From contig DJWJ01000026.1 of assembly GCA_002440965.1 (NCBI GenBank), positions 23,439-87,438 on the forward strand: a stretch of DNA of 64,000 nt, written 5' to 3'. Shown piece by piece: positions 1 to 64,000 of the stretch. This DNA comes from Candidatus Omnitrophica bacterium UBA6233 (lineage in GTDB: Bacteria; Omnitrophota; Gorgyraeia; Gygaellales; Profunditerraquicolaceae). The position numbers and the translations under genes are program-made. The number at the start of each line of letters is the position of its first letter. Positions within the stretch are counted from its first letter, which is position 1. Below the pieces are notes generated by a model that was not told the DNA's origin, did not search any database, and saw nothing but the letters and a program-made list of their open reading frames with translations.

Positions 1-1577
1 CCCGGCGTTTTGTAGGAAGTCTTGAATTCAGACTGGGTTATGGCTGGCTTGGTTATGCCTAAATCCCCTGACCACAGATATTGAAGTTCAACTTGCAGAC
101 AACCGGTAGGGCCTAGAGACGTAACGCTATGAATAGCAACCTCTTCGCCTTTTTCCGGCAAATGTCGGCTAGATTCCAGACTTACCTTGCTCATATTCAA
201 ATTGGCAAATTCTTCTTTCAAAGCGGCATCCAAGCCCAGTTTAAGATTATATTCAAGAGGCTTGCCTTGATTGATTTCGCTCAATCTTTCCTGAATTACA
301 GCTAAGGCATCCGGATCAGAATTTCCCATCTTTTCCAACAACAAATTATAATATTCCTTGGCCGCCGGCAATTCCCCTTCCCACTGCTTTAACAAGCCTA
401 ATTGGTATAAGCCGGCTAACACATGTGGAGACAAAGCTTCTTTCCGGGCCAGCTGTTCAAAATACTCCCTCCCCGATTTCAGATCCCGCAAAACATAAAT
501 AAAGATAACCCCGCTTTTGTAGGCAACCTCATCGGCATGACTGCTTTTCGGAAAGGTTTTTAAGAACTCGGTATAAACATCTTTGGCCTGAGCAAAAACC
601 TTGGCCTTTTCCAGATTGAATCCTCGTAAATACATCAACTCCTCGCTCCAGGATTCTTTACCGCCTGCCTCCTCAATCTTCTTAAAGATTTTTTCGGCAT
701 AAAGCGGATCCGCCGCCGCGTTGTTGCTGTAAGCAAAACGCTTGGCGACCTCGGTTAATTCCGAAATCAATTTCTCTTTACTCAAACTTTTGGAAATTCT
801 TTCGATATAAATATCGTAAATAGTCTCCGCTAGTTCTAAATTAGCGTCTTTATAGAATTTATCGGTGATATTTCTTAACTCGGCGTCTTTAATGTCTGAA
901 CCGGCAAGTTTCAGGGCATAAATTTTATACAGCTCTTTGGCCTTACCGCTTTCATTATAAATAATCAGCTTATCCGCGATTTTCCTTACAACTTCCATAT
1001 CTCCGTTTGACTGCGCAAATCCTGTAACGGCGCTCATTAACTCCGTAAGAGACGCTTCACTGAATGTGTCTTGCTGATCCGCGTGGAACTGATACAACAA
1101 AAGCCGGGAATAAATATTTAAGGGGTCTTTAGAAGTAGTCGCGCCTAGCGCCGCTTGAGCGCAATTTACTATATCATCGCGATACTCGTTGCCTTTGGCA
1201 AAATATTCATCCCAGTTTTTAACATCCTCCAGATATTTAAGCTGGGAGTATCTTGCGAACGCTATGTAGTAATTAACAGCCGGCTCGACTGTTTTGTTTT
1301 CGGGACAAATACCCTTTAATAGCCCTACGAAATCAGTATATTTATTATCCTTGAAATACAAATCTTTTAGTTCATCAAGGCAAACTGGCTGGCTGGTTTT
1401 GCCTTCGCAGATACATTTGGTCAAAGTTTCGGCAGCATTTGGCTTTGATTCTTCGGCATATGAATGACAAATGTCAAAACTCAAATTACAAATGAAACTC
1501 AAAATTAAAATGACAAATATTAAAACGAAGGTTTCGTTATTTGAAATTTGACATTCTAGATCATTGGATTTTATCAT
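1..1577 (-). CDS. TPR-like repeat protein with family-specific N-terminal signal peptide; partial (C-terminal part lies beyond window start)
   Basis: Manual translation of the minus strand from ATG at 1577..1575 gives MIKSNDLECQISNNETFVLIFVILILSFICNLSFDICHSYAEESKP... and stays open to position 1. The N-terminus is homologous to the leader of the 4076..6421 gene. The body is helical-repeat/TPR-like (repeated Y/A/L-rich ~34-aa units). The ATG overlaps the upstream stop as ATGA. It is absent from the ORF track only because no stop codon falls inside the window. Confidence 0.55.
   Translation of the reverse strand, partial: MIKSNDLECQISNNETFVLIFVILILSFICNLSFDICHSYAEESKPNAAETLTKCICEGKTSQPVCLDELKDLYFKDNKYTDFVGLLKGICPENKTVEPAVNYYIAFARYSQLKYLEDVKNWDEYFAKGNEYRDDIVNCAQAALGATTSKDPLNIYSRLLLYQFHADQQDTFSEASLTELMSAVTGFAQSNGDMEVVRKIADKLIIYNESGKAKELYKIYALKLAGSDIKDAELRNITDKFYKDANLELAETIYDIYIERISKSLSKEKLISELTEVAKRFAYSNNAAADPLYAEKIFKKIEEAGGKESWSEELMYLRGFNLEKAKVFAQAKDVYTEFLKTFPKSSHADEVAYKSGVIFIYVLRDLKSGREYFEQLARKEALSPHVLAGLYQLGLLKQWEGELPAAKEYYNLLLEKMGNSDPDALAVIQERLSEINQGKPLEYNLKLGLDAALKEEFANLNMSKVSLESSRHLPEKGEEVAIHSVTSLGPTGCLQVELQYLWSGDLGITKPAITQSEFKTSYKTP
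1457..1577 (-). repeat. Leader cassette repeat, copy A (TGACAAATG… family); encodes the N-terminal signal peptide of the TPR-like gene
   Basis: catatgaatgacaaatgtcaaaactcaaat…aaattaaaatgacaaat… is homologous at the DNA level to 6271-6430. Confidence 0.75.
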
Positions 1578-2857
1578 TTTGATTTCGCCTTCTTTTTCTT
1601 GTTATTTAAGTTCGGATTCTTCCAGAACTCCCTAATCGCATAATAAGCCCTGCGGGGCGAACGTATATCCAAACCATCATCCGGATTTTTAGATAAGGAT
1701 ACAATTCCAAACCATTCCTCATTCATATTCTTATTGCCTTCCGCTCTGATATCGTAATAATAACTGCCGTTGGACCAGTTGGATATAGTATCGTGTACAT
1801 TCCACGAATCAGGATTACTGTCATCGTGTTTCCACCATTCATCCGTCCATTCAAACATTATGCCGCCCAAACAATTACCGGCTCCGCGTTTTTGTCCGGC
1901 CAGATTTTCATAGATCTGGCGCCACTGCGATTCCAGAAAAAACGCCTGCATATTCTGGTCTTCTTTCTTTAAAAAAGCGTCATAACAATCCGCTCCGAAT
2001 TCCGACAAAAGAATGGGCTTATCGAATGTCGCCTTTAACGACATGAAAAGATTGCCGAAAGTTTTCCCCCGGTAAATTATACAAGCTACCAAATCCACAT
2101 CCTTCGCTGCTTCTTTGGCATATTCAAGCCCTGCCAATTCTCCGTTACCTAAAGCTACCGGATGGTTCGGGTCAATTTTATGAATCTTTTGGGCTATCTC
2201 ATTAACAAAAGAATAATAAGTCTTGATTCGCAGGCCTTTTTGTTTCTGCGGGTCAGGTTCTTTGTCTATCTCTTCGCTTGACCATGGGTTGACGGTGCCT
2301 ATACAAGAATAATTATTTTCGTTCCCCAAGATCCAAAGCAAGACCCCCGGTTCATCTTTAAGGGAATTAACCATATCCAAAACCTGCTTTTCTATTCTTT
2401 CCCGGAACTTGACGTCTCCGTAAAGCGGACACGGATACTCCCAGAAACCCAGCCAGTCCCCGATAATCGTGCGGATGCCGTATTTCTCATATAAATCCCG
2501 GATTACTGTCTTTACTTTGCCTATATCTTCGGGCACCTGATAAAGCCTGATAGCATTAATACCCATCTCCTTCATCAACTTACCGTCGACGAGCCAGGGC
2601 TTGCGGGAATCGCTCCACCAGTCATATTCGTGATTTTTTCCGATAGGAATGGGGTTATAACAGACGCCCTTAACGACAAACGGACGGCCGTTTACAATAA
2701 GCTGATAATTCTTGTTTTTTAATTTTTTTATAAAGACTTTGGGTTGCTTTGCGCAGCCAAAAATAAAAAATAAAAATAAGATACAGGCCGCAAAAACAGC
2801 TGCTTTGCGGCCTGTATCAATCACAGATTTATTGCTATTATTCAAACTTGATTTCAT
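1574..2857 (-). CDS. Secreted/lipoprotein clan GH-A TIM-barrel glycoside hydrolase (GH17/GH72/GH5-like)
   Basis: The ORF 1574..2896 contains YQLIVNGRPFVVKGVCYNPIP, a WILGNENN acid/base NE motif, a LLSEFGADCYDA nucleophile EFG motif and GGIMFEWTDEWWK. It is paralogous to the C-terminus of the giant ORF and to the C-terminal half of 4076..6421. The N-terminus MKSSLNNSNKSVIDTGRKAAVFAACILFLFFIFGCAKQ looks like a lipoprotein signal. The start is ambiguous: ATG at 2857, ATG at 2896 or GTG at 2824. The first two overlap the 3' end of the 2838..3992 gene. Confidence 0.7.
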   Translation of the reverse strand: MKSSLNNSNKSVIDTGRKAAVFAACILFLFFIFGCAKQPKVFIKKLKNKNYQLIVNGRPFVVKGVCYNPIPIGKNHEYDWWSDSRKPWLVDGKLMKEMGINAIRLYQVPEDIGKVKTVIRDLYEKYGIRTIIGDWLGFWEYPCPLYGDVKFRERIEKQVLDMVNSLKDEPGVLLWILGNENNYSCIGTVNPWSSEEIDKEPDPQKQKGLRIKTYYSFVNEIAQKIHKIDPNHPVALGNGELAGLEYAKEAAKDVDLVACIIYRGKTFGNLFMSLKATFDKPILLSEFGADCYDAFLKKEDQNMQAFFLESQWRQIYENLAGQKRGAGNCLGGIMFEWTDEWWKHDDSNPDSWNVHDTISNWSNGSYYYDIRAEGNKNMNEEWFGIVSLSKNPDDGLDIRSPRRAYYAIREFWKNPNLNNKKKKAKSK

Positions 2858-3992
2858 CCAGATAGAAAGTGGCGCCTTCAGGATTATTATCGACATTTGC
2901 CGACCAGCAGAAACCGCCGATAATATAAGACATATCCTTGCCTTTTAAGTCAATGCTGTATTGCTTCCATTCTTTTTCCAGAATGACCGGCCCGATAACC
3001 GCGCTATCCGAATCGGAGAACTCACCCATAATACCGCCAACCTTAAACTCTTCGATGCGCTCGCCGCCTTTTGCGCCACGCGCGTAGAATGTCAGCTTGG
3101 TCGCCTTGGATAGATCGAACCCGGAATCAACCGTTCCCCAGTTATTAGCCGGATGCTGCCAGAATATCCCTGCCCAGCCGGAACCCTGCGTTTTTTGCCC
3201 GCTGTAAATTATCTTTACGCAAGTATCGCCCAGGTAGGGATCATCCTTTGAAGCTCCATCATACTTTAAGTCCCCATAATCACCCATCCAGCCCGAAGGA
3301 ATAAAATGATTCTTGGCTGAAGAACGGTCAGAGTAAATATAAAAAGGCAAAGCTTCCTGTTTCTTGCCTTCCGGTTTCAAAGAGGCGTCCGACTCGAATT
3401 TGACATCATCGATATAAAGCGTTGCCCCCTCGGGATTTAAATCCGAGGTTATCGTCCAGCCAAAACCGCCATTAATATAGGAAAGGTCTTTTCCGCTTAA
3501 ATTAACGGTGTATTGTTTCCAGCTATCGGTAAGTTCAATCGGCCCCATCTCCACTGACGCCGTATCCGGGTATGTGCCTTTTATGCCACCGACCATAACC
3601 TTCTGAATCACTTCCCCACCTTTTGCGCCCCGGGCCCAAAAGGTCAGTTTGTTCATACCGCTTAGATCAAAACCGCCTTTTTTATTTCCCCAGTTATTGG
3701 CCGGATTCTGCCAATAAACACCTGCCCAGCCTTGGCCTTGGGACTTCTTGGCGCTGTAGATAAACTGGATGCTAGTGGTGCCGCTTTTAGGATTATCGGC
3801 CGACTGATCATTCATTTTGATATCGCCGTAATCACCCATCCAGCCCGAAGGAATATAATGGTTTCCTCTTGCGTTTTTGTCGCTGTAAACCACGAATTCC
3901 TTTTGCGCGGCTTCGGCGGCTTTTTCTTCAGCCCTGGCTGTAATCGGCAGAGCTAAAGCCATAACTGCTAAAACCAGTACTAACTTTTTCAT
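2838..3992 (-). CDS. Secreted protein with two tandem ~170-aa beta-sandwich carbohydrate-binding-module-like domains
   Basis: ATG at 3992 is preceded by AAGGGGGTG (SD-like, 5 nt spacing); the track's start at 3998 is a GTG. The signal peptide is MKKLVLVLAVMALALPITARA. There are two internal repeats (…HYIPSGWMGDYGD…GWAGVYWQNPANNWG…GGFGWTI…ATLYIDDVKFE and …HFIPSGWMGDYGD…GWAGIFWQHPANNWG…GGFCWSA…ATFYLDEIKFE), typical of CBM-type aromatic-rich sugar-binding modules. Confidence 0.6.
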   Translation of the reverse strand: MKKLVLVLAVMALALPITARAEEKAAEAAQKEFVVYSDKNARGNHYIPSGWMGDYGDIKMNDQSADNPKSGTTSIQFIYSAKKSQGQGWAGVYWQNPANNWGNKKGGFDLSGMNKLTFWARGAKGGEVIQKVMVGGIKGTYPDTASVEMGPIELTDSWKQYTVNLSGKDLSYINGGFGWTITSDLNPEGATLYIDDVKFESDASLKPEGKKQEALPFYIYSDRSSAKNHFIPSGWMGDYGDLKYDGASKDDPYLGDTCVKIIYSGQKTQGSGWAGIFWQHPANNWGTVDSGFDLSKATKLTFYARGAKGGERIEEFKVGGIMGEFSDSDSAVIGPVILEKEWKQYSIDLKGKDMSYIIGGFCWSANVDNNPEGATFYLDEIKFE

Positions 3993-4075
3993 AAACACCC
4001 CCTTTTTTTAAGTTAAAACTAAAAGTAAAAAGTTGAAATCCAAAACCCTTTCTCTCCTTCCCCCTCCGTAAAAAA

Positions 4076-6421
4076 TTATCGCCAAAGTTTTTGATACGTA
4101 TAATATGCCTTGCGCAAATGCCTTAAGAAAGGACTATCCTTGCCATCTCCCTGCCCGCAAAGCCCTAACCATTCTTCATGCATAAAACCATCAGGAAATG
4201 GGCCGGCCCATAAACCTTTGGTATCATGGATAGAAGGTTCATACGCCTTCCACCATTCATCGAGCCACTCAAAAACCACTCCGCCGATTGCGGTTCCCGC
4301 TCCTGATCTAAAAGCCATATTATCTTCGATATCCTCCCAAGAAGCCTTATGGTAGACGGCTTGCGCTTCTTCCGACTCTTCAATAGTCTTTCCTTCGGCA
4401 TAAGCCGGACAACCAAACTCGGTAATAAACGCCGGCTTATCCGCTTCCTCTCTTACACTTTTCCAGAAACGGCCAAAACCGTAATTACCGCGGTAAGCAT
4501 TGGTGCCGAATATATCTATATCGGGAGTATTTTTGCCGAATTTATCCAAAAATAAAATATCTCCGCTGCAAATTGCCACCGGATGATCCGGATCGATAGA
4601 CTTTATTATCCGGGCCACTTCATTGGCGAACCTAAAAAATGCATCCGGCTCGGTGTTAGCGTTACAGGCATAACCATAGACGTTCTCGTTGCCCAAAAGC
4701 CAGAATAATATGAATGGTTCATCCTTATATTCGTTAACCATTTGTTTTACCGATTCAATCATATTCTTCTTTTGCTCTTCGTTGTTATAATCGGTGCCCG
4801 GATTCCACGCCGCTCCTGAACCAATCGCGTATTTGCCGAGGAAATCCCCCATTATCACCCGAATCCCGTAAGTCTTATACATATCCCGTAAAACTTCTTT
4901 ATCTATCTTCAATGGATGATGGTAAAGCCTTATCGTATTAACTCCCATATCCCTCATCAGCTTAAAATCGCCTACAGGGGCCTTCTTGGTATCCGTATCT
5001 AAATAAGAATCGTAGGGGCCATCGGCCTTGCCGTTATGATTGAAATCATCCAGCATCCAGCTGGTCTGCGTGCCTTCATCCGGAGACTGCCCTACCTTAG
5101 TCGGAGAATAAGTGATACCTTTGATTATATAAGGCTTGCCCTCTACCATAAGCTGCCAATCTCCGTTAGCATATTGCGCCGCGTAGACTTTCCCGTTGCC
5201 GGATTTTTTCCTGATTTCCGAAGATTCGGGTTTGGTTTTTGCGATTAATTTATCTAAAAGCCCGACTTTGACAAACTTCCCGGGGCTCACCATCGCCACA
5301 TCGTTGGAAACATCGTTATCATAACCGTTAATTATTTTAATATCCGCGCCTTCAAGCCTGTATCCGATTTGCGGATTGTTACGCAAAATGTAATTTATCT
5401 TGGCGAGCGCGGCTTGGCCCACATACCAGGGCGTATGCCAATAGGTCCAGCCATAGCTAGCCGGAAAATGCACGACTATGGCATAATAGCATTTCAACGC
5501 ATGTTTTGTTAAGCCTGATTTTTCCAGCAACAGGGCTGTATAAAATAATTTTACGCCTTGGGGTTCGTTGGAAGTAGCCCATTTTAAAAACGCCGCCTCT
5601 AAATCCGGCGAATGCGAGAAATCCCATAAATCTCCATCGAGCCGCTTTTCTTTTTGCGCCTTTTTGAATTCCGGATCCCACCTGACTGAAGCCGTATTAG
5701 GGTATATCCCCTCTCCGACCGCGGCAATCAAACCCTCCTGATCAGCCGCTACATACTTGTAATTTTTGGTTCCGGTATCGATAAACTCTCCGTATTTTTC
5801 ATAATTGACAAGGTCTTCGGTTCCTGGGTCATACAAAACGATTTTCGTGGGAAGCTGGCTGACTTTCTTTTTTTGCTCAATTTCAATCGAACCGGTCTCA
5901 ATCTTTTTCAGGCTCTGCTCGCTGGCCAGTTTTAGCGACCAGAACCACCCTCGCGGATCCCAGGCCTGGGCAAACGGATATTTATTAACTATCAATTTGA
6001 ATATTTTCTTGGCTTCCCCGGACTTGTCCTGGCGCATTAAGGACTCTGCCTGAATAAAATAGGCGGTTGCCACATCATTTAAAATTTGCACGTCTTCAAT
6101 TTCATTCTTGGCCTTAGGAAGCGCTTTCAAACCTGCCTCCTGCCTATCCGCTTCATCTTTATATAAATCAATCAACTGTTGGGTATATTTAAAGGTAGCT
6201 TCCACATCCCTCTTGCCGTGACTAGCCCAGGATTTATTAATCAATTCCCCGGAGGACGGCTTGTCTTCTGCATATGAATGACAAAGGTCAAAACTCAAAT
6301 GACAAAATAAATTCAAAATTAAAATGACAAAGGTCAAAACAAATGTTTTGACCTTGGAAATTTGACATTTGCCTGCCTGCCGGACAGGCAGGGATTTATT
6401 TTGAATTTTGGATTTTGTCAT
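4076..6421 (-). CDS. Secreted two-domain glycoside hydrolase: conserved leader, unknown N-domain, C-terminal clan GH-A catalytic domain
   Basis: The leader is MTKSKIQNKSLPVRQAGKCQISKVKTFVLTFVILILNLFCHLSFDLCHSYA|ED. The C-terminal half has KPYIIKGITYSP, LLGNENVYGY (NE) and FITEFGCPAY (EFG, GH72-like FFSEYGCN context), plus GGVVFEWLDEWWK. Confidence 0.7.
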   Translation of the reverse strand: MTKSKIQNKSLPVRQAGKCQISKVKTFVLTFVILILNLFCHLSFDLCHSYAEDKPSSGELINKSWASHGKRDVEATFKYTQQLIDLYKDEADRQEAGLKALPKAKNEIEDVQILNDVATAYFIQAESLMRQDKSGEAKKIFKLIVNKYPFAQAWDPRGWFWSLKLASEQSLKKIETGSIEIEQKKKVSQLPTKIVLYDPGTEDLVNYEKYGEFIDTGTKNYKYVAADQEGLIAAVGEGIYPNTASVRWDPEFKKAQKEKRLDGDLWDFSHSPDLEAAFLKWATSNEPQGVKLFYTALLLEKSGLTKHALKCYYAIVVHFPASYGWTYWHTPWYVGQAALAKINYILRNNPQIGYRLEGADIKIINGYDNDVSNDVAMVSPGKFVKVGLLDKLIAKTKPESSEIRKKSGNGKVYAAQYANGDWQLMVEGKPYIIKGITYSPTKVGQSPDEGTQTSWMLDDFNHNGKADGPYDSYLDTDTKKAPVGDFKLMRDMGVNTIRLYHHPLKIDKEVLRDMYKTYGIRVIMGDFLGKYAIGSGAAWNPGTDYNNEEQKKNMIESVKQMVNEYKDEPFILFWLLGNENVYGYACNANTEPDAFFRFANEVARIIKSIDPDHPVAICSGDILFLDKFGKNTPDIDIFGTNAYRGNYGFGRFWKSVREEADKPAFITEFGCPAYAEGKTIEESEEAQAVYHKASWEDIEDNMAFRSGAGTAIGGVVFEWLDEWWKAYEPSIHDTKGLWAGPFPDGFMHEEWLGLCGQGDGKDSPFLRHLRKAYYTYQKLWR

Positions 6422-6430
6422 TTGTCATTA
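6271..6430 (-). repeat. Leader cassette repeat, copy B; spans the upstream gene's stop, the start codon and the signal peptide of the 4076..6421 GH; contains GC-rich hairpin 6376-6398
   Basis: On the minus strand: TAATGACAAATGACAAAATCCAAAATTCAAAATAAATCCCTGCCTGTCCGGCAGGCAGGCAAATGTCAAATTTCCAAGGTCAAAACATTTGTTTTGACC…CATTCATATGCAGAAGAC. The stem is cctgcctg/caggcagg (8 bp, loop ccgga) and it encodes LPVRQAGK. Confidence 0.8.
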
Positions 6431-7276
6431 CCCAACAACGGCTCCCTGCGTAACTCCCTTGACAATATACTTCTGCATCAAAAGGTATAACAATATAATA
6501 GGTATTATAGATATGGTTAAGCCTGCCATCAAAAGCGGATAGCGCGTGACAAACTCTCCCTGGAAAGTAATCAGAGCCACCTGCAGCGGCATCAGCGGCC
6601 GGGAATCGAAAATAAGCAAAGCCAAAATAAACTCGTTCCAGACATTAAGCGCGTTTAAAACCACAACTACCGCCAATACCGGCTTAGCCAAAGGCAAACA
6701 TACGTGCCACCAGATTCCGAATTTCGAACATCCGTCTATACGGGCGGCATCTTCTAATTCCTTAGGCATCCTGTCGAAAAAAGTCTTTAACAGGAATATA
6801 CTGGTGGATAATCCTACGTTGATCATACACAAAATATAACCGAAAGGCGTATTTCTCAAATGCAATTTATTCAACAACACATACAACGCGACGAAACTAC
6901 CCTGTATAGGAATCATCATTGCCGCGATAAACACGAAAAAGATTATATTCTTTCCGGGGAATTTAAGCCGGCTAAAAGCATAAGCGGCCATAGAAGAGAC
7001 AATGATTATCCCGATAACTACCGAAACTGTATAAAAAAGGCTGTTCAGGAAATACCGGTCAAATCCCCCCTGTATCCAAGCCTGATAATAATTTTCAAAA
7101 TGCGGCACCTTGGGGATAATCGACATATCTTTAAAGATTGTTTCCTGGGTTTTCAAACTCGAGGAAATCATCCAGAGCAGAGGAAAAAGGCAGGTTACCG
7201 ACACGGTAAGCATGAACAAATGAATGATTGTGTTCTCGCTTATTTTCTTCACTTTGTAATAGAGACTTGAACGCAT
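6428..7276 (-). CDS. Carbohydrate ABC transporter permease (MalG/CUT1-like)
   Basis: Six TM helices and the EAA loop motif DAARIDGCSKFGIWWHVCLPLAKP. ATG at 7276 lies 4 nt after the upstream gene's TAA. The track's start at 7318 is a TTG. Confidence 0.85.
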   Translation of the reverse strand: MRSSLYYKVKKISENTIIHLFMLTVSVTCLFPLLWMISSSLKTQETIFKDMSIIPKVPHFENYYQAWIQGGFDRYFLNSLFYTVSVVIGIIIVSSMAAYAFSRLKFPGKNIIFFVFIAAMMIPIQGSFVALYVLLNKLHLRNTPFGYILCMINVGLSTSIFLLKTFFDRMPKELEDAARIDGCSKFGIWWHVCLPLAKPVLAVVVVLNALNVWNEFILALLIFDSRPLMPLQVALITFQGEFVTRYPLLMAGLTISIIPIILLYLLMQKYIVKGVTQGAVVG

Positions 7277-7280
7277 TTTT

Positions 7281-8153
7281 TTAAGCCTTGGATTTTTTAT
7301 TAACCATATACTGGACAAAAGAAATCATACATAAAATAACGCCGAAAGTGATACCTTGCGCGCAGGCATAGCCGAAACGCGATGAGCCGCGCATGGAAGC
7401 AAGTATCCTTAAAACCGGAACCTCTGTGTGATAGCCGGGCCCGCCGCCGGTCATCGTATAAATCAACACAAAAACCTGCATCGTGCCTAAAATCGTCAAT
7501 ATCGCGACCAAAACCACTACCGGCATCATCAGCGGAATAGTAACGTTCTTAAACGAATTCCAGGCGTTTGCTCCATCCACGCGCGCGGCTTCGTAAAGTT
7601 CGCGGGGAATAGTTTGTAACCCGGCCAAAAACAACAAGAAACCCCAGCCAAAGCCTTTCCAGCAATGCACGATTGCTACCGTAGTTAAGGCAGTGTTCGG
7701 GTCAGAGAGCCAGTTATGCGCCAAATTAGCCATCCCGAATTGGGCAAGCCAGTAATTTAAAATTCCGTAATTCCCGTTTAAAATCCACTGCCAGACAAGG
7801 CCGACGACTACTTCCGACAAAACCGGCGGAATGAAGAAAATCAAACGGTAGAAATTTTTCATCCGGATTTCGCGGTCGCACGCCCAAGCCAGCAAAAAAG
7901 CGATGGCGTTCTGAAAGGTAAGCGCGATTAACGTAATATAACCGGACTGCCAGACAGCCTGCCACCAAACCTTGTCGGTGATAACTTCTTTAAAATTACT
8001 CAGTCCCACGAAAATCTTGGTAGGGAGTATCCCGTCCCAGTCAAAAAATGAAAGCTGAAAAACCGAAATAAAGGGAATGATATAAAATACAGCGAAGATT
8101 ATTGTCGCGGGAAGAACAAAGATATAGTTTTCTAGAGTAGCTTTGAGTTTCAT
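7281..8153 (-). CDS. Carbohydrate ABC transporter permease (MalF/CUT1-like)
   Basis: Multi-TM protein with EAA motif YEAARVDGANAWNSFKNVTIPLM. ATG at 8153. Confidence 0.85.
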   Translation of the reverse strand: MKLKATLENYIFVLPATIIFAVFYIIPFISVFQLSFFDWDGILPTKIFVGLSNFKEVITDKVWWQAVWQSGYITLIALTFQNAIAFLLAWACDREIRMKNFYRLIFFIPPVLSEVVVGLVWQWILNGNYGILNYWLAQFGMANLAHNWLSDPNTALTTVAIVHCWKGFGWGFLLFLAGLQTIPRELYEAARVDGANAWNSFKNVTIPLMMPVVVLVAILTILGTMQVFVLIYTMTGGGPGYHTEVPVLRILASMRGSSRFGYACAQGITFGVILCMISFVQYMVNKKSKA

Positions 8154-8174
8154 ATTTATTACTTAAATCCGAAG

Positions 8175-8320
8175 ACCGGAGCCCAAAATTCAAAGTTCAA
8201 AGCTCAAAATTCAAAATAGATCTAAATGACAAATATCCAATGACAAAACTTTAGTTTTAGATTTTGACATTTGGTTTTGGGATTTATTTTGGATTTTGAA
8301 TTTTGTCATTTGTCATTACA
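8175..8320 (-). repeat. Leader cassette repeat, copy C (degenerate, non-genic, between the SBP and permease genes)
   Basis: On the minus strand: TGTAATGACAAATGACAAAATTCAAAATCCAAAATAAATCCCAAAACCAAATGTCAAAATCTAAAACTAAAGTTTTGTCATTGGATATTTGTCATTTAGATCTATTTTGAATTTTGAGCTTTGAACTTTGAATTTTGG. It contains a 31-codon remnant ORF MTKFKIQNKSQNQMSKSKTKVLSLDICHLDLF* that is homologous to the MTKSKIQNKS…LSFDLCH leader. Confidence 0.7.
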
Positions 8321-8322
8321 AG

Positions 8323-9631
8323 CTATATTCTCTTCTTGGCCATCTCGCGTTCTTTAACCTTCTGCACTTCTTGCGCCACCTGTTCCGGAGTTTTCTCGCC
8401 TATAATTATGGATTGAATCCCCTTATCAAAAGCTTCGATAACCGGAGAAAATTCCGATACGCCCCAAACATTCGGATGCGTAGCATTATCCATAGCCCTG
8501 GCGAAGCTCGCCGTAACATCCGGAACCAAATTCGAGCTCTCTTTATTTGCCGGCAGGTTATTGGTCGCCTCTGCCAAATAAACCTGTTGGGGAGCTTCAG
8601 TCAGCCAACGCAGGAATTTGACCGCCTCTTCTTTATTCCTGGAACGGCTATTGACCATAAAAGACGAACCTGCGCCTCCCCAGATAGCCATTGGATATTT
8701 GTTCGAAGCTCTCGGAGGAAGAAACGCCCCATATTCAAGATTAGGATTCATCCCTTTGTAAACATTTACACACCACGAGCCATTAAAAGCAAATACTGCT
8801 TTTTCATTGGCGAACAACTGCTCAGCGGTTTTATTTACCATAGTAACTATACCGCTAGCCAACAATCCCGAATCCTGCATATCTTTAAATAAAGACAAAA
8901 CTTTAACCCAATCCGGGTCAGTATAAGGAACCTGGCCTTTTATAGTAGCGATTACCTTGTCTTTACCCATAATATTAAACGCATAATTATTAGCCAGGCA
9001 ATCAATCATCCAAATCTCTCCCCATCCTGAAACTAACCCCTGCATATTGGCGGCTTTAATCTTCTTTCCGATATCAAGAAAATCCTGAAAGGCCTGCGGA
9101 GGCTGGTTGGGATTAAGCCCTAATTGTTTAAATAAAGACTTATTATAGACCATTTGAATGGTCATTATGTCAATAGGCGCTCCGTAAATACCCGGCTTAA
9201 TTCCATAACTATTGCCTTCGTTAAATTCGTTTACGGCTAAAGCCTTGGCAAAAAAACTATTCTTCCATCTAGCCTCATCTTCCAGCATATAAGGCGTAAG
9301 CTCCAAAACATAATCCGCTTTGATAAAAGAAGCGAAATCCCTTTTCTCGCCCAATATGCCAAAAATATCCGGCAGGTTTGCGCCTTGGGCCGCAGCGCGG
9401 ACTTTCTGCGAATAGGCGTCGGAAGGAGCGTAGAGTTCGAAATTTACTTTTATACCGGTCTTGGCTTCGTATTTTTTAGCCAGCTCATTAAAAGCGGGGC
9501 CGCGGTCAGTCATCCAATGCCATACCATCAGAGTGGTTACAGCCTTATTTTTTTCGGCAGGCGCGCAACCGATCAGGCAAAAGACGCAAGAAACAATTGC
9601 TAGCGATAATATTCTAAACCTAGAACTCCGC
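8323..9631 (-). CDS. ABC transporter extracellular solute-binding lipoprotein (sugar, family 1)
   Basis: ATG at 9631 is preceded by AGGAGG. Lipoprotein signal MRSSRFRILSLAIVSCVFCLIGCAPAEK, then an SBP_bac_1-like body (…MVWHWMTDRGPAFNELAKKYE…). Confidence 0.85.
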
Positions 9632-9692
9632 ATCTGTCCTCCTATAATATAGTCATTTCCGGCTATTTTCTTATCTAAAGGCGGAATATTAA

Positions 9693-9721
9693 AATTTAAC
9701 ATAAGTTACTGGAAGGGTCAA
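9693..9721 (-). promoter_or_regulatory. Candidate sigma70-type promoter (TTGACC-N17-TAAATT) upstream of the SBP/permease genes
   Basis: Read on the minus strand: TTGACC (9721..9716), 17 nt, TAAATT (9698..9693), in the 115-nt gap between the PilZ stop and the SBP start. Sequence match only. Confidence 0.25.
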
Positions 9722-9746
9722 GGCTTTTATTCAGGTTTTATTGCAA

Positions 9747-10061
9747 TTAAACGGCTCTTAAAACCCTGGACATCCCCATAAAATCCGCTCTCTCCAAGCT
9801 TACCCCGATATTATACTCGCTAGGATTGACCATCCTTGACCAGGCAACTTCTCCCCGGGTATAGAATGGCTCGCCTTTGTCCGGAACATCCAGCCATATC
9901 TCTAGCGGGGTGCGAAGCCTTAATTCCTCCTTCGCCATAAATCCTATGCCCTTAGCGCTGATGTCCCTGGTCTCTCCGGAACCCTCCACACTTGCCCTCG
10001 GATCAATGAATCTTAAGGGGAACCTAGCCTGAAACCGTTCAAAGATTCTTCGGTCATCCAT
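9747..10061 (-). CDS. PilZ-domain c-di-GMP-binding protein
   Basis: 104 aa. It has an RxxxR motif (RRIFERFQARFPLRF) and a D/NxSxxG motif (DISAKGIGF). The SD-like GAGGGGG lies ~8 nt upstream of the ATG. It begins 40 nt after the giant ORF's stop. Confidence 0.8.
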   Translation of the reverse strand: MDDRRIFERFQARFPLRFIDPRASVEGSGETRDISAKGIGFMAKEELRLRTPLEIWLDVPDKGEPFYTRGEVAWSRMVNPSEYNIGVSLERADFMGMSRVLRAV

Positions 10062-10101
10062 CTTTTACCCCCTCTCTTTTAATAAGCGCCTGCGCCATTC
10101 T

Positions 10102-13100
10102 CTACGGCTTTATTATATTCTTATTCTGTTTTTTTTCAACTTTTACCTTATTATTTTTCCCTTCGGCCAGGTTTCTCCATAACTGCTTGACTACATAATA
10201 ACTCTTCCTGGGAATGCGTTTATTCAAGCCGTTCTCCGTCTCTTCGGACACTGCCACAATCCCAAACCATTCCTCATTCATATTTTTATTGTATTTAGCT
10301 CTTATATCATGGTAGTAACTTCCGTTGGACCAGTTCGATTCGGTATTATGAGCCTTCCACCCGTCGCTGTTATTACATTCCTGGGCGGATTCATTATGCT
10401 TCCACCATTCATCTGTCCATTCAAACATTATCCCGCCTAAACAATTGCCCATGCCTTCTTTACTGCCGGCTAAATTTTCATAAATCTGACGCCACTGCAT
10501 CTCCAGGAAATACGCCTGCATATTCTGGTCTTCTTTGTTTAAATAGGCGTCATACGCGTCAGCGCCAAACTCTGCCACCAGAATCGGCTTATCAAGATCG
10601 GCCTTTACAGATTTGAATAAATTCCCGAAGGCCTTACCACGATAAATCATACAGGCGATTAAGTCAACGTCTTTTGTTACGGCCGCAGCCAAAGCTAGAT
10701 TCGTAATTTCACAATTACCTAAGGCTACCGGATGGTTAGGGTCTATTTTATGAATCTCTTTGGCCACTTCATTGACAAAAGAATAGTAAATCCTGGCGCG
10801 CATCTCGATTTGTTTCGAAGGATTCGGTTCTTTGTCGATTCCGCTGGTGCACCAAGGCCTAAATTGTCCGGAGAAAGAACGGTTATTTTCATTACCCAAA
10901 ATCCACATTAAGACTCCCGGTTCATCCTTATACCGATTAACCATTTCTAAAACTTCCCTTTTGATTTTTTCCCGGAAATCCTTAGCATTATACGCGGAGC
11001 AAGGCCCATCCCAGAGCCCCAAATCGTGGCCTAAAATAGTGCGGATACCATAAAGCTTGAAGAAATCCCTGATTACCTGCTTAACTGCCTGCGGATTCTG
11101 CCCAACCGTATAAATTCTGCCTGTATTCAAGCCCATATCTTGCATCAATTTTCCGTCGGTAATCCAAGGCTTACCCGGGTCAGACCACCAGTCATAATCA
11201 TAGTTCTGACCGATAGGTATAGGATTATAACAAACACCTTTAACAATATATGGCTTACGTTCGACTATCAACTGGTGATAGCTGTCTTTGGACTTATTGA
11301 TATAAACCTCGGGCTGAGGAACAGGAGAAATCTGCATTATAGCCATCAAAATAAGGAAAGCGAATAAAACCAAACAAAGCTTTCCTATCTTCTTAACTAT
11401 CCATTTTAATGGACAAAACAAATAACCGGAGACAAGAGCGGCTACGCAAACCAACGGTTTCAACTTCAAGGTAAGATTTCGTAATGCCAGCTTCGCATAT
11501 TCCCAAACAAGAGAATAAGGACGTTCGAATATTCTGGCCTGGGCTGCGATTGCTTCCGGGTCGCTGGAGAATTTTTCGTGGAAGGAGATTTGCGCGACTA
11601 TGAATCTTATTTCTTGAGGAGAAAATCCTAATTTGGCGAGCAGCTGTTCAGTTTCTTTTTTTCGGGCTTTATTCCAGGTTTTATTGGTAGCGATAGGATA
11701 ATCCAATATCGCGGCGTGCTCATCTTCGGTTAAATCTTGGATCAATTTTGCTAATCCTGTTCTTCCTTGCGGAGGCGCCTTAAGTTTACCTGAATAAATA
11801 AGATACCTTACTGCCGCTATCCTGAATAAAGCATTACCAAATTCATTGAACCGCAAAGAAATTCCCCGATGATCATAATAATCAAATTCGGCCTCATAAC
11901 AATCGCGGGCGGTGATAGCGTGCCCGTTCTGCCTGGATAGATTAATAGCGAATAATTTGGCTGCTCTGTATAAAGCAGGCGCTCCCCGCTTGATTCCGCC
12001 CTTATACCTTTCTATCGCCATTTTAGCCAGCCCGGGCGTAGCATATTTAGGAAGAGTCGCTTTCCCTATCGGCATAAAAGCTGCGAATTCTAATTTATCC
12101 CGGCTACCCTGGCCATTCTTATATTCCAACCCATATTCCTGGGAAATCTTTCCTGTTTTCTCCACTAAAAACGCGATCTTTTTTTCGTAAGCCATACTAT
12201 GAAAAGTATCGGCATTTTCTATAATACAATCTTTTAAGGCTTCTAAAGCTTTCTTGATTTTTTTGTCTTTTATAATAGCCAAGGAATAAAAATCTAAACA
12301 GGCCATGAAGAAAATGGCCAAGTCTGTCTTGTGCATCTTTAACCGGTTGTGCAATATTAAACTCCATACTTTCTTTTCTTTTTCCAGAAACCGTATATTT
12401 GGATTACCGTTTTCCCATAGTTTATATTCGATTAATAAACTCTGAAAAAGGGAAGATTCTCTACTATCTAATTCAATACCAAAGAATTTGGCCGTCTTGC
12501 GCAAAAACTGGCTTTTGTTTTCTCTTGTGTTCAATACCGCTTCTAATGCAAATCCGGGCGTAGGATATTTATAGACTATCCCTTTACCAAAAGGAACAAA
12601 AGCAGCTATTTCAAGTTTATCTTTTTCGCCATTGCCGTTGTTATAATTTAAATTATACCTTTGAGACAGCCTGCTTACCTCTGCTATCAACAAGGTTGCC
12701 TTTTTTTCTCTACGCAACTGTTTAAAGAAATGCCTTTTTTGGTACAGGAAAATAACTAATCCCCTGACAGCTTTATGTGTAACAACATCGCTGATGATTG
12801 TATTATCAACTAGCTTAACCCAGATTATCCATTGCGCGGCAATGCCGCCTTTGACTTTATTTAACTTATAAGAATAAAATACAGCTGATAATTCCTTAAT
12901 TTGAGCGATAATACCGGCATCCAAATGCGATTTTTCCCACGCCTTGTATTCGTTAACGGCATTGGTAAAACGCGCGCGCAGGCTTTCGGTAATTCTTTTA
13001 GATAGCTTTATACCAAAAGCATTAGCCCTCATAAGCAGAAGCGGATATTTCTTCTTTATTTGTCCTTGATCATGCATAAGCGCCTTTTCCAGTTCTCTTT

Positions 13101-16100
13101 TCACAATGCCCAGGGTGGGATATTTAGGAAAAACACCGCAGCCCATAGGCGTTAAAGCCGCAAATTCCAGCTTATCTCTTTCGCCTAACGCGCCATTATT
13201 ACCATACCCTAGACCATACTCTTCAGATAATTTATCCGCTTTTATCATTAAAACTCTTGTCCTGTATTCATAAGACATTGACTGAATATTACCTTTCTCT
13301 TTTTCCACATAATCCTTCAATGCCCACAACGCCCTTTTAGTCTGCGCGTCTTTAATCAAAGTTAAACCCTGGATATCCAACCATACCGATATGTAGGCGA
13401 CCGCATCTTTTCCTTTCTTATCTAACCTGTTACTCCTTAATAGTTCCCATAGCTTCTTTTCTTTCGCGATCAGATCTGCATCCTTTTGGGCGCTTTCCCA
13501 GTTGTTGTATTTGACCAGTATTATCTTGTACAGAAACCGGCACCCCTCGGTCAACCTGATGTTGAATGTCTTGGCTGCCCTGTAAAGCATCTGATCCCGG
13601 GCTCCGGATATCCAACTCTCTATTGCTAATCCGGGAGTATGGTATCTTGCGACTTTACCATACAACATTGGAGGCAAAGCCGCGAATTCCAGCTTATCTC
13701 TTTCTCCATTGCCGCAAGCATAATCCAAGCCGTAGCGCTTCGCTAACTCTTCGGCTTCCTTGGCCAAAAATCTTGCCTTGCCCTTGCGGCCTAATTTCAG
13801 GAAATATTCCTTGTCCAGGGATAAGGAAAAAATCAGTCTTTCAACCGCTTTCCTGGTAAGATAGCTGGAAATGGCCAGCTGGCTAAACAGCTTCATCCAT
13901 ACTATCCAGGGATAAATCGGATTTTTTGCATGAAAGAATTCCGTAAAGTTATTGCGCCGGTAGATATCCCAAATCTTTTCGGCCTGGCAGCGTAAATCCA
14001 GGGCTTCATTATCCTTATTATTATGCCTATACTCATCCACAGCTTTTTGATAGGAAGGCGGATTGGGAATGGATTTATTTAATAAGAAAAACTTGCTGGT
14101 TGTCTTGCTTGACCTGATAACAAACATGCTGCTGAAAAATCCGATAAATTTCCTGTCATCGCTTATTTTTCTCCTGACAGCTCCTAATACAGCCCTGCCG
14201 AATCTACTTTCATAGCCTCTCTTGAGCACCGATTCTTCAACATACTGTGCAACTTCACGGGAAAAATCAGCATTCGAGAATATAACCAATAATGCTGTTG
14301 TTAAACGAGATGTACACTCTTTTTTGGATTTCTCGGATAGAATATCTAGAATTACTTTAAACACATCTTCTTTTTTAGTTATGGTATTACCCACCCTATT
14401 CGCTATCGGTTTTTGATATTTTTGTTGGCCCGCTATCAACCTTAACCTCTTCAAAGATTTTTCTTCAATCTGCCTGACTCTTTCTTTTGTCAGACATAAT
14501 AAATCGCCGATTTTTTCAAGGGTCATTCTTCCGTTATCGAAAGAGAACAAGCCGTAACGCAGTATCAACACTATCCTCTCATCATCCTCTAATTTTTCCA
14601 ACATAACGCCTACGGCTTCCTTCAATATTGCCCTGCGGGTATTCTCCTGAGGAGAAGCAAACGTATTTTGTTCGATGAAACTTCCCTGGCTATCTTCGCC
14701 TTCCGAGCTGATTGGAGCATCCAATGATACAGGGTCGCGAATCTCAAGTAGCTTTTTGATTTTTTCTACAGGCAAGCTCATCCGCTGAGCCAGTTCTTCA
14801 GGAGCAGGTTCTCTTCTATATTCCTGTACGAACTTCTGGGAAATCTTCTCTAATTTATATTTTTTCTCCAACATATAAACCGGCGCCCGTATCATATGAT
14901 TCTTCTCCGAAAGTGCTCGGGTAATTGCCTGGCGTGTCCACCAAGAAGCATAAGTGGAGAACTTATTGCCTTTCTTATAATCAAATTTTTCGATAGCCGG
15001 GAACAATCCTAATCTTCCGTAGCCGAATAAATCATCGAATGTCATCCCGCAGCCAGGGTATTTTTTGATAATATCACCCACCAGCCCAAGATTACACATT
15101 ACCAGGCAGCCAGTAATGGTTTTTGTCTCTTCGGGGGCCTTTACCGCGTGAAGAGCTTTAAATAACTCAACCTCTTCTTCTCTGCTCAGGACGTAACGGA
15201 AATTTTTAAATCTAAACTGGGCCAATATTCTCCTAGCTAAGCCTAAGCCATCCTCTTTAATATTCTTAAACAGGACTTTTGCTAACCTCTCTGCAGCCCT
15301 TACGTTTTCTTTTTTATTAATTAAATGCCCGTGCTCATGCTCAAACAGTTCTATTAAAATGGCCTCTTGGTTTGCTTGGATAAGTTTGACTATTAATTCA
15401 AGGGGAATGATAATCTGGGAATTATAAAGGCAGGCGGCTATGAATCTTTCTATGCTATCATACAAAAGTAAGCCCGGAGGGCCTTTTGACCTGACATCCG
15501 AATCAGCAAGAAATAAATAAACATTCTCTTTATTGAGCCAGCGGATTAACTGGGGAGTCAAAGCCAACAACGCCTTTTTATCCTGAGGTAAATCCTTATA
15601 GCGAACAAGACGATTCTCTTTCTGTGCCTTGGAGATGACTTTCTTCGTCTGCTTCTTGGCTTTTTTATCCATAGCGCCTTCTTCATAAATTCCCAACCCG
15701 CAGGCAGAGACATCGGGATCTTCTTCTAACAACTCTTCAATTTTTGTCGTTTCCCGTCCTGAAGCAAACCAGGCAATGCCCACAGGATTAGGCAACTGCA
15801 ACAGCGTAAGCCGCTTTTCTTTAAGCGCAGAAACAACGGCCCGGGTTGAAACGGACACGATTAAGAATGCTGAAAATATTGAAAGGAATAGCATCGCAGT
15901 AAAAAGATTGTTGTAAGAAACAAAGGCACATATAAATAAAGTTATCCCGGAGAAACTGATAATGAAAGGTATTAATGCGCGGCCACGATGATCCGTTAAC
16001 CGGTTCGGGCCAGCTTCCTGAAACGCGCGGCTAAAGGCGCTTTCCGGGCCTCTATTCAACGCTATATCTTTAATTCGCCGGGCCACTCCTTCGGTAAATC

Positions 16101-19100
16101 CTTCGTCGGATAAAACTAACCGCAATGCGCTGGCTAGCCTGCCAAAAACTACGCTATTAGCCTTTTGATTCAAAATATCCACAATCTTTCTCAATACGGC
16201 CTCTCTATCGGCTAGAACATTCTCCGGAATCTCAACAATAGGTTTATTTTCTTTAATGGAGGCCTTGAATATCCTTTTTGACTTCTTGATTGCCGCCTCC
16301 TCTATCTGCCTAATTCTTTCCTCGCTTAAACACAGAAAATTCCCTATTTCTTTACGCGTCTTTGTTTCGCCAGAAGCGCTATATAATCCGTAACGCAAAA
16401 CCAATATTACCCGCTGGTTATCACTTAACTGTGAGAGTAATGTCCTTGTATTTTCTTTTAATATATACCGGTTCGCATTTACTCTGGGAGAAACGAATTT
16501 GTTTTGTTCAATTAAATCTAATAGGCTGTCTTCCCCTGCACCAAATGGAGAATCCAGGGAAATGGGGTCACAAGTTATAATGAGATTTTTAATAGTCTCT
16601 TCGGAAAAATCGGTAATTTCGGCTAACTCTTCCTGCGTAGGATCTCTGCCGAATTCCTGGGTAAATTTCTCAGAAATTAAGCGTAATTTAGATTGCTTCT
16701 TCTGCATATACATCGACACCTGCATCTTATGGGATTCCTTCCTGGACGCTCGGGTAATCGACTGGTATATCCACCAACTGGCATAAGTTATAAACCTATA
16801 ACCTTTTTTATAGTCATATGTTTTAGTAGCCCGCAATAACCCGAGATATCCTTCGCTAACGAATTCTTTTGTTCCTCTCCCACATTTTTTAGCTGTATCA
16901 ATAATAAATCCTAAATTGCACCTTAGTAGGCAATCGAGAATATCTTTTCTTTCGGAAGAACTGATCCCGTTCTCCAGGGCTTTGAACAATTCGATTTCTT
17001 CCTCTTGATTCAAGAGATACCCGCCGCCACATTTCAATTCTTCCAATATTCTTTTAGCCAGATGCCAGCCGTCCTCTTTGATAACGCTCAATAACTCTCT
17101 TGCTAATTCCTCCCCTTCGCCTGTGTCTTCCCGGCCGCCCAGAAGATGCCTCTTCTCGTGTTCAAAGAGTCTTATTAAAAGACTCTCCTGGCCTGCTTGA
17201 ATAAGTTTTGCGATTAATTCAAAGGGGATATAAATGGCGGAGTCGTAAGCGCAGGCGAGTAAAAATCTATCTTTATTTTCATACCAAAGGAATCCCGGAG
17301 GACCTTTTGACATTATCTTAGATGCAGGGAGGACTAGCTGGATATTTTCTTGGTTTAACCAATTCAATAGTTGAGGAGTAAGGACCAATTCCTGTCTTTT
17401 ATCCTGCGGCAAATCCTGATAGCGGAAGATGCGATTCTCTCTTAAGGCCTTGAAGATGATTTTTTCTGTTTCCTTTACCCCCTCCGCGTCCATCGCGCCG
17501 TCGGAAGTATAAATTCCCAACCCGCAGGCAGAATGGTCAGAAGAATTATGGATATCATGATATTGTGTTAGCTGCAAAAGGAAGTTCTTAAATTTTGGAC
17601 TGAAATTGTCAGATAATCCCAATGCCCACCTTAACACAATATCAAAAATATATTCTTCTCTGGTATTCCCTAAAATTGTTTCGGCAGGAGGATTAATCAT
17701 AAAAGTAGCGTGGTCGCAAGTAAGGATGCGGCCGTCGACACTGATGAATAAAAATATTTTATCCGGGCGGCGATGAGAGAAAATATCATCCATACTCAAT
17801 GGTTCCGCTTCCGGCAAAGACTTTGCCCCACCCTGAGCGATAAGATGATTTATATGAAACATTCTTTCGCCCCATATTATATATCTTTCATATAAGCCGT
17901 ATTTTTTAAGAATACGGAACCGGTTTTCCGCACGAGATAACCTTATATTATATGCAGCTCGCAGCCTTCCTTCGCGCCACCTATAACTTTCCTCAATGGC
18001 CTTGATAACCTTTACCATATCTTTGTCTCTTTTTTTCGCCTCTTTTTCATGCCACTGGTCAAGGGAAAAAACTAACTCAACATTATCAGGAATTTTGCCT
18101 AAAAATTTGTCCATCTCTTCATGGTCTTCTGGGAAAGATAAACCATTGGTATCTATATGAACCTCGCCGATGTGCTTGCTGGCGGACCAAAGAATTTCCC
18201 AGAAATCAGCCGAAGGCTGGTTATCCGTATAATTTTTCTTTTTGTAGGCAAAAGGCTCTCCGCCGACAAAATACACACTGGGAAATCCATCTAACTGCCG
18301 GATTATCCTTTTAATCTGATCCATAGGCAAGTCTACGTTAGGATCTTTCTCAATAACATCCTTGGCAATGCAAAATCTACATCTATATGGGCAGCGATGC
18401 GTTATCATAATATTGATATTCGAGTCTAATTTCGGAAACTCCGTCTTTAGGAGATCGAATAAAATCGCTACTCTTTGAGGGGATTTATTTATCATCTGGG
18501 CGGCCTGCTTTCCAACATCGGCTAAGACGCCGGCAGTGAGTTTTTGGATATTCCGGTCTTCGGCTTTTAATGCCTGGATAGCCGCCCGCAGAGTTCCATC
18601 CGAAAGTTTAACTACCCATGGTTTATCTGTCTGGCTTAAAGATTTAACTATCAATCTATAAGTGCGACTGATTTTTACGAAGTCCATAAGATAGGTAGAA
18701 TAAGGGGATCGCGCGCTGTCTTCGATAAACTCAGACTTAGCGATAATATAGTAGATATTTTCTTGCCGGTTTGCAGGTTGCCATCCTAATTTTGCTAAAA
18801 CTTCTATTGCGTCTTTCCAGCGATAAAGAAATCCGCTTTTTAATACTCCGAAAAGAAATTCTTCCAAAGCCCTAAGAAAAGGCTCGACTGCAGATGGGCC
18901 GATTTTAATCAAAGTTTCTATTATGCAATTACAAACACTCCAATTTTCTTGTCCGAATCCAGAGGCGGCTTTAAGCTCATTCTCAACAACAAGGTCATTT
19001 AAGGCTTTAATAAGGCAAGGAATTATGGGTGGGCCGATTTTCACTAATGTGTCCATTGTAAGATGACGGAAATTCCAATCATCATCGTTTAATGCTCCAA

Positions 19101-22100
19101 TAAGATAAAGAACCGCAGGCTCACCGATTCTAACTAAATCCTCCCATCTTTCTTTAGCAATAAAGTAAAGGATTTCTTCTTCCTGACTTACAGGCTGCCA
19201 TCCTAATTTTTCCAAAGCTTTTGCTGCGCATGCACGGACATAATGGCTTTTATCTTCCAAAGCTTTAATAATGACCTGCGTTGCTCTTATATCGCCAATC
19301 TCACCCAAAGTCTTTACTATAGGCATACGAACCATGGCATTATATTCACGATTAAATCTTTCAATCAAAGGTACAACTGCCCCTTTGTATCCAAAGTAAC
19401 CGAGGCTACTAGCTGCGCCGGCACGAACAAACTCATCGGGATGCCTTAATTTATATACATATTTTCCAAATTCTAACTCAAAGGACAGAACTTCTTGCGC
19501 TAAACTTTCTCCTTCTTCGACATTCTCTATGCCGATGGCTAAATCCCTATCTTCGTGTTCAAATACTCGGATTAAAAGCTCTTCAGGGAGTGAGATTATC
19601 AAGTCAAAAGTAAAAATATCCGGACAGGCTACTAAAAATCTCCTGGAATGCTCGTACCAAAGCATGCCCGGAGGACTTCTTGAATTTATACCTGACTCAG
19701 AAAGGACAATATAAGGATTGCGTTCCTCTAACCATCTTGCTACTCGGGGTGTTACTGCTAACTGCTCTTTTTTGTCTTGAGGTAAGTCTTGATAGCGTAG
19801 GAGGCGCTTTTCTTTTTTAGCTTTAAACAAAGCTTCCTTTTTCTTCTGCTGGGCTTTTTTATCAATTTTCCCTTCTTTTGTGTAAATTCCCAAACCGCAG
19901 GCATAGACATCGAAATCTCCTCCTGCTTTCTCCTTAACCACCAATGGTTCTGCCAAAGTATCTAAAGCTTCGACGTTCTTCTTTAAAATCAGTAAATTAT
20001 CCTCGATTTCCTTGTATAAGATGACTTCGGGATATCTTATCTCCTCCAAGGGGATAAAGAGATCTGGGTTTTTTATCTTTTGAAGTATAGCTGCTGTCTC
20101 AATCAAGGCTCCATTAAAACTAGCTATCGTATTTAGCAACGCAACCTTCTCCTGGACAACCCTATTATTCTTATTTCGAAGAGATGCTTCAAGAATAAAT
20201 CGCTCTTTCCTGAGATGCTTAAGATAAGCAAATATCTGTTCTTCTATTATTGGATTCAAACCCTCATCCTTGTTCCCCATGTGGTATTCCAATAACAGTA
20301 ATATTTTTTTCATCTCCCGAGAAAAATATTTTGCCATATCCAATGTTTTCTTTCGACTCTCTTGTAATCGATATGACACTAAGATACTGACTGTGCCTAA
20401 AAATGTTAAAAGACTTATCGCCATGTCAGCTAAACAACTAACCAGATTTCCCGCCATAAAGATCTCTTTTGTAAAAAGAAACACGGGAGAAAGCATTATA
20501 CCTGTGATAATCGACCCATTAACCAAAGCCGCCAGCGCCCGCTTGGGATCTCTTTCGATATACCGCATAAAACCAGGACGATAACCTGCTATAATAATCG
20601 TCAACATAACAGATGTAACAAACGAAGCGAGAGCAAAAGCAATAGCCGACACGGATAAAATCGTAAACTTAACGTATTCCCGCGGACAGACGATGCTTAT
20701 AAAAAAAGATAACAGAAGAGACAAGGCTGCTATAATTATTGATGTTTTTACTCCGCAAAACTGCGTTCTTTTGTTCAATCGGACTTTCCAAACAGACGCT
20801 TTCAATCTCATCCTTACCTTTGATATTATGAATATGGCTAATAGAGGTAAACTGAAGATACTAAAAATATAAACTTTAGAGATGCGGTTTTTTAATAAAA
20901 CTTTGGCTATAGTCTTACGAGTATCTTCATTCTTTTCGCTGAAGAGACTCTTAACAAGAGAAAGAAATGCCCGGAAGCTTATATTCTTTTTCCCGCCTAA
21001 GCCCCTGGCGGCGCAGATGCGGACATAATAATCTTTGTCTTTTAATAATACGCTGGCCAGGCACTCTTCTGTTTTAAGGCCGTTAAAATTACTTAGCGCA
21101 TTGACAGCGGATGCGCGCACGCGCTGATCCGGATGGTTAAGCGCTGCTTCGCTTATGAATTTGGCGCTTTGCGCGGTTCCAATCTTCCCGAGAATGCGGA
21201 TTGCGGTATCGACAGACTGCCACCTTTTGTCCGATAACAAAACGTCCTCAAGGAAACTGACGGCCGAAGGCTCCATGCTACCAAGGGTTTTTTCAGCCAT
21301 AAAGCTAAGGCTATGATACCTGGAATCCAAGTCGTAATACTTATACAATGACAATTCTAAAAGAAGCCATGCCGCCGGATCGCCTTTCTTCTTTAAAGCG
21401 CCCCAATCCCGCCTAGCCAGAAGATAAAGAATCCCCTGCCATTCGCTCTCAGGCTGCCATCCCCAATTAGCAAGCGCCTCTGCCGCAGCAAAACTGACCC
21501 AAGGATCCATATCCCTAAGCGCATCCGCCAATAGAGCCCTGGATTCAGGAAGATCAACCCTGCTTAATTCGCGCACTATGGCCAAACGCTCCTGCCAATT
21601 TTTATTCCCGAATCCTTTTTCCAGGATAATATCGGCAATCTTATTTCCACCTTTACCGGCTAGAATTCCCTGTGTGTCTAAACGAGCTATCAGTTTCTTG
21701 GCCCTGTAAAGGACGATCTGCTCTCTTGCCGATGGCGATATAGCATTCGTAGTCTCAGGGCAATACGTGGCAGAAATAGAGAAAAACACACCGGCCGCAA
21801 AAATAACTCTCAAGATAATCTTTTTTGAATGAAACAGGTTATCTTTTATTTTTAAAAGGGCATTTTTTAGACGACGCATAGCGTAGGACAAAATCTCGGC
21901 ATAACCGGCCCTAAAAAGAAACAAACCATATCCCCAGGAGGGAAGAGTAACAATCATTTCTTCTTTACCGAAAGTAACCAGGACACTCTTCGAGCAGAGT
22001 TTCGCTATAAATCTGTTGTTTATTTTTCCCGGCACTCCGGAGTTGCCTTTATAATAATCAAGAACAGTATTGAAGTTTATTTTAATAATTACTGGATAAA

Positions 22101-25100
22101 GCGAGTGATTAACAAGGACTATGGCGTCTTCTCCGGGCAGGTGCCGCACAAAAGGCACTAACCCTGTATCTTTAATATCAACTTTTCTCCCGCAGAATTC
22201 TATTTCTTCCAAATATGCGCTGAAGAATCTTCCCTTACGAAAAACAGGCCTGGATATAAATTTAATCAACTCTGTGAGCGGCCTAACCGCCAGGGAATTA
22301 TCTTTTAAAACATCCGGGTAGGAAAACTGATAAATACCCGCGTCAGGATTCTTCATCATTATGCGCGCTCCCGGAGGAATTCCCATACCGAAAAGCTGAC
22401 GCAAAGGGATAAGAACATACCCGGGGACAGCATAAGAAATCATTGCCGCAGCCATAAGGCGTTCCATGCCGCCAAAAGCGGCCATTGCCGGAGGCTCATC
22501 GTGAGTTTCGACAAAATGAACGCAGCGGCTTAAGAACTCTTCCTTATGCTCACCCATAAATAGATATCCCCGCAAAGAAGCAATATTCCCTTCTCTAAGC
22601 AAATCGTAGAGATATTTATCATAAGGAATCATCCCGCATTTCTGCAGCGTATCATGCGTCCCATAACCATAAGTTTCAGCCAGCATCAACATATTCGGAT
22701 ATTCCTTGCGGGCATCCTCCCAGAATTCATTAGGCATTGATTTTTGGAATTCTTCCCAGCTTATCCCTAAAGGCTCAACCCAGGTCTTCCAGGTATGCTC
22801 TTTTAACCCCAGGTGCGCCAGATCCGCCCTGAAACCGCCGTTATGGGTAAGATAAGCGATCTTGGCCATTATCTCCTTGATCATGAATCTGCGCGCCCTT
22901 TCATCAAAATAATTCACCTGGGCCAGGTTTATCATCGGCGGGTTCTGTTCAAAGAAAGCGTTTTCCCGGGCATGCATAAAAATAAGCCCGGATGTTTTAT
23001 CCTGTGAAAATGAGTGGTATTCATTTTCTATTAAGAATTTCAACTGCTCATCGCAAAGCCCCCGCGACAAGTTGGGAAAATATCTACGCGCCAATTGAAC
23101 GAATCTCTGGTAATCACCGCTTATTGTTAACTCCGGAGCTTCCTTGATTAATGGTGAATCGGCGGCAATATGGTTAGTTACAAAATCAACGACGACCCTT
23201 ATATTTTTGTGTTCCAAGTTTTCGGCCACCGCCCGGAAATCTTTTTCATTACCGGCGACTTTCGGATTAATGCCGTATTTATAGACATCGTAGCCGGAAG
23301 GGCCCCTCTTCAATGTCTCATTATCTTCCTTGTTCCACTTCTGCATCAATTTCCCGGAAAGCTCGCTTTCTTCCCATGACGCTTTAAACCAGATAACTCC
23401 GATACCCATCCCGGAAAGCCAATTCCAAAATCCCGCGGGAACCCTGTCTACGGTTCCATAAGTGTTACTTAAAGCGCGGCCGTCAATTTCAGTAATTATC
23501 TGCGTGGATTCTTCGGGGGGCCTGCGGAATTCGTTGCTCAAGACAGCGATGGTAGATATTCTTTCCATCTCACGGATATAACTTTTATCAATCTCCGCGA
23601 TTTCTTTTAATTGCTCCACGCCCAGGAGAAACGCCCCTAATTCTTTTCTGTGGTCTCTGTAATAAATGTGGGCATTATGACAAGCGCGTTTATGCGCTTC
23701 TCCCGGAGGGCAATGTAATTCCTTTAATTCTCCTGATTCATGGAGACAGATATCGGGAAGCAATATTTCCTGCAGGCGAGAGTCTTCGATAAGTAACCAG
23801 TGGATAACAAACACCAAAGTATTTGCGTATCTTTTGATTTCAAAAAACTTCCCGTTCTTTCTGCCAATAAGTTCAACTTGTATTTTTATCTGCGGCGGAG
23901 CATGGATTAAAATACCTTCCAGCACTTTTTCTACCTGACTAAGTAAACTCTCTTGCTCCATTTCCGTAAGTTTCCCGCCTATTAAAAATATTCTCAACCC
24001 GGCTTCCCCGTTCTTCTTTTCCAAAAATACCTCCGGCTTCCTAACTTCTTGTTTTGCTGTCCCATGATAACCGCGAGGATCTTCTTCATTTGCGCTCCCT
24101 AGCCAAAAATTAGTAGAGCCGGCTACGGGCTTGGATTGTTCGGCTAAAAGTTGATTAATTATATTCAGTATTTTTCCGTAAGGGTCGTTGCCTTCAAGTA
24201 TACCCTGGCTGAATTTTCTGTATAATTCCTTATATTTAGGATCATAAAATACTTTGGCGGTCTCCTGCCTTAAATCCCTGTAATCGGTTTCTTCAAGCTG
24301 ATCCGGAGTTTGATTCCGGATAGGATAATAATTAAAACTGCAAAGTATCCGCTCAAGTTCTAGAGCTTCGTCGTCAGCCAGGATCTTTTCCTTGTTAAAC
24401 TTTATGATCTTATCTATAAGGTTAACGAACAACCTCGCTTTCCATTCCCGCGTTTCGTATAAAAATACCTTTCCAGCGGATATAGCTTCGGTTAAGCTCA
24501 TATCGCCGGTAGTAGCGACCGGTAAATCTGATATGACAACGAGTTTACTAAAAAGTTCGTGCGGTAAGATACCCGAAGGCGCGATAGTCACCTCTGAACC
24601 TCTGCGTGAGGTTGCCATACTACCGGAACCCATATATCCAAATCCTCTTTCCATTGCCTCCTTGCGCAAATACTCTAGCTCCTCTACCCCATTGGCTGAA
24701 ACGAATATCAATTTATTCTTCTTTGCGAATTCCCTGCTTTCTCTTTCGGAAAAACTCAACATCTGCAGATATTCAACAGCCGAATTATAGACATAAACCA
24801 GGCCGATAAGTGCCTGGCTAAAGTCATTTAAACGAAGCGGGCTGATTTCTTGAATGCCGCTTACCGCAAAGATATCAGAAATAACCTTTTTCCTTTCCGC
24901 AAGCTTTTCTTGAGAATTTAAATTATCGTAATAGGCTTTATACTTAAGAATAGCCGATTCAACAAAGAACCCAATGGCTTCTTTACCAAATCCGGCCTTA
25001 AGCATCAATGCTGAAGGCGACTTGTTCTTCTTAACAGAAGAGGATATTCTCTTAACAGGCGGCACATAATCATATTCTTCCAGGGAGATTTTAATATTCG

Positions 25101-28100
25101 GGGTTCCTCTCAATGCTTCAAAAACGCTTTCTTCCCACCCTTCACTTACAGAAATAAGGATATCCTCTTTTTTTAGGTCTTTTTTGAGAGCCTCTATTTC
25201 CTGAAAAGCTATTTCAACCCCGCTGTCGGCAAGGAATCTGCCAAAATTAATCTTTATAACTTCGTTAAATACGGCCTCATCTTCGGGCCTTCGTTTTACA
25301 TTAACTAATTTTAGTTCTACTTCCGGGACCAATTTTTTTAATCCCTTCGCAAAATTGGCCGCTTCTGCCGCATCACCGCATCTGCCAAAATGCCTGAAGA
25401 GAACTATTATCCTCCCTTTTATCCCTGACGAAGGCGGGCCGCAGATTCCATTAGGCTGGACATTTTGAGGCTTAAGGTCTTTAAGTGGAAGGGGAGAATT
25501 TTTATTCAAGGTGTAATTTTTTAAAAGAAGGGTATCGAGCGCTTCCTTTATCAAAACCCACATTTCCGCTTTTCGCGAGCCGATCTCTGCCAAATGCAAC
25601 TGATACACATCCTTAGTCAGCTTCTTTAATTCCAATAACTGTTTTACCTTTTCAGCGTTAAAAGATAATTCGAGTTCCTCGAAAGCCTTCTCCAGTTTTT
25701 CGGCAAGAATAAGCGCGGCGCGGGAATCATCGTCTTGCGGTATATTATTTAATGTCGCGGCGGCTAATCTAAACAGTTTTCTTTGTTCGCCGCGCGATAA
25801 TCTCCGGTTAAAATACTCTCCAAGCTCGCTTAGATAATCATTAACGTTAATATGCGCGGGCAACCGCCGCTTTTGGTGTTTCTTGGTTGCCGGTATGGCC
25901 ATCAAACTGCGGATAAGCGAACTGGTAATTACTTTCGAACAAGCGGCAGCCTTCATTATTGCCTCTATAAAGTCTTCATCCGCGCAGATAATAGAATCAG
26001 TGCCATAGCTCTCGCCATCCAGATGAGTGGACATCCAAAATACCGCCCTGAAATTATCCTCGGCCCTCTCCTTCCTCAAGGCGTCAATAAGCGCGTTCGA
26101 TTTCTGCAAAACAATATGTTCCAGCTGACAAAATTTTGCCTGTTCAACACAAACCTCTTGGCCTTTGTAAGGATATCTTTTGGAATCCCGCAGCAACTCT
26201 TCCACACTGGAATCTTTAACGCAGTATTCATCCCTGCCAAGCTTATTAATCCAGGCGGCAATATCTTTTATCCGGGCAATTTTAATTAATCTGTCCAACA
26301 TCAGGCTGTCTTCTCTAACGGCAATCTTGGATTTAAAAGTAAAACCTTGCAGGCTGTCCGCGTCTGCTACCACATCCTCATCCGAAATAATAGCGGCCGC
26401 CAGCAAATAGGCTATAGCCGGAGAAACCCTAAAATTGTATTTAAAATACCTCTGCGCAAGGATAGCGCAAGTGCAGGATACCGAATCTTTAATTTCAGAA
26501 TTTTTAGGCGCAGGAATATCGTTTAATTTAGGATGGTGGTCTATGATCGAGATTACCTCAAAAGCCCTGAGCTCTTCTCTTTCAACTCCGCTATAGTCAA
26601 ATGAGGCAAATTTTATTTTCCCTCTTGCTTCATCGGGCATCCGGGCAATCTTTTTGATCGGTTCTTCGATGTTTTGATAATAAATCATATCATTTTCTTT
26701 AATACCAACGTCCCCCAAAACATCCCTTGTCCCCTCATCTAAGCTATCATTCATTACCGGGAAATACTGAACCTTTTTTTCTTCCCCGGGGAGAATATTC
26801 TTAATTTTGGTAAAAAGATGCGCGCCCAAGAATGCCGAGATGCCGCCATCTTTTTCCTGAGTCCGATGCGGCAAGCAAATAACTATTTCTTCATTTATCT
26901 CTTCTCCCTTAGCAATCTTTTCCAAGTAGCCCGTGAGTTTCTGTAAGTTCTGCTCTTTTGAAAACTTTTGCAAATCGGAATCGAAATGCTCCGGAATAAT
27001 ACTTTTTTTGCTTAATAGTTCATTTTTATTTTTGCCTGAATCATCAGGATTTAAGGGTTTTAGGCCATTTATAAATTCATCCAAACCCTTGGCTATAGAG
27101 TTCTTGAATCTTTCAGCCGATTCCACAAAATCACGGTCATATTCAAGGAGCCGCTTTCCTTCCTGGACCTGGCTTAAGAAAATGGTTTTATTTTCTTCGC
27201 ATTTCTTATGCAGCTCCACAGGTTTGGCATATAATTTCAGGAATACTCCAAAATCATCTGCTCCCAAATCATTTTTAGCTGCCTGATAATACCCATACAC
27301 CTCTAAAAACATCAGGAATGACTGCCAACCGATTGCCGCAGACAAAAGATTAGGATAATCTTTAAGGATATTATAAACAGGCCCGCTGATGTAGATAGCC
27401 CCCCGCTTAAGAGAATGACGAATATAACAACGGGAACCGTTCTTGCCCTGCGCAAGAAAAGGATAGGCCTGGCCTGTTATCTCCAGAGCGACTATGTCGA
27501 GATTCCTTTCATCGAGGAACTTATTATAGGCTTCCTTAATCTCTTCCGGAGCCCATCCGTTTAAATACCCAAAGGCAGCCAAAGCGGAAATAATGCCCGG
27601 GGCAAGCTTTTTTATTTCCCGGATGGTTTTTTCAATACGGCTTCTCTCTTTAAACCTTCTGTCCTCACACCCCTTTTCGCTGGAGGAAAACTTAATATCC
27701 TTATCTCCCCACAATAAATACATACCTCTGCTTTTTCGAACCGACTCTTTTAAAATCTGTTCGGGTATCTCATCGACAGGCAAAAGCACTTTCTTTATCA
27801 GTCCTGCGACATCCGAGGAAAAGATATAGGTAAGGATAGATTTCATTTTAAAATAAAAATATTTCGGACGGACAGTCCCTTTTATCGCCGCTAAAAGGGA
27901 TTCATTGCTGGCCTCAACATAAAACTTCTTTTCTTTTTCTTCCCGCGATAAATTAAACTTAAGGGAATTTACGTCACTGATTTTTATAATCTTTATGTGC
28001 GACTTCCAGCGATTCAACAGAACATCCCGGTCAAAAGGCTCATTCTCCGTATCAATAGTTTTAACTGTTATATTCGCTACAGGAAGAACCCAGCTGATAA

Positions 28101-31100
28101 GCCTGAATAAACTTACTACCATAATATTGAGCAGAGGCCGTTCCTTAATATATTCTAATGTCTTTTTCAAAATTTTAAGTTGCTCGGTATTAACTGCGTA
28201 AGGGGCTCTTACATCCATTAAAGCCAAAGCAATACAATTGCTTTCCCAGGGCTTAAGCCCGGCCTCATCAAAAAGAGACAAAGGAAGGTTTCCCTCGGGG
28301 TGAATACTTCCATCAATCAATTCCCATTTTCTATATTCTCCTTTATACTTACCTATCCATATTACCGGATTAAATATTACGGGAAGCGAAATACTGGCTC
28401 TTATGGCTAAGTCTATGGGCATATCCGGGCAATTCTCTGCGTTTAGCTTCAAGAGCCTCTTAGTGAGGTAATCTACAGCTGTAACTGTCAGATTAAACGG
28501 GTAATTGGCTTCTTTAAGCTCACCGAAAGTGGGGATAAAACCAAACCTGTCTATTATAAGGCTTCTAATCCACTCTAATACGGCGTCTCCTTTAGATATT
28601 CCTCCGCGGGAAAGAAGATTCCAAGTGAAACCAATACTGCCAACGGGAGGGTTGGAGAATCCGGATGCGTCCGTATCGTATGCTTTTTCTTTGGCGGCCC
28701 TGGCATCATAACCAAGCATCAAGAATAAAGCGACAATTGCCCCTATTGACGTCGCTCCCAGATTAGTAAAACAATATCCTTCTTTTTCTATTGCCTCTAT
28801 AATTTGGTAATAACGTAAACCGTCGATGCCGCCTCCGGGAATTATACCGTAATCAATCAGCTTCTTGCTTTGCCGGTATTTTTCAATCTCCGGGATTACC
28901 TTTCGAATCTGCTCTTTTCTCCATTCTTTACATTCAATATCTGGTCCTTTGGTATCCGGCGATACTGCGGTTTTCTCCTTGTGTCTTTCCTTAAAATCGG
29001 AGATCTCGGCAGCCAGGCCGTGCCAAAAACAAAAGATGGCAAAGGCAAGCATAGGAATAAAGAAAAAAACTACCGTCAGGAATAAACAGGTGTTTTCACT
29101 TACGTTAGAACCCGGCCCCATGGGCCAACCGGCAGTTAGAATACCTGTTAAGAAAAAGGTTGTTAGAGATACAACAGGCAGGAATAAACGGAAAATGCGG
29201 CTGCGGATTCTCGCTAAAATACTGCCGGATTTACCGGCTGGCGGCTGGTTGCGCGCTTTATCCGGTTGAACGGAATTTTGTGTTTTGGAAGCGCTTTCGT
29301 TTTCCGGAAAAATAAGAATATTCAATTCGGTTTCTTTATCAAAGAAATACGCGCGTTTCATATCAAATACTACGTCTATCTCTGTGTCTTTCTTGGGCCG
29401 GCCTTTTGTAAAGACTGCCTTAAAATTAATGCCATCAACAGAAAGCCCAACCTCTGCCTTTGAACCTAACTCTTCAGTTATATCTACTTTTACATGCACC
29501 GCATTATATGGACTATATAATCCCTGAACCTGAACATTCTGGGCATATAGCTTATCGTATATATCATTTGGCCTTATGCCAAAAAAGATATCCTTATTAA
29601 CATAGCCGGATATTTGCTCCGCCATTGTATCGTCAATTTTTAGAATAAAATTTTCTCCTGCCTTAAAATAATACCCTTCATTTCGTAAAATCTTCCCTTC
29701 TATGAAATTCATCGATGGGGAACCGATAAAACCAGCGACAAATTTATTCTTCGGCTTATCATAAACATCCATAGGTTCCCCGATTTGCTGGATAGTGCCG
29801 TCTTTCATCACCATTATCCGCGTGCCCATAGTTAAAGCTTCAATTTGATCATGGGTAACGAAAATAAAGGTGGTCTCTTTGCCTAAACGCTGATGCAGCT
29901 TTTTCAGCTCGGTACGCATCTGGCCGCGCAGCTTAGCGTCTAAATTACTTAAGGGTTCATCAAAAAGAAAAACCAACGGTTTACGCACAATAGTACGACC
30001 GATAGCCACGCGCTGTCTCTCGCCGCCGGAAATATTACGAGGCTTCTTCTCAAGCAGTTCTACGATACCTAAAATCTGGGCTGCTTCCGTAACTTTAGCT
30101 TTAATCAATTCTTTCTTTACTTTTCTCAGCTTTAACCCAAAAGCCATATTCTCAAAAATTGTCATATGGGAATAGAGCGCATAATTTTGGAAAACCAGAG
30201 CAATGTTACGGTCTTTTGCCGGCGTGTCATTAACAAGATTGTTTCTTATATATATTTTCCCTTCGCTTATCTCTTCCAAACCAGCAATCATCCTTAGTGT
30301 AGTAGACTTCCCGCATCCTGACGGCCCGACTATAATAAAAAATTCTCCTTCATCAACCTCAAAATCTATGGATTTAACCGCATAATGCACCGGATCCTTG
30401 CTTCTGCCGGGATAAATTTTACTTAACTTAACGGCTCTCACGCTCTTATTCAAAGCTGAATCGCATTCTTTTACCCTATCGGCCTTTTGATTAGCTTCGG
30501 TTTCTGAATGCGCGAATAATCTGGTTTGGCTAAGTCTTTTTGCTTGATAAACTTTGATTGCTTTATAAATTTTATAGCCCAGATAAATCAGTAGCCCGGC
30601 AGATATAACCACTTTAGCTAAAACGGACAGTCCGCTTAAAAACGGCAAGCCGGCGAACAAGGATACATTGGCCGGAGAAACATTGGCATAACAATCCCGC
30701 ATTTTTTGGTACCGATCATTCAAGGAATTTTTCTTTGCGCCGTAAAATCTAAAAGACGGGGCCCTATCTTTAGAAAATATCCACTCCGGCAGTTCATCCT
30801 GCAGGATTTCTTCTTCCGGCCATAGCGGTATGCTCATCCAATCCATCCCGCTTATATCGATTGCGGCAAACAGCTTCCCTAATCTTCTCTGATGCGCCTG
30901 AGCAAAGAAACGGCCTCTCGCAGCCCAGGCGAGCGGAGCATCGGTTCCCTCTATTGCATGCGGACCCCTCTTACCAGTAAGGTAATCTAAACGTTTCCTG
31001 CTGTTTTTAAGCGGTATTCCTTCCAGAAGAGCATCCATCCATCCGCGAGTCTTTTCCTCGCTTCCCAGCTCTTTAGCGTAATCCAGAATATATTTTCCCA

Positions 31101-34100
31101 CGTATTCAATGGCTCGGTATCCTCTTTTGGCCAAGCTCATGAATTCCCCGAATTCTTTATAGGCGTATTCGTTATAATAAGGAGGCAATTCCAGGAACAA
31201 ATGATGCTCTTTAAGCCATGTCCTTATATTTTTATTCTCCAAGCCGGCGCTAAAAACCAACCTAAGCAGATTCAAAGTTTCCAGCCATTCCTCCTGCGGA
31301 TAGATGCCGATTTTTTCTAACTCTTTAAGCGCTTCATTAAAGGCGGGCCAGATTTCGTCTGAAGTAATATAGCGGTCAATGATTTTATGCACAAAATCAT
31401 CGTTATCAGGATAGTAGCAATGCAGTAATTCTTCGAGAAGCGTAAGAAAGATAACCGGGGGCGGGGCGCGGCTTAATACTGGATTCCATTGAATATATCC
31501 GTCGATAACGCAAGCCAGCCTTTCCAGGAGATGCTCTGAACTCAACCTTACATCCGGATTCTTGAGGATGCGGACAAATAAATCATTCGGTTGAGGATTA
31601 TTTTGCTGGAATTGGGCCATTGTTTTTAACGCCTCTGCTAAAGGTTCGACTAAGAATTGCGGCAAACTGCCTTTAAATTTCAGCGCGTTATTTTCTACAA
31701 ATAAACTGATCGTAGAGTCTTCATATTTATCCCCCTTATAACTTAAAGATTTATCAATCAGAAAACGCGAAGTATGGAAATTTGCAGATGGCGTTTTTGT
31801 TCCGCTGGATTTGCATAATATCACCTTGTTCCTGCCTGAACCTTTGGCCTGATAAAGCGCCTTATCCGCGCTATCTATTAACTTCTCAAAGGACATATCC
31901 GGTTTTAAACCAGCTACTCCTATGCTTACAGTGCACTTTAAACTCAACGCCTTGCCTTCATACGAGGCTACGAATTCATTCTTCTCGATTGCCTTTCTAA
32001 TATTTTCGGCAACTGTTTCACAAGCATCATTTTCCTTGGTATGCGGCAAAATTATCGCAATCTCCTCGCCGCCGTAACGGCAGACAATATCTCCGTCTCT
32101 GACCATTTTTCTTATCAATACCGCGATTTCCTTAAGAACAAAATCCCCGGTTAAATGGCCGAACTCATCGTTATATTTTTTGAAATAATCGATATCCAAA
32201 ATCAACAAAGACAAAGGATACTTATACCTTCGGGCATTCTTAATCTCTATGGGCAAATGTTCGTTGAAATACCCGCGGTTAAAAATGTTCGTCAGAAGAG
32301 GATCTATGGAAACCTTGCCCCTAAGCTTACGGTTCTCGGCTTTAAGAGTTTCGTTTTCCAGCAGGACTTTCCGGTATTCTTCGGAAGTAACAAGACAGCC
32401 CGGCTCTGAATACGCGTAATCTTTCAAATCGGAACCGCGTATGCCGCGCCTTACTCTATCGCTAATTTCTTCCAGCGACTTATGGTCTCCGACAGCAAAA
32501 GTCGGCGCGTTAGGAACTATCGCCTTATTCATCTCAACCAGCATCTGCGCCGCGCCAAATCCTATAAAGGAATTTATTCCGTATTCATCTTTCATCCGCC
32601 TCATAGCATCCGCCTGAAAAACCGGCCTCAAAAATCCTTTTTCCAATTCATCGCGGACATCACGGGCAGTTGTAATCACTCCCTGTGTCGCGGAAGAGGT
32701 AATTATAGGCACGCGGGGGCCACGACAAACAAACCCCTTTAACCAATCCCGCAGCTTATCCTCTGCGCCTATTCCGTAAAAACTGTTATGCACTGTCTTT
32801 CTTGCAGAATGCAAGAACCTAACTCTTCTAACTCCACTCTCTCTTGTAGTATTTATGAAAGACAGGATTTTTTCTTTTAAACTCTGCAGCTCTTCTTCCC
32901 GGAGGCGCGCCGCCAAGGTTAACAAAAACGGAGAGTTATCCGAAAGCATTTCTACTTTTCCGGGTATGAGTAGTTTTTCTATTTCCCTGCGGCTTACGCC
33001 TTGTATAAGAATCGTTGTATAATCCACATCTGTTCTTGCGCTGGTGTATTCTGTCAGGTTTCTGATATAACAAAGCCCCTGTTGTAACGATATGGCTCCG
33101 GATAAAACAAAAGATGTTATAACTCCTACGCTATATCCCTCAAAGAAACGGGGGGCAAAACTTTTTCCTGTTTTCTCGACAAAAACTTTATATGCCCCGA
33201 TTGAATATAAAAATCCCGCGAGGGCAAGGACTGAAAAGTTATTTTCGTCGGCGGCGAAACTATACAGCAATAATCTCTCGACAGGATATTTAGCTCCTAA
33301 AAACCGGGAGGCGCCGCGATACAACCTCTTGATAGCAGGATACTCATTATATAAGCCGCGGATGCCAGAGATATTCTGCTGGGTAACGGATTTCGTAGGC
33401 GGGAAGATACAGGCGATATCTTTAGCAGGATGAGTTAAACGGGAACAATCATTGTTTTTTAACCATCTAATATAACTGGAGTCCGGACTAAGGCCTGCCT
33501 CCGTGATATCTTCAATATAAGAAGATAATAAGATATTCCTTTCTTCTGCCAGTTCTAAGGTATAAGCGACATCTCTCAGATTCTGTTCGTTTTCAAATTC
33601 GGCATCAAATCTGCCAAAAATAAGATGGGATATCTCATGGAAAAACATCACCTGGGCAACGATATATTTTATATTCAGGTTGAAAATAGCATGGACTGTC
33701 TCGGGACAAATAAAGATCGCGGTTAGGCTTAGAGAGGAGACTTGCGCGGTATAAGGAGAATTTCTTTTGATCTTATCTACACCGATAATTTTAAGGATTA
33801 ATTCTTCCTGTCTTGTCCTGGATTTAACTGCTTCAATAAGCGCACCCCGGGCAGCTTCGGAGAAAACCTCTAACGTTTTATCTAGAAGGATACTTACATT
33901 TCTTGCTTCCGCTACCTTTTTAAAGTCTTTCTCTGCGGATACGATTATCTCTTTTTCCCCGGAAACGCCCTTCCTGCAGAAATCATCCGCTAAAGCGCAA
34001 CTGTCTTTTTGCATTTCCGAAGCCTGCCAATAATTACACTTTCTATCCTCCACAAGTATCATTCTACTCTTATACCGCACATAGCATCTTAACTGCTGCC

Positions 34101-37100
34101 AAGAAGATACATTGTTGATAAAGCCGTCTTTGGCTAACAGAATTCCTCCCTCTTTAAGCGCCCTACCGAGCATCTCTATAAAATCACCGTTATAGGCATT
34201 ATCACCCAAGTGGCACAACACGTGACTAGCGGTAATTACGCTTGCCCCGAGCAAGCCGTCTCTGGCGGGATTATCCGTAATCCGCAGACGTAGCCCCCTG
34301 TTCTCAAGATGTTTTTTAACCGGGTCGAATTCAATACGCAGATTCCCGCGGTGCGCATCTTTTTTTCTTTCGATTAAATCTCTAATATTCTTTTCTCCCA
34401 AGAACGCGATGATATCTCTGTAAATATGCGTTCCGCGAACATTTTCTTTTAATACATCCTTACGATCCCGGTAAACAATTCCCGGGGCCACAGCTAATGT
34501 GCAGTAACTTACCTTACAACCGGATATCTTAGCTATAATTTCGGTAATTTCGTATTTCCTGTTCACGGATAGCATCAATTCTTCAATATTGCTCCCCCAA
34601 TTGCCATACGGGGACGAATGCTTCACGATATCTGTTCGAATTTCTTCGGGGAAACCGGAAAATGGAATGGTGATGAAAGCACGCGGGATGGCTGCAGGAA
34701 GCTCTGTCCCGACAACATCTATATTGCGATTCAGCGCTTTTAATCTGTCTGCCATTTCAACTGTCGTTATCGGCAAAGCCCCCACTCCGATATCTACAAT
34801 CAAATGCTTTCCGTTATATAAATCAACCCCATAAACATACCTGCACCAAGGAGAAATAATGAATTCTGTTACCTGATTATTGCGATTCTCACTAGTCAAC
34901 TTATTGAAAACTCTTGGCAAGGATTTATCCACAGCGTTCCAGCTTATTCTCCTTAAACTGCCTAATAATGATTCGATCCTTCTTTCTTCCCCTTTTACAA
35001 AAACCTGCATCCCCTTGACCTGACAAGGCATTTCCCATTTATGGCGAATAATTTCCTGCAATTCACCCTCGATACGCCTCGCATCATGGTTTCCTATAGC
35101 AGTAATGAGGGCTTCACCCTTGGTAGTTATATAATCCCTGTTTTTCATGTCCTTGGCATCTAGAGATGATAAATACTTCCGTCCTTTCTCCGGAAAGAAT
35201 AATTTCGTCCCTTTATCAATCCATCCGCGCAAGAAACGGATAAACTGCTTATCCCTGGGAGAAAAACTTATACCGCAGACTGCCAGGCTTAAACCGGCTG
35301 TATCAACCGGCAACGAAACGATGGAGGACTTTGACAACGCGCCCAGGACAATCCCGAAAAAGAGCGAGAAGGAATAGCAAAAAACTATTGTTATACCGTT
35401 CCATAAACCGGCAGTTATGCCGTCATCAAAATAGAGTATATATTTTATTGAGGAAGCGGCTACGCATACTGCCAGGATGACCGGCAGATACGGCTTATAG
35501 AAAGCCAGGATAGAAAACGGCATGCCCCCGGTTGCCAATGCGTAAATAAAGAATAATCCTCCAAAAATAACACCGACGCCTTTAGGCGAACGTATCAATA
35601 CGGACCAAATCAACCCGAAGCTCAAAAGAATAAACCCGGTAACAAGCCCTGCAGGACTAGGGGTAACCATACGCGGGATGACCGCAAAACTAAGGAAGAT
35701 ACCGAGAACCACGCTCATAAGATTAGCAAACATATGGATACCCATTATCTTGATGGTGGAACCCATATGGCCGGGAATAATCGACCGATGATATTCGCCG
35801 TAAATCAGCGTCGTCCAGGAAAATAAAGCTGCGATTACAAGGAAAACCGGATAAGACAGGACGGCGGTCTTTATTGTTTGAACAACCCCTCCCAGGTCTG
35901 CGGCGAAGGCAAAAGCCGGCGAGAATGATAAGAGTAAAATTGCGCCGCCTATAACAAGAAAAGCTTTGAACTGATGGATTAAGGAAGACTCCTTGCGCAG
36001 GAGAAGGGAGGTAACCGCAGGTTCTTTATTACTTCTTAGTCTTTGGATACGCTGGTTAAGACTATCCGCAACATAGAGATTACCTTGGGGATCAAAAGCT
36101 AGGCCTTCGGGATTGTTAAACTTTCCAAGGGCTGTTCTTGACATACAATCTCTTCTTCCGGCGAAGAGCTCCCATTGTTGAGTTTGGATGTTAAAGCGCT
36201 GGATACGGTGGTCAAAAGAATCTGCAACGTAGAGGCTGCCTTGGGTATCAAAAGCTAGGCCTTCAGGGCAGTTAAACTCCCAAGGGGCCTTACCTGCTGC
36301 GCAATCTTTGCTTCCAACAAAGCACTCCCACTCCTTGCTCAAGGCAGGCAGGGATTCGGCTGGCTGCTGCATCTTAGTTTCCATCTCCTGCCAGTTTAGC
36401 TCTTGTCCTTTGAAACTCTCGTAATGCTCTTGGATAAAGTTAGTTATTTCTTCAATGGCAGGACGGGTGGCGATGTCGGATAGGCTATGCTTATCAAGAA
36501 GTTTTAGCCAGGCTCCAACAGAGATTTGCTTATTCAGCTTGCCGGATAATGTCTTCAGGGCTTGTTTCTCTTTAGGGTTAAGCCCGTAGTAAGCTTTAGC
36601 CATCTCCAGGATAGTTAATAGCTCGGTGGTAAGATTATCTGCCTCAAGAGGCAGGCTGAAGTGGGCTGCTTCTTCGACAAGGCCAAGGTAGAGCAGATAG
36701 ATCAAATCCTCTTCTGAAGCATATTTATCTAGCGCCTGGTCTATGCCGATAGTGGGCCTGTTGCCTACCTTTACTATCTCTACCATCGAGGCTGCCTGCG
36801 CTGAATCAATCCTGTAATACTTAAGGCCGGTAAGATTGGCCTCCAGGAGCGAGTGGTAACGAGGGAACCTGCTTTTTAACAAGGCCAGAGCTTTGTTGAC
36901 CGCGTTATACATACCCTCATCAAGCCTGGCTAATTTAATCCACTGCCTAGAAGGCAAAGAGCCCTCCTTGCGCAGGAGAAGGGAGGTAACCTGCGGAAGA
37001 TTCCCCGCGAATTGCTGTAATATGCCCTCCCCTACCGTAACCGCCAGCAGGCCGGCGACAAAAAGCTTCTCATCCGGAGAAATTTTCTCTTCATGCGATA

Positions 37101-40100
37101 TGTATTCCAGGTTGCTAACGATTATATTCACATCTTCCTGGCCGCCGGTGATATGCTTAAGCAACTCCATGATTTCATCCTGGAACCCGAATTGCAGTTC
37201 GTAGAGCTTGACATCAAGATACTGCCCCAATTTCTTCTGGCGCGCTTTATCCATAGCGTCAAATACCGGCGCGGTCAACGCACAGAATATCTTTTCCACT
37301 ATATCCGCCTTCTTGATCCAAGGGGTTAAATACAATTCGATGCCTATCTTCGTTAAAAGAATCCTGTCTATCTCCTGCCCGCCGTTCAGGTCGCGGTCAA
37401 AGACAACGATCTGTTTGTCGTTTATAGTAACTATCGTTATTCCTTCTTTTATCCTCCCCGCATAAACCCGGTCGTCCACCTGCGCAGCCAACTTCTTTAT
37501 ATATACCTGGTTTTTAATACCCGCTGCTTTAATAAAATTCTGCAGAGAAGCCGCCTGCGCGCGCAAGCCTTCCAAGAATACAAAATCAACCTTCCGGGCC
37601 GGCGCCCCGCCGGTAATATCGATGATTTCCTGTATAACGGAGCCGCAATTAAATCTGTCCTTTACGCTCCTGAAGAAAGATAGTGTTTCCCGCAGGCTGG
37701 AATAATTGACAGATGCGCGCCTGTCAATCAACTCTACTACCTTATTACGCAGTGCCCGCAGGCGAGAATCAAGGAGGAACTCATCTTTTATATCTCTCAG
37801 TTCCTCCAGCGCGGCATCCAAATCCGCATTGCCGCTGTTAATGCTAATATCAATTATCTCTGTTAACTCTTCAAATTTGACCTTGCGGTAGTTCTCAAGG
37901 ACAACATCGCGATGCTCCTCCCGGAAAAAGACAAAATACTGCAGAATGATTTCTTTAAACCTTTCTTTATCGGTAAAATCGGAGGGATACGCGCTTATGT
38001 GCTTGAGCAGGTTGAACACCTCCGACATTGAGGTGTAATCCGGCAGTTTTTCATTCCCGGAAAAATATTCTGCCCTCAAATTACCAGCCAACTCAACGAC
38101 CTTGGAGATAAATTCTTTTTTAAGGCCCATCAGGTTTAAGTCCGGCCTGGTCAGGCGTTCCCGGCGCAGCTTGCCTTGCAAAACAGCAATCTCCTCCTCG
38201 CGGGGCAATGGCTGCGAAAAATGCGTGGCAAAGCGCTGGTCGAGTTCAGTAGAGACCGCGAATGTCCCCCTGTAACCTAACTTACGCGGGTTCCTTGTTG
38301 CGGAGACAAAGAAGCTGCCTTTATTATCGTAGCGTTTCCCGCCCCAGACGATGAAACCATAACGCATTAAGTTATTCAAAACGCTCCATACCTTCGGCGG
38401 GCAGGCGTTCATCTCCGAGAAATGCACCGGTTTATCTTGCTCCAGCGCCCGCAATACATAACCCGGCCGGCGGTAAGTCCCTACCGCGGAATCGTAACCT
38501 TTTGGCCCGATAAGCTCGTCGACTTCGATATTCTTGCTGACATCGACATTCTCCACTGTGTCGCCGTAAATCAAATAATAGATATAGTTCAATATAGTGT
38601 CTTTTCCGGTGCCCTTCTCCCCCACAAACTGCAGATTTTGTTTCAACGCAATATGCTTAAGGATATCCTCGATGACGCGCAAATTGGTATCCGTCAAGTC
38701 AATCTGTAGATGCACAGGCACCTCATTAAGGCTCTCCGGCGCATTGTCTTTGCACTGAATACGCGTTGTTTTGTATACCAGGTATTTTTTACCGGTATTG
38801 TTATCCCGTTCAATGCGCAAGCATTTGGGGCCAAGCGGAGTTTCCGCAGTTTTAGTCAACCCTCGCGGCGAAAGGATGCCTTCGATATTCTTGATAATTG
38901 TATCTTCTTCTTCGCGGTAATTGTAAAACTGCGCTACGATATCGCCGATGCGGTTTATGTCTTCGGGGAAATATCCGATATGCTTGATGATTTGCTCAAG
39001 GGCGTGTGTTCCCAAAGGAGCCCCTGCCAGCTCCCCGATATTAACTGCCTGACGCTTCCCTTTCATTTTGCCGCGATAGGCATTACGTATCTCCCAAGCC
39101 GCCTCAACCAGCTGATGAATAAGTTTCTTTTCTTCCTCGGTAATCCCTCTGCCCAACCCGTCGCGGATTTTCTTCAGCCTCCATAACAAAAGCTGCTTCT
39201 CCTCTTCTGCCGGAGGATAATCGAATTCAATCACGGTGTAGCGCCTGGTCTCCTCGGATGAATATTCCTCCACGGAATATTTAAGGCCGGGGGCATTGCA
39301 GCTTACTATTACGCAGGCATCCTCCTGCGCCTCTCTCTTGTCGCCGTTATGCAGATACAGGGTTTTGCGCTGCAATATTCCGTTGAGCTTCTTGCGGACG
39401 CCTACCTTGGCCTTATTCCATTCGTTAAGCATCAGGAAATCCCCGAACTTAAACGCCTGGCTTAATTCCGACTCCCGATACCCGGTCTTACGCTCGTTAT
39501 TACTGTCGACCTCCACGCTTTTTTCCTCGGTAAGCTCTTCTTCTTCCATCTGCTCGTAACAGAAGGTATAACGCAGGGGCTGGTTCAACAAATAGCAGGC
39601 ATAATACACATGAAGGTCTTTCGCCGTGCTGGTGTCACCGATCAGCATAACGCCGCCTTCGGACTTGCCCTTACGCAGTTGGACGGCTTTCAATATCTGG
39701 ACGGTCTTTTTGATTGTGGACGGCAGCTCCAATACCTCGATGTTTTTCGGCACGCGTGTTCCGCCTTTACCTCTTTTTATCCTGATATTTTCCGGCTCGT
39801 ATACCAAGTATTCGCCGTCCGACTCCTGCACTACCTTAAATACCGAACCCGGGGTTGCTTCATAGATTTTGGTTTGTTTAGCCCTGACATCGAAGATGCT
39901 TTCGGCAAATAAGAACATCCCCGTAAACGGCGATATGTCCGGCAACCAGCCGTTATGGGCTAAAATATATTTATTAAGGACAAATAAAAGGATAACGCAT
40001 AAATAAGGAAGGATCTTTTTTATCTGCGCCTGCAATAAGCTCCAGACAGTCTTGCCGAGTTCACTCAACTCCAGAGCTTTGCCGTAGGGCGCATAACTCT

Positions 40101-43100
40101 TTTCTATCTGGGTTACCTCATCTTTATCTGCCCCGGCGGATTTATCGTAGACTCCGAAGGGGAAGAAATAGATGTCTTTATTATTCCGATAAATATTCCC
40201 TACATCCTCCGAGGCCCCGTCGGTAAGGATAATCAATGAATTAATATCTCCTTTAACCGTCCTTTGACGTATCCTTTTGACAGCCCTGCTGATTGCCGGG
40301 ATATTTTCTGTTTCGCCGCCGTCGCTGGTAAGGATAGTTTGCAATATTGCGTATTTTTTCTTTAAATTCAGCCTGCTTTCGTCAAAGTTCTTTAATATCC
40401 GGCTATTGGAACCGAAAATCACGATTTCATGTTCGATCTTAAAATCTTTCGCCAGATTCTCCAGCACCTCGATAAAAGCCACGGCACCCCGCGCCGCTGC
40501 CTGTATTTTATTTCCCTGCATAGAACCGCTGACATCGATAATCAAGGAGAACCTTACTACAGACGGTTCCTCCTTATTCAGGCGCTGCTTGAAGATATTT
40601 TCGTCATACTCAATCTTGTGCAAGGCCCGGGCGTCCAGCCTGCCGGAACGCTGATTCCCATCCCATCCCGCGTCCTGGTAGATATCTTCAAGAAAACGCC
40701 GGAACCTGTCTTGCAATGTGGCGATAACAGAGATATTTTTATATTTGCCGTATTCACCCCTCTCTTCCTCATCCATACCGGTCATCTTTTCCCATTGTTT
40801 TTGCAGTTCCTGCGCAGAGGGATTTCTTCCGTAAGCGCTGGAGGAAACGCCGGCTATTTGCTGCTTCAATTGTTCAAGCGATTCCGGATTGGAAACGTCT
40901 TGATTCCCGTTTTGAGGTTGTTGATTACTGCCCGCGTCTTCGTCTCTCCGGTTGCCGTTTTGGCTATCAAGGCTCTTTATAATCTGCTCTGTCAATTCTT
41001 CTATCTGCCTGCTCTTATCATCAACCTGCTCCGTAGATTCCTGTATTTCGGCGGTCTTCCCTTTCATAGCATCGGCCTTTTTCTGCTCCGCGTGCCTAGC
41101 TAGAGCGTCAGAGAGTTCTTTCATCTTCTCGACGGTTTCATCGATTCTTGCCGCTTTATCGTTGATATCGTCTGCTTTTGCTTCAGGCTCTCCTCCTTGG
41201 CCTTGGAATCTCTTGTCCAGCTTATGCGTCTCTTCCCGCAGACGCTTTGCTTCTTCGGAAAGTTTGCGGATCGCCCCGTCCAAATCCTGTAATTTATCTT
41301 TGTCGATACCATTAGCTCCTATATCTTGCTTAAAGCCTTCATTTGCCTTTTTTACTTCCTTATTCTTATGCTTTACCTGGCACAGTTCCCCCAGAACGCT
41401 GTTAGCGGCTTTATGGATATCATCCTGCTGCCGGCTAGCGTCTTCTTTCGGGCCAACATCTGTTGGCGCCCCTGGCTGCCCCGAAAGATTCCCCTTGGAC
41501 CCTTTCGCCGCTTCAGACAAAGCTTTCTTTAACTCTTCTTCAACCTGCCTGTTTAATTCTTCTCTCTGCTCTTCGGAAAGCCGTTCAAGAGCCTTCTTGA
41601 GGTCCTCTTCCAGGCCGGGACGATCCTTTACCTGGGATATGTCCGTGCCCTGCCGGTTATTCTTAAACGCCTCTTTGCCCAACTGCGGCTGTTTACCGGT
41701 CATCATTTCTTCAAAGAGCTTCTGGTCTCTCTGATTCTTCCGCATCTTTTCAGCCAAATGTTTTACTTCCGGCCAGATCTTTTCTTTAACAATGGCATAG
41801 AATTCCTGGCGCTTAAGCTTATGCATAAACGGAAGGTGGTCTCCTGAACTTTGAATTAATTCCCGGATGGCCTCATTCTCAATCCGGGGATCTTTTTCGC
41901 CTATAGTAAAGAAGTAAATCAACCCGAAAAGATACTGCAAGAATTCTTCTCTTTTACCCATCAACGCTTTTTCTCTCGCTATACTATGTATCTTCTGTTT
42001 CTTCTCGTATAACTCTCTTATCCACTGCGCTGTTTCCGGGTAATCGGATATGCCCAGGCTTATCGCCCGCAATGTATCGAATATTGTAAAGAGCGTAACA
42101 AAAGCCGGGTCATCTTTTAATGCCGATTCGATTATATCCGGGCGAGCAAACCTCCAGGCAAAGGCCTCGCGCATAATTAACCCCTTGCCTGCAACCTTCC
42201 CGTAATCAATGATTTCGTGCGGGATATAATACAATCTGTGGCGCAATGGATCATAACTGATGCTATCCATGCCTAATTCATCGGGTTTTCCGGTATCGCG
42301 CGCCTCAAGCTTAAGAACAGGGTCTTCCAAGTTCATCCGCGCCAACGCAAGAAGCTCATCCATAACCTCGTTCAGGAATTTCCAGTCGCGCTTGGTCAAT
42401 CTGCGCCAGAGCTGCGGATACCATTCCGGCGGAAGATTCTTCTTTCCGTAATCAACAATCTTCTTGAGATAATCCCTCTCTTTCAGATAATATCCCGCCA
42501 GAATAGCTCCGGCAAATCTCTCATCGAACTTAATCGCCCTCTGGCCTTTTGAAAAAGTTTCACGGCTGTTAACTAAATCAAGCAGGTCCTGCGGGACGGG
42601 AACCGGCTTACGTCCTTTGCTCAATTGAGAACCAATCGTTATCCATTTATCATACTGCTGCCGCAATTCTTCCAATAAAACATCATTGGCTTCCCGATAC
42701 ATAATTGCTGTACTTACTGCTTGAGTAATAATCTCGTTTTCCGCGCTAAATGGCAGGCGGTCTTCTAAAGCCAGGTAATGAACAAGTTCATGCAGAAAAG
42801 CGGCTTTGAAGAAAACAGGATTATTTTTCTCCTGTAAAACGGTTATATTGACATTCTTATCCATAAACGGATTTACCTGAACAAAACCACCCAAACCAAA
42901 TTCCCGCGCCCGCATAAACATCTCAAGCTGTTCCAGTAACTGGTTAAGAACCGGAGGCGAGAATCGGTAGTCATAAATGCTTGCCGGAAGGGTATTCAAT
43001 AGGGTGGCAGGATAAGTAATTAAAGCTACTTTGCGCTGCAGGTCCTGGTCGTCGATATCCAGCAGGCCAAAGAACATCGTCGTCAGCTCACGGACGCTCT

Positions 43101-46100
43101 TTGCCTCTTCCTGCGTAAAATTCTCTTCCCTTACCCGCAATATCTCATCGCTATCGAAAATGCTCAGCGAAGAGTCTTTGGTTTTCAAGGCGGTTACGGC
43201 GGCAACGATTTTTTCGTCGGCATAGGCGGCCCGGATTTCTTCGCTAACGCGCTGCGCCCCGGCTAAAGACCTGCGGTAAAGCTCGTCATTACCCTGCGCC
43301 AATGCTTTAATAATATCATTTCTTGCGCCGTAATAATCAATGACTGCCTGCGGCAAGGTATCCTGTTTAAACGCCCCCGCCACAAGATTGTCGGCCGAAC
43401 GCTCCAATTCATCATTCACTATCCGGTATTCAAGCTCTTTAGCCTTATCCTGCGTTTCGCCGCTTAACTTGGTAAGCTCGTAGAAAAGAAGTGTGTAAAA
43501 TTTGACGGGATTTTCTTCATTACTAAGAACGGTAAAAAATTCGCTGTCAATATATACCCAGTTTTTGTTATCGTATCTGCCCCAATGCGCCAGCGCGTAT
43601 GCGTCGGGGGCGCGGATAAACAAGCCGGGTAAAGCCTGTCTTTCTTCGATGACAACGACGTTTGTTTTCTTAAATAGCTCGGCTAACTGCTCTAAATGAT
43701 GCTCCCGGCCGAACGCATCGATACCTGCAAAGAGCTGCTGATATTTTCTCCGCTGATCCTTAATCCGGCCCTTTTCCTCCTGCCCCCATACTAGATACAC
43801 TTTCCCCTCATCGATCTTCTTCCTTATATTCGCGTCAATTTCTTCATCAGTAATATTCCCGCGCCCGTAAGCAGGCGAGGTAGCGCTAGCCTGATTATTC
43901 TCACGTAGGAATTTTACAAATTCCGGCGCTCGACGCTCGATTTCGCGGACCAGTTCAATCACCATCTCCTCCGGATTTTCGTCTTTATAATTAACCGCCA
44001 GGACAAAATCCCGAAGTTTCATAATACGGAAGCTGCCATCCATACCGACCACGGCTGATTCATACCAATTATCCCCCACTACTTTACCCAACCATATCGC
44101 ATACAAAGGATAATTTTTCTGCAGAATGTCGAGAAGGCGGCTATCCGGTTTAATTTTTTTAGTCACACGCACTATGCCGGCAGGAACGATTTTATACACT
44201 AAATCGTTACCTTTGATAGACGCGGCAAAAATTCTATCGGATGTTTCCGCAATCTTCCGGGCCAACCGCGTATCGACGCAGCGCCGTATAAATGTCTGCA
44301 AAGGGCACAGGGCCGAAACACCTAAAGTTTCGATGTAAGACCAATTTTCTTTAGCAATATAACAATGAACCTCATCTTCAAAATTTATATCTTTTCCCGT
44401 ACGCTTGTTATGAACCAATGTGCCCAGCAGTAATTTAGAAGCGGCTTTACGTAAATTTCGATTCTTATCGTATAAGGCGTTTTTAAGAACGGATAAACCT
44501 GCTTCGCTGCTAATTGAACTTGAAGCATTCAAAAGATCCAGGTTTGCGATTGCGACTTTGCGGCCTTCTTCTTGCGGGCCGCTTAAATACCTTATACAAA
44601 TTTCAATTGTTTGCTTTCTCCTGGCCCCTAATTTATCCAAAGAATTGAGCGCACAGCTAAGATAAGGCGCATCTTTTAAAAACTTGAATAAAAGCTCCCA
44701 GTCGCCATCTTCTAAAGCTCCGATTATCCTATTGCACGCAGAATATTCCTTTCGGTTCTTTAGGATTTTCAATAAACGCGCTAATACCCTTGGATTCATA
44801 GAAGAAAAATGACTATAATCCTGGATTTTTTCTTTTCCTATAAATTCCTTCGAGGCGCGAAAAGCCAAAAGTATCGGCAACAGAAAATACCAAGCTAAGA
44901 AGCTAATCAACAATAAGCTGGCTACTATAGAAAATACTATTAACAAAAGAGGAAGCTGGAGTTTAATAAAGTTACCTGCCGACATTAAGAAAAACCAAGA
45001 TATCTTGCCAATGAAACCAAGAAGAAAGAACAAACCAATAACGTAAAAGAGAAACGCAAAGAATGTTTCCCAGAGTGGGGAACGACCATCGTTGGCGAAA
45101 CCTATTATAAAAGAAGCTATAGATATGCTTAAAACCACCTTGATTCCAAAAATTACAGCTGTAGCCACAGCGATTGAGCCTTCTCCAGCCAGAGCCAAGG
45201 CGGGAATGGCAAAAAGGAAAATACTGGCAAACAAGGCGCTAAGAATAACTACACCCAAAGCGCTGCCTCTCTTCATATTTAGACTACTATTTATTAACGA
45301 TCCCATCCCGACAGCAGGAACATTTTTTGCAGGGATACTATTCTTTCCGTTTATTTCGAGTGCTTGCCTATTATTAAAAAGCGTCTTTTCACTTAGTTTC
45401 TGTATCAATTTTTCCACTAAATTATCACGCCAAATGTCTATCGAATGTCCGAAGGTTAGATGAAAATCTTCTTTAGGATAAAAATAGCCGATAATGGTTG
45501 TACCGAATTTCTTTTTGTTGGAGGTAGAATATCTAATTACAGGCATTCGCATATCGCCGAATATATCAGTATTACCAGGAACGATAACTGCCGTTTCTCC
45601 CGGATGTTCGATTATAGAAAGGCTTGCGAAATCACAAACAGCCGCTGATAAGCCTTGACCGTATTTTCCACCAATGCCAAACGTCTTATTCCACTGTATT
45701 GCTTCAGAGATAGACACAACCCTGTTTTTCATATCTCTAAACCCATCCCCATTATCTGCCACTAATACTCTAGATTGCCCAATAACAACTATAGCCAAAC
45801 CTTCAGGGACATGTTGCATGACATTCTCTAAAGCAATTCCTAAAAACTCCGCTTTACCGCTATGTTCTTCTAACTCAAACATTCTTGCGGCGTTATGACA
45901 AAGAGAGCGCCAATTCTCCCTTTTCTTCTGCATCTTATAATCAATGTATTTTCTTTCCGTAACGATGGCTGAAGGAGAGGCAAAGATCGCGGCATTTGTT
46001 ACTATGCCTCCAAATTCTTCAAAATTCTTTATAGAATCAATAGCCGATTTACGTAAATCATCTATGCCTCTTGATTCTTTTGTAGACTTACGATCCAGAA

Positions 46101-49100
46101 CCATCGTTATTGAAACAGTAGCAGAATATGGACGATACTCCTTCTTCAGTTTTATCCCGAATTGTTTGGCTGCGTGGAGAAACTTAGTCAATTCTGCGGG
46201 GTTATTCCGGAAATAGGCGTAATCTAAGGCAAGGGCTTTTGGTTCTTTAAGGCCCTTGATAAGATGAGATCCTACATCATGGAAGATGATAACGTTGATA
46301 AGGGCCTGGAAGGACTGTAATTCGGGGTTATCTGTGTCAAAAGGAGGCGCCCTTGCTGCCAGGCCTGAGTCGAATTCTACCTTGTTGTTGATCTTTTCCG
46401 CAAGGGAGAGGTTGAATCTATTGCTTAACACAATAACTTCTTCTGGCTTTAGGGTAATCCCAAGAACCCTGAAGCTCTCCTTAATGTAATTCAAGAGATT
46501 ATTGATCTGGCTTTCTGTTATAGCCTTACGCTCTTTTTGACTAAGAGGAAGAGATGCGGGGAAATTATCCAGGCTTGAAAGCAGAAAGCTAGCTACGACA
46601 AGAACAATAACAGGAAGAAATGTATATTTAAAAACTACTTCCAACTTGTCAGGATTAAGGTTTAGTATCATTATCATGGGAATAACAAGAATACCAATAA
46701 TGGGCCCTAAAAATAATAAAACAGCAAAACCGGTATTTTCTCTGGAGAAAACTCCATCCCATTGTTTTAATATAGAAAAATATATGTAAGAACCCGCAAA
46801 ATATAGTATCAACACCATAAGACAAATAGCTATCTCATGCATTTGTATAAATCGCAATGCCGCAACAATACTAGGAGCAAAGAATAGGCTAGTGGTTAAA
46901 ATCAGGGAAACCACTAGGCAGGCATCAATAACACTATTCGTCACCTCATCGCTTTGCTCTATCGTCCTACGCGCTGCCTCTAAGAACCCGGCATCGCGGC
47001 TCCTTTTTAACAATACAACCGTAGCCTTAAAAATGGCTAATATAGAAAACGCGGACATAATACCTATACTGATAAAAAATGCATTCGTCAGAGTAATGGA
47101 GAAATTGGCTGCTCCTGAAGTAATCATTTGTCCTGCGGCCAAGGCGGGAATGGCAAAAAGGTAAATACTGGCAAACAAGACGCTAAGAATAACTACACCC
47201 AAAGCGCTGCCTCTCTGCGAGGAGAAATCAATTTTCTTATTGTTGTATCTGGAAAATAGAAGGTTATAGAGAATTTCAGCCTGTTTATTTCTGGAGAGCT
47301 TGAAGAAGTAGGTATTAAGATAAACGGTCCAGCCTTCTCCTTCAATCCAGTTGTAGCGGCCGACCTTATTAGCGGTAAATGCGGGGATAGAGGTAATTAT
47401 TATCTTTCCCGGAATAGGCGGAGAACGCAGGCCAAACTGTTTGAACCTATCCGATAGCTGCTTTAAGGTTGTGAAGAAAAGACTGTTCTTTGCTTCATAG
47501 CTTTCTGTGGAGAGCTCAAAACCGGTCAGGCTTAAGGTAACGTGGCGCCATTTCAGTTTATCTTCCCGGCTAAGCTGCTGCTGGAATTCTTTAGGCACAT
47601 CCGGCAGGCAAGAATCCAAAGCATTATCCTGCCCTGTGTAATCCTCCCTGGTAGATGGCACATCTAGAACATCCCGAAGGACATTTAATGTTCTTTTGGA
47701 GGGGATAGCGGCAAAAGAAAAAAGCAGGGACGGCAACCAATAGGTAGGATCCATCGGAAACGAACTCTTAGCTATACATACTTTATTCTCATTGTTTTTA
47801 TTTACCCGCCGCGAAATAGCAATTAGCTCTTTTAAGAGCATCGACTCTTCCCGGACATACCCTCTAAGTTTTTCCAGCAGTTCTTTTGCCGGAATCGCAA
47901 TTATTATTTCTCGAGCAGTAAGTTTCGTAGCTGTCTCTTCGCTGCGGAGGCCTCCTAAATGCCGGAATTCTTCCCTGAGGCCATAGATAAGAAGCGACCT
48001 TTGAGTCTCATCGTCAAGTGCTTTATCAAATAAAGCGGAGCTTATGGCTATGACTTCGAAATTTTTGAAGCTATGAGTTTCAATGAAATATGTGGTAAGG
48101 TCAAAGAGAGCGATGTAGACGGGTTTGCCAGAAAAAACAAAGTTATCTACATACTCATCCTCTACATCCAATGCCTTCTTTAGCAAACTGCCCATAAGAC
48201 CGCTGCTAAATACCGGGTCTAGAATAAATTGCCTGGAGACATTTGTGGCGGTATCGGCGATATTTAATCTGATCCAATTGCCTGCTTGTTGTGCTGCTTG
48301 CGGAATCTCATAAGCAGCCTTACTGTCTTGGGTGGAAGGTTGGCCTTGAGGCGCTTTATAAGGAGAGCTGGCGGACAACTCAAGCTGAAGGGCGTTGGCT
48401 GACGCAAGATTTTGCCGGGAGGCAAAAAACTTAAGAGTATTCGACCGGAAATATACCTCTATCTCCTTAATTAGGCCTGCTCTTATCTGTTCGGCATAAG
48501 GCGCGGGTATCGTATCCGAATATATTCTGACCGGATTTCCCTCTTTATCATCGAAACTTATTTTCCAGGGAGACACTCCTTCTTCTCCGAAGGTGCCCTT
48601 CCCGGACGAATTATGGTAGATGACATTGGTTTTGCTTAAAAATTTGAAACTGTACCGGCCGTGTTTATCGAATAACCAACCGGCTAACGACGGAGCAAAC
48701 TTTAGGTTCAATTCATTCCGCTCATTCAGGAAGAATGGCCTTTTGCCCAGATTCATTATCAACCATATCTGTAAAAATTCTACGGTTGAGCCGGAAAGGC
48801 GAGCCACAAAACCGTTCCCCTGCAAGCTCTCGTCGGGATAGGCGCTGCTTGCCAGAAACGAGGAATTTTCCAAAATGCTGCGGCCGTATCTTTCAGGGCT
48901 CTGGAATGGAATGAGCGCGGATTTAAAATCCTCATAGAACTGCTCCGCAAGCCCGCTTTTTAAAGTTTCCAAAAGATACTTGTATTCCATATGCAGCCAG
49001 ATAGATTCGTTTTCTAACCATCCCGAGGGGAATGTCCGGCATCTGCCGATTTCTTCAGGCATCCCTTCAAGGGAATCGCACACTTTATACATCTTAAGCT

Positions 49101-52100
49101 TTCTATCATAAAGCCCGCTATTTCTTACTGCTCCATATAAAGCCTGCGCTTTATCCGCGCTTTCGGTTGTCCTCAAAGCATGCACAAAAGACTCCAGGAA
49201 TAAAGGAAGCGCCTTCTGGGAGAATTCCAAAGGCTTTATGCGCTGGCCATCAAGGATTTCGTATTTAGTAACTTCATTGATAAAGTAAGCCGGGTAGGTA
49301 TTTTGCTGTTTGTCAAAAGCCTTATCGATACCAAAGCCTACTTTCTTTAAAAAATTATCCAGGATTAAGATTAATTCGTTTACAGATAGTTCTTTTTCTG
49401 CGCCGCTAAAACCAAATTTTGTTTTCAGGCGGTAGTCCTCTTTATACGAATACGCCTTATCCCAATAGGCATAATCTTTTTCAGCCGCCGCGCTCTCAAA
49501 ATATTCCCTGGTTAAATCGTTAAGCTTGGCTAAAAAGTTATAGACCTCTTCTGTTACAGGCAAAGTTTCTATAGCTGCTTGTTCAAGGGAATCTTTGATA
49601 AAAATGAGCAGCCTCTTTAGCTCGAAGGTTTCACAGAGAGAAGAACCGAAAAGCGCAGGCAGCCCGTTTAAAGCATCATACCAATTAGGCTTACCAGCCT
49701 CCATCTCGATTCCTATTCCAAAAGGATCGAGGCTAGCCATTTTATTGACCGCAAGGCAGAGTAATTTATTTATAAGAGTAGTCCGGTAAATTTGGCCTTT
49801 GCCATAATCCGTTCTTACGAGATTAGGCGATACCGCTCTCCCCTGAATCATTGCTTTTTTGTCGCTATCCGCGCAAATTGAATTGAGCTGCCTTGGCTGG
49901 TTGTTCAACAGGGTATATTTCTCCGCTCTGGGTTGAATTACCTCAATATTGTCGAAATAAGTAAATTCCTTCTTCTCGAAGATTATGTTTTTGCACTGTT
50001 CCGGATATACCCCTAAGAAACTCTCCAGAAGGTCAAGATTATAAGTCCAGTGGTCGGTCCAAAAACCTTCGCCATGTTCGGCTTCCTGGATTTTCGCCGC
50101 ACAAGAAAGAATAAATGAGATAAATTTATCATAGGAGGATTTAAGTTTAATCCCGTTATTCTCGATGAACATAGCCAATTCCCCGGGGGAGAAAGGCTTG
50201 GCGAAAAATTTCTGCAGTGGAGAGATATCGGTTGCTTCCGTATAATCCATCAACACCGTCTCTATATCTACTCCCTCTTGTATCTTAAAGCTGGCTCCCT
50301 TTACTACCAGAGGATTAAAACCGTCTGCCTGCAGGAGATTGAAGAAACAAACCAGGTTTTCCTCTTTTACCTCGGGATTAAACCAGACATCGAGCCTGCG
50401 GTTCTGGTTTACGTCGCGGTAGTTGCCGTTACCTTGCGAGAAATAAGACGCCTGCGTCACGAAAGAATTATAATCTCTCTCCAAATCGCCGTGTTTGCGC
50501 GAATAAAGATAGAAAACCTGCTTTGCCTTGCCGGAATCCGGGCGGAACACAACCGGATAGCCGCCGCGCATGATGTTATCCAAGTAGGTCTGCCCTGCGT
50601 AAAGATCAAATTCCCTGGAACTGCTTTTTGTAGCAACATCGTCCTTGAGCTGCGCGATAACCTTTGCGTTCTCCCTCTTTTTCTGTTCAATATAACCGGG
50701 GGCGATAATCCTGGAGATAGAAGAATTAAGCATTTTAAGGTCGCGCATATTGCCGATTACTGTATAAAGCGTCTTCTCTTCCCCTGCGGCCAGCTCGAGA
50801 TTAAAAGGAGAAAAGGCGCACGGGGTCCTGCCAATAGTTACCTGATTGGCCGGATACCGGAAATCTTTTTCCTTTGAGAAACAAACCGGCGTCGAGAAAG
50901 CGGTGTCCTGTCCGAATACCTGCTGAGGATCGACAACCGGCTTTATAATCCTCGGCCCTTCTTTGGTATGAATAAAACTTAAGTAGAAATTCCCTTCTTC
51001 TATATGAATCACCTCGGGTTTATCCGCAATTTCTACACCAAGCTTAAAGAACGGGACGCCGTTTTCAAGATTCTTAACCGTAAACCAGGCTTCGGCAGTC
51101 CGGGACACATGTTTAAGCAGCCAATCATTAATGTATGCAGGAGCGATCTGCGGCAGGCCGTCCAGCAACTGCATCTTTACCGGCTTCTTGCCCGTATTTT
51201 TTAGGGAAACGCTCCTGATTAAACCGGCGAAGGTGTCGTTGGGAACAGTGGCGTAATCTACGGTTATCCCGATGCCGGCAGACGGATTGCGTTCGGCTAT
51301 CGTCAGGCCGTGCGAGCTAATCCGCATATCTTCAACCGGCCCATTCTGGAACGGCTCATAGAAGGCAGTTCCCTTATCACTTGTTACCTTTATAAAAGTG
51401 CGGAAGCCGTGGGAAGCGGCCATCTGCCAGGCCTTGTTTGCCGGCCAAAATTCCAATATCGCATGATCCTTATCCTTTGTGCCGAAGCTGGCTATTCCCT
51501 GGCCGCGGTTAACATAAAACACCCACATCGGTATGCCGTATTTACCGGCGATACCGGGGAAAAAACTGGCAAACGGCTTGGCATAATTATAATTTTCGAT
51601 TACAAATTCATCCTTATTGTTAAGGGAATATTTAGGGGTTTTGGAAGAAGCATCTTCGCTGGAAGCGTTTTCTTTAGGAGCAAAAATAATATTCTTGATG
51701 GCTGAATTAATCTGGCTGGTGATTTCAGGGGATTCATCCTGATGGAATGCTCTCTGCAGGTCATTGTCTTCGTGGATAAGCAAGCTGGTTAAGGCCTTCA
51801 TTGCCGGAGGGCCTTGCTTGTAAAAACCATCCAGGATAACCGAAGAATGATTAATGATCCTGTTTACTCTTTCGTAGGAACCGTAGTTAGTCAAAAGGAC
51901 AAAGTTCTTTCCGGTAATCCTGCCGGTTTGCGCCAGGCCTGTTTGGCCGGGTTTAACCAGAATTAACCGGTGAGTTGTATTAAGCAGGCTTTGACGGGTA
52001 TTTTCATCCGGAATCGCAGCAATAGCCTGCTTGAGCATTTCAGCAAGAGGCCTGTAGGCAACAGGCAGCTCTTCAATCTTAACTTTGGGGCCTAAGATAT

Positions 52101-55100
52101 TGATAGACCTGCCTTCTTTTATGGCTTGCGCTACGTTATCTTCTGCTTCCGCCTGCAGGTTGACGCGCACTTTAAAAGAGAGCTCTTTTTGAGAGTAGAT
52201 CCAGGAGAGATCATTCCGGGAAGGGGGCGTTATTTGAATACGCGCTCTTTCCAGCATCTTTATAATCTCTTCTTTGCCTAAGGGACCCTTCAAATTCCTT
52301 TCTTTATTTTGTATCAATTTTTCCTGAATCAAAACACGCACAGCCTGAGCTTCATCCGATGAAACCTGGATACCAATATCTTCGAAGAACTTCCTTATTG
52401 AGCTCGTTCCGCTATTGTAACCAATAACGATCCTGCACTTGCCTCCTGCCTTTTCCGGCGGAAATGGCTCATAGAGTTCCGGATGTCCTTTTAAGATAGC
52501 ATCAGCATGTATTCCTGATTCGTGGGTAGAAATATAATCCCCGGTTATAGGAGCATTGGGACGCAGAGGAATTCCGAATCTTTCCGCAACTAGCTTAGAG
52601 AGATGGGTGAGTCCTTCCGTATTAATACCTGTCTTTATTGCTAATTTATCTTCGAGCGCCATAACTACTTCCTGCAAAGAAGCATTACCAGCTCGCTCAC
52701 CAAGATTATTTACCGTAACATCAACGAAAGAGGCGCCTGCTCTGACTGCTGCCAAAGCATTAGCAGTAGCTAAGCCATAATCATTGTGCCCGTGGAAACC
52801 AATCGGAATATTGGTATTTTGGATGATATTCGACAATCTTTTTTCGAGTTCCCAGGGCGCAAACTGGCCTTTGGTGTCTGCCAATAACACCCTATCCGCG
52901 CCAGCTTCACTGACTGCCTTGATGAATTCTATTATAAAATTATCGTCGCTATTAGTAAAATCTTCGCAAGCAACATCAACATAAAAACCTTTTTTCTTGG
53001 CGTATCGGACCACTTGAACCATGTTACTCATTACCCACTCTCTGGTTTTAGCAAGTTTATATTGAATATGGCTATCGGACGTAGCGACAAAAATCCTGAT
53101 ATTTTTAAGGCCGCATTTCTCTGTCGCATCCACATCTTCAACCATCTCCCTGCTCAAGCCAAATAATTTAGCCTTTAACCCCAAAGATAAAATGGAAGAG
53201 ATAATATCTTGTTCTATCTGTCCAGTCGCAGGAAACCCGACTTCCATTTCCGGCACGCCTATTTCGTCAATGGCGCGCGCGATAGCTAAACGCTCTTCTT
53301 TAGTTAATACCACACCCGGCGTTTGTTTACCGTCGCGCAACGTTGTATCTAATATTTTTACTCTTTCGGATGAAAGCGGTTTCTCGGGAGTCAAAATTAA
53401 AGATTTTTGAGCTACTGCTAAATCATCTTTAAAGTCATTTAACTGGCGGGGTGATAGGTTGAATATTATTTTATTTTCCGCCTCGTTGAATCCTATTATG
53501 AGACCGAATAAACTATTCTTATCGTGATTAAAATTTTTCTCTAGCATATCTATGCTTAATTTTTCTAGCTCAGGCAGGCTAGATAATTTTTTATTTAGAA
53601 AGTCAAAATAAAGCCATTTTGTTTTTTCGTCATAGACATAATCAACCCAATTATAAGTTTGGCCCGATAAGTCTTTGCTTATCTTGGCAATGAAAGCGCT
53701 TAATACTAAAAGCCTAATAAAGTTGGCATAATTCCCTTCTATTTTTTGCTTGTTTTCTTTTTCTTCTCCGCTCAAAAATCTAAATAGAGATTTTGCATAA
53801 TTAAATACCTTCACGGAAGGAATGTAATCCTCTATAAGCTGCCGCGTTTCGTCGGGTAAACTGTTATATTTGGATATTACTTTCTCGTATTTATCTTTGT
53901 ATCTTCTAAGATCGGTTAGTCTTATTTCCTGCCTTTCTGTTCTCGTCGGCTCATCAGATAAACCTGCTATCTTGTTTTCCAGATATCCAGCGCCTTTATA
54001 CTCAGCTGCCAACCCCTTCAATCTATACAGAAGCAGAGATTCACTTAATTCAGACGGTTTCCTTACCATCTTTCGCACGTCTAGGTAATACTGCGCGCAA
54101 TAATCATCGATAAATTCACCACCTCTAACCCCCCTCATGTCGGCTAATGTAAAAGGAATCAGCCAATCAAGATTCTTTTCTTGTCTATTAAAATCACCGG
54201 AATATTTTAAAAGTTTAGAAAACAGATACCCGGCTGTTCTTTCTCCAGTATACATAGTCCCTATATCAACATGAGAATCAATAAAATACTGCGCCTCTGA
54301 AATCCTCTCTTCGGAAATACTGCTTATATATTTCTTTAGAACCTCTTTAATGAGCCGAGCACCTATGGCGTGATGTTTTGGTTTGGAAACGATTGTTCCT
54401 ATATCGTGCAACAAAGTGACTAAAAAGTAAAATTCCCTGTCTTCTTTCGTCTTTATTAAATTTCTAAGCAAGATATGATGTTTACAAAATACGGTTTCGC
54501 TTATCTCCTCCGGGCTTCTGGCGTTTTGGTTAAAAGCAACATGATTATTTTCTAGTATATTTATAAAATGTTTGAAAACTTCCAAAGAGTGATCTTTCAT
54601 ACCGGCGCTTTCCAGCAAGCCGAAGAAAGGAAGCGCCCTATCTAATACCCCATCTTTTACGCTTTTATCAAAGTCTACTAATATATTGTCAGAATTGATA
54701 AATATATTTTTTATCTTTTCATAGGCTTTCGTATCGCTATCCTCAATTAGGCATTTTATTTTTTCTTCGGCCCACCACTCACCATTGAAATCTTCTGTGA
54801 TCTTGCGAAATTCATCTATAGTCCTCTTGGCTACTTCATACCTTTCATCCGAACTATCAATATCATCTCTCCTCAAGATTAACCATCTAGCGACATCCCA
54901 AAGAAAAGCGCCTGCCCCTAAAACATAAGGAATTGCCTCTAATTCTTCCATTGTAAGCTTGTGGTTGGAAAATGCTTGGTATCCTCTAAGCAAAGCAATA
55001 AAGCTGCTTCTTACATATTTCCTTTCCATCTTTAAAGCTGTCCCTAAAAGCGCGTTCTTAAATTCTTCAATACGCGCCTGTCCTTGGCGGCTGCGTTCCC

Positions 55101-58100
55101 AATCAAACAATACCATAACATCATCCCTATCATCCATCCATTTGACATTGCCTGTTTTCATATCCCCATGGATAACAGCTTGAGGCAGTTTTTTATATTT
55201 TTCTAAAGATAAATTATTTTTCAAAGAAGCAAACTGACTAAAAATAAAATCGGCATTATCCAAGAAGAGTTGTTCTGACCTTGAAAAATTTCCGCCTTTC
55301 AATATTAACCGTTGTTTTAAATTTAAGAAATCTTCTTCGGCAGTAGCAATATCAATTGCTAATAATTCCCGTTTCTCTCCCTTAGGTATAAAACCGGACA
55401 GAACATTATGGATTGAAGCCATCATTTTACCTAATGAGAAAAACTGTTCCGGACGCATTTGTGCCCAGGTTATTTCTCTTCCATCCGGAGTATACTCTTC
55501 TAAGAACCAATACCAGTCCTTTATTTTTAGCAAATAGCCTACATGCCTTGTTTGCTGTATTCGAGCAACAGGAAGACCTTGTGCATGCAAATATAATTGC
55601 ACTGAAACAATAAAATCGGCTTTTAAAGAATCGTTCGTTGCGTACTTTAAAACAAATTTTCCTTTCGGCGAATAAATTAGCAAAGGCTTTCTTAAAGAAG
55701 TGCCGCCGATTAAATCCTCATATTGAACTTGATTCAGTGAATTTACCCCTAAATCGTAATTCTGTATGATTGCATTGGCTTTTTCCTGCCCGGTTACGAC
55801 TACTTTTCTCAAATAATCTTTAATCCTCATTGAAGATAATCGCCAAAGAGGAGTATTATCAGCATCTGTTTGCGAAGACGAAGGAAAACTATATTCCTGG
55901 ACAAGCTGCGCTGCTTTAATGGCTGCGCCTCTGGCGGCATTGGCATCTTTAACCAAAGTCACTTCTATTATCTCTTGTATGTTTAAATCTTTGCTGTATT
56001 GGTTGACATACTTCTGCAACAATCTCTGACGTATCTTGCCTGTCCCGGCTGCGGTTGTTCCGCCGCCAAAGGCAAATTTTGTCTTACCAGTTAACTTATA
56101 GAGGAATATCACATGCTGGGCTTCGCGCTGCTCGACAATATCCCATACTTCTAAGGATAACTTCACTAGCTCGCTGTCGCTATCCAGTTTCAAGGAGGTA
56201 TCCAGAGGATTTATGCCGCTTGCGGCTAAGCCGATATGCTCTACTTCTATTTTACTTATCCCAAGTTGTTTTAATTTTTCAGTTAACCCTATCTGATTGG
56301 CTACTGCCATGATCCCGCGGATGCTGCCTGCCCAATCCTCATAAGAGCCTAGCGGTGAATTCTCTGCCCTTGATTCTATACCATCTTTTACGTTGAATAT
56401 CTGATGGCCGCCTTCATTGGCCCCAGCCACTACTTCACCGTTTTCTATCTGCTGCACGCCTATTCCTGAGCCGGTAATTAATATAACCGCATCTTTAAAG
56501 CCTGCCAGCTGGGCTATACTTAAGCCCCATCCGGTCATGTCATTGCCGTAACCAAGCAAGGCATCCCCTAAAATATTGCGCAGATCCTCAATAAATGTGT
56601 TTGCCTCGGACAGGCCTGTTCCCATATCTTTTCCAAAGCCCCGGCTTAATTCGCCCAGGCTTGCCATACGGTCATGGGCGTAATCCGGATTTCCCGGAAG
56701 ATTAATAAAGAGCGCGCTAACCTTTCCATACTTGGCTTCTACCGCTGTTTTTAGTTCCTGGACAAAATTTACCAGCCGATTGCTGAATTCCTTACCGCTA
56801 TCGCCAACTTCTAGTTTTTCATATTTAAAGGCGTAACGGTAGCGCAGCGATTTATCCTGTTTCCTGAGTTCTTTCTCATTTGCTGCCTCAGGCGACAATT
56901 CATCAGTTACATCCTTACCGTCTACCAATACGCATGATTTTATGCCCTGTCCGCCTACATCAAGGCCTATGGTAACCATTGTCTTAGGCAGGGTTATTTT
57001 TCTGTTTTTATAACACTGCTCTATTAATTCTTTTAACCCGATTGGGCTTTTTGCCTTAAAATCTTCCGGCTTATATATTATCTCTACTCTATTTCCGGCA
57101 TTGGCTTTGCTTAATAATGGCGCGCCTGTTTCCTTAAAGTATTTATCTAATGATTTGATTGCTGCTTCTTCGATGTCGCCTCTGCAGATTGATGAATCGT
57201 TTTCGTAGGCCTCCACATAGATATGCTCTGTCGGGCCATTACCTAAAGCCAACCCTTGGGCGTATAATTTGGCGATGTAGCTGCGGTATATTGTTTCTGC
57301 CTGGCCCTTATTTAGCTTGGCTGGATCAGGAATTCTAATTTCTACTGCCCGGCCGTTATCCGCGGTTAATCTCACGGTTATTACTTTGGCAGACTGCTTA
57401 ACCACAGACTGGATATTCTTTTCGATGTTGATATATTCTGTGGAAGTCCCATTTATTTTTGGAAGCGCTTTCCTGGAAGGTAAAATAAAAGATTTTTGAG
57501 CTGCTGCAGAGCTTTTCCTATTGTCAAATGTGTCTGCATCGTCGGTTTTTTGTTTTTCAACATTCAGTACAGATACTTTCTGCAAAAGTTCTTTGGCGGC
57601 AGAGCGGATCTCAGGAGTGGCGCCGGGATTACTTAAAACGGCATCCATCTTATCGGTAACGAACCTTATTTCATTACCCATCACCAAAGGAACAGCATAG
57701 ATAATCAAGAGGGCTTGCTCTTCAAATGTTAAAGGCGATGAATAGTCTAAGAGGTTTAAAGATCTGGCGGACGCCTGATCACGGCTTTCAAAACCGGCCA
57801 TTAGTTCTATAGCCTGAAACTTTCTTTCCAAAACACCGAATGTCCCTAAAAGGCCTTTAACGGTATCTTTATCCTTAAATGCAATCAGGGCGTCTAAGGC
57901 TCCGCGGAAATCCTCGGGGGAATCCAGCCGGCAATATAGTTCATAAACCACTTTTTCGCGAAGCCAGCTTGCCAGAGACCCCTGCGAATGCTTGAGCCAC
58001 TTTAACCACTTAGGCCAGATAGATTCTGGCGTAGAACAGATGGTTTCATTAATCACCTTAGTAGCTATCTTGTCTTCCAGCCAGCGCGATGCATCGTTCC

Positions 58101-61100
58101 AACACAAAAATACCAGTGTCAGAGGAATTGCGGCACTTAAAAATAACCCAAACGGGGTCATATGAGAAGAACTATGGGGTATATATGAGGTTGCGGCCAA
58201 GGCGGGGGCGGCGAAGAAAACAGCGCCGGCAATCGCCATTAAGGCTAAAAGCAAAACCTGGGTGGAGCCTTTCTGATTATCAAAACCTATATCATCGCTT
58301 TTTTGTTTTTCAACATTCAGGACAGATACTTTCTGTAAAAGTTCTTTGGCGGCGGAGCGGATCTTAAGGGTAGCGTAGGGATTCCTTAAGACAGCATCCA
58401 TCTCATCGGCAACAAATTTTCTGTTATTCCCCATCACCAGGGGCACAGTTTCAAGGATAAGAAGCGCCTGCTCTTCAAAGGTCAAAGGCGCTATGTCATC
58501 CAAAAGCCCGAGGAATTGACCGGGGAGCCGGTCGTGGCTTCTAAAACTACCCATCACACTAACCGCTTGAAGTTTCTTTTCCAGCATACCGAAGGGGCCT
58601 AAAAGGCCCTTGACGGTATCTTTGTCTTTCAATATAACGATGGCGTTTAACGCTCCGCGGAAATCCCTGAAAGAATTCAGCCGGCAATATAACTCATAAA
58701 CCACTTTTTCGCGAATCCAGTTTGCCAGAGGGCCCTGTGAATGCTTGAGCCATTTCAACCGCTTAGGCCAGATAGATTCTGGCGCGGAATACCCGACAAT
58801 CACCTTAGCGGTTATCTTATCTTTCAGCCAGCGCGATACATCGCTCCAGCATAAAGAAACCACTATCAGAGGAATAATAACTCTTAAAAATAACCCAAAC
58901 GGCGTAATATGAGAAGAGGTGTAGGGTATGGATGAGGTTGCGGCAAAGGCGGAGGTGGTAAGGAAAATAAATCCTAAGAAAATACCTAGCACCTTGAGTT
59001 TATTCTGCAACTCAGAAATATTTTTTCTGGCTCTCTGCTGGGCTTCTGCATTTGCCTCCATTCTAACCTCTCTGAGATGGCGAGCCTTATCAAGGGTAAT
59101 TTCTGCATTGCATTGGACCTCCAAGCGCTTTCCATAGCTCTCTCCTGTCAAGCCTATCTCGAGCTGTTGGTTGGAATTACGCATTTCTATCTCTAAAACA
59201 GTCTTCGTATAATCTGCGATTATCTTATATGCCTCTGCTCCTAAATTGCATAATTCCTCTTTTGCGCGCTCCAGCTTGAATTCCAATGCCTGTTTCTTGA
59301 GTTGCTCTATATGCTCCGGTTTAGCGCTGGGGTCATCGGCATAGCTTTCATGCAAAGCTACATGCTCTTTGGCAAAACTAATAAGCAATTCTTCTTCATC
59401 GAGCAGGTTAAAGAGCCTGGCTATTCTTTCTCTTTCAGAGGGATTTTGCCAATCCCGGCTGTTGGTTAGAGGTAATTTACGAATCTCTTCTGAGGAGATA
59501 TCGTATTGCTCTCTAAGGAAAATAAGCTCGTCTCTATTTACTTTTTCACCGGCACGGCGGGCTTTCCTTTTGCCGCTAACAATAAGGTAGTTGAGTAAAA
59601 CTGCGGAATAGAGCGTTTCGTCTACCATCTCTGCCATATAGGCTAAATCAGGATTTTTCTCTTGGCATTCCAAATAAATATCATGCATAAACCCGGGTGT
59701 GATGTTGTGGAAATCACCTTCATCAAATTTATTGAACGTCTGTTTTAAAGAATTGAAGGAAGCGCAGGAAACTTCCAGCTTGCGCTTATCTCCGGGTGTA
59801 AGTTTTATATCCAGCTTTTTAAATAATTTTAATATAGTGCTCGTCTTAGTTTCTGTGCTGCTGGAAAGGCCAGACACAACCTCTTTGGCAATAAACATGA
59901 TATCTTTTTGCGCCTGGAGAACGATTATCTCTTTATTACGAAGATTAGGATATTTCCGGAGTAAGCTTGCGTAAGCAAGGATGATTTGCAGCGCTCTTTC
60001 AATCCTTTCCTTGCCAAATTTATATCCGGGTGCGCTAAGGATAGTCTTTACTTTTTTTGTATCTAAGTTACCCTTGGCATCACTTATCTTAGCAGCATAA
60101 TGGATTTTTTTAGTTGCTTTGTTGTAATAGACTATCCTTTCCCCGCAATAGTCTTCCAGCGCTTTAACTACTTGAGCCGGCCCTTTGAATAGCCTGAACC
60201 CTTTACAGCTAAAACTAAACAGTTCCTCGGAAAGCGGTTTCTTGAAGAGCAAAAATAAAATTCCCACGACAGTTAAAGTTATTATTCCAAAGAGGGATTG
60301 CACTGGGATAGAGTTTATTGGCCCTGCGGCAAATGCGGAGGTGGCGAAGAAAAAGATAGCTGCTAATAAGGTACCGGCAATCGCCATTAAGGCTATAAAC
60401 AAAACCTGAGCGGAGCCTTTTTGATTATCCGGCCGGGGAGCAGGGATGTGGCGAAATAAGGAAAATTTACCGGCCTTCTCTGGCATAAAGGCCAAGAATT
60501 CTCTTTCTACTCCCAGGCGTGAACGTACGATACCCTTGAAGCCTGCTGCTTCCCGGGCCAAGCGGATAAATAAATCAATTCCATCTACCTCGTCTACGCC
60601 TTTGCCGAAGTTCTCGCCCACGCTTGAGCCTAAAACAATTAAATTAGTAAAACCTTCCTTAGGATAGGCTTCTTTGAAGGCTCGCATAGCCATACCTAAA
60701 TCTCTGCCGGCTTCGCTGATAAAATCCAATGCCAGCCTATCTCCATTTTGGGCCTTTTCTTCAAGATGAGCATCCTCCAAAGGTAAAATTTCGCCGGCCC
60801 CGGAGAATTCTTGCCATCTCTTGGCTAACCCCGGCCCCGAGAGATAATCCTCCAGGCTCCTTTCGTCCGGAGTCAATTCTCCCGGATCTTTCTGGCCCAA
60901 CCAACTGCCATCCGGCTTGGGTTGATATCTCCATTCTTTTGTCTTTAGATTATAGATAAGATGATGCCCTAACTCGCCCAAGCCCCAGCTTACTTTATCG
61001 GACTTATAACAAGGCTTGCCGTCCTTTAGAATACCTGCTCCTACGCCTGTGCCTAAAATAAGGAATGTGCCGCTAACCAGAATTTGTTTATTTGGATTAT

Positions 61101-64000: not shown

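Follow-up and report, generated by a model that had tools for sequence, protein, structure and literature searches.

Three paralogous clan GH-A glycanase domains in a giant-gene cassette of an Omnitrophota bacterium, one of them fused to the giant protein

The window, a stretch of 64,000 nucleotides from an Omnitrophota genome, encodes three paralogous clan GH-A glycoside hydrolase (GH) domains, two in free-standing genes and one at the C-terminus of a giant open reading frame. In our judgement, these are probably catalytically competent, retaining beta-glycanases of one large family, with GH158 and GH157 as the nearest characterised families, which would act in an extracytoplasmic harvest cassette.

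Results

Three clan GH-A domains and the gene between the free copies

All genes of the set, as well as the giant ORF, are on the minus strand. The hydrolases and their immediate partners are the following:

1574-2857, minus: small GH (GHs), 427 aa, with a lipoprotein-type signal peptide followed by a stand-alone clan GH-A TIM barrel; acid/base E180 at nt 2318-2320, nucleophile E286 at nt 2000-2002
2838-3998, minus: CBMx2, a secreted protein of 386 aa with two tandem beta-sandwich CBM-like modules
4076-5200, minus: GH-A domain of the 781-aa protein (aa 408-781, 374 aa; ORF 4076-6421), located by Pfam, PDB phmmer and motifs; acid/base E579 at nt 4685-4687, nucleophile E668 at nt 4418-4420
5201-6421, minus: N-terminal part of the 781-aa protein, a signal sequence and a domain of about 400 aa with one weak TPR_6 match
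10102-11280, minus: fused GH-A domain, the C-terminus of the giant ORF (aa ~17547-17939, last ~390 aa); acid/base E17678 at nt 10888-10890, nucleophile E17784 at nt 10570-10572

The paralogy that an earlier note had proposed from the sequence proved real (BLASTP E 0 to 1e-67). The small GH and the giant C-terminus share 64% identity over 369 aa (E 0), and the GH domain of the 781-aa protein matches the other two copies at 1e-68 and 2e-67, with 33-34% identity by BLASTP and 39% in a MAFFT alignment. Every motif quoted in that note occurs in the three copies, which all carry KGVCYNP or KGITYSP, LGNEN, IYRG or AYRG, SEFGA, TEFGC or AEFGA, and FEWxDEWWK. The (beta/alpha)8 barrel (TIM-barrel structure model, pLDDT 84.7), with Asn-Glu after beta4 and the Glu nucleophile after beta7, is that of clan GH-A. 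This acid/base and nucleophile are kept in 3/3 window copies and in ~150 of ~155 domains that represent 150 clusters formed at 50% identity, and the D-x-W-W-K motif after beta8 is invariant across the family, whose clade comprises about 3,200 clusters at 50% identity. PF26410 is listed among the precomputed matches for many orthologues. The three copies are under purifying selection, with dN/dS values of 0.07, 0.07 and, for the fused copy, 0.14.

The two downstream copies had been described as soluble secreted enzymes. Export signals are indeed present, but the small GH is a predicted lipoprotein (lipobox FIFGC) rather than a freely soluble protein; its signal peptide leads to the barrel within ~15 residues, and the lipobox is found in about half of its orthologues. 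In the N-terminal domain of the 781-aa protein, the TPR_6 match (2.6e-4) is below the Pfam cut-off, and searches gave no PDB sequence match at E<=1 and no NCBIfam match. Its pairing with a GH is seen again, at 29-49% identity, in representatives of 50% clusters, distant relatives included.

The set of two free GH genes had also to be enlarged, as the gene between them, CBMx2, belongs to it. Its stop overlaps the start of the small GH by 20 nt, it always lies between the two GH genes in related loci, and its dN/dS is 0.03. A Sec signal peptide is visible in the translation. CBMx2 has no Pfam match and an NCBIfam match to the choice-of-anchor J domain (2.6e-11), and Foldseek matches of its AF2 model (pLDDT 83.5) comprise tandem CBM22 (1.3e-10), BtSGBP-B, CBM30, CBM11, CBM8, CBM29, CBM4 and CBM16, a CBM-like fold that points to no particular glycan. 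In distant relatives, the window-type GH is fused to a CBMx2-like module (P0154) or to CBM30 (P0152).

Importer and gene order

Between the 781-aa protein and the giant ORF are located the components of a sugar importer and a putative c-di-GMP receptor:

7281-8153 and 6428-7318, minus: two CUT1-type ABC permeases (Pfam BPD_transp_1; NCBIfam UgpA/E, GlcT/U, MalF/G)
8323-9702, minus: extracellular solute-binding protein (family 1) of an oligosaccharide ABC importer (Pfam SBP_bac_8, SBP_bac_1)
9747-10061, minus: PilZ-domain protein, putative c-di-GMP receptor (Pfam PilZ, 7.8e-10)

The permeases are MalF/MalG or UgpA/UgpE-like. The nearest solved relatives of the binding protein bind chitin oligosaccharides, arabino-oligosaccharides, xylo-oligosaccharides or maltose (2e-24 to 1e-17) and indicate no specific ligand. 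The PilZ gene is immediately downstream of the giant ORF, a position conserved in related loci. As far as contigs reach, the order PilZ, binding protein, two permeases, (MFS_2), TPR-GH, CBMx2, small GH was found in 80/80 Omnitrophota loci; the GPH symporter (MFS_2) is present in about a quarter of them, and none of the 80 importer operons contains an ATPase gene. Rfam revealed no riboswitch or other RNA family in positions 1-12000 of the window, and promoter and terminator scans gave nothing informative. This synteny over 80 Omnitrophota genomes bears out the earlier suggestion that a membrane-tethered copy and exported copies beside a sugar importer serve digestion and uptake, an arrangement that is already published (see below).

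Family placement

By sequence and fold, the nearest solved relatives are the beta-1,3-glucanases of GH158 and GH157, with GH2 and GH5 close behind and GH72 and GH17 lower. GH158 was the top sequence match (single sequences gave 4.8e-14 and 3.4e-7, and the family profile 7.9e-14), the GH domain of the 781-aa protein matching GH158 9oro at 4.8e-14 and BuGH158 6pal at 6.8e-10 in a phmmer search of the PDB; the HMMER match to GH158 spans only ~140-170 residues, approximately from beta3 to beta7. On alignment, both catalytic Glu are present and fall on residues with a demonstrated catalytic role in GH158: LGNEN and xEFG correspond to E143/E229 in GH158(Pro) and to E137/E220 in BuGH158, where changing these residues to alanine was reported to abolish activity. 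No confident placement in an unrelated GH-A family was found.

The architecture differs from that of each of these families. GH158 (BuGH158 6PAL; GH158(Pro) 9ORO/9P25) has a C-terminal eight-stranded Ig-like domain packed on the barrel, which helps shape the cleft and which the window domains lack, whereas D-x-W-W-K is the window family's own. Also, the setting of GH158 is a Bacteroidota SusC/D locus, and that of the window copies an ABC-importer cassette in Omnitrophota. GH157 (LaGH157, 9FZ9/9G5G) has an extra C-terminal domain (527 aa), and no GH157 was detected by sequence search at E<=1. The catalytic barrel model of GH2 (PF02836) is the basis of the public annotation, but in GH2 an N-terminal sugar-binding jelly roll and an Ig-like domain precede the barrel; both are absent from the window domains, and neither Glyco_hydro_2_N nor Glyco_hydro_2 has a Pfam match in the window proteins; the N-terminal domain of the 781-aa protein is unrelated to those of GH2. 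With neither the GH158 Ig-like domain nor the N-terminal domains of a GH2 enzyme, the window domains do not clearly belong to either family.

Were they nevertheless exo-glycosidases of GH2 type (beta-galactosidase, beta-glucuronidase or beta-mannosidase), their role would be to remove terminal sugars from imported or periplasmic oligosaccharides. Glyco_hydro_2_C is the only Pfam GH model above its cut-off of 21 bits (25.9 for the small GH, 42.6 for the 781-aa protein), NCBI calls orthologues 'GH2 TIM barrel-domain containing protein' and JGI calls some of them beta-glucuronidase, and GH2 structures rank just under GH158. However, the fused copy scores 20.5 bits, under the same cut-off, NCBIfam equivalog models reach 17-33 bits against cut-offs of 544-2000, and GH2 is found by sequence at 1e-6 to 1e-8 against 1e-14 for GH158. 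GH2 membership was rejected on the domain architecture, and we consider this explanation quite unlikely. Endo-beta-1,4-glycanases of GH5 type (mannanase or cellulase-like), in place of beta-1,3-glucanases, are unlikely: GH5 ranks close behind in the comparison above, but sequence searches gave 5e-3 or worse against 5e-14 for GH158, and Pfam Cellulase (PF00150) has no match in the window proteins at E<=0.1. The score of one orthologue (P0273) with this model, 25.3 bits for a cut-off of 23.5, reads as generic GH-A signal. The affinity to GH17 and GH72 suggested previously turned out to be weak, as Pfam GH72 (PF03198) gave 19.5 and, for the 781-aa domain, 21.7 bits, under its cut-off of 25.9, GH17 gave no sequence or profile match, and GH158 and GH157 are nearer. 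In our view, it is extremely improbable that these domains are GH72/GH17-like beta-1,3-glucan transglycosylases or hydrolases directed at a fungal-type wall. Such a wall is without support as a target, but beta-glucan survives in a weaker form; it stays the leading guess for the substrate, because the nearest families, GH158 and GH157, are beta-1,3-glucanases.

The enzymes could also process a self-made polysaccharide under c-di-GMP control, in the manner of PslG or BcsZ, instead of taking part in external harvest. The conserved cassette, however, contains no synthase or exporter, and its binding-protein-dependent importer, like the GPH symporter of some loci, works inward. Processing of a self-made polymer is therefore very unlikely in our view, and external harvest by beta-glycanases nearest to GH158 and GH157 is the explanation that we prefer.

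The giant ORF, its fused glycanase and its MalK domain

The giant ORF and the parts of it considered here are the following:

10102-63921, minus: giant ORF, complete, 17,939 aa, with ~41 hydrophobic segments by hydropathy and mostly cytoplasmic-type enzyme domains
11320-11451, minus: two hydrophobic segments in the hydropathy scan (aa 17491-17509 and 17516-17534) with KKIGK between them; the fused GH follows directly
29242-30474, minus: MalK/MsmX-type ABC sugar-importer ATPase domain (aa ~11150-11560; Pfam ABC_tran and OB_MalK)

Pfam matches along the giant ORF include ROK, HMGL-like, VWA, AAA_5, NHL, GGDEF, ABC_tran/MalK, patatin, radical SAM, HEAT and two copies of sigma-70. With both hydrophobic segments spanning the membrane and the preceding region in the cytoplasm, the fused GH would be cytoplasmic.

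The second segment lies, in the alignment, where the free-standing paralogue has its signal peptide and, for this reason, looks like an internal signal anchor. Following the positive-inside rule and the analogy with the paralogue's signal peptide, we infer that the fused GH would be periplasmic. The same fusion is found, in one open frame, in an independent near-identical MAG contig (L001, JAQUOO010000010.1), and is therefore not an artefact of this assembly; a GH fused to the giant was seen only in the window and in this contig. In a second giant fragment (P0143), sigma-70 is followed by a signal-peptide-like segment and this by a GH domain.

Two other explanations of the fused copy were discarded. 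A separate gene would need a plausible in-frame internal start codon with an n-region, which is lacking, and the open frame is the same in L001. A recent duplication of the adjoining small GH does not agree with the NJ tree, where the fused copy branches as sister to all 80 small-GH orthologues, outside of them, nor with its identities, 64% to the small GH of its own genome and up to 70% to others. Tree and identities thus fit a paralogue of old standing, a transfer or a copy that evolves fast.

The embedded MalK domain is intact, with Walker A, signature, Walker B and H-loop all there, and it matches PDB entries 7x0q (6.9e-115), MalK 1g29 (8.8e-115) and MsmX (5.4e-111). It may energise the downstream importer. 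Since MsmX-type ATPases commonly have their genes away from those of their permeases, an operon without an ATPase gene is no proof that the MalK of the giant is used. A second giant ORF with an embedded MalK (L081) was the sole close relative in a metagenome scan; the 16 other MalK loci with checked frames were ordinary stand-alone genes of 368-407 aa (one frame 900 aa).

Discussion

We propose that all three GHs would be outside the cytoplasm, the small one as a lipoprotein, the 781-aa one by means of its signal sequence, and the third held at the inner membrane by the internal signal anchor as C-terminus of the giant. Together with the secreted glycan-binding protein CBMx2, they would cut a beta-linked polysaccharide, by our leading guess beta-glucan, into oligosaccharides, which the adjacent binding-protein-dependent CUT1 ABC importer, supplemented in some relatives by a GPH/MFS symporter, would take up. 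The MalK-type ATPase domain inside the giant would probably supply the importer with energy, and PilZ together with the GGDEF domain of the giant suggests c-di-GMP control. Paralogy, fold, catalytic residues, export signals, gene order and purifying selection are seen in the data; we infer how the fused copy lies in the membrane, which polymer is cut, that MalK serves the importer and how the system is regulated.

A further, tentative possibility, which we think has a minor though real chance of being correct, is that the domains form a new clan GH-A family, sister to GH158/GH157 and marked by the D-x-W-W-K signature, and that the giant ORF has grown by absorbing its own sugar-harvest genes. 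The fused glycanase would then retain its former signal peptide in the role of an internal signal anchor, with the MalK of the importer in the same polypeptide, and a single protein would physically connect the cutting of polysaccharide in the periplasm with ABC import and with sugar metabolism in the cytoplasm. The fragment P0143 and L081 hint that such a design is recurrent.

The giant proteins of Omnitrophota are an open puzzle, and the current idea is that giants and their neighbours digest prey cell walls. Our analysis indicates that the flanking 'GH2' enzymes consist of stand-alone barrels whose closest relatives are beta-1,3-glucanases, and that a CBM-like protein and an importer accompany them. 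Knowing what these GHs cut and what CBMx2 binds would tell which polymer is harvested by the cassette throughout the phylum. Judging from the fused copy and the MalK inside the giant, some part of this protein, at least, may work with the importer; if true, a nutrient-acquisition role anchored in the bacterium's own membrane would be favoured over a purely extracellular weapon. For CAZy, the family is a sizeable uncharacterised clade, currently mislabelled as GH2.

The cassette follows the same logic as the Bacteroides locus 1,3GUL, in which a surface or periplasmic endo-glucanase (GH158) is combined with non-catalytic glycan-binding proteins and an importer, and BtSGBP-B is among the structural matches of CBMx2. 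It differs in transport, which relies on SusC/D in 1,3GUL and here on CUT1 ABC, in some loci together with a GPH symporter, and the cassette showed neither a GH3 nor a GH16 partner. Within Omnitrophota, the window fits the giant-gene cassette of passages in two preprints (West-Roberts et al., 2023, bioRxiv 10.1101/2023.11.21.568195, also for PilZ in the cassette; 2026 preprint, 10.64898/2026.06.07.730766), in which pilZ and the genes of a solute-binding protein, of permeases and of glycosyl hydrolases come after a giant gene; a giant of 147,155 aa is flanked there by two 'GH2' genes that have a single gene between them. The digest-and-import cassette is thus already known from these passages. 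Both preprints label the enzymes GH2, and the 2026 one considers carbohydrate import near giants a weaker signal than secretion and CAZymes. The passages of both preprints drawn on here make no mention of a GH158/157 affinity, a CBM-like middle gene, an anchored GH fusion or a MalK inside the giant. What appears to be new is the giant-fused copy behind a signal-anchor-like segment, the tandem CBM-like middle gene, and the intact MalK of the giant beside an importer operon without ATPase.

Gene organization and paralogous catalytic domains

The 3' end of a complete giant ORF opens a row of seven downstream genes in the window, all of them on the minus strand:

10102-63921, minus strand, giant ORF, complete, 17,939 aa
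9747-10061, minus strand, PilZ protein
8323-9702, minus strand, family-1 solute-binding protein (SBP)
7281-8153, minus strand, ABC permease
6428-7318, minus strand, ABC permease
4076-6421, minus strand, 781-aa protein (TPR-GH)
2838-3998, minus strand, 386-aa protein (CBMx2)
1574-2857, minus strand, 427-aa protein (small GH)

Three paralogous glycoside hydrolase (GH) domains correspond to the C-terminal ~390 residues of the giant protein (the fused copy), the C-terminal 374 residues of the 781-aa protein and the entire mature 427-aa protein, with pairwise identities of 64% and 33-39% (BLASTP E-values 0, 1e-68 and 2e-67). An earlier note had recognized three paralogues by shared motifs, and each of these was indeed present at equivalent positions in every copy. 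Homologues of the three downstream proteins occurred in Candidatus Omnitrophota MAGs at 68-99% identity.

The CBMx2 and small GH genes share 20 nt (2838-2857), where the stop of the former overlaps the start of the latter. Many related loci (e.g., L006, L008) have this overlap too, which suggests translational coupling. Both free-standing GH genes carry strong hairpins in their 5' coding or leader sequence: a GC-rich palindrome, CCTGCCTGCCGGACAGGCAGG, just past the permease stop (6372-6392), a hairpin with an 11-bp stem (6330-6355), and one with a perfect 16-bp stem in the part of the small GH gene that encodes the signal peptide (2780-2818). The palindrome pattern reappeared in intergenic spots of 4 of the 80 related loci, and many orthologue gene calls have similar N-terminal translations of the 'GRQAKVS' type.

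Family placement of the GH domains

The Pfam matches of the GH domains were only weak. Glyco_hydro_2_C scored 25.9, 42.6 and 20.5 bits (cut-off 21), GH72 reached 19.5 and 21.7 bits (cut-off 25.9), and the Pfam search gave no match to GH17. The GH2 equivalogs of NCBIfam scored 17-33 bits against cut-offs of 544-2000. Among PDB sequences the best match was GH158, both for the domain of the 781-aa protein (9oro, 4.8e-14; BuGH158, 6pal, 6.8e-10) and for the small GH (9oro, 3.4e-7), as well as for a profile of 89 family sequences (7.9e-14); GH2 came next (1e-6 to 1e-8). The AlphaFold model of the small GH (pLDDT 84.7) is a TIM barrel without extra domain, and Foldseek also placed GH158 on top (1.3e-14). 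Based on these sequence and structure rankings, the domains belong to clan GH-A and are closest, by a small margin, to two beta-1,3-glucanase families, GH158 and GH157. The earlier note was right on the clan, and its GH17/GH72-like label was imprecise.

Both catalytic positions align with GH158: the Glu of LGNEN with the acid/base (E143 in GH158(Pro), E137 in BuGH158) and the Glu of xEFG with the nucleophile (E229 and E220, respectively). The GH158 papers describe NMR evidence that the configuration is retained, a covalent intermediate, and alanine mutants that lose activity. One structural feature speaks against GH158 membership, the Ig-like domain that GH158 carries and that the window's GH domains lack.

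Other readings of the domains have to be weighed against this placement. A GH2-type exo-glycosidase agrees with the second rank of GH2 in the PDB sequence searches and of GH2 glucuronidases in Foldseek (1.6e-13), but the accessory domains of GH2 are missing. The domains were therefore filed in neither GH158 nor GH2. GH157 followed in Foldseek (1.9e-11), ahead of GH5 (~1e-10) and of the GH72 enzyme Gel4 (3e-10). Further rival readings, less likely than the main one, are a GH5-type beta-1,4-glycanase and a GH72/17-type transglycosylase.

The wider clade to which these domains belong is large: clustered at 50% identity, the search matches amounted to 3,249 cluster representatives at E<=1e-3 and to 604 at E<=1e-30. 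Catalytic residues are kept almost universally, and a near-invariant D-x-W-W-K motif after beta8 is the clade's own. Some distant relatives carry a fused CBMx2-like module (P0154) or CBM30 (P0152), and others present two or three tandem GH domains or dockerin and PKD fusions (P0121, 1263 aa; P0122, 818 aa; P0126, 1535 aa, with dockerin and PKD). Proteins of ~1,000 aa with an N-terminal GH domain (P0139 type) were found outside Omnitrophota, in Oligoflexus and in a Spirochaetales MAG.

The giant protein and its embedded ATPase

In the 17,939-aa ORF, enzyme and regulator domains, most of them of cytoplasmic type, form a mosaic in which ~41 hydrophobic segments are interspersed. Its Pfam domains comprise VWA, AAA_5, NHL and HEAT as well as:

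~60616-61518, minus strand, ROK
~52588-53364, minus strand, HMGL-like
~31825-32295, minus strand, GGDEF
29242-30474, minus strand, ABC_tran and OB_MalK (MalK/MsmX-type ATPase, aa ~11150-11560)
~28282-28839, minus strand, patatin
~18043-18408, minus strand, radical SAM
~16282-16947 and ~14440-15105, minus strand, two sigma-70 copies

An extracellular adhesin is a poorer fit to this protein than the 'multi-enzyme metabolic cluster' class described in a 2026 preprint (10.64898/2026.06.07.730766).

The ABC_tran/OB_MalK region is a complete MalK/MsmX-type ATPase with Walker A, signature, Walker B and H-loop, matching solved sugar-importer ATPases (PDB 7x0q, 6.9e-115). In the metagenome contig L081, a MalK domain of 73% identity (10001-11221) lies within a frame that is open over the full 21 kb retrieved; the frames checked in 16 more distant relatives were those of ordinary genes (368-407 aa, and 900 aa in one case). 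No ABC ATPase gene was detected in the window's SBP-permease operon or in 80 related operons. With no ATPase gene in the importer operon, it is plausible that the embedded MalK domain is coupled to the importer.

The fused GH copy

Among loci in which the end of the ORF preceding PilZ is visible, only the window and L001 (JAQUOO010000010.1, a near-identical MAG contig) carry a GH domain there. At 32 other loci the upstream frame stops without a GH domain or consists of a short PilZ-like ORF, and two more loci showed no plus-strand ORF upstream of PilZ. Of the 34 loci whose upstream ORF is readable, 13 have a second small ORF of 110-136 aa directly ahead of PilZ (L002 2106-2480, L004 2201-2572, L009 664-1044, L013 2229-2588, and others); its C-terminus is typically …WWKGL/WWRGA, and it occupies the place of the giant ORF end in the window.

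Two hydrophobic segments separated by KKIGK precede the fused GH domain, the second at the position of the paralogue's signal peptide, and no usable internal start codon was found ahead of the domain. The fused copies lie outside the group formed by all 80 small-GH orthologues in a neighbor-joining tree; a recent local duplication therefore does not explain the fusion. Another Ca. Omnitrophota giant-protein fragment, P0143 (MCA9405668.1, 3,075 aa, partial), presents sigma-70 (aa 389-634), a signal-peptide-like segment (…SFNAHA, aa 1016-1034), a GH domain of the 781-aa type (aa 1077-1444, 51% identity) and >1,600 more residues. This order parallels that of the window's giant (sigma-70 at aa 16255-16495, GH at aa 17547-17939), and exported GH domains embedded in giant proteins thus seem, from these predicted proteins, to be recurrent beyond this window.

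Conservation of the cassette

The gene order PilZ, SBP, permease, permease, TPR-GH, CBMx2, small GH was observed on every contig reaching far enough among 80 Omnitrophota genome loci, with identities of 63-96%. Calculated against L001, dN/dS was 0.03 for CBMx2, 0.07 for the small GH, 0.07 for TPR-GH and 0.14 for the fused copy, and all four are under purifying selection. About a quarter of the related loci contain an extra sugar symporter of the MFS_2/GPH family (~500 aa) between the permeases and the TPR-GH gene or beside the SBP gene (L007 4766-6268, L008 4865-6367, L014 2831-4357, L015 4819-6333, L037 2577-4076, L078 549-2072); it is absent from the window's cassette.

Proposed function

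The 386-aa CBMx2 has a Sec signal peptide and an NCBIfam 'choice-of-anchor J' match, with no domain in the Pfam search. Its model (pLDDT 83.5) contains two beta-sandwich modules, whose top structural match was a xylanase tandem CBM22, followed by BtSGBP-B, CBM30, CBM11, CBM8, CBM29, CBM4 and CBM16. It is best read, on this predicted fold, as a secreted glycan-binding protein. The SBP is a generic CUT1 oligosaccharide binder.

We propose that exported retaining glycanases would cleave a beta-linked polysaccharide in three forms: a lipoprotein, a protein with an accessory domain at its N-terminus, and a copy tethered to the giant protein. They would be helped by the CBM-like protein, and the resulting oligosaccharides would be taken in via the CUT1 importer, the system being possibly regulated by c-di-GMP through PilZ and GGDEF. 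The nearest families and the CBM fold class make a beta-1,3 or mixed-linkage glucan our leading guess for the substrate, one that we hold tentatively and well short of probable. As a less likely alternative, the GH domains may process a self-made exopolysaccharide.

Comparison with known systems

Keyword searches of the 2026 preprint and of West-Roberts et al. (2023; 10.1101/2023.11.21.568195), both on Omnitrophota giant genes, returned no GH158/GH157 affinity, CBM-like middle gene, signal-anchored giant fusion or embedded MalK domain; these four points therefore appear to be new. The reading of the locus as a digestion and uptake system, already made in the earlier note, is sound and had been published before: both preprints describe such loci, so the idea is not new. 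Prey cell-wall digestion was proposed by West-Roberts et al. (2023). In the 2026 preprint, 'GH2 catalytic-domain proteins' dominate among the hydrolases that flank giants, and one giant is listed with two such genes with one gene between, an arrangement that matches that of the window.

What the first reader, a model, noticed from the sequence alone, without database searches (positions are those of the whole stretch)
9747..32334. A self-contained c-di-GMP circuit: an I-site-bearing GGDEF domain in the mega-protein and a PilZ receptor gene 40 nt downstream
The giant ORF contains a canonical GGDEF domain at aa ~10530-10700. It is preceded by a coiled-coil stalk, and its RxxD I-site and GGEE(I) A-site align exactly with PleD (RDGDIVCRYGGEEI). 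The very next gene, at 9747..10061, is a 104-aa single-domain PilZ protein with RxxxR and DxSxxG motifs. This pairs a cyclase with its receptor at the same locus. It implies the megaprotein both makes and is regulated by c-di-GMP, possibly coupling surface or prey contact to downstream transporter or motility functions.
Basis: partly seen in the sequence, partly recalled or inferred. Interest (0 to 1): 0.7.

Follow-up and report, generated by a model that had tools for sequence, protein, structure and literature searches.

The report
Giant-gene c-di-GMP cyclase plus PilZ
A huge gene of an uncultured Omnitrophota bacterium carries an intact-looking domain for making the signal molecule c-di-GMP and is followed by a small c-di-GMP-binding PilZ gene; the pairing is real and the gene order is conserved, but a 2023 preprint already proposed the link and nobody has tested it.

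Summary
The minus-strand ORF 10102..63921 (at least 17,939 aa, still open at the window edge) contains one GGDEF domain at aa 10543-10699. It keeps every catalytic and substrate-binding residue, an RxxD I-site five residues before GGEEI, and a short GCN4-like stalk. Forty nucleotides downstream lies a 104-aa PilZ gene with conserved RxxxR and DxSxxG motifs and a confident PilZ-barrel model.

The organism is Omnitrophota. Among related genomes, 48 of 55 informative PilZ loci sit directly behind a giant-like ORF, about 53 if one or two intervening genes are allowed. Of the 43 loci informative on both sides, 41 are followed by the same sugar ABC-importer genes.

"Self-contained circuit" is not shown. 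The window has no phosphodiesterase. The PilZ/giant gene order holds even though giants share almost no sequence. This GGDEF module was found only in close relatives and one other fragment. None of 48 other giants has a GGDEF in its last 3,300 aa or less.

West-Roberts et al. 2023 (bioRxiv) already stated that pilZ genes follow Omnitrophota giant genes and might interact with their GGDEF domains. New details here are a FabD-like domain in front of the cyclase and an embedded MalK-type ATPase. Interest is modest.

The parts
10102..63921 (-). Giant ORF, at least 17,939 aa, with the frame open up to 63999. It is a mosaic multi-domain membrane protein: ROK, APH, HMGL/HCS, VWA+AAA_5, NHL, FabD-like, GGDEF, MalK-like ATPase, patatin, alpha-amylase-like, HEAT, radical SAM, two sigma70 r2-r4 blocks and a C-terminal GH-like domain.
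32446..33414 (-). Divergent FabD / malonyl-CoA:ACP transacylase-like domain (aa ~10170-10492; GYSVG, VHNSF) directly N-terminal of the cyclase stalk. It is a candidate input domain.
   Evidence: A profile of this region plus 8 homologous giant fragments hits MCAT structures at E 1e-36 to 1e-30 over their full length. It is 100% conserved against L090 over aa 10325-10492.
32317..32385 (-). Predicted stalk helix (aa 10513-10535) with GCN4-like heptads. It is the presumed dimerisation element of the cyclase.
   Evidence: AF2 helix at residues 34-56 of the modelled segment. HMMER aligns it to the GCN4 zipper of the GCN4-WspR fusion 3i5c. Foldseek hits 3i5c and 6ttr.
31825..32295 (-). GGDEF diguanylate-cyclase domain (aa 10543-10699).
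32059..32100 (-). I-site R10608-D-G-D10611, five-residue spacer IVCRY, then A-site G10617-G-E-E-I10621.
29560..30375 (-). Embedded MalK/UgpC-type ABC ATPase domain with an OB/TOBE tail (aa 11183-11454). It lies in the same inter-membrane stretch as the GGDEF domain.
   Evidence: Pfam ABC_tran and OB_MalK. NCBIfam UgpC 409.7 bits. Walker A, ISGGE signature, Walker B and H-loop are intact. Closest relatives are stand-alone 367-aa Omnitrophota ATPases at 57-59% identity.
10112..10139 (-). Promoter-like site TTGAAA-16-TATAAT (11 of 12 matches) inside the last codons of the giant ORF, about 45 nt upstream of the PilZ ATG.
   Evidence: This is a consensus match only. It is retained in L010, which is too close a relative to be informative.
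9747..10061 (-). Single-domain PilZ gene (104 aa). It is the presumed c-di-GMP receptor or adaptor.
8323..9702 (-). Carbohydrate-type solute-binding protein (SBP_bac_1/8) of a CUT1 ABC importer.
6428..8153 (-). Two ABC permease genes (7281-8153 is UgpA/MalF-like; 6428-7318 is UgpE/MalG-like). The operon has no ATPase gene.
1574..6421 (-). Downstream genes: GH2_C-like 781 aa with TPR (4076-6421), a 386-aa protein with no Pfam hit (2838-3998), and GH2_C-like 440 aa (1574-2896). The last has a paralogous copy fused at the giant's C-terminus (aa 17515-17927).

Best explanation
This is an ordinary example of the Omnitrophota giant-gene locus: giant ORF, then pilZ, then an ATPase-less CUT1 sugar importer, then glycoside-hydrolase-like genes.

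Shown:
- The giant protein contains one GGDEF module, built as a FabD-like domain, a short GCN4-like stalk and the GGDEF domain.
- The module has a complete active site (GGEE, with Ile in place of the final Phe) and an RxxD inhibitory site.
- The next gene encodes a PilZ barrel whose two c-di-GMP-binding motifs are conserved across its family.
- This PilZ family almost always sits between a giant ORF and the importer operon.

Inferred:
- Two giant-protein copies pair through the stalk on the cytoplasmic side. The paired GGDEF domains make c-di-GMP from GTP, and product binding at the I-site caps output.
- The small PilZ binds c-di-GMP. As an adaptor protein it then changes the activity of a partner encoded at the locus, either the giant protein itself or the sugar-import machinery.
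- The giant's own cyclase is a plausible local source of the signal. It need not be the only source, and PilZ's conserved partner is the locus as a whole rather than this particular GGDEF domain.
For: GGDEF domain:
- Pfam 153.7 bits.
- HMMER alignment to WspR keeps DIDYFKxxNDxxGHxxGD, RxxD+5+GGEE and KxxGRN.
- These positions are invariant in a 32-sequence alignment.
- The AF2 domain has pLDDT above 95. Foldseek matches c-di-GMP- or GTP-bound cyclase structures at rmsd 1.6-1.7 A: 3ign, PleD 1w25, DgcB.
- Aliphatic residues at motif position 5 occur in about 7% of the 120 closest homologs, and the one giant-derived homolog, P0048, also has RxxD+GGEEI.
- B. subtilis DgcP is listed with motif GGEEL (PMC5422440).
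- dN/dS is 0.18 against L090, with all motif residues identical.

PilZ:
- R5 and R9 are invariant; D33 and S35 are kept in at least 90% of 46 homologs; A36, G38 and G40 are invariant.
- AF2 pLDDT is 90.6. Foldseek top hits are c-di-GMP-bound PilZ domains of BcsA, MotI, VCA0042, YcgR and Alg44.

Synteny:
- L001/L002 and L005/L006 show the same gene order.
- 48 of 55 informative loci have a giant-like ORF directly upstream. Five more have one 1-3 kb further up.
- 41 of 43 loci informative on both sides have an SBP gene within 3 kb downstream.
- PilZ is 99% identical in L010, where the giant's C-terminus is only 86% identical.

Topology:
- GGDEF and the nucleotide-dependent MalK-like domain lie in the same stretch between transmembrane clusters.
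- The weak hydrophobic segment at aa 10230 sits inside the globular FabD-like domain.

The same hypothesis was published by West-Roberts et al..
Against: - There is no biochemical evidence for any step.
- The Phe-to-Ile change at the A-site is untested.
- Dimerisation of a protein of at least 17,939 aa is assumed, not shown.
- Membrane topology rests on a hydropathy heuristic. One unexplained hydrophobic segment (aa 11088-11106) lies between GGDEF and MalK.
- The window has no phosphodiesterase.
- The GGDEF module is rare. Only L090 (95% identical) and fragment P0048 share it, and none of 48 other giants has a GGDEF in the last 3,300 aa or less.
- Giants next to orthologous PilZ genes share almost no sequence with this one.
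- A strong promoter-like site precedes PilZ, so the two genes need not be co-expressed.
- PilZ paralogs, other GGDEF proteins and HD-GYP proteins exist elsewhere in Omnitrophota genomes.
Confidence: 0.55

Rival explanations
1. Incidental co-location. The giant is a fast-evolving mosaic that has picked up diverged copies of many resident genes, and the GGDEF domain is just one such cassette. The PilZ belongs functionally to the conserved giant/importer locus. It reads the cell-wide c-di-GMP pool made by other cyclases, so there is no dedicated cyclase-receptor pair.
For: - The embedded MalK-like domain is 57-59% identical to stand-alone 367-aa Omnitrophota ATPases.
- The sigma70 block is 48% identical to an rpoD gene.
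- The C-terminal domain is a paralog of the downstream 440-aa gene.
- A 3,720-aa stretch is replaced by an unrelated 1,961 aa in a relative that is 94.5% identical elsewhere.
- The PilZ gene order holds with giants that share no detectable similarity.
- No GGDEF occurs in the last 3,300 aa or less of 48 other giants.
- The GGDEF module is found in only two other sequences.
- PilZ has its own promoter-like site.
- Other c-di-GMP genes exist in the phylum.
Against: - The GGDEF domain is under purifying selection with every functional residue kept.
- The FabD-like/GGDEF/C-flank module, including GGEEI and RxxD, is conserved in a second lineage, P0048.
- West-Roberts et al. report GGDEF domains in many giant proteins.
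- Only the C-terminal 3,300 aa or less of other giants could be inspected, whereas here the domain lies about 7,200 aa from the C-terminus.
Confidence: 0.3
2. The GGDEF domain is enzymatically dead or weak and acts only as a c-di-GMP sensor through its RxxD I-site. The giant protein would then be a receiver of the signal, not a source.
For: - Position 5 of the A-site is Ile instead of the usual Phe.
- A single GGDEF domain in an enormous membrane protein may never meet a partner domain.
- From general knowledge, I-site-only GGDEF receptors are known, such as PelD and PopA.
Against: - All residues known to be needed for catalysis and GTP or metal binding are present, and they are invariant in the homolog alignment.
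- From general knowledge, degenerate receptor GGDEFs normally lose GGEE.
- Aliphatic residues at position 5 recur in otherwise canonical homologs, and B. subtilis DgcP is listed with GGEEL.
- A dimerising stalk is present.
Confidence: 0.08
3. The PilZ protein does not bind c-di-GMP. It would be a structural adaptor like the non-binding PilZ proteins of Xanthomonas and Pseudomonas (PA2960 type), needed for assembly or secretion of the giant protein.
For: - Its position directly after giant genes is conserved irrespective of their GGDEF content.
- No solved structure is similar at sequence level.
Against: - RxxxR and DxSxxG are invariant or nearly invariant in 46 family members. From general knowledge, non-binding PilZ proteins lack these motifs.
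- Structural neighbours are c-di-GMP-bound PilZ domains.
- The extra PilZ-like domain fused upstream in other loci also keeps both motifs.
Confidence: 0.05

Closest known systems
Omnitrophota giant-gene loci ('Archaeovorin'-type giant proteins) with downstream pilZ and carbohydrate import genes (West-Roberts et al. 2023, bioRxiv 10.1101/2023.11.21.568195)
   Same: Same phylum. The gene order is the same: giant ORF, pilZ, solute-binding protein, two permeases, glycoside hydrolases. Domain types listed for those giants are present here: HEAT, radical SAM, AAA_5 and GGDEF. The same hypothesis, that PilZ could interact with the giants' GGDEF domains, is stated there.
   Different: This ORF is at least 17,939 aa, below that paper's cut-off of 30,000 aa. 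No SecA_DEAD domain was detected. The upstream type II secretion-like genes lie outside the window. That paper gives no residue-level analysis and does not mention the I-site, the FabD-like domain before the cyclase, or an embedded MalK-type ATPase.
I-site-regulated diguanylate cyclases with a helical stalk: WspR (P. aeruginosa), PleD and DgcB (C. crescentus)
   Same: About 40% identity over the GGDEF domain. The active-site and RxxD residues and their spacing are the same. A preceding helix aligns to the GCN4 zipper of an engineered WspR fusion.
   Different: The input is not a receiver domain but a FabD-like domain. The module is buried in a protein of at least 17,939 aa. The motif reads GGEEI rather than GGEEF.
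Stand-alone PilZ adaptor proteins (own knowledge: MapZ/PA4608 acting on CheR1, HapZ acting on SagS; structural hits here: PA0012, B. subtilis MotI/DgrA)
   Same: A roughly 100-aa single PilZ barrel with a C-terminal helix and RxxxR plus DxSxxG motifs. It is expected to act by c-di-GMP-dependent protein-protein contact.
   Different: Only 9-21% sequence identity. The partner is unknown. The family is specific to Omnitrophota giant-gene loci. In many relatives it is fused to a second, divergent PilZ-like domain.
Local c-di-GMP control of a very large surface protein: the GcbC-LapD-LapG-LapA system of Pseudomonas fluorescens (PMC3032545, PMC3032553, PMC10211494; listed, content from own knowledge)
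   Same: The concept is shared: a specific cyclase signals locally to a receptor that governs the fate of a giant protein.
   Different: The receptor there is a degenerate GGDEF-EAL protein, not PilZ. The cyclase there is a separate protein, not a domain of the giant. No LapD or LapG homologs are seen here.

Membership tests
GGDEF diguanylate cyclase (PF00990 / TIGR00254) | Profile match above the curated cut-off | tested here: met
   Pfam 153.7 bits against 23.8. TIGR00254 170.3 bits against 37.4.
GGDEF diguanylate cyclase (PF00990 / TIGR00254) | A-site GG[D/E]E: the two Gly and two acidic residues | tested here: met
   G10617-G-E-E10620. These columns are invariant in 32 homologs.
GGDEF diguanylate cyclase (PF00990 / TIGR00254) | Phe at the fifth position of the motif | tested here: inconclusive
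   It is Ile here. GGEEI, GGEEL or GGEEM occur in 10 of the 120 closest homologs, including the giant-derived P0048. B. subtilis DgcP is listed with GGEEL. No activity data exist for Ile.
GGDEF diguanylate cyclase (PF00990 / TIGR00254) | Metal-, base- and phosphate-binding residues (DxDxFKxxNDxxGHxxGD; KxxGRN) | tested here: met
   LDIDYFKKYNDEFGHLTGD and YQAKGSGRNKV align residue for residue to WspR. They are invariant columns in alignment A2.
GGDEF diguanylate cyclase (PF00990 / TIGR00254) | RxxD inhibitory site five residues before the A-site (optional feature) | tested here: met
   RDGD+IVCRY+GGEEI aligns to WspR RSSD+LAARY+GGEEF. RxxD is present at 131 of 142 motif matches among homologs.
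GGDEF diguanylate cyclase (PF00990 / TIGR00254) | GGDEF fold | tested here: met
   The AF2 domain has pLDDT above 95. Foldseek gives 3ign at E 1.4e-18, rmsd 1.6 A, and PleD 1w25 at rmsd 1.6 A.
GGDEF diguanylate cyclase (PF00990 / TIGR00254) | A means of homodimerisation, needed for catalysis | tested here: inconclusive
   A helix at aa 10513-10535 is predicted with pLDDT 65-72 and aligns to a GCN4 zipper. No oligomer modelling was possible.
GGDEF diguanylate cyclase (PF00990 / TIGR00254) | Synthesis of c-di-GMP from GTP | not testable with these tools
   Requires an enzyme assay.
PilZ c-di-GMP receptor (PF07238) | Profile match above the curated cut-off | tested here: met
   39.5 bits against 22.5, E 7.8e-10.
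PilZ c-di-GMP receptor (PF07238) | RxxxR and [D/N]xSxxG binding motifs | tested here: met
   R4-R5-I-F-E-R9 and D33-I-S35-A-K-G38. In 46 homologs, R5, R9, A36, G38 and G40 are invariant, and D33 and S35 are kept in at least 90%.
PilZ c-di-GMP receptor (PF07238) | Six-stranded beta-barrel PilZ fold | tested here: met
   AF2 pLDDT 90.6. The top 45 Foldseek PDB hits are all PilZ domains, many with c-di-GMP bound.
PilZ c-di-GMP receptor (PF07238) | Binding of c-di-GMP | not testable with these tools
   Requires a binding assay.
Omnitrophota giant-gene locus (West-Roberts et al. 2023) | Omnitrophota origin | tested here: met
   An identical PilZ protein is named Candidatus Omnitrophota at NCBI. L010 is a 99%-identical Omnitrophota MAG.
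Omnitrophota giant-gene locus (West-Roberts et al. 2023) | ORF longer than 30,000 aa (that paper's working cut-off) | tested here: not met
   At least 17,939 aa within the window. The frame is still open at the window edge, so the true length is unknown.
Omnitrophota giant-gene locus (West-Roberts et al. 2023) | Many transmembrane segments | tested here: met
   About 50 hydropathy peaks in about 10 clusters. This is a heuristic only.
Omnitrophota giant-gene locus (West-Roberts et al. 2023) | Divergent SecA_DEAD domain (present in most but not all) | tested here: not met
   Not among Pfam hits at E <= 1e-3.
Omnitrophota giant-gene locus (West-Roberts et al. 2023) | Downstream pilZ, solute-binding protein, permeases and glycoside hydrolases | tested here: met
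   The same order is seen in L001/L002 and in most of 80 loci.
Omnitrophota giant-gene locus (West-Roberts et al. 2023) | Upstream type II/IV secretion-like gene cluster | not testable with these tools
   It would lie beyond the window edge.
CUT1-type ABC sugar importer | Solute-binding protein plus two MalF/MalG-type permeases | tested here: met
CUT1-type ABC sugar importer | MalK/UgpC-type ATPase gene in the operon | tested here: not met
   None in the window's operon. None within 10 kb on either side in 80 related loci. An intact MalK-like domain sits inside the giant ORF instead. Stand-alone 367-aa ATPases exist elsewhere in Omnitrophota genomes.

The most novel reading that the evidence does not exclude
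The giant protein is a membrane-anchored cytoplasmic hub in which several steps are coupled. A FabD-like, acyl- or malonyl-CoA-type ligand-binding domain sets the activity of the adjacent cyclase through the stalk. The locally made c-di-GMP loads the PilZ adaptor. PilZ then gates the giant's own embedded MalK-type ATPase, which powers the ATPase-less sugar importer encoded just downstream. Uptake of prey-derived sugar would thus be tied to the metabolic state sensed by the giant protein.
Probability: 0.1. Interest if true: 0.65.

Novelty: new member of a known kind. Interest (0 to 1): 0.3.

Why it matters
Giant proteins of Omnitrophota are among the largest predicted proteins in biology, and their function is unknown. 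A cyclase domain and a small receptor that can each be expressed and assayed on their own are among the few experimentally tractable handles on these proteins in uncultured bacteria.

The value of this finding is limited because the link was already proposed, and because GGDEF and PilZ parts are individually commonplace. What this analysis adds:
- residue-level support that both parts are likely functional;
- numbers for the conserved gene order;
- evidence that PilZ is tied to the locus rather than to this particular cyclase;
- two untested leads, namely FabD-like domains placed before signalling outputs and a MalK-type ATPase embedded in the giant.

Tried and rejected
1. c-di-GMP riboswitch or any other Rfam family. 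None reached the gathering score in the window or in 7 related loci.
2. Sequence search of PilZ against solved structures found nothing. The fold search succeeded instead.
3. Looking for GGDEF in the giants upstream of 80 related PilZ genes. None was found, but only the last 3,300 aa or less were available.
4. Finding more giants with this GGDEF module. The word-indexed protein search gave only P0048. Exhaustive HMMER with the N-flank gave 29 hits, of which only P0048 carries GGDEF. The metagenome scan gave only the near-identical L090.
5. The idea that the giant supplies the importer's missing ATPase. It is weakened because the closest relatives of the embedded domain are ordinary stand-alone 367-aa Omnitrophota ATPases. 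It is not excluded.
6. An internal translation start at Met10325, where P0048 begins to align. No convincing ribosome-binding site is present.
7. The N-flank as a repeated spacer within this giant. No internal copies were found.
8. Promoter conservation in L010. It is uninformative at 94% nucleotide identity.
9. Supplementary tables of the two giant-protein preprints for GGDEF or PilZ counts. None are held.
Full report
OBSERVATION

The window holds a minus-strand ORF at 10102..63921, 17,939 aa counted from the first ATG. No in-frame stop lies between that ATG and the window edge.

Pfam finds a single GGDEF domain at aa 10543-10699, E 4.7e-45. NCBIfam TIGR00254 agrees. The quoted string RDGDIVCRYGGEEI is aa 10608-10621.

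The next gene, 9747..10061, encodes a 104-aa protein that matches Pfam PilZ at 39.5 bits against a cut-off of 22.5. It starts exactly 40 nt after the giant's stop codon, behind a GAGAGGGGG ribosome-binding site. My own profiles find no second GGDEF or PilZ in the window.

WHAT THE GIANT ORF IS

An identical PilZ protein and the closest relatives are all from Candidatus Omnitrophota.

The giant is a mosaic of enzyme-like and regulatory modules:
- ROK kinase, APH, HMGL/homocitrate-synthase-like
- VWA plus AAA_5, NHL
- a FabD-like domain, GGDEF, a MalK/UgpC-type ABC ATPase with its OB tail
- patatin, alpha-amylase-like, HEAT repeats, radical SAM
- two sigma-70 r2-r4 blocks
- a C-terminal domain that is a paralog of the downstream 440-aa gene

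About 50 hydropathy peaks fall in some ten clusters. This matches published descriptions of Omnitrophota giants as membrane-anchored multi-enzyme proteins.

Several modules look like diverged copies of ordinary resident genes. The MalK-like domain is 57-59% identical to stand-alone 367-aa Omnitrophota ATPases. One sigma block is 48% identical to an rpoD gene.

The protein evolves by cassette exchange. In L090, which is 94.5% identical over aa 9331-14259, the 3,720 aa before that stretch are replaced by an unrelated 1,961 aa.

THE CYCLASE MODULE

HMMER aligns the domain to WspR at E 2e-36 and to PleD at E 5e-30. Every residue class needed for catalysis is present:
- LDIDYFKKYNDEFGHLTGD
- GGEE
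- YQAKGSGRNKV

These positions are invariant in a 32-sequence alignment. RDGD sits five residues before GGEEI, exactly as RSSD does before GGEEF in WspR.

The AlphaFold model of the domain has pLDDT above 95. It superposes on nucleotide-bound cyclase structures at 1.6-1.7 A.

The only deviation is Ile for the final Phe. Aliphatic residues at that position occur in 10 of the 120 closest homologs. A paper on B. subtilis lists DgcP with GGEEL; that DgcP is an active cyclase is my own knowledge. I therefore consider activity likely but unproven.

A helix at aa 10513-10535 precedes the domain and aligns to the GCN4 zipper of an engineered WspR.

- A profile built with eight homologous giant fragments hits FabD structures at E 1e-36 over their full length.
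- In one such fragment, P0171, the same domain is followed by a Ser/Thr kinase domain. That hints at an input role for this domain.

Against L090 the GGDEF domain has dN/dS 0.18 with all motif residues identical, and the FabD-like part is 100% conserved.

A more distant Omnitrophota fragment, P0048, shares the whole module (FabD-like part, GGDEF, C-flank) and also has RxxD plus GGEEI.

THE PilZ PROTEIN

In 46 family members R5, R9, A36, G38 and G40 are invariant, and D33 and S35 are kept in at least 90%. The model has pLDDT 90.6. Its structural neighbours are c-di-GMP-bound PilZ domains of BcsA, MotI, VCA0042, YcgR, Alg44 and PA0012. Binding of c-di-GMP is therefore very likely.

CONSERVATION OF THE ARRANGEMENT

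L001/L002 show a truncated giant followed by PilZ, SBP, two permeases, a GH2-like gene, a 383-aa gene and a 441-aa gene, as in the window. L005/L006 show a giant of at least 4,667 aa followed by PilZ and sugar genes.

A scan of species-representative genomes returned 80 loci.
- Of the 55 with at least 3 kb upstream, 48 have a same-strand ORF of at least 1,000 aa, or one open to the contig end, directly before the PilZ gene or genes.
- Five of the seven exceptions have such an ORF 1-3 kb further up.
- Of 43 loci informative on both sides, 41 have the solute-binding-protein gene within 3 kb downstream.

More distant PilZ paralogs (52-55% identical) lie elsewhere, after a histidine kinase or in a four-gene PilZ cluster after rpoD.

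In many loci the canonical PilZ is fused in frame to a second, divergent PilZ-like domain that also keeps both motifs. The window has the short single-domain form.

PilZ is far better conserved than the giant. In L010, PilZ is 99% identical and the giant's C-terminus is 86% identical.

IS IT A DEDICATED, SELF-CONTAINED CIRCUIT?

This part is not supported.
- The giants next to orthologous PilZ genes share almost nothing with this one.
- None of them has a GGDEF domain in the available last 3,300 aa or less.
- This GGDEF module was found in only two other sequences despite three large searches.
- The window has no EAL or HD-GYP domain.
- Other cyclases, an HD-GYP-type protein and many PilZ genes occur in the phylum.
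- An 11-of-12 match to a sigma-70 promoter lies about 45 nt before the PilZ start, and no terminator-like site separates the genes. PilZ may be transcribed both with and without the giant.
- No riboswitch is present.

PRIOR ART

West-Roberts et al. [quoted passage not shown] They also describe the downstream solute-binding proteins, transporters and glycosyl hydrolases. No other paper in the library links Omnitrophota giants to PilZ or GGDEF.

MECHANISM

Best-supported reading (confidence about 0.55):
- Shown: an intact-looking, I-site-bearing cyclase module; an intact-looking PilZ receptor; and a conserved giant / PilZ / importer gene order.
- Inferred: stalk-mediated pairing of two giant molecules on the cytoplasmic face; synthesis of c-di-GMP with product feedback; and PilZ acting as a c-di-GMP-dependent adaptor on the giant or on the sugar-import machinery.

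The cytoplasmic location is inferred for two reasons. GGDEF shares its inter-membrane stretch with the ATP-dependent MalK-like domain. The weak hydrophobic peak at aa 10230 lies inside the globular FabD-like domain.

The main rival (about 0.3) is that the cyclase is just one accreted cassette and PilZ reads the global c-di-GMP pool. Minor rivals are a receptor-only GGDEF domain and a non-binding PilZ.

VERDICT

The features are real, correctly read and conserved. It is a further example of a known arrangement, with an overstated "self-contained" claim. Interest is 0.3.

Noticed in passing
window 63922-63999 (-): The giant reading frame has no stop between the window edge and the first ATG at 63921. 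The gene may start outside the window, so 17,939 aa is a minimum.
   Followed up: yes
window 32446-33414 (-), giant aa ~10170-10492: A divergent FabD / malonyl-CoA:ACP transacylase-like domain (GYSVG, VHNSF) sits directly before the cyclase stalk. Homologous domains occur in other giant fragments, once followed by a Ser/Thr kinase domain (P0171). This suggests a recurring input domain placed before signalling outputs.
   Followed up: partly
window 29560-30375 (-), giant aa 11183-11454: An intact MalK/UgpC-type ABC ATPase domain is embedded in the giant, while the downstream CUT1 importer operon has no ATPase gene. None of 80 related loci has one within 10 kb. The closest relatives of the embedded domain are stand-alone 367-aa Omnitrophota ATPases (57-59% identical).
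   Followed up: partly
window 10138-11379 (-), giant aa 17515-17927, compared with gene 1574-2896: The giant's C-terminal domain is a close paralog (E about 1e-174) of the GH2_C-like 440-aa gene encoded further down the same operon. It is 65.6% identical to the orthologous 441-aa gene of L001.
   Followed up: partly
window ~14080-17550 (-), giant aa 15457-16613: A block of about 600 aa containing sigma-70 regions 2-4 is tandemly duplicated inside the giant (38-51% identity between copies). One copy is 48% identical to an rpoD gene of another Omnitrophota genome (L008).
   Followed up: partly
L090 compared with window giant aa 5611-9330: In a relative that is 94.5% identical over aa 9331-14259 and 91.6% over aa 5228-5610, the intervening 3,720 aa (TM clusters, VWA, AAA_5, NHL) are replaced by an unrelated 1,961 aa. 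This looks like cassette exchange within a giant gene between close relatives. The stretch aa 11455-11694 is also only 57% identical.
   Followed up: partly
L012 9575-10001, and the same position in L014, L016, L019, L022, L039, L045, L052, L073: In many related loci the roughly 400 nt between the giant's stop and the canonical PilZ encode, in the same frame and without a stop, a second divergent PilZ-like domain (RRxxxRW, D[IL][SNT]xxG, WVAWHK, YGLYF). This gives a di-PilZ protein of about 250 aa. The window has only the single-domain form.
   Followed up: partly
window 10112-10139 (-): A near-consensus sigma-70 promoter-like site (TTGAAA-16-TATAAT) lies inside the last codons of the giant ORF, just upstream of PilZ.
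   Followed up: partly
P0048 aa ~480-611: The only other giant fragment sharing the GGDEF module has an MraZ/AbrB-like domain (PF02381) inserted right after the GGDEF domain. The window's giant lacks it.
   Followed up: no
L010 9880-9975 compared with window 10062-10140: In the 99%-PilZ-identical relative, a C-to-T change creates an earlier stop in the giant ORF. This lengthens the giant-PilZ spacer from 40 to 63 nt while keeping the promoter-like hexamers.
   Followed up: no

What the first reader, a model, noticed from the sequence alone, without database searches (positions are those of the whole stretch)
10102..64000. 53.9-kb stop-free ORF encoding a >=17,939-aa mosaic membrane mega-protein that is still open at the window edge
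There is no in-frame TAA/TAG/TGA from 10105 to 64000. In sequence of roughly 40% GC that cannot occur by chance, and the other five frames show normal stop density. Counted from the first in-window ATG the product is 17,939 aa, among the largest prokaryotic ORFs. The 26 codons upstream of that ATG (63922-64000) are also stop-free, so the gene is larger than the window. The protein is a chain of hydrophobic-helix clusters alternating with blocks of enzymatic and regulatory domains. Normally these are separate cytoplasmic proteins: nucleoside and sugar kinases, LeuA-like, radical SAM, sigma-70, ABC ATPase, GGDEF, vWA/AAA+. Glycan- and lipid-degrading modules are mixed in: GH13, a GH94-like domain, a clan GH-A domain and patatin. 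Several internal stretches look like N-termini of formerly independent proteins, for example MKRGSALGVVILS…ALA signal-peptide-like segments. This points to serial in-frame gene fusion. It matches the architecture reported for giant genes of Omnitrophota-type ultra-small predatory bacteria, which have many TM regions, carbohydrate-active domains and a carbohydrate importer nearby. This particular domain complement would need checking against those sets.
Basis: partly seen in the sequence, partly recalled or inferred. Interest (0 to 1): 0.95.

Follow-up and report, generated by a model that had tools for sequence, protein, structure and literature searches.

The report
Giant fused multi-enzyme gene, Omnitrophota
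A real, uninterrupted gene of at least 54 kb (about 84-88 kb in full) from an uncultivated Omnitrophota bacterium joins some twenty normally separate proteins, including a sugar-uptake ATPase, a glucan phosphorylase, kinases and two sigma factors, into one membrane-tethered chain; giant genes of this type are already described for this phylum, so it is striking but not a new kind of thing.

Summary
The minus strand is stop-free from 64000 down to a TAG at 10102-10104 (17,965 codons; chance about 1e-507). All 35 tiles of 500 codons use the neighbours' codon usage in this frame only. The same locus occurs in 18 independently assembled contigs, and alleles differ with pN/pS about 0.25. A sibling contig carries a complete 27,940-aa call.

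The organism is Candidatus Omnitrophota. The protein is a mosaic of end-to-end copies of free-standing proteins: GH161 phosphorylase, MalK/UgpC ATPase, LeuA-like, ROK, GGDEF, two RpoD-like sigma factors, radical SAM, patatin and others. TM hairpins and clusters separate them, and a GH158-like glucanase domain ends the chain. Relatives gain and lose whole cassettes without ever breaking the frame. In-frame ATGs carry no ribosome-binding sites.

With its neighbours (PilZ, an ATPase-less sugar ABC importer, GH158-like paralogues) the locus reads as a beta-1,3-glucan uptake and catabolism unit. This matches the published "multi-enzyme" class of Omnitrophota giant proteins, so it is a new member of a known kind.

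New here are a rare, recurring about 165-aa module with an HExxH motif and a weak minigluzincin-like fold, conserved junction motifs, and internal signal-peptide-like hairpins ending in AxA. Whether the chain is cut after translation stays open.

The parts
10102..64000 (-). Giant ORF: 17,965 open codons, 5' end outside the window, TAG stop at 10102-10104
   Evidence: The window is 100% identical to JGI 3300001592 Draft_10000140, where the gene runs to the contig end (18,423 aa). A sibling contig has a complete 27,940-aa call.
62890..63999 (-). Module 1 (aa 1-370): C-terminal two thirds of an NMNAT/uridine-kinase-like unit; its start lies beyond the window
   Evidence: 44-57% identical to free-standing proteins of about 580-670 aa in Omnitrophota/Anaerolineae, which end where this module ends. 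NCBIfam uridine-kinase P-loop hits are all far below the curated cut-offs, E down to 4e-9.
62806..62853 (-). Junction motif 'AAPKSLILSSGKALSK'. Further copies at 57454-57501 and 53365-53412; 'TSLLLRKE' variants at aa 9005 and 9330
   Evidence: my estimate is about 0.3 KS[LF][IL]L matches expected by chance; 3 were seen, each with similar flanks. Homology with relative L086 starts exactly at this motif.
60610..61518 (-). ROK-family sugar kinase module (aa 828-1130)
   Evidence: Pfam ROK E 8e-14; PDB glucokinases, weak
57538..58986 (-). Two tandem copies (68% identical) of an about 240-aa spacer, each starting with a TM hairpin whose first helix ends in AxA. A related hairpin lies at 60244-60417.
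   Evidence: The same spacer flanks different cargo in L086.
55081..55704 (-). APH/CotS-like phosphotransferase module (aa 2766-2973)
   Evidence: Pfam APH E 1e-6; NCBIfam CotS E 2e-9, far below the curated cut-off
52291..53391 (-). LeuA / homocitrate-synthase-like catalytic module (aa 3537-3903)
   Evidence: Pfam HMGL-like E 3e-78 plus HCS_D2; PDB 3rmj E 2e-65; NCBIfam
48454..51609 (-). Full-length GH161-type (beta-1,3-glucan) phosphorylase module (aa 4131-5182)
   Evidence: PDB 9qqk 'GH161A' and 9h8v, E 1e-193; chain residues 2-1030 of 1039 covered. NCBIfam GH149 beta-1,3-glucan phosphorylase E 2e-33, below cut-off. 97% identical in L086.
44860..47211 (-). Two multi-helix TM clusters (aa 5597-5810, about 6 helices; aa 6245-6380, 4-6 helices), each opening with a 'RGSALGVVILS...PALA' signal-peptide-like helix
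   Evidence: hydropathy and charge pattern only; no dedicated TM predictor was run
39256..40545 (-). vWA (aa 7819-7965) plus AAA_5 MoxR/CbbQ-like ATPase (aa 8116-8248) pair
   Evidence: Pfam VWA E 4e-8, AAA_5 E 2e-22; PDB CbbQ, weak
35254..36279 (-). NHL repeats (aa 9241-9324) followed by a 7-8-helix TM cluster (aa 9346-9582)
   Evidence: Pfam NHL E 5e-16
31816..33417 (-). FabD-like acyltransferase (aa 10195-10497) and GGDEF diguanylate cyclase (aa 10568-10728; 'GGEEI' site)
   Evidence: NCBIfam fabD E 2e-13 (below cut-off) and GGDEF E 9e-50; Pfam GGDEF E 3e-44; PDB WspR/PleD-type
29314..30441 (-). Complete MalK/UgpC-type ABC ATPase with C-terminal OB regulatory domain (aa 11187-11562). Hydrophobic hairpins flank it (aa 11103-11145 and 11605-11664).
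   Evidence: PDB MalK/MsmX E 1e-112. 58% identical over residues 4-367 of 367-aa free-standing Omnitrophota proteins; Walker A GPSGCGKST, signature SGGERQ and Walker B FLFDEP are intact; 'KSV' sits where Met1 would be.
28282..28839 (-). Patatin-like phospholipase module (aa 11721-11906)
   Evidence: Pfam Patatin E 2e-18
26011..26874 (-). DHH / Mn-dependent pyrophosphatase-like module (aa 12376-12663)
   Evidence: NCBIfam PRK05427 E 1e-19, below cut-off; Pfam DHH E 2e-4, below cut-off
23128..23412 (-). GH13-like fragment match (aa 13530-13624); weak
   Evidence: Pfam Alpha-amylase E 2e-5, 24.8 bits against a cut-off of 22, covering only profile positions 30-105. The region is 70% identical in L008.
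19177..21273 (-). HEAT repeats (aa 14243-14361 and 14851-14941) on either side of a 5-helix TM cluster (aa 14376-14543) and module copy m1
   Evidence: Pfam HEAT_2 E 4e-39
19462..19944 (-). Recurring module, copy m1 (aa 14686-14846); HExxH degenerated to HEDRD; sits 5 aa upstream of the HEAT repeats
18043..18408 (-). Radical SAM module (aa 15198-15319; CxxxCxxC 'CPYRCRFC')
   Evidence: Pfam Radical_SAM E 8e-13
17065..17559 (-). Recurring module, copy m2 (aa 15481-15645); HEKRH intact; sits 13 aa upstream of sigma factor 1
16255..17028 (-). Sigma-70 module 1 (aa 15658-15915; regions 1.2-4, RpoD-like)
   Evidence: Pfam r2/r3/r4; NCBIfam RpoD hits E 1e-50, below the equivalog cut-offs
15844..15978 (-). 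45-residue uncharged segment read as a TM hairpin between sigma 1 and m3 (aa 16008-16052)
15247..15750 (-). Recurring module, copy m3 (aa 16084-16251); HEHGH intact; used for the structure model
14437..15192 (-). Sigma-70 module 2 (aa 16270-16521; 44% identical to module 1)
   Evidence: PDB SigA E 3e-57, chain residues 111-356 of 368; NCBIfam
11932..15969 (-). Strain-variable in-frame segment (aa 16011-17356: TM hairpin, m3, sigma 2 and the C-terminal repeats). Absent from the about 99%-identical alleles L001/L003/L005.
   Evidence: The more distant L007 has both sigma copies.
11905..14106 (-). Four to five diverged repeats of about 180 aa with no database match (aa 16632-17365)
   Evidence: no Pfam or NCBIfam hit
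10105..11379 (-). Signal-anchor-like TM (aa 17541-17563) plus a GH158-like clan GH-A domain (aa 17565-17965; 'GNEN' and 'AEFG' catalytic-type motifs)
   Evidence: PDB 9oro GH158 E 3e-8. Pfam GH2_C E 4e-4, below cut-off. Paralogous to the lipoprotein-like gene at 1574-2896.
9747..10061 (-). PilZ protein, 104 aa (RRxxxR and DxSxxG motifs present), immediately downstream of the giant gene
   Evidence: A PilZ gene sits ahead of the importer in 48 further Omnitrophota loci.
6428..9702 (-). Sugar ABC importer without an ATPase gene: solute-binding protein (8323-9702) and two permeases (7281-8153, 6428-7318)
   Evidence: SBP_bac_1, BPD_transp_1 x2. No MalK homologue in any fetched Omnitrophota locus, each reaching at most 10 kb either side of the importer/GH genes.
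1574..6421 (-). Exported glycan-degrading set: 781-aa GH158/GH2_C-like protein (4076-6421), 386-aa internally duplicated CBM-like protein (2838-3998), 440-aa GH158-like lipoprotein candidate (1574-2896)
   Evidence: 9oro E 5e-13; 6pal E 2e-9

Best explanation
This is the 3' two thirds of a genuine single gene of an uncultivated Candidatus Omnitrophota bacterium. The full gene is about 84-88 kb: 27,940 aa in a sibling strain that lacks 1,346 aa present here.

The gene arose by joining formerly independent genes end to end in one reading frame. It keeps evolving by in-frame gain, loss and exchange of whole cassettes at recurring junction sequences.

It is translated from one upstream start as one chain. 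Transmembrane hairpins and clusters stitch that chain into the cell membrane at intervals. The ATP-, GTP-, SAM-, acetyl-CoA- and RNA-polymerase-dependent cargo modules stay on the cytoplasmic face. These include MalK, the GH161 phosphorylase, ROK and other kinases, the LeuA-like module, GGDEF, radical SAM, the pyrophosphatase-like module, patatin and two RpoD-like sigma factors. The last module, a GH158-like glucanase behind a signal-anchor helix, is exported.

Together with the genes just downstream, the locus forms a beta-1,3-glucan capture, import and phosphorolysis unit. Those genes are a PilZ c-di-GMP receptor, a binding protein and two permeases with no ATPase gene, two GH158-like paralogues and a CBM-like protein. 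The giant protein supplies the candidate energising ATPase, the intracellular phosphorylase, the sugar kinase, the c-di-GMP source and dedicated sigma factors, all in fixed 1:1 amounts next to the transporter.

Shown: the reading frame is real, coding and under purifying selection; module identities; end-to-end fusion; cassette turnover; taxonomy; synteny. Inferred: topology, the glucan pathway, the MalK-importer pairing, and the view that the chain works without obligatory cleavage.
For: Reading frame: no stop in 17,965 codons. Codon usage favours this frame in 35 of 35 tiles.

Independent recovery: 18 contigs from ENA, JGI, NCBI and Logan carry the locus, including a complete 27,940-aa call on a 127.7-kb contig.

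Selection: pN/pS is 0.22-0.27 between alleles. An in-frame 1,346-aa indel separates 99%-identical strains.

Taxonomy: the best genome hit is a Candidatus Omnitrophota MAG at 91% aa identity, and nearly all of the 79 related loci carry Omnitrophota/Omnitrophica labels or the 'uncultured Planctomycetales/Planctomycetia' labels of TPA assemblies, including V. archaeovorus.

Modules are complete copies of free-standing proteins: GH161 covers chain residues 2-1030 of 1039; MalK covers residues 4-367 of 367 at 58% identity to free-standing Omnitrophota MalK; SigA covers 111-356 of 368; the LeuA catalytic domain is present; module 1 matches free-standing proteins of about 600 aa.

Cassette turnover without frame loss: L086 is 21.2 kb with no stop. 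It shares aa 385-1212, the hairpin spacers and GH161 (97%). It carries other cargo (GNAT, kinase, Maf, ARMT1, Dus) and lacks aa 2155-3929, with breakpoints at the junction motifs. L007 and L008 show further in-frame insertions and deletions. GC3 per 500 codons ranges 0.35-0.59, 2.6 times the binomial sd.

No internal starts: 0 of 287 in-frame ATGs have AGGAG/GGAGG upstream, while neighbouring genes do use such sites. Promoter- and terminator-like sites are not enriched.

Topology: hairpins have positively charged flanks on both sides and short uncharged loops. The last helix follows a KWIVKKIGK loop, and its paralogue has a lipoprotein-type signal peptide.

Pathway logic: GH158-like domains, GH161, ROK, MalK and an importer without an ATPase gene.

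Synteny: in 38 of 48 other Omnitrophota loci the ORF just upstream of PilZ and the importer runs off the fetched sequence, and 20 of those show at least 1,000 open codons.

Literature: a multi-enzyme, TM-anchored class with ROK, radical SAM, HEAT and NHL content and GH2-type flanks.
Against: There is no transcript, ribosome-profiling or peptide evidence for this gene. Expression of an Omnitrophota giant protein is reported only for V. archaeovorus, and peptide support there was thin on re-analysis.

Topology rests on hydropathy and charge by hand. Several clusters have an ambiguous helix count, and published predictors disagree on such proteins.

The single helix at aa 14065-14081 would put one HEAT block outside the cell.

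Free-standing 367-aa MalK genes are normal in the phylum and are unlinked to the importer everywhere. The embedded MalK may therefore be an extra copy and not the importer's ATPase.

Many cargo modules have nothing to do with glucan use (LeuA-like, APH, FabD-like, patatin, radical SAM, vWA/AAA_5), so the pathway reading explains only part of the chain.

GH158 and GH13 assignments are weak (E 3e-8; 25 bits). A sigma factor or a MalK dimer working while tethered in a 28,000-aa chain has no precedent. That favours the processing rival.
Confidence: 0.7

Rival explanations
1. Bacterial polyprotein. The chain is made as one piece and then cut into separate proteins that act on their own (free sigma factors, a free or hairpin-anchored MalK, and so on). 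Cutting would be done in cis or trans by the recurring HExxH module, by signal peptidase I at the AxA ends of the internal signal-peptide-like helices, or by N-terminal C39/S8 peptidases of the kind reported for other giants.
For: A 165-aa module recurs three times here, each 5-19 aa upstream of a cargo domain (HEAT, sigma 1, sigma 2). It is very rare: 45 of 1.84 billion representative proteins. It sits almost only in long multi-domain proteins, with up to 4 copies each, and again lies just upstream of cargo such as a protein kinase.

Six hairpins open with n-h-c signal-peptide-like helices ending in [SP]A[FL]A|A, a pattern conserved in L086. Short conserved motifs mark module junctions. Sigma factors and MalK dimers are easier to picture once released. 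West-Roberts et al. already suggest cleavage.
Confidence: 0.3
2. Surface effector for prey attack. As proposed for Omnitrophota giants in general, most of the chain is displayed outside the cell and serves adhesion and cell-wall digestion of a host or prey.
For: The C-terminal GH158-like domain and the flanking exported GH and CBM-like proteins fit this reading. NHL and HEAT repeats and vWA could mediate binding. The literature favours this reading for signal-peptide-bearing giants, and GH2-type flanks recur there.
Against: Most identifiable cargo needs cytoplasmic substrates or partners: ATP (MalK, kinases, AAA_5), GTP (GGDEF), SAM plus a reductant (radical SAM), acetyl-CoA (LeuA-like), phosphate and oligosaccharide (GH161), and RNA polymerase (two sigma factors). 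Hairpin charge patterns put both flanks inside. No SecA_DEAD, dockerin, TSP3 or C39 domain is found in the 17,965 aa available.
Confidence: 0.12
3. Stop-less operon. The ORF is one transcript from which ribosomes start independently at many internal sites, so the cell makes ordinary-sized proteins.
For: Module sizes equal those of free-standing proteins, and one internal segment begins with Met (MKRGSALGVVILS, aa 6241).
Against: None of the 287 in-frame ATGs has an AGGAG/GGAGG site upstream, and loose matches are rarer than in the other frames (1.7% against 3.5-4.5%). The MalK, LeuA and GH161 modules have no Met where the free-standing proteins start. Without stop codons, every ribosome that starts would read on to the end anyway.
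Confidence: 0.04
4. Artefact or dead gene: a chimeric or collapsed assembly, indels lost in polishing, or a decaying pseudogene that happens to be open.
For: The data are metagenomic and the window ends inside the gene. No reads were available to me.
Against: The same uninterrupted ORF is recovered in 18 contigs from different samples and assemblers, two of them 100% identical over 12-20 kb. Relatives at 99%, about 86% and about 50-70% identity all keep one frame. Purifying selection is seen. Coding statistics hold in every tile. The chance of such an ORF is about 1e-507.
Confidence: 0.02

Closest known systems
Omnitrophota giant proteins, 'multi-enzyme metabolic cluster' / TM-only inner-membrane-anchored class (Nielsen & Lui 2026, bioRxiv 10.64898/2026.06.07.730766)
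   Same: Same phylum. ORF above 10,000 aa. Many different Pfam families tile the chain and none dominates. ROK, radical SAM, HEAT and NHL content. About one TM helix per few hundred residues. GH2-type glycosidase genes alongside.
   Different: That survey does not report sigma-70, MalK, GH161 or GGDEF modules. It contains none of the words sigma, fusion, cleav-, linker or HExxH. It rates the carbohydrate-import signal as weak, whereas here an importer lies directly downstream and the synteny recurs in 48 other loci.
'Archaeovorin' and 'Dockerin-type' giant proteins (West-Roberts et al. 2023, bioRxiv 10.1101/2023.11.21.568195; type: the giant protein of Velamenicoccus archaeovorus LiM)
   Same: Omnitrophota. 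Numerous TM regions. Glycoside hydrolase content. A carbohydrate importer nearby. The open question of post-translational cleavage.
   Different: None of the hallmark domains appears in the 17,965 aa available: SecA_DEAD, C39/S8 peptidase, glycosyltransferases, NUDIX, dockerin, TSP3. The missing N-terminal part, about 10,000-11,000 aa, could still hold some of them. In V. archaeovorus the homologous importer/GH operon is not preceded by the giant gene.
Minigluzincins and M48/M56 zinc peptidases (selecase 4qhf, proabylysin 4jiu, projannalysin 4jix, HtpX, BepA, Ste24, BlaR1)
   Same: The recurring module's C-terminal half has a small beta-sheet followed by a helix bearing HExxH and a following helix with conserved Glu. 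These proteases are its best structural matches.
Viral and eukaryotic polyproteins and multi-enzyme fusions (picornavirus-type polyproteins; AROM, CAD; from general knowledge)
   Same: Several complete enzymes are encoded in one frame with no internal starts, which fixes their stoichiometry.
   Different: The scale is about 10-100 times larger. Membrane hairpins separate the modules. The cargo is functionally heterogeneous. No protease or cleavage sites have been demonstrated.
Beta-1,3-glucan utilisation systems combining GH158 endo-glucanases or GH161/GH149/GH94-clan phosphorylases with importers (family activities from my own knowledge of CAZy; PDB names)
   Same: An exported GH158-like enzyme, a binding-protein-dependent importer, an intracellular GH161-type phosphorylase and a sugar kinase form a coherent route from glucan to sugar phosphates.
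   Different: Here half of the pathway is embedded in one giant membrane protein. The substrate is untested. GH158 similarity is partial (about 150-170 residues aligned).
Shared, unlinked sugar-importer ATPases (MsmX/MsiK type; general knowledge) and ABC transporters with fused nucleotide-binding domains
   Same: The importer operon has no ATPase of its own. The MalK-type ATPase is encoded elsewhere and is membrane-tethered by adjacent helices.
   Different: The ATPase is an internal module of a chain above 17,000 aa (aa 11187-11562). Pairing with this importer is inferred from proximity only.

Membership tests
Omnitrophota giant protein, multi-enzyme class | Encoded in an Omnitrophota genome | tested here: met
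   best genome match is Candidatus Omnitrophota MAG STD1_202 (91% aa). Nearly all of the 79 related loci are labelled Omnitrophota/Omnitrophica or, in TPA assemblies, 'uncultured Planctomycetales/Planctomycetia'; they include V. archaeovorus LiM.
Omnitrophota giant protein, multi-enzyme class | Single ORF of at least 10,000 aa | tested here: met
   17,965 open codons in the window; 27,940 aa complete in a sibling contig.
Omnitrophota giant protein, multi-enzyme class | Many distinct Pfam families tile the chain, none dominant by copy number | tested here: met
   about 17 non-overlapping domain types at or above Pfam cut-offs. The highest copy numbers are HEAT (a few) and sigma-70 (2).
Omnitrophota giant protein, multi-enzyme class | Transmembrane helices along the chain (TM-only or SP+TM topology by DeepTMHMM) | tested here: inconclusive
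   about 35-56 hydrophobic segments in about 12 clusters, by hydropathy and charge only. DeepTMHMM was not available and the N-terminus is missing, so SP+TM cannot be told from TM-only.
Archaeovorin-type giant protein | SecA_DEAD / SecA preprotein-binding domain | tested here: not met
   No such Pfam hit in any tile. The N-terminal part, about 10,000-11,000 aa, was not available.
Archaeovorin-type giant protein | N-terminal C39 or S8 peptidase near a signal peptide | not testable with these tools
   The gene's 5' end lies outside the window. The tools could not return the upstream part of the longer contigs.
Archaeovorin-type giant protein | Glycosyltransferase, methyltransferase and NUDIX content | tested here: not met
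   None detected in the window part.
Dockerin-type giant protein | Dockerin and TSP3 repeats | tested here: not met
   No hits.
GH161 phosphorylase | Full-length sequence similarity to characterised or solved GH161 enzymes | tested here: met
   9qqk 'GH161A' and 9h8v, E 1e-193 and 1e-160 for overlapping query pieces; chain residues 2-1030 of 1039 covered.
GH161 phosphorylase | Catalytic residues and beta-1,3-glucan phosphorolysis | not tested
   I did not inspect residue-level alignments. Activity needs an assay.
MalK/UgpC-type ABC importer ATPase | Walker A, Q-loop, signature, Walker B and H-loop, plus the C-terminal regulatory OB domain | tested here: met
   alignment: GPSGCGKST, SGGERQ, FLFDEPLSNLD, VTHDQ. 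Pfam ABC_tran plus OB_MalK. PDB MalK/MsmX E 1e-112.
MalK/UgpC-type ABC importer ATPase | Partners with the adjacent permeases | not testable with these tools
   Only proximity and the lack of an ATPase gene in the operon. Free-standing MalK genes exist in the phylum.
Sigma-70 family (RpoD-like) | Regions 2, 3 and 4 in order | tested here: met
   Two modules with Sigma70_r2, r3 and r4. SigA E 3e-57. Scores are below the NCBIfam equivalog cut-offs, so they are family members and not assignable RpoD orthologues. No region 1.1.
Minigluzincin / M48-M56 zinc peptidase (for the recurring module) | HExxH plus a downstream Glu as third zinc ligand | tested here: inconclusive
   HExxH is intact in 2 of 3 window copies and 24 of 54 copies overall. 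Glu is conserved at +10, +14 and +16. Metal binding is untested.
Minigluzincin / M48-M56 zinc peptidase (for the recurring module) | Zincin fold | tested here: inconclusive
Minigluzincin / M48-M56 zinc peptidase (for the recurring module) | Match to a curated peptidase sequence family | tested here: not met
   No Pfam peptidase hit even at E up to 10.
GH158 (clan GH-A) endo-beta-1,3-glucanase (C-terminal domain and two paralogues) | Sequence similarity to solved GH158 and the clan GH-A catalytic Glu pair | tested here: inconclusive
   9oro E 3e-8 (giant C-terminus) and 5e-13 (781-aa protein), but only about 140-170 residues align. 'GNEN' and '[AST]EFG' motifs are present in all three. The Pfam GH2_C hit is below cut-off.
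NRPS/PKS megasynthase (the usual giant bacterial gene) | Condensation/adenylation or ketosynthase/ACP modules | tested here: not met
   Only a weak FabD-like acyltransferase. No KS, C, A or carrier domains.
PilZ c-di-GMP receptor (downstream gene) | RxxxR and D/NxSxxG motifs | tested here: met
   Sequence: 'RRIFER' and 'DISAKG'. PF07238 is on record.

The most novel reading that the evidence does not exclude
The giant ORF is a true bacterial polyprotein with its own release system. A previously undescribed domain of about 165 aa is found almost only inside giant proteins and sits immediately upstream of cargo. It has an ACGxG strand and a minigluzincin-like HExxH core. Under this reading it acts as a latent, self-cleaving 'releasing peptidase', and internal signal-peptide-like hairpins ending in AxA are cut by signal peptidase. 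Membrane-tethered sigma factors, a MalK ATPase and metabolic enzymes would then be set free on demand from one translation product. This would be a prokaryotic counterpart of viral polyprotein processing and of regulated intramembrane release of sigma factors.
Probability: 0.2. Interest if true: 0.85.

Novelty: new member of a known kind. Interest (0 to 1): 0.55.

Why it matters
Giant Omnitrophota genes are among the longest reading frames known, and nobody knows how they are made, inserted into the membrane or used. This example is unusually readable, because many modules are clear, complete copies of well-understood cytoplasmic proteins.

That content argues against a purely extracellular effector role for this class. 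It points to a membrane-tethered 'pathway on a string' tied to a sugar importer.

Two sigma factors and an ABC ATPase inside the chain turn 'one protein or many?' into a sharp question: they work either tethered or after release.

The close alleles and mosaic relatives give natural experiments. They show that selection keeps the frame through cassette exchange.

The junction motifs, the AxA hairpins and the rare HExxH module give concrete sites to look for cleavage in proteomic data.

Tried and rejected
- Rfam at gathering thresholds and tRNA scans of the whole window found nothing.
- Internal ribosome-binding sites: none.
- Promoter- and terminator-like sites inside the ORF are at shuffle expectation.
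- DNA tandem repeats: only the NHL pair within the ORF.
- I tried to recover the full-length protein or the upstream DNA. The 5.8-billion-protein word-index search returned only free-standing homologues at 57% identity or less and no giant protein. The metagenome scan returned a single relative, L086, and not the source contig. The N-terminal part, about 10,000-11,000 aa, therefore stayed unseen.
- The recurring module had no hit in the word-index search.
- jackhmmer from the L086 'cap' found only one further copy.
- Pfam at E up to 10 on ten cap segments chosen by eye gave no peptidase family. The only suggestive hit was CLCA_N at E 0.04.
- Profile searches did not lift the other caps above noise. 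I therefore do not claim that every junction carries a zincin-like cap.
- The first AF2 run with 3 sequences was unusable (pLDDT 53).
- The afdb50 fold library was unavailable.
- The idea that the module is specific to sigma factors was rejected: 44 of 45 homologous proteins have no sigma domain.
- A cysteine-switch reading of the ACGxG motif got no support: Cys and intact HExxH co-occur in only 6 of 26 copies.
- My first synteny script was faulty and was replaced.
- The giant gene does not precede the importer in V. archaeovorus.

Full report
**1. The observation.** On the minus strand one frame is free of TAA, TAG and TGA from the window edge (64000) down to a TAG at 10102-10104. That is 17,965 codons. 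Within the window the other five frames hold 713-1,595 stops. Over the ORF span the two other frames of the same strand have 0.07-0.08 stops per codon. From base composition the chance of such an opening is about 1e-507. GC is 43%. A codon-usage score trained on the seven ordinary genes downstream is positive in the ORF frame and negative in both alternatives in every one of 35 consecutive 500-codon tiles. The large unannotated stretches are therefore coding too. Within the ORF only one short DNA tandem exists, the NHL repeat pair. There are no Rfam matches at gathering threshold and no tRNA genes.

**2. Is it an assembly artefact?** The small PilZ protein encoded just downstream is found on 18 contigs from ENA, JGI, NCBI and Logan assemblies. 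The window is 100% identical to JGI 3300001592 Draft_10000140 (122,492 bp), where the giant gene runs into the contig end (18,423 aa). It is also 100% identical to a Logan contig over 11.8 kb. ENA contig k141_413108 (127,679 bp) carries a complete gene call of 27,940 aa. Alleles that are 99% identical differ by substitutions with pN/pS of 0.22-0.27. They also differ by one large in-frame difference: window aa 16011-17356 (a TM hairpin, module m3, sigma factor 2 and the C-terminal repeats) are missing from L001/L003/L005, and the frame continues. By that arithmetic the gene of the window strain would be about 29,300 aa if the rest is colinear. Mis-assembly, lost indels and pseudogene decay are effectively excluded, although I saw no reads.

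**3. Whose gene is it?** A genome scan with the C-terminal 965 aa returned 79 loci. The best is a Candidatus Omnitrophota MAG (91% aa). Nearly all are labelled Omnitrophota/Omnitrophica, or 'uncultured Planctomycetales/Planctomycetia' in TPA assemblies. They include Velamenicoccus archaeovorus LiM.

**4. What is in the chain?** The evidence comes from Pfam on two offset sets of 1,000-aa tiles, NCBIfam, and sequence searches of the PDB. In order, with amino-acid numbers from the window edge:
- an NMNAT/uridine-kinase-like unit (1-370);
- ROK sugar kinase (828-1130);
- three TM hairpins with spacers of about 240 aa (1195-2154);
- APH/CotS-like kinase (2766-2973);
- LeuA/homocitrate-synthase catalytic domain (3537-3903; E 3e-78);
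- a full-length GH161-type phosphorylase (4131-5182; 9qqk/9h8v E 1e-193, chain residues 2-1030 of 1039);
- two TM clusters (5597-5810, 6245-6380);
- vWA plus AAA_5 (7819-8248);
- NHL repeats and a 7-8-helix cluster (9241-9582);
- a FabD-like domain (10195-10497);
- GGDEF (10568-10728; E 3e-44);
- a complete MalK/UgpC ATPase with its OB domain (11187-11562; E 1e-112), flanked by hydrophobic hairpins;
- patatin (11721-11906);
- a DHH/pyrophosphatase-like domain (12376-12663);
- a weak GH13 match (13530-13624);
- HEAT repeats around a 5-helix cluster (14243-14941);
- radical SAM (15198-15319);
- sigma factor 1 (15658-15915);
- a TM hairpin (16008-16052);
- sigma factor 2 (16270-16521; SigA E 3e-57);
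- four to five unknown repeats of about 180 aa (16632-17365);
- a signal-anchor-like helix followed by a GH158-like clan GH-A domain (17565-17965; 9oro E 3e-8; GNEN and AEFG motifs).

Roughly half of the residues still have no annotation.

**5. Fusion of once-independent genes.** The MalK module aligns with residues 4-367 of free-standing 367-aa UgpC/MalK proteins of Omnitrophota at 55-60% identity. All nucleotide-binding motifs are intact, and 'KSV' stands where their Met1 would be. Module 1 matches free-standing proteins of about 580-670 aa that end exactly where the module ends. GH161 and SigA are likewise covered almost end to end. GC3 varies between 0.35 and 0.59 along the ORF, 2.6 times the binomial expectation, which fits parts of different origin or age.

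**6. Cassette turnover in frame.** Locus L086 (JGI Ga0074199_1000173) is 21.2 kb without a single stop in one frame. It shares window aa 385-1212 (88%), the hairpin spacers (80-87%) and GH161 (97%). It has GNAT, kinase, Maf, ARMT1 and Dus modules where the window has others, and it jumps directly from the spacer to the GH161 region, lacking window aa 2155-3929. Similarity begins exactly at a short motif, K[SI][LF]ILxSGKALSKKI. That motif recurs in the window at aa 383, 2167 and 3530, each at a module border. L007 and L008, more distant orthologues, show further insertions and deletions of hundreds to thousands of residues, always in one frame. Together with the strain-level indel, this shows strong selection for an unbroken frame and a modular mode of evolution.

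**7. One translation unit.** Neighbouring genes use Shine-Dalgarno-like sites, for example AGGAGG before the binding-protein start. None of the 287 in-frame ATGs in the giant ORF has AGGAG or GGAGG upstream, against 7 of 493 and 2 of 86 in the other frames. Promoter- and terminator-like matches are at shuffle expectation. With no stop codons, any internal start would read through to the end anyway. A stop-less operon is therefore unlikely.

**8. Topology (inferred).** Hydropathy finds about 35-56 hydrophobic segments in about a dozen clusters. The two-helix hairpins have Lys/Arg-rich flanks on both sides and short uncharged loops, which places both flanks in the cytoplasm. Several larger clusters can be read with an even helix count. 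The last helix follows the strongly basic loop KWIVKKIGK. It aligns with the lipoprotein-type signal peptide of the paralogous 440-aa gene, so the GH158-like end domain is probably outside. The cargo argues the same way. ATPases, kinases, a GTP-using cyclase, a radical SAM enzyme, an acetyl-CoA-using synthase, a phosphorylase and two sigma factors can only work in the cytoplasm (established biochemistry). [quoted passage not shown] Helix counts in some clusters are ambiguous, and no dedicated predictor was available.

**9. The locus as a functional unit (inferred).** Directly downstream, on the same strand, lie:
- a canonical PilZ protein;
- a sugar-binding protein and two permeases, with no ATPase gene;
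- a 781-aa GH158/GH2_C-like protein (9oro E 5e-13);
- an internally duplicated 386-aa CBM-like protein;
- a 440-aa GH158-like lipoprotein candidate.

From my knowledge of the CAZy families, GH158 enzymes are endo-beta-1,3-glucanases and GH161 enzymes are beta-1,3-glucan phosphorylases. The simplest route is as follows. Outside the cell, glucan is cut by the GH158-like domains. The fragments are taken up by the ABC importer, energised by the embedded MalK. Inside, GH161 phosphorolyses them and the ROK kinase phosphorylates the sugar. The GGDEF module and the adjacent PilZ protein would form a c-di-GMP link, and the two sigma factors would provide the transcriptional output.

None of the fetched Omnitrophota loci has a MalK gene, each locus reaching at most 10 kb either side of the importer/GH genes. 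PilZ precedes the importer in 48 further loci. In 38 of those the ORF just upstream of PilZ runs off the fetched sequence, with at least 1,000 open codons visible in 20. V. archaeovorus is an exception.

There are caveats. Free-standing MalK genes are the rule in the phylum, so the pairing is not proven. Many modules (LeuA-like, APH, FabD-like, patatin, radical SAM, vWA/AAA_5) do not fit the pathway.

**10. A recurring, rare module.** Three copies of a segment of about 165 aa (aa 14686-14846, 15481-15645, 16084-16251; 44-55% identical) each lie 5-19 aa upstream of a cargo domain: HEAT, sigma 1 and sigma 2. A profile search of 1.84 billion representative proteins found only 45 proteins at E<1e-3. 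Most are long fragments (up to 7,252 aa) with up to four copies. In one of them a copy again directly precedes cargo, a protein kinase. The module is not tied to sigma factors.

The consensus is ACG[LIV]G...SPPxxLWYxSxxRFLxA...YxPxxLI...LLxxIxxHExxHLxxxxE[DN]xxEAExLA. H1 is kept in 38 of 50 copies, E in 43 of 50 and H2 in 25 of 50. HExxH is intact in 24 of 54 copies.

I also saw similar 'strand - helix - HExxH-like' endings at other module borders, for example HELVH at aa 7070, HEISH at 10121 and HELISH in L086 right before the junction motif. These did not reach significance with profiles.

**11. Internal signal-peptide-like hairpins.** Six clusters open with a basic n-region, a hydrophobic core of about 16-23 residues and a [SP]A[FL]A|A end (aa 1195, 1670, 1911, 5597, 6245, 9346). 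The pattern is kept in L086 although the sequences differ. They resemble signal peptidase I substrates. They are paralogous repeats, so they are not independent evidence, and I could not run a signal-peptide predictor.

**12. One protein or many?** Both preprints leave this open. West-Roberts et al. suggest cleavage by N-terminal C39/S8 peptidases and found only sparse peptide support for the V. archaeovorus giant on re-analysis. Neither text mentions HExxH, sigma factors or fusion. My evidence shows single-frame translation. It does not decide what happens afterwards. I put about 0.55 on a chain that works largely intact as a tethered array and about 0.3 on obligatory processing. The remainder goes to limited or conditional cleavage and the minor rivals.

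**13. Comparison and novelty.** The gene fits the published 'multi-enzyme metabolic cluster' class of Omnitrophota giant proteins in phylum, size, domain diversity, TM content and GH flanks. Within the part available it lacks the hallmarks of the Archaeovorin and Dockerin types. It is not an NRPS/PKS. It is therefore a new member of a known kind.

What I could not find in the two papers:
- embedded RpoD-like sigma factors and a complete MalK;
- the GH161/GH158 pairing with the adjacent importer;
- direct evidence for end-to-end fusion and in-frame cassette exchange at defined junction motifs;
- the rare HExxH module.

These are leads and not yet findings of a new kind. I score interest at 0.55. 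The object is spectacular and real, and the details bear on an open question, but a specialist in this phylum would not be surprised by its existence.

Noticed in passing
window 10112-10139 (-): A near-consensus sigma-70-type promoter match (TTGAAA, 16 nt spacer, TATAAT; 11 of 12) lies inside the last codons of the giant ORF, about 50 nt upstream of the PilZ start. The PilZ-importer genes may have their own promoter.
   Followed up: no
window 2780-2818 (-): A 16-bp perfect-stem hairpin followed by a T-rich tail sits at the junction of the 386-aa and 440-aa genes. It lies within the stretch that would encode the signal peptide of the 440-aa protein. It could be a terminator/attenuator or a chance effect of coding sequence. 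The start of the 440-aa gene is called differently in different contigs (416, 423 or 427 aa).
   Followed up: no
window 2838-3998 (-): The 386-aa secreted protein has two internal repeats of about 170 aa (YSDxxARGNHYIPSGWMGDYGD...FYARGAKGGE). It has no Pfam family on record, is conserved next to the GH158-like genes across Omnitrophota, and is probably a new carbohydrate-binding module.
   Followed up: no
L086:18851-21211 against window 48454-51609: The GH161 module is 97% identical between the window and L086, while the other shared segments are 80-88% identical. This suggests recent exchange of this cassette, or much stronger constraint on it.
   Followed up: partly
window 36000-44000 and 53000-56500: Compositional patchiness inside one ORF. 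GC3 is 0.50-0.59 over aa 6501-9500 (the vWA/AAA_5/NHL region) and 0.35-0.37 over aa 2501-3500 (the APH/HD region).
   Followed up: partly
proteins P0001, P0002, P0006 (Omnitrophota homologues of module 1): In smaller multi-module Omnitrophota proteins the border after the uridine-kinase-like unit reads 'K[AS]SSAG' / 'KSAAG', and one protein ends with it. In the giant the borders carry 'KSSAAAQKSFIL' / 'AAPKSLIL'. A shared linker or sorting motif is possible.
   Followed up: no
L018:3177-3911 and L022:3241-3979: Some Omnitrophota loci carry two tandem PilZ genes between the long upstream ORF and the importer.
   Followed up: no
window 11905-14106 (-), aa 16632-17365: Four to five diverged repeats of about 180 aa (motif ...GERDKLEFAA..P.G....KY.TPG...) have no match in Pfam, NCBIfam or the PDB. 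Their number differs between strains.
   Followed up: no
window 32509-33417 (-), aa 10195-10497: A FabD-like malonyl-CoA:ACP transacylase domain (NCBIfam E 2e-13, far below cut-off) lies directly upstream of the GGDEF module, with no other fatty-acid or polyketide domains nearby.
   Followed up: no
window 1-1601 (-): A further gene runs off the low end of the window. It is called as 551-571 aa with a faint TPR_6 hit in sibling contigs and is followed there by a free-standing 427-aa ROK kinase. The genome therefore has both a free and an embedded ROK.
   Followed up: no
whole window: GC skew is negative on the plus strand in almost every 2-kb bin, and all called genes are on the minus strand. 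This is consistent with one long co-oriented, probably leading-strand, block.
   Followed up: no

What the first reader, a model, noticed from the sequence alone, without database searches (positions are those of the whole stretch)
17662..18444. Radical-SAM core embedded between HEAT repeats and sigma-70 in a membrane protein
A CxxxCxxC motif plus the GGE SAM motif give a bona fide radical-SAM signature at aa ~15160-15420. Its immediate flanks have no recognisable SPASM or twitch domain, and it sits in an unexpected regulatory context. The function is unclear; it may act in maturation or crosslinking, or it may be a captured gene.
Basis: seen in the sequence. Interest (0 to 1): 0.5.

Follow-up and report, generated by a model that had tools for sequence, protein, structure and literature searches.

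The report
Radical-SAM module inside Omnitrophota giant protein
The flagged stretch is a genuine, complete radical-SAM enzyme domain sitting inside a 17,939-residue membrane protein of an Omnitrophota bacterium; such domains are already catalogued in these giant proteins, and this one belongs to a rare, unnamed, single-iron-sulfur-cluster subfamily whose substrate is still unknown.

Summary
On the minus strand, one ORF (10102-63921) encodes 17,939 aa. Its residues 15,165-15,440 (nt 17602-18429) are a full radical-SAM domain: CPYRCRFC, GGE, TNG, SxDxxH. Pfam PF04055 scores 49.9 bits against a cut-off of 29.5. The AlphaFold model has pLDDT 93.8.

The domain belongs to a rare, discrete, uncurated subfamily. 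113 cluster representatives out of 1.84 billion match, and 57 of them cover the whole domain. Most members are embedded in long Omnitrophota proteins; some are small stand-alone genes, for example in Margulisiibacteriota. Only the three cluster-binding cysteines are conserved, so there is no auxiliary SPASM or twitch cluster, although a Cys-less twitch-like hairpin and helix remain.

Flanking domains are not conserved among relatives. The HEAT repeats recur upstream in two relatives and a sigma-70 module flanks the domain in one, so the domain is a shuffled module.

Radical_SAM is already listed among frequent domains of Omnitrophota giant proteins (two preprints). This is therefore a new member of a known kind. 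Its chemistry is inferred and its substrate is unresolved; I lean towards a peptide or protein.

The parts
10102..63921 (-). Giant ORF of 17,939 aa. It is a multi-enzyme, multi-pass membrane protein that contains the domain.
   Evidence: ORF list. Pfam map: ROK, APH, HMGL-like, VWA, AAA_5, NHL, GGDEF, ABC_tran+OB_MalK, Patatin, Alpha-amylase, HEAT_2, Radical_SAM, 2x Sigma70. Hydrophobic clusters. pN/pS of 0.26 against a 99.4%-identical strain over 2,833 codons.
17599..18474 (-). Radical-SAM domain, giant aa ~15,150-15,441. The core modelled was aa 15,165-15,440 (nt 17602-18429).
18370..18393 (-). CPYRCRFC: the CxxxCxxC motif, predicted ligands of the radical-SAM [4Fe-4S] cluster (C15177, C15181, C15184).
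   Evidence: Read from the sequence. These Cys are 100% conserved in 58 family domains. They lie in the loop after strand 1 of the model.
18256..18264 (-). GGE motif (SAM amino-group binding), at the end of strand 2.
   Evidence: Invariant G56 G57 E58 in alignment A3. Position in the model.
18142..18150 (-). TNG motif at the end of strand 3.
   Evidence: T94 and N95 are at least 90% conserved.
18049..18066 (-). SLDQWH (SxDxxH) at the end of strand 4; D and H are invariant. EpeE has the same spacing (SYDEYH).
   Evidence: Invariant D124 and H127. The profile alignment to EpeE shows 'lSvDkyH' aligned to 'ISYDEYH'.
17620..17760 (-). Cys-less twitch-like tail: beta-hairpin (ISVDGRILTCDHATFM) plus helix, with the family motif G.V....HAAfM...P....GN.
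   Evidence: Secondary structure E227-229, E234-236, H239-242, E252-255, H261-269. It aligns to EpeE 'DGEIYPC(C)SPAIF'. The Cys here (aa 15,402) is not conserved in the family.
19201..19449 (-). HEAT repeats upstream that Pfam detects, aa ~14,825-14,907. By eye, HEAT-like helices continue to within ~20 aa of the domain.
   Evidence: PF13646 73.7 bits; member 1; translation.
15982..17553 (-). Module 1 directly after the domain, aa 15,457-15,979. It holds a conserved SACGLGIY segment, HEKRH (an HExxH), then sigma-70 r2/r3/r4 (aa 15,685-15,880).
   Evidence: Pfam; HExxH scan; 46% identity to module 2.
15850..15975 (-). Pair of hydrophobic helices (aa 15,983-16,024) separating the two sigma-70 modules. 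The flanks are K/R-rich and the loop is SYNN.
   Evidence: Kyte-Doolittle scan; flank charges 4 / 0 / 4.
14152..15729 (-). Module 2, aa 16,065-16,590: a paralogue of module 1 (HEHGH plus sigma-70 r2-r4).
   Evidence: BLASTP 46% identity over 528 aa, E = 4e-156; Pfam.

Best explanation
Nt 17599-18474 (minus strand) encode a complete and probably active single-cluster radical-SAM domain. It is one module of a 17,939-aa inner-membrane-anchored multi-enzyme protein from an Omnitrophota bacterium.

Shown:
- The domain has the canonical cluster-binding triad and the SAM-binding motifs.
- It folds in silico, with high confidence, as a (beta/alpha)6 partial barrel with a short Cys-less twitch-like tail.
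- It belongs to a rare, discrete, uncurated subfamily. Members occur mostly inside long Omnitrophota proteins and occasionally as stand-alone genes.
- Its neighbours in the polypeptide differ between relatives, so it is a shuffled cassette and not part of a fixed HEAT-rSAM-sigma unit.

Inferred:
- The segment lies on the cytoplasmic face. It is flanked by K/R-rich membrane borders and shares its segment with a sigma-70 module.
- Its [4Fe-4S]+ cluster would be reduced there, cleave SAM to a 5'-deoxyadenosyl radical and abstract a hydrogen atom from a substrate.
- No second cluster is available, so chemistry that needs an auxiliary cluster as electron sink (SPASM-type thioether or dehydrogenase chemistry) is unlikely.

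My preferred but weakly supported guess is a peptide or protein substrate, with EpeE-like C-H abstraction on a polypeptide. [quoted passage not shown] A sugar or nucleotide substrate is nearly as likely.
For: - Superfamily signal: Pfam PF04055 above its gathering score.
- Motifs: the Cys triad is invariant in 58 domains, and GGE and the D/H of SxDxxH are invariant in the 30-sequence alignment, at 22-44% identity. That argues for retained catalysis.
- Model: AF2 pLDDT 93.8, pTM 0.91.
- PDB profile search: 9dfn 6.5e-15, then EpeE 8e-15. The EpeE alignment spans profile positions 3-240 and includes the shared SxDxxH and the hairpin.
- Discrete family: the family profile scores 272 and 234 bits on two members, then drops to 91 bits for generic SPASM proteins. 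There are 113 representatives in 1.84 billion.
- No curated family: no NCBIfam cut-off is approached by any of 30 members.
- Omnitrophota origin: the neighbouring SBP gene is 73-95% identical to proteins named Ca. Omnitrophota. The closest copy of the domain (43% identity) lies inside a >5,819-aa open frame of an Omnitrophota MAG. Named hits P0002 and P0233 are Omnitrophota.
- Variable context.
- Cytoplasmic side.
- Coding constraint on the ORF: pN/pS 0.26.
- Literature: Radical_SAM is among the top-20 domains of Omnitrophota giant proteins (10.1101/2023.11.21.568195, Supp. Fig. S1 legend). PF04055 occurs in 90 of 916 long proteins (10.64898/2026.06.07.730766).
Against: - There is no biochemical evidence of any kind. 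Activity, cluster content and substrate are all inferred.
- EpeE's defining features are missing: the auxiliary cluster and the H-donor Cys223. The aligned residue is Asp. The neighbouring Cys of the window copy is not conserved in the family.
- Fold similarity among radical-SAM enzymes is a poor predictor of substrate. Viperin, BlsE, DesII and MoaA, which act on nucleotides or sugars, follow closely.
- The 2026 preprint places PF04055 in a sugar-metabolism co-occurrence module.
- No precursor-peptide-like partner was seen next to the stand-alone members.
- Topology rests on a hydrophobicity scan and the positive-inside rule only. West-Roberts et al. predicted the vast majority of detected domains to be extracellular, while calling those predictions unreliable.
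- It is unknown whether the giant product stays intact or is cleaved.
Confidence: 0.6

Rival explanations
1. The domain is a small-molecule radical-SAM enzyme. It would act on a sugar, sugar-nucleotide or nucleotide, in the manner of viperin, DesII, BlsE or BtrN, as part of the carbohydrate-handling content of the giant protein.
- The best PDB profile hit, 9dfn, aligns like a viperin-type enzyme.
- The prokaryotic viperin model matches 27 of 30 family members weakly.
- The same ORF carries ROK kinase, alpha-amylase-like and MalK-like domains, and it is followed by a sugar ABC transporter and GH2_C-like (glycoside-hydrolase-type TIM-barrel) genes.
- PF04055 clusters with sugar-metabolism Pfams in the giant-protein co-occurrence network.
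- Viperin and DesII also work with a single cluster.
Against: - Scores are far below every curated cut-off: viperin_w_prok 29 bits against 180, MoaA 28.5 against 284.
- EpeE aligns over about 25 more residues than any small-molecule enzyme, including the C-terminal tail.
- The immediate neighbours here are HEAT repeats and sigma-70 modules, not sugar enzymes.
Confidence: 0.3
2. The domain is a catalytically dead relic or purely structural module, carried along in a rapidly rearranging giant ORF.
For: - Giant ORFs of this kind rearrange quickly. There is an in-frame 1,359-codon indel between 99.4%-identical strains.
- Sequence upstream of sigma-70 module 1 differs in a relative whose giant-ORF tail is 79-86% identical.
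- Only one synonymous and one non-synonymous difference fall in the domain between strains, so there is no power to show constraint on the domain itself.
Against: - All catalytic motifs are intact. They are invariant or nearly invariant across relatives that share only 22-44% identity.
- The 43%-identical Omnitrophota copy keeps every motif.
- The model is confident throughout.
- pN/pS is 0.26 over the surrounding 2,833 codons.
Confidence: 0.07
3. The domain is an independent gene. It only appears fused, either through assembly chimerism or a lost stop codon, or it is released as a separate protein by proteolysis, for example by the nearby HExxH modules.
For: - Stand-alone homologues of 325-650 aa exist.
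- The giant's C-terminal 380 aa are 63% identical to a stand-alone downstream gene, so fusion of genes into the ORF does happen here.
- HExxH occurs 4 times against 0.3 expected, and one copy lies about 150 aa after the domain.
- West-Roberts et al. raise cleavage of giant proteins as an open question.
Against: - The frame is open across both junctions in two independent assemblies, the window and L002.
- It is also open in the Omnitrophota MAG copy.
- GC content is uniform across the region.
- Most close relatives are embedded far from the ends of long proteins.
- Nothing here tests proteolysis. The HExxH module could not be modelled (pLDDT 43.8).
Confidence: 0.1

Closest known systems
EpeE / YydG, the radical-SAM peptide epimerase of Bacillus subtilis (PDB 8ai1-8ai6)
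   Different: Identity is only 16-17%. EpeE carries a second [4Fe-4S] cluster in an extended twitch ('T-SPASM') domain and uses Cys223 as H-atom donor (PMC13012085). This family has no conserved Cys outside the triad, and Asp aligns with Cys223. EpeE is a small soluble enzyme encoded next to its precursor peptide. This domain is internal to a 17,939-aa membrane protein.
Radical_SAM domains catalogued in Omnitrophota giant ('Archaeovorin'-type and multi-enzyme) proteins
   Same: The setting is the same: an Omnitrophota ORF above 10,000 aa, many transmembrane segments, HEAT repeats, and a patchwork of enzyme Pfams including PF04055.
   Different: The published work lists the Pfam hit only, and one legend glosses it as 'SAM-dependent methyltransferase'. 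It gives no subfamily, motif, fold or context analysis. SecA_DEAD, which West-Roberts et al. report on most giant proteins, was not detected in this ORF at E <= 0.001.
SPASM/twitch radical-SAM enzymes (SkfB, anSME, PqqE, SuiB, BtrN, MoaA)
   Same: They are the nearest sequence neighbours outside the family. After the two family members, the highest-scoring database hits are mostly radical SAM/SPASM proteins carrying PF13186. Weak NCBIfam hits go to W_rSAM_matur, N_Twi_rSAM, the mycofactocin maturase and NirJ. The hairpin-plus-helix tail is retained.
   Different: PF13186 gives no hit and no auxiliary-cluster cysteines are present. All curated cut-offs are missed by a factor of 4 or more in bits.
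Viperin and prokaryotic viperins
   Different: The domain scores 29 bits against the 180-bit cut-off of NF038283. Similarity is limited to the N-terminal two thirds. This family shows no alignment to viperin's C-terminal part.

Membership tests
Radical SAM superfamily (PF04055) | CxxxCxxC motif in the loop after strand 1, supplying three ligands to a [4Fe-4S] cluster | tested here: met
   CPYRCRFC at aa 15,177-15,184. The triad is 100% conserved in 58 family domains. It lies after strand E4-10 of the model.
Radical SAM superfamily (PF04055) | SAM-binding motifs: GGE at the end of strand 2, and polar motifs on strands 3 and 4 | tested here: met
   GGE is invariant, TN(G) is at least 90% conserved, and the D and H of SxDxxH are invariant. 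Positions were checked against the model's strands.
Radical SAM superfamily (PF04055) | Profile score above the curated threshold, and a partial (beta/alpha)6 TIM-barrel fold | tested here: met
Radical SAM superfamily (PF04055) | Reductive cleavage of SAM by a bound [4Fe-4S]+ cluster | not testable with these tools
   Requires anaerobic biochemistry.
SPASM / twitch subgroup | C-terminal Cys-rich motif binding one (twitch) or two (SPASM) auxiliary [4Fe-4S] clusters | tested here: not met
   No PF13186 hit at E <= 1. Only one further alignment column reaches 15% Cys (19%, at aa 15,313), so no Cys beyond the triad is conserved. The window copy has a single extra Cys in its tail (aa 15,402).
SPASM / twitch subgroup | Beta-hairpin followed by a helix packed after strand 6 | tested here: inconclusive
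   The model has a hairpin (E227-229, E234-236) and helices, and these align to EpeE's hairpin. No coordinates were available for a residue-level superposition.
EpeE/YydG-type RiPP epimerases | Auxiliary cluster plus a Cys H-atom donor (Cys223) | tested here: not met
   Asp aligns with Cys223. The Cys aligned with Cys222 occurs in the window and L001 copies but is Ser, Gly or Asn in most of the family.
EpeE/YydG-type RiPP epimerases | Encoded next to a short precursor peptide | tested here: not met
   The domain is internal to a giant ORF. The three stand-alone members examined show no evident precursor gene, although small unannotated ORFs are present.
Viperin / MoaA / other curated NCBIfam radical-SAM families | Score at or above the family's curated cut-off | tested here: not met
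   The best is W_rSAM_matur at 39 bits against 380. Viperin_w_prok gives 29 against 180 and MoaA 28.5 against 284. The window copy's scores are listed against each cut-off, and across the 30 members the best E-value is only 1.4e-17.
Omnitrophota giant multi-enzyme membrane proteins | A single ORF above 10,000 aa with many TM segments, HEAT repeats and diverse enzyme Pfams, in an Omnitrophota genome | tested here: met
   17,939 aa; 13 distinct Pfam domain types; more than 40 hydrophobic segments. Neighbouring genes are 73-95% identical to Omnitrophota proteins.
Omnitrophota giant multi-enzyme membrane proteins | Divergent SecA_DEAD domain (reported on most, not all) | tested here: not met
   No SecA Pfam hit at E <= 0.001 in the four-part scan. 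The feature is frequent but not defining.

The most novel reading that the evidence does not exclude
The domain is a cis-acting maturase. It would be tethered by HEAT repeats next to its own substrate and install radical modifications, such as epimerisation or a C-C/C-X crosslink, on the giant polypeptide itself. One candidate target is the conserved SACGLGIY segment that opens each HExxH-sigma-70 module. Such a modification could gate the release or activity of the membrane-tethered sigma factors. That would make this a RiPP-like enzyme-substrate fusion on the scale of a megaprotein, and a new way of coupling radical chemistry to transcription.
Probability: 0.07. Interest if true: 0.85.

Novelty: new member of a known kind. 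Interest (0 to 1): 0.35.

Why it matters
Omnitrophota giant proteins are largely unexplained, and nobody knows whether their embedded enzyme domains work. This 276-residue domain is one of the few parts that models with very high confidence and carries an unambiguous catalytic signature. That makes it a tractable handle: it can be expressed alone and tested for cluster binding and SAM cleavage.

Three results give radical-SAM specialists a defined target family. The subfamily is discrete and unnamed. It has a single cluster. Its closest fold is EpeE, but it has lost both the auxiliary cluster and the Cys donor.

The surrounding observations bear on how giant genes are built and whether they act as polyproteins. 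These are the in-frame cassette indels between strains, the fusion of a paralogue of a neighbouring gene, and the tandem HExxH-sigma-70 modules.

The presence of a radical-SAM domain in such a protein is not itself new.

Tried and rejected
- **Word-indexed homologue search with the single domain.** It gave no hit at E <= 1e-3. The exhaustive representative search was needed.
- **An obligate HEAT-rSAM pair.** Rejected. Pfam detects HEAT within 300 aa upstream in only 1 of 22 flanks, the window itself. HEAT does recur in L001 and as a separate upstream gene in L006.
- **A conserved rSAM-sigma-70 unit.** Rejected. L001 has GT2 and HATPase_c downstream. Only P0054 has sigma-70 nearby. Module 2 of the window has no rSAM.
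- **Conservation of the flanks by phmmer.** None exists outside aa ~15,150-15,441.
- **A close orthologue, to measure selection on the domain.**
  - L007 (neighbouring SBP gene 95% identical) ends 255 aa upstream of sigma-70 module 1 and is non-homologous there.
  - L008-L010 have unrelated giant-ORF tails.
  - The 99.4%-identical strain, L002, has only 2 substitutions in the domain.
- **Genomic context of stand-alone members.** It was uninformative. P0046 lies next to DFP, Flavoprotein and AMMECR1 genes. P0019 is monocistronic between hrcA-grpE-dnaK-dnaJ and hemW-lepA. P0018 sits among unknown genes.
- **Structure of the HExxH half of module 1.** The model failed (pLDDT 43.8), so no fold search was run.
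- **afdb50 fold library.** Unavailable.
Full report
**1. What is at the coordinates**

The window's minus strand carries one uninterrupted ORF, 10102..63921, of 17,939 codons. The finding's "aa ~15,160-15,420" corresponds exactly to nt 17662-18444 of that ORF.

Translation shows NINIMITHRCPYRCRFC...VYFVGGEPF...HIDTNG...SLDQWH...YNIR...NHLIAQGGA...DGRILTCDHATFM. CPYRCRFC (aa 15,177-15,184, nt 18370-18393) is the only CxxxCxxC in the 17,939 residues. Pfam Radical_SAM scores 49.9 bits (E = 5.4e-13) against a gathering score of 29.5.

**2. The host protein and organism**

Pfam scans of the ORF in four pieces and of sub-segments give this order:
- ROK
- APH
- HMGL-like/HCS_D2
- VWA
- AAA_5
- NHL
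- GGDEF
- ABC_tran+OB_MalK
- Patatin
- Alpha-amylase
- HEAT_2
- Radical_SAM
- two full sigma-70 sets (r2-r3-r4)
- a weak GH2_C-like C-terminus

More than forty strongly hydrophobic 19-mers occur in clusters.

Downstream genes are PilZ, a sugar-type ABC solute-binding protein, two permeases and GH2_C-like proteins. The solute-binding protein is 73-95% identical to proteins that NCBI names Candidatus Omnitrophota/Omnitrophica. The same gene order (giant gene, PilZ, SBP, permeases, GH) recurs in four related contigs. The window is therefore from an Omnitrophota genome, and the ORF is one of the giant genes described for that phylum.

A JGI contig (Ga0074199_1000173, L002) is 99.4% identical but not the same sequence. 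Over 2,833 shared codons pN/pS is 0.26. This supports a translated, constrained ORF.

**3. Anatomy of the domain**

An exhaustive HMMER scan of 1.84 billion cluster representatives found 113 proteins at E <= 1e-3, and 53 at E <= 1e-10, with at most 38% identity. Fifty-seven of them cover the whole domain. Similarity is confined to giant aa ~15,150-15,441, and nothing in the flanks is shared.

In a 30-sequence alignment the invariant positions are the three Cys, GGE, the D and H of SxDxxH, and one Gly. TN(G) and two further Gly are at least 90% conserved. Across 58 domains the only columns rich in Cys are the three of the triad. The family therefore binds a single cluster.

AlphaFold2 with this alignment gives pLDDT 93.8 and pTM 0.91. 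The model has six strand-helix units:
- the triad sits in the loop after strand 1;
- GGE ends strand 2;
- TNG ends strand 3;
- SxDxxH ends strand 4;
- a C-terminal beta-hairpin, short helix, strand and helix follow.

**4. Relationship to known families**

A profile of the family against PDB sequences puts a viperin-like entry (9dfn, 6.5e-15) and EpeE/YydG (8e-15) on top. The EpeE alignment spans 3-240 of 271 profile positions. It includes 'ISYDEYH' opposite 'lSvDkyH', and 'DGEIYPC(C)SPAIF' opposite 'dGevvtsdhaAfm'.

EpeE has an auxiliary cluster in an extended twitch domain and uses Cys223 as H-atom donor (PMC13012085). Here Asp aligns with Cys223. The window's Cys15402 aligns with Cys222 but is Ser, Gly or Asn in most family members.

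No NCBIfam model comes near its cut-off for the window copy or, judging by best E-values, for any of 30 members. The weak hits all belong to the SPASM/twitch/viperin/MoaA neighbourhood.

A profile search of the 5.8-billion-protein collection gives 272 and 234 bits for two family members and then drops to 91 bits for generic radical SAM/SPASM proteins. The family is therefore discrete, rare and uncurated. The domain works like a radical-SAM enzyme and is a member of the superfamily, but it is not a member of any named subfamily.

**5. Who carries it, and next to what**

Named members are Omnitrophota (P0002 'radical SAM protein, partial'; P0233) and one Margulisiibacteriota protein (P0019, 592 aa). 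Most of the closest relatives sit hundreds to thousands of residues inside proteins of up to 7,503 aa.

The closest copy found (43% identity) lies inside an open frame of more than 5,819 aa in an Omnitrophota MAG. There it is again directly preceded by HEAT_2 repeats, but it is followed by GT2 and HATPase_c, not sigma-70.

Among 22 upstream flanks only the window's has Pfam-detectable HEAT, and one other has sigma-70. In one stand-alone case a HEAT_2-containing gene lies two genes upstream.

A near relative, L007, has a giant-ORF tail 79-86% identical to the window from aa 15,603 onward. Upstream of that point it has unrelated sequence, and it also carries a 580-aa insertion. Its contig ends before one can tell whether an rSAM is present.

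The domain is thus a cassette shuffled among different contexts. The arrangement 'between HEAT and sigma-70' is real here but not conserved.

**6. Immediate surroundings in the window**

About 17 residues after the domain begins a ~525-aa module (aa 15,457-15,979). It has a conserved SACGLGIY segment, an HExxH (HEKRH) and sigma-70 r2-r4. After a pair of hydrophobic helices (aa 15,983-16,024) the module is repeated at 46% identity (aa 16,065-16,590, HEHGH).

The two flanks of that helix pair each carry 4 K/R in 20 residues, and the connecting loop (SYNN) carries none. The border after the preceding TM cluster is also K/R-rich. By the positive-inside rule the segment holding HEAT, rSAM and sigma-70 module 1 is cytoplasmic. 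That side is also the one where SAM, reductant and Fe-S assembly are available. This is an inference from a crude scan.

**7. Mechanism**

Shown: an intact and conserved radical-SAM active-site signature, a single cluster, and a confident fold.

Inferred:
- the cytoplasmic location;
- reduction of the cluster;
- SAM cleavage to a 5'-deoxyadenosyl radical;
- H-atom abstraction from a substrate.

The lack of an auxiliary cluster argues against SPASM-type thioether or dehydrogenase chemistry.

The substrate class is unresolved. I lean slightly towards a peptide or protein, for three reasons: EpeE is the best and longest structural match, the SxDxxH spacing is shared, and the protein-binding HEAT repeats recur. 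A sugar or nucleotide substrate is nearly as likely, because viperin, BlsE and DesII are close behind, the host protein and operon have sugar-related content, and the published co-occurrence network links PF04055 to sugar metabolism.

A dead relic is unlikely given the motif conservation. Assembly chimerism is unlikely given the open junctions in independent assemblies. Proteolytic release is untested.

**8. Novelty**

Radical_SAM is listed among the 20 most frequent domains of Omnitrophota giant proteins (10.1101/2023.11.21.568195). It is reported in 90 of 916 long proteins (10.64898/2026.06.07.730766). A literature search found no functional or structural analysis of these domains.

The finding is therefore a new member of a known kind. 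The added value here is the definition of the subfamily, its single-cluster nature, its EpeE-like fold, and the evidence that it is a mobile module.

**9. Verdict**

The flagged feature is real and well-formed, its interpretation as a radical-SAM core is supported, and the setting is already known. Interest is moderate to low (0.35). The most novel reading still open is a cis-acting maturase that modifies the giant polypeptide or gates its tethered sigma factors. I put that at about 7% probability.

Noticed in passing
window 14152-17553 (-), giant aa 15,457-16,590: There are two paralogous ~525-aa modules, 46% identical. Each has a conserved SACGLGIY segment, an HExxH motif (HEKRH, HEHGH) and a full sigma-70 r2-r3-r4 set. 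A pair of hydrophobic helices separates them. HExxH occurs 4 times in the ORF against 0.3 expected. This could be a membrane-tethered sigma factor with its own metalloprotease-like element. AF2 on a two-sequence alignment failed (pLDDT 43.8).
   Followed up: partly
window 11824-16003 (-), compared with L002 8502-8604: A 99.4%-identical strain contig (Ga0074199_1000173) lacks 4,077 nt, exactly 1,359 codons, of the giant ORF, and the frame stays open across the junction. The missing part includes the TM pair and sigma-70 module 2. This is an in-frame cassette gain or loss between near-identical strains.
   Followed up: yes
window 10105-11319 (-) and 1574-2896 (-): The last ~380 residues of the giant protein, after its final hydrophobic segment, are 63% identical to the stand-alone downstream ORF. 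That ORF is a GH2_C-like TIM barrel with an N-terminal anchor. A paralogue of a neighbouring gene has therefore been fused onto the giant ORF.
   Followed up: yes
window 6428-10061 (-) and giant aa 10,543-10,699 and 11,183-11,454: The operon downstream of the giant gene encodes PilZ, a solute-binding protein and two ABC permeases, but no ABC ATPase. The giant protein itself carries a MalK-like ABC ATPase (ABC_tran + OB_MalK) and a GGDEF diguanylate cyclase. The giant protein may supply the missing ATPase, and also the c-di-GMP that PilZ reads.
   Followed up: no
L007 1-9530 (NCBI GCA_028717055.1, JAQUOO010000010.1): This is a close relative: its SBP is 95% identical and its giant-ORF tail 79-86% identical. 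Compared with the window it has a 580-aa insertion between the TM pair and module 2. Upstream of sigma-70 module 1 it has sequence that is 41% identical to window giant aa 9,965-10,168, where the window has its rSAM block. Domain order in these ORFs changes between close relatives.
   Followed up: partly
L006 3183-6884 (JGI Ga0438327_0007259): A stand-alone member of the rSAM subfamily (P0018, 378 aa) overlaps the stop of a 194-aa unknown gene. That gene follows a 649-aa ELFV_dehydrog + HEAT_2 protein. This is a second, gene-level instance of HEAT repeats near this rSAM type.
   Followed up: no
window giant aa ~15,150-15,164 and the hits' upstream flanks: Many family members share a short amphipathic helix just before strand 1 (for example GSATLAFRLMN, GKATAVFRMIK; window RVAILFDLLK). 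It appears to be part of the domain and lies outside the Pfam model.
   Followed up: no

Follow-up and report, generated by a model that had tools for sequence, protein, structure and literature searches.

Giant proteins of the Omnitrophota that unite many enzymes in one chain have been described as a class of multi-enzyme metabolic clusters with a topology of transmembrane (TM) helices only (Nielsen & Lui 2026, bioRxiv 10.64898/2026.06.07.730766; West-Roberts et al. 2023, bioRxiv 10.1101/2023.11.21.568195). Phosphorylases of family GH161, which share clan GH-Q with GH94, are phosphorolytic enzymes, predicted to be cytoplasmic and encoded beside ABC transporters and beta-glucosidases (PMC6484121). 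The giant gene analysed here encodes, in our best reading, a new member of the multi-enzyme class, made of whole, ordinary enzymes that are fused in frame and tethered to the inner membrane, and its central part would be a cytoplasm-facing chain for sugar uptake, sugar catabolism and signalling; we put the probability of this reading as a whole at about 0.65.

The giant reading frame and its relatives

The window, i.e. the whole stretch of 64,000 nt that was analysed, comes from a Candidatus Omnitrophota MAG and contains a single stop-free frame of 17,939 aa (10102-63921; this and all features below lie on the minus strand). The frame is still open at the window edge (64000) and the protein has at least 17,939 aa. 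Since the N-terminus may lie beyond the window, a signal peptide could be encoded further upstream. The part which the initial annotation took for a lytic toolkit extends from aa ~4100 to 13960 and represents the central ~9,900 aa. Like the published multi-enzyme giants, the chain is of Omnitrophota origin, is longer than 10 kaa and is tiled by about 20 distinct Pfam families with none dominant; its ROK, radical SAM, HD and HEAT/NHL content matches theirs, it has dozens of TM helices with no evident signal peptide, and it is flanked by GH2-type genes. Outside the central part there are an enzyme like isopropylmalate/homocitrate synthase, a ROK kinase, a radical SAM module and two sigma-70 modules. 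Unlike the published giants, it carries GH161, GH13, patatin, ABC-ATPase and sigma-70 modules, which are mentioned in neither paper, and an ABC sugar importer is encoded directly downstream, where only a weak import signal had been reported. It also differs from Archaeovorin, whose hallmarks (dockerin, TSP3, C39 and SecA-DEAD) were all absent, together with S8, from domain searches of the giant protein.

Could the frame be chimeric through assembly, or could neighbouring genes have run together recently and by accident, with no function as a unit? This is hardly credible for a frame that runs through 17,939 codons without a stop at 42% G+C, whose module junctions are open in independent assemblies, whose modules and linkers are under purifying selection (dN/dS 0.14-0.42), whose GH161 and MalK modules, the two examined, start without a Met or start signal, and whose class is documented across hundreds of genomes. 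A second metagenome contains a 98%-identical independent copy that is open over 2,545 codons, C-terminal parts are found with identical sequence on one JGI and one NCBI contig, and the flanking gene for a solute-binding protein has one identical counterpart in NCBI GCA_041649345.1 and another on a JGI contig. The best 80 genome loci for the GH161 module all belong to Omnitrophota MAGs or mislabelled PVC MAGs. A dN/dS of 0.14-0.32 is likewise in keeping with a real gene. What may be held in favour of an artefact is that homologs were undetectable for many stretches of the chain and that aa 2154-3501 are missing from a 90%-identical gene; this module-scale indel between close relatives indicates that the module content is fluid.

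Enzyme modules of the central part

The first large module, aa 4105-5156 (48454-51609), had tentatively been called GH94-like. It matches two GH161 phosphorylases of solved structure, 9h8v and 9qqk, along their full length (E 5e-247, 826 bits), belongs with known GH161 enzymes such as PapP of Paenibacillus polymyxa (PMC6484121), and is a beta-1,3-glucan phosphorylase module of the size of a whole gene. Because GH161 and GH94 share a clan, the tentative call was right at the level of the clan and wrong at that of the family; the module is a phosphorylase and not a hydrolase. The residues conserved in known GH161 enzymes are kept: 263 of the 268 columns that are at least 97% conserved in 77 stand-alone homologs are retained, and dN/dS is 0.14-0.16. 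In about 76 of 80 species GH161 is a stand-alone, stop-bounded ORF of 1,065-1,150 aa, and a signal peptide is absent from 75 of the 76 stand-alone Omnitrophota homologs. Embedded copies occur, among the 80 species, only in two relatives that are ~90% identical. The N-terminal motif of the stand-alone enzymes (KPKY.LN..EFVIENYN) persists in the giant, with no internal Met. In contrast to known GH161 enzymes, which are free, dimer-forming proteins of ~120 kDa, the module is embedded in frame in a giant chain; its substrate specificity is putative.

The GH13 module predicted by the initial annotation was fully borne out, including its four conserved regions. It comprises a catalytic and a C-terminal domain (aa ~13475-14010; 21892-23499) with region I DFVTNH (aa 13579-84), region II GFRADLAH (13695-703), region III LAETY (E13750) and region IV FVETHD (13803-08); D13699, E13750 and D13808 are the candidate triad. 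All four regions are kept in five homologs, and a profile of the module and its homologs matched the GH13 structures 3dhu and 4gkl (E 5e-16), intracellular alpha-amylases of Lactiplantibacillus plantarum and Thermotoga neapolitana, with regions I-IV and the Asp/Glu/Asp triad aligned. Again as in the intracellular enzymes, stand-alone relatives lack a signal peptide: one (P0002) adjoins a GH77 amylomaltase, and another homolog is a fusion with phosphofructokinase. Unlike 3dhu and 4gkl, the module represents a very divergent subfamily. PF00128 scores above the gathering cut-off with only part of the model covered, and of the four regions Pfam recognises the first alone; region II is one residue short of the usual GFRxDxxxH, and region IV has Thr in place of the usual Asn.

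The patatin-like lipase (aa 11695-11880; 28282-28839) was likewise recovered, by PF01734 (E 1.5e-18, 68 bits, cut-off 27.7) and by the motifs GGGIDG, A-T-S11725-I-G and D11870-G-S, which contain the Ser-Asp dyad. The degradative modules GH161, GH13 (an alpha-glucan enzyme) and patatin-type lipase are genuine and look catalytically competent.

These modules are interspersed with others. A full-length sugar ABC ATPase of the MalK/MsmX/UgpC type (aa 11170-11536; 29314-30414) matches 7x0q and 1g29 (E 1e-112) and NCBIfam UgpC (421 bits); as in the CUT1 ATPases 1g29, 6yir and 7x0q, the C-terminal OB regulatory domain is present and Walker A, Q-loop, ISGGE, Walker B and H-loop are intact. Unlike these, it is joined covalently to the rest of a chain that is tethered to the membrane, with hydrophobic anchors on either side. 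MalK-type ATPases must dimerise, so the in-chain MalK would need two chains or a partner. A FabD-like acyltransferase domain with the motif GYSVG (aa 10169-10487; 32461-33417) matches malonyl-CoA:ACP transacylases in the PDB over the full length (E 3e-7; NCBIfam fabD E 1e-14, below cut-off). It is followed by a GGDEF diguanylate cyclase (aa 10543-10699; 31825-32295; Pfam E 1e-44) with the motif GGEEI and an RxxD I-site. A DHH/DHHA2 domain resembling family II pyrophosphatases (aa 12350-12657; 25951-26874) was found with 9m0m (E 1e-9); here the NCBIfam match (E 2e-20) is below cut-off and Pfam matches are under the gathering score.

HExxH motifs and the question of cleavage

Two HExxH motifs that had been suspected to mark zincin-like peptidases are present, with H7044 at 42790-42792 and H10095 at 33637-33639. 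The domain around the first (aa 6960-7200; 42322-43044) has H7044, E7045, H7048 and E7063 invariant across five distant homologs. This HExxH-x14-E site is probably metal-binding and possibly that of a gluzincin-like hydrolase. The conserved downstream Glu is at a spacing of 15 residues; in thermolysin the spacing is 20 residues. In further contrast to thermolysin-like gluzincins (M4 elastase 1ezm), there is no sequence-profile match, and the N-terminal beta subdomain was not confidently modelled. The domain opens a conserved super-module of ~2,000 aa (aa 6860-8724; 37750-43344), in which it is followed by a linker, a VWA domain with the MIDAS motif DVSGS (aa 7793-7939; 40105-40545) and two AAA_5 (MoxR/CbbQ-like) ATPase domains (aa ~8090-8600; 38122-39654), the first with a degenerate Walker A and the second with GEKGTGKD. 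The super-module is collinear with the 5.5-kaa proteins P0007 and P0008 (26% identity, E 1e-166 to 1e-174), and in P0007 no hydrophobic segment separates the HExxH domain from VWA/AAA+. On the cytoplasmic side, the HExxH domain would work together with VWA and AAA+; to our knowledge, no MoxR system (CbbQ/CbbO, NorQ/NorD) has been described in which these two are fused to a zincin-like domain. The second motif, HEISH (aa 10095-10099; 33625-33639), lies in an orphan stretch of ~190 aa, flanked by a weak methyltransferase-like region on one side and by the FabD-like domain on the other; a search for diverged homologs found none, and its AF2 model, with a pLDDT of 34, is too poor to be used.

The whole protein has four HExxH motifs, against 0.3 expected for its composition (0.05% of shuffles reach four), and each sigma-70 copy comes after a paralogous FEHExxHL module. 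It is tempting to see here a polyprotein precursor: a single translated chain from which its own HExxH domains, or proteases of the cell, could release separate enzymes and regulators, e.g. free sigma factors, MalK and GH161. Cleavage has been proposed before for Omnitrophota giants; the modules are whole-gene sized and are normally free proteins or dimers, a tethered sigma factor could hardly join RNA polymerase unless released, and the conservation of the first HExxH site would fit as well. However, profile searches returned no peptidase family for any HExxH region, a scan of 19 module boundaries revealed no recurrent junction motif, and the missing C39 and S8 domains also speak against it. 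We consider this candidate reading doubtful; it is compatible with a cytoplasmic location and differs from ours in that the modules would not function as a single chain.

Membrane topology and orientation of the modules

Topology was read from hydropathy and the positive-inside rule, a heuristic, with no trained predictor. Most of the membrane segments between the modules are hairpins of two helices, whose loops of 2-14 residues are free of Lys/Arg and whose flanks are Lys/Arg-rich, so that the chain returns to the cytoplasm. A clean in-in hairpin (aa 11580-11634; 29020-29184; loop of 14 residues without Lys/Arg, basic flanks) lies between MalK and the patatin domain that follows. A six-helix bundle (aa 5573-5784; 46570-47205) has both ends predicted on the cytoplasmic side. 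Helix counts are ambiguous in three places. The bundle at aa 6221-6357 (44851-45261) has four or five helices, of which four fit the positive-inside rule; that at aa 9320-9529 (35335-35964), immediately preceded by two NHL repeats (36028-36279), has about seven by eye, and an even number is required unless the weak segment 8950-8973 also spans; finally, the single hydrophobic segments 11929-53 and 14034-54 lie on either side of the DHH-GH13 stretch, which might therefore be outside. Altogether, this points to degradative modules that face the cytoplasm and are held at the membrane by hairpins and even-numbered bundles. The catalytic motifs are intact and not degenerate.

The initial annotation had proposed the opposite orientation: displayed on the surface of the cell or on its periplasmic face, the GH13, GH161, patatin and HExxH modules would break down the envelope of another cell, host or prey, in line with the predation hypothesis (West-Roberts et al. 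2023). With so many TM segments some parts must lie outside, probably including the C-terminal GH2_C-like module, which has retained a signal-anchor-like helix; the bracketed DHH-GH13 stretch, the link of Omnitrophota giants to predation and the recurrence of GH2 genes beside them are further arguments. Moreover, Nielsen & Lui read their own 147-kaa multi-enzyme giant as extracellular from DeepTMHMM (bioRxiv 10.64898/2026.06.07.730766), which counts against a cytoplasmic location. Nevertheless, an outward-facing toolkit is unlikely and not supported. Its modules are interleaved with cytoplasm-only MalK, GGDEF, FabD-like and AAA+ modules, which depend on ATP, GTP or acyl-CoA, and further out with the synthase, ROK, radical SAM and sigma-70 modules; the second HExxH motif shares one contiguous stretch with the FabD-like and GGDEF domains, the first with the AAA+ ATPases, and the MalK-patatin hairpin returns to the inside. 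GH161 requires inorganic phosphate and yields glucose-1-phosphate, stand-alone GH161 and GH13 relatives lack signal peptides, dockerin, TSP3, C39, S8 and SecA-DEAD domains were absent from the domain searches, and the exported enzymes of the locus are already separate genes with signal peptides.

These genes follow the giant ORF. First, 40 nt downstream, comes a PilZ (c-di-GMP receptor) gene (9747-10061), then a sugar ABC importer without ATPase (6428-9702), consisting of a lipoprotein solute-binding protein (8323-9702) and two permeases (7281-8153, 6428-7318), and then three separate genes for exported proteins (1574-6421): a GH2_C-like protein of 781 aa with a signal anchor, a protein of 386 aa with a signal peptide and no assigned function, and a GH2_C-like protein of 440 aa with a lipobox. 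The locus thereby pairs GH161 with an ABC transporter and glycosidases, as bacterial GH161 clusters do; in UBA1562, a stand-alone GH161 directly follows a syntenic operon. No gene for the importer's ATPase is among those visible in the window. CUT1 importers often depend on an ATPase that serves several of them and whose gene lies at another locus, and the missing gene is therefore suggestive, but no proof, of the in-chain MalK serving the importer.

In the cytoplasm-facing reading, the exported GH2_C-like glycosidases would cut an external glycan, and the binding protein and the two permeases would bring in the oligosaccharides, with import probably powered by the in-chain MalK. Inside, the tethered GH161 would phosphorolyse beta-1,3-oligosaccharides to glucose-1-phosphate, alpha-glucans would be handled by GH13, and free sugar would be phosphorylated by the ROK kinase; c-di-GMP control would come from the GGDEF module together with the adjacent PilZ gene. 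Most likely, the modules of this giant protein process imported sugars inside the cell rather than attack the surface of a prey.

The giant reading frame and its relatives

The minus strand of the window carries a single stop-free open reading frame (10102..63921) of 17,939 aa, in which residue i lies at window position 63921-3(i-1). In one part of it (aa ~4100-13960) the initial annotation had seen a toolkit for attacking envelopes or prey surfaces. We favour a different reading, with a probability of about two in three: the modules in question are part of an array that is tethered to the membrane, faces the cytoplasm and serves sugar uptake, catabolism and signalling.

The giant ORF is a real gene under selection. 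dN/dS against relatives is 0.14-0.16 for the GH161 phosphorylase module, 0.23-0.24 for the synthase before it together with the linker, and 0.32 for aa 8976-11500. In another metagenome, a 98% copy keeps 2,545 open codons across the junctions of the methyltransferase-like region, the second HExxH region, the FabD-like domain, GGDEF and MalK, and identical copies of the neighbouring gene for a solute-binding protein occur in NCBI GCA_041649345.1 and in a JGI metagenome contig. An alternative genetic code and an assembly chimera were rejected, since the flanking genes use standard stops and the junctions are open in independent assemblies. G+C content is ~42%, and the strand skew is uniform. Upstream of the ATG at 63921, the 26 codons to the window edge (63922-64000) contain no in-frame stop; since the frame is open up to the edge, the protein may exceed 17,939 aa, and its N terminus, including any signal peptide, may lie beyond it.

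The best 80 genome loci for the GH161 module all come from Candidatus Omnitrophota MAGs or from PVC MAGs labelled Planctomycetales, and the closest of them are 90-91% identical. One of these relatives, the giant gene of MAG STD1_202 (locus L004; 90% identity), lacks aa 2154-3501 (window 53419-57462) in frame, i.e. ~1,350 aa with the APH kinase and HD domains. In these genes, entire modules are therefore added or dropped between near relatives. Smaller units are duplicated within the chain: a ~240-aa unit including a TM hairpin occurs in tandem (aa 1650-1886 and 1899-2138, window 57508-58974; 65-74% identity), and the first helix of the membrane bundles at aa 5573 and 6221 is likewise duplicated (52% identity). 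On another Omnitrophota contig (GCA_041653435.1), three gene calls of 1,273, 585 and 721 aa follow each other at distances of 10 nt and contain PFK, PFK plus GH13, and a protein without assignment, respectively; this looks like the broken call of another multi-enzyme giant with GH13 after phosphofructokinase.

Modules of the chain

The ORF was scanned with Pfam in 1,000-aa tiles with a 500-aa offset, it was searched in four blocks against all PDB sequences, and ten modules were run against NCBIfam. The N-terminal part contains a weak P-loop kinase-like region (aa ~112-160), a ROK kinase (aa 802-1102), an APH-type kinase (aa 2740-2947) and a weak HD domain (aa ~3153-3205). A complete synthase catalytic module of the amino-acid-biosynthesis type (isopropylmalate/homocitrate/citramalate-synthase-like; aa 3517-3865, window 52327-53373; Pfam E 3e-78, NCBIfam 390 bits) lies directly upstream of the GH161 module (aa 4105-5156) in the same chain. 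These are followed by a first HExxH motif (aa 7044), a VWA domain with the MIDAS motif DVSGS (aa 7793-7939), two AAA_5 domains of the CbbQ/MoxR-like AAA+ type (aa ~8090-8600), two NHL repeats (aa 9215-9298, window 36028-36279), a weak methyltransferase-like region (aa ~9882-9970), a second HExxH motif (aa 10095), a FabD-like domain (aa 10169-10487) and a GGDEF domain reading GGEEI with an RxxD I-site (aa 10543-10699, window 31825-32295). Further on, there are a MalK/MsmX-type sugar ABC-transporter ATPase with OB domain and every ATPase motif intact (aa 11170-11536), a patatin (aa 11695-11880), a DHH/DHHA2 domain resembling cytoplasmic family II pyrophosphatases (aa 12350-12657), GH13 (aa ~13475-14010), HEAT repeats (aa ~14100-14940), a radical SAM domain (aa 15172-15293), two sigma-70 modules and a C-terminal GH2_C-like module (aa 17509-17917, window 10171-11397).

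The block first annotated as GH94-like is, as judged from its sequence, a complete GH161 beta-1,3-glucan phosphorylase, an enzyme that uses phosphate and not water. It matches the solved GH161 phosphorylases 9h8v/9qqk with E 4.6e-247 and 826 bits (aa 4105-5156 align with residues 2-1030 of the 1039 in the chain) and keeps 263 of the 268 columns that are at least 97% conserved in 77 stand-alone homologs; the five losses all fall in aa 4224-4341. GH161, GH149 and GH94 together form clan GH-Q (PMC6484121), so the tentative call was right in kind, but not in family: GH94 Pfam models had no match in the giant ORF at E<=0.01, and the sole NCBIfam match of the module was GH149, with 114 bits against a cut-off of 1150.

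In ~76 of 80 species, GH161 homologs (54-61% identity) are stand-alone ORFs of 1,065-1,150 aa enclosed by stop codons; the module is embedded in a longer open frame only in two ~90% relatives. The stand-alone proteins start with M..KPKYYLN..GEFVIENYN, and 75 of 76 have no signal peptide. The giant retains KTPKYSLNNKDEFVIENYN at the start of the module, without the Met, and internal start codons as a sign of separate translation were found neither at the GH161 nor at the MalK module start. One MAG has an embedded as well as a stand-alone copy (loci L004 and L031). The giant chain is made of whole genes fused in frame. The order of its modules had no synteny with the genes that surround stand-alone GH161 in the 80 species, apart from the downstream operon of Omnitrophica UBA1562; mere loss of stop codons from an operon thus does not explain the giant.

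Two further calls of the initial annotation, a GH13 domain with all four conserved regions and a patatin-type phospholipase, were borne out. The GH13 regions are read directly as DFVTNH, GFRADLAH, LAETY and FVETHD. PF00128 scores 24.8-26.6 bits on the giant (cut-off 22) and covers only profile positions 30-106; five homologs, one of them a stand-alone protein of 580 aa, all have PF00128 and the same four regions. A profile of the homologs found 3dhu and 4gkl in the PDB (E 4.9e-16) with the conserved regions in register, and those of the Asp nucleophile, the Glu acid/base and the Asp stabiliser align to 3dhu. The patatin module matches PF01734 with 63.9-68.1 bits, 40 bits above the cut-off of 27.7, over profile positions 4-186 of 191. 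Its Ser-Asp dyad is A-T-S11725-I-G, with Ala for the first Gly, and D11870-G-S; the oxyanion motif GGGIDG is slightly unusual in having Asp where GGGx[KR]G usually has Lys/Arg.

Both flagged HExxH motifs are present where they had been seen. The giant protein contains four HExxH in all, 0.3 being expected from its composition, and four were reached in 1 of 2,000 shuffles. For the first motif, a word-indexed search gave one N-truncated fragment only; when 1.8 billion representatives were scanned exhaustively with HMMER, five homologs emerged, two of which are 5.5-kaa proteins. At 25-35% identity, H7044, E7045, H7048 and E7063 are invariant in all six sequences, within the family motif HExxH[YFW]L[AG]-x5-[LI]P[FI]-x4-E. 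E7063 is located 15 residues past H7048, on the next predicted helix, and we infer that it is the third zinc ligand for which the initial annotation had suggested looking. We read the motif as a conserved, probably metal-binding HExxH..E site that could plausibly form a gluzincin-like catalytic centre. Over aa ~6700-8720 of the giant, both long homologs align collinearly (E 1e-166 to 1e-174), and therefore the HExxH domain opens a conserved unit of ~2,000 aa that continues with VWA and two AAA+ domains. The AF2 model built on the alignment of the six sequences (pLDDT 65.8, pTM 0.66) is confident from the HExxH helix on and poor before it, and Foldseek of the model against the PDB gave nothing below E 0.7. 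Neither the first nor the second HExxH region matched a described peptidase family in Pfam (E<=10), PDB phmmer or a family profile against the PDB. The HExxH-x14-E/VWA/AAA+ unit is an uncharacterised domain family that is worth defining.

The second motif sits in an orphan stretch of ~190 aa between the weak methyltransferase-like region and the FabD-like domain. For aa 9975-10180 there was no diverged homolog among 5.8 billion proteins, and in the metagenome scan the sole related locus was 98% identical and reads HEMSH. A single-sequence AF2 model reached a pLDDT of 34, and the only hint, a match to CLCA_N (E 0.057), is at chance level. Membership of the other three motifs in the family of the first was rejected; a local HMM at maximum sensitivity recovered the motif only.

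The two sigma-70 modules (aa 15685-15880, window 16282-16869; aa 16244-16495, window 14437-15192) are RpoD/SigA-like, comprise regions 2-4 (PDB E 2e-57) and are separated by a TM hairpin. Three paralogous modules of ~165 aa (aa 14658-14824, window 19450-19950; aa 15457-15623, window 17053-17553; aa 16065-16215, window 15277-15729) are 48-54% identical, keep the motifs ACGLGIY, RYQDLPQDK, PPG.L.Y and FEHE..HL, and had no Pfam match. Two of the three have HExxH and lie just upstream of the sigma-70 copies; the remaining one reads HEDRD.

A primary-type sigma factor tethered in a membrane chain can hardly be used without being set free. This, together with the whole-gene size of the modules, speaks for a polyprotein from which modules are later released, a reading that does not exclude the favoured one. 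Against it stand the missing peptidase family match and the comparison of 19 module junctions, which beyond the internal paralogs turned up neither a recurring motif for linkage or cleavage nor enriched 4-6-mers. We regard a polyprotein as unlikely.

Membrane topology and the neighbouring genes

By hydropathy, the giant protein has ~40 membrane segments, which are clustered. Five two-helix hairpins (aa 1174-1227, 1644-1693, 1890-1942, 11580-11634 and 15985-16027) have loops of 2-14 residues with no Lys/Arg and 2-5 Lys/Arg on each flank, which is a predicted in-out-in anchor pattern. The six-helix bundle at aa 5573-5784 has an alternating loop charge consistent with both ends inside. A parity count of the TM segments is consistent for the hairpins and this bundle and ambiguous in three regions; uncertain are the helix counts at 6221-6357 and 9320-9529 and the single hydrophobic segments 11929-53 and 14034-54 around DHH-GH13.

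Cytoplasmic fixed points are given by the chemistry of the modules: ROK, APH, AAA+ and MalK need ATP, GGDEF needs GTP, the synthase and the FabD-like domain need acetyl- or malonyl-CoA, radical SAM needs SAM and iron-sulfur chemistry, and the sigma modules need RNA polymerase. There is no membrane segment between the synthase and GH161, and one clean hairpin between MalK and patatin. The second HExxH region runs on without a break into the FabD-like and GGDEF domains; between the first and AAA+, the only hydrophobic stretch (7969-8005) is missing in a 5.5-kaa homolog (P0007). For GH13, the stand-alone homolog (P0002), which has no signal peptide and adjoins a GH77 amylomaltase, another homolog fused to phosphofructokinase and the preceding DHH domain point indirectly to the cytoplasmic side. 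The NHL repeats stand immediately before a bundle of ~seven helices (aa 9320-9529, window 35335-35964), and owing to a weak hydrophobic segment (aa 8950-8973) the ~350-aa NHL stretch might come to lie outside the membrane. It would then form the one sizeable loop in the periplasm, and a candidate sensor.

On the same strand, 40 nt past the giant's stop, lies a PilZ gene (window 9747-10061), followed in order by genes for a lipoprotein solute-binding protein, two MalF/G-type permeases, a signal-anchored GH2_C-like protein, a secreted protein of unknown function and a GH2_C-like lipoprotein. None of these downstream genes encodes an ABC ATPase; the sole one in the window is the in-chain MalK. 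In UBA1562, a stand-alone GH161 gene comes directly after the same operon (69-80% identity), an arrangement that matches the published bacterial GH161 pattern of ABC transporter, glycosidases and cytoplasmic phosphorylase (PMC6484121). Taken together, the downstream gene set and the UBA1562 operon argue that the exported enzymes of the pathway are separate signal-peptide genes and that the glycan enzymes of the giant are intracellular. On an unrelated contig (locus L084), a PilZ gene has a stand-alone GH13 homolog on one side and ABC permeases on the other; with this arrangement, the adjoining PilZ gene and the in-chain GGDEF hint at c-di-GMP control of sugar import.

An envelope- or prey-attacking role, as proposed at first, is very unlikely for the flagged modules, which are interleaved with modules that need cytoplasmic substrates, while the exported enzymes are separate genes. 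The C-terminal GH2_C-like module may be an exception, being probably the sole catalytic module on the outside. This module is 62% identical to an exported stand-alone homolog of 443 aa in UBA1562 and retains a signal-anchor-like helix homologous to the N terminus of that relative; it is also a paralog of the downstream 440-aa lipoprotein, the lipobox Cys being missing.

Relation to other Omnitrophota giant genes

Two preprints are at odds on Omnitrophota giants, which are seen either as extracellular weapons against prey or as membrane-anchored enzyme arrays facing the cytoplasm. West-Roberts et al. 2023 (bioRxiv 10.1101/2023.11.21.568195) proposed prey adhesion, cell-wall digestion and C39/S8 cleavage for giant genes. 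Nielsen & Lui 2026 (bioRxiv 10.64898/2026.06.07.730766) catalogued 916 long proteins; 46% are TM-only, which the authors read as membrane-anchored with cytoplasmic domains, GH2 flanks recur, and a 'multi-enzyme metabolic cluster' class contains ROK, radical SAM, HD and HEAT/NHL. Like the multi-enzyme TM-only class, the giant ORF is from Omnitrophota, exceeds the class minimum of at least 10 kaa and has many Pfam families, none of which dominates; its TM helices come without a signal peptide, as judged by a heuristic and from an N terminus that may lie beyond the window. Unlike the Archaeovorin/dockerin-type giants of West-Roberts et al., it showed no dockerin, TSP3, C39/S8 or SecA-DEAD when the entire ORF was tiled against Pfam. 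It fits the multi-enzyme class without Archaeovorin hallmarks. The module set of GH161, GH13, patatin, MalK and sigma-70, the evidence for whole-gene fusion, the adjacent importer without an ATPase gene and the conserved HExxH-x14-E/VWA/AAA+ unit are mentioned in neither preprint. The giant ORF is a clean test case, since chemistry fixes the location of an ABC ATPase, a GTP-using cyclase, a phosphorylase and sigma factors, and it adjoins an importer and exported glycosidases that complete a sugar-utilisation pathway.

It is tempting to join these features in a tethered 'metabolon on a string', an idea that as a whole we consider quite unlikely. The built-in MalK would dock onto the neighbouring permeases, and beta-glucan oligosaccharides would pass directly to the GH161, GH13 and kinase modules, with uptake tuned by the in-chain GGDEF and the adjacent PilZ gene. 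Built-in proteases or unfoldase partners would be provided by the HExxH-x14-E/VWA/AAA+ unit and by the FEHExxHL modules that precede the sigma-70 copies, and these would release the sigma factors, and perhaps other modules, on demand. If this is true, nutrient capture would be coupled to transcription inside one gene product. If the cytoplasmic reading is true, the story of the 'predatory giant gene' would need part revision for the multi-enzyme class, and the question would be why a tiny bacterium fuses a pathway, a transporter motor and regulators into one 2-MDa chain.
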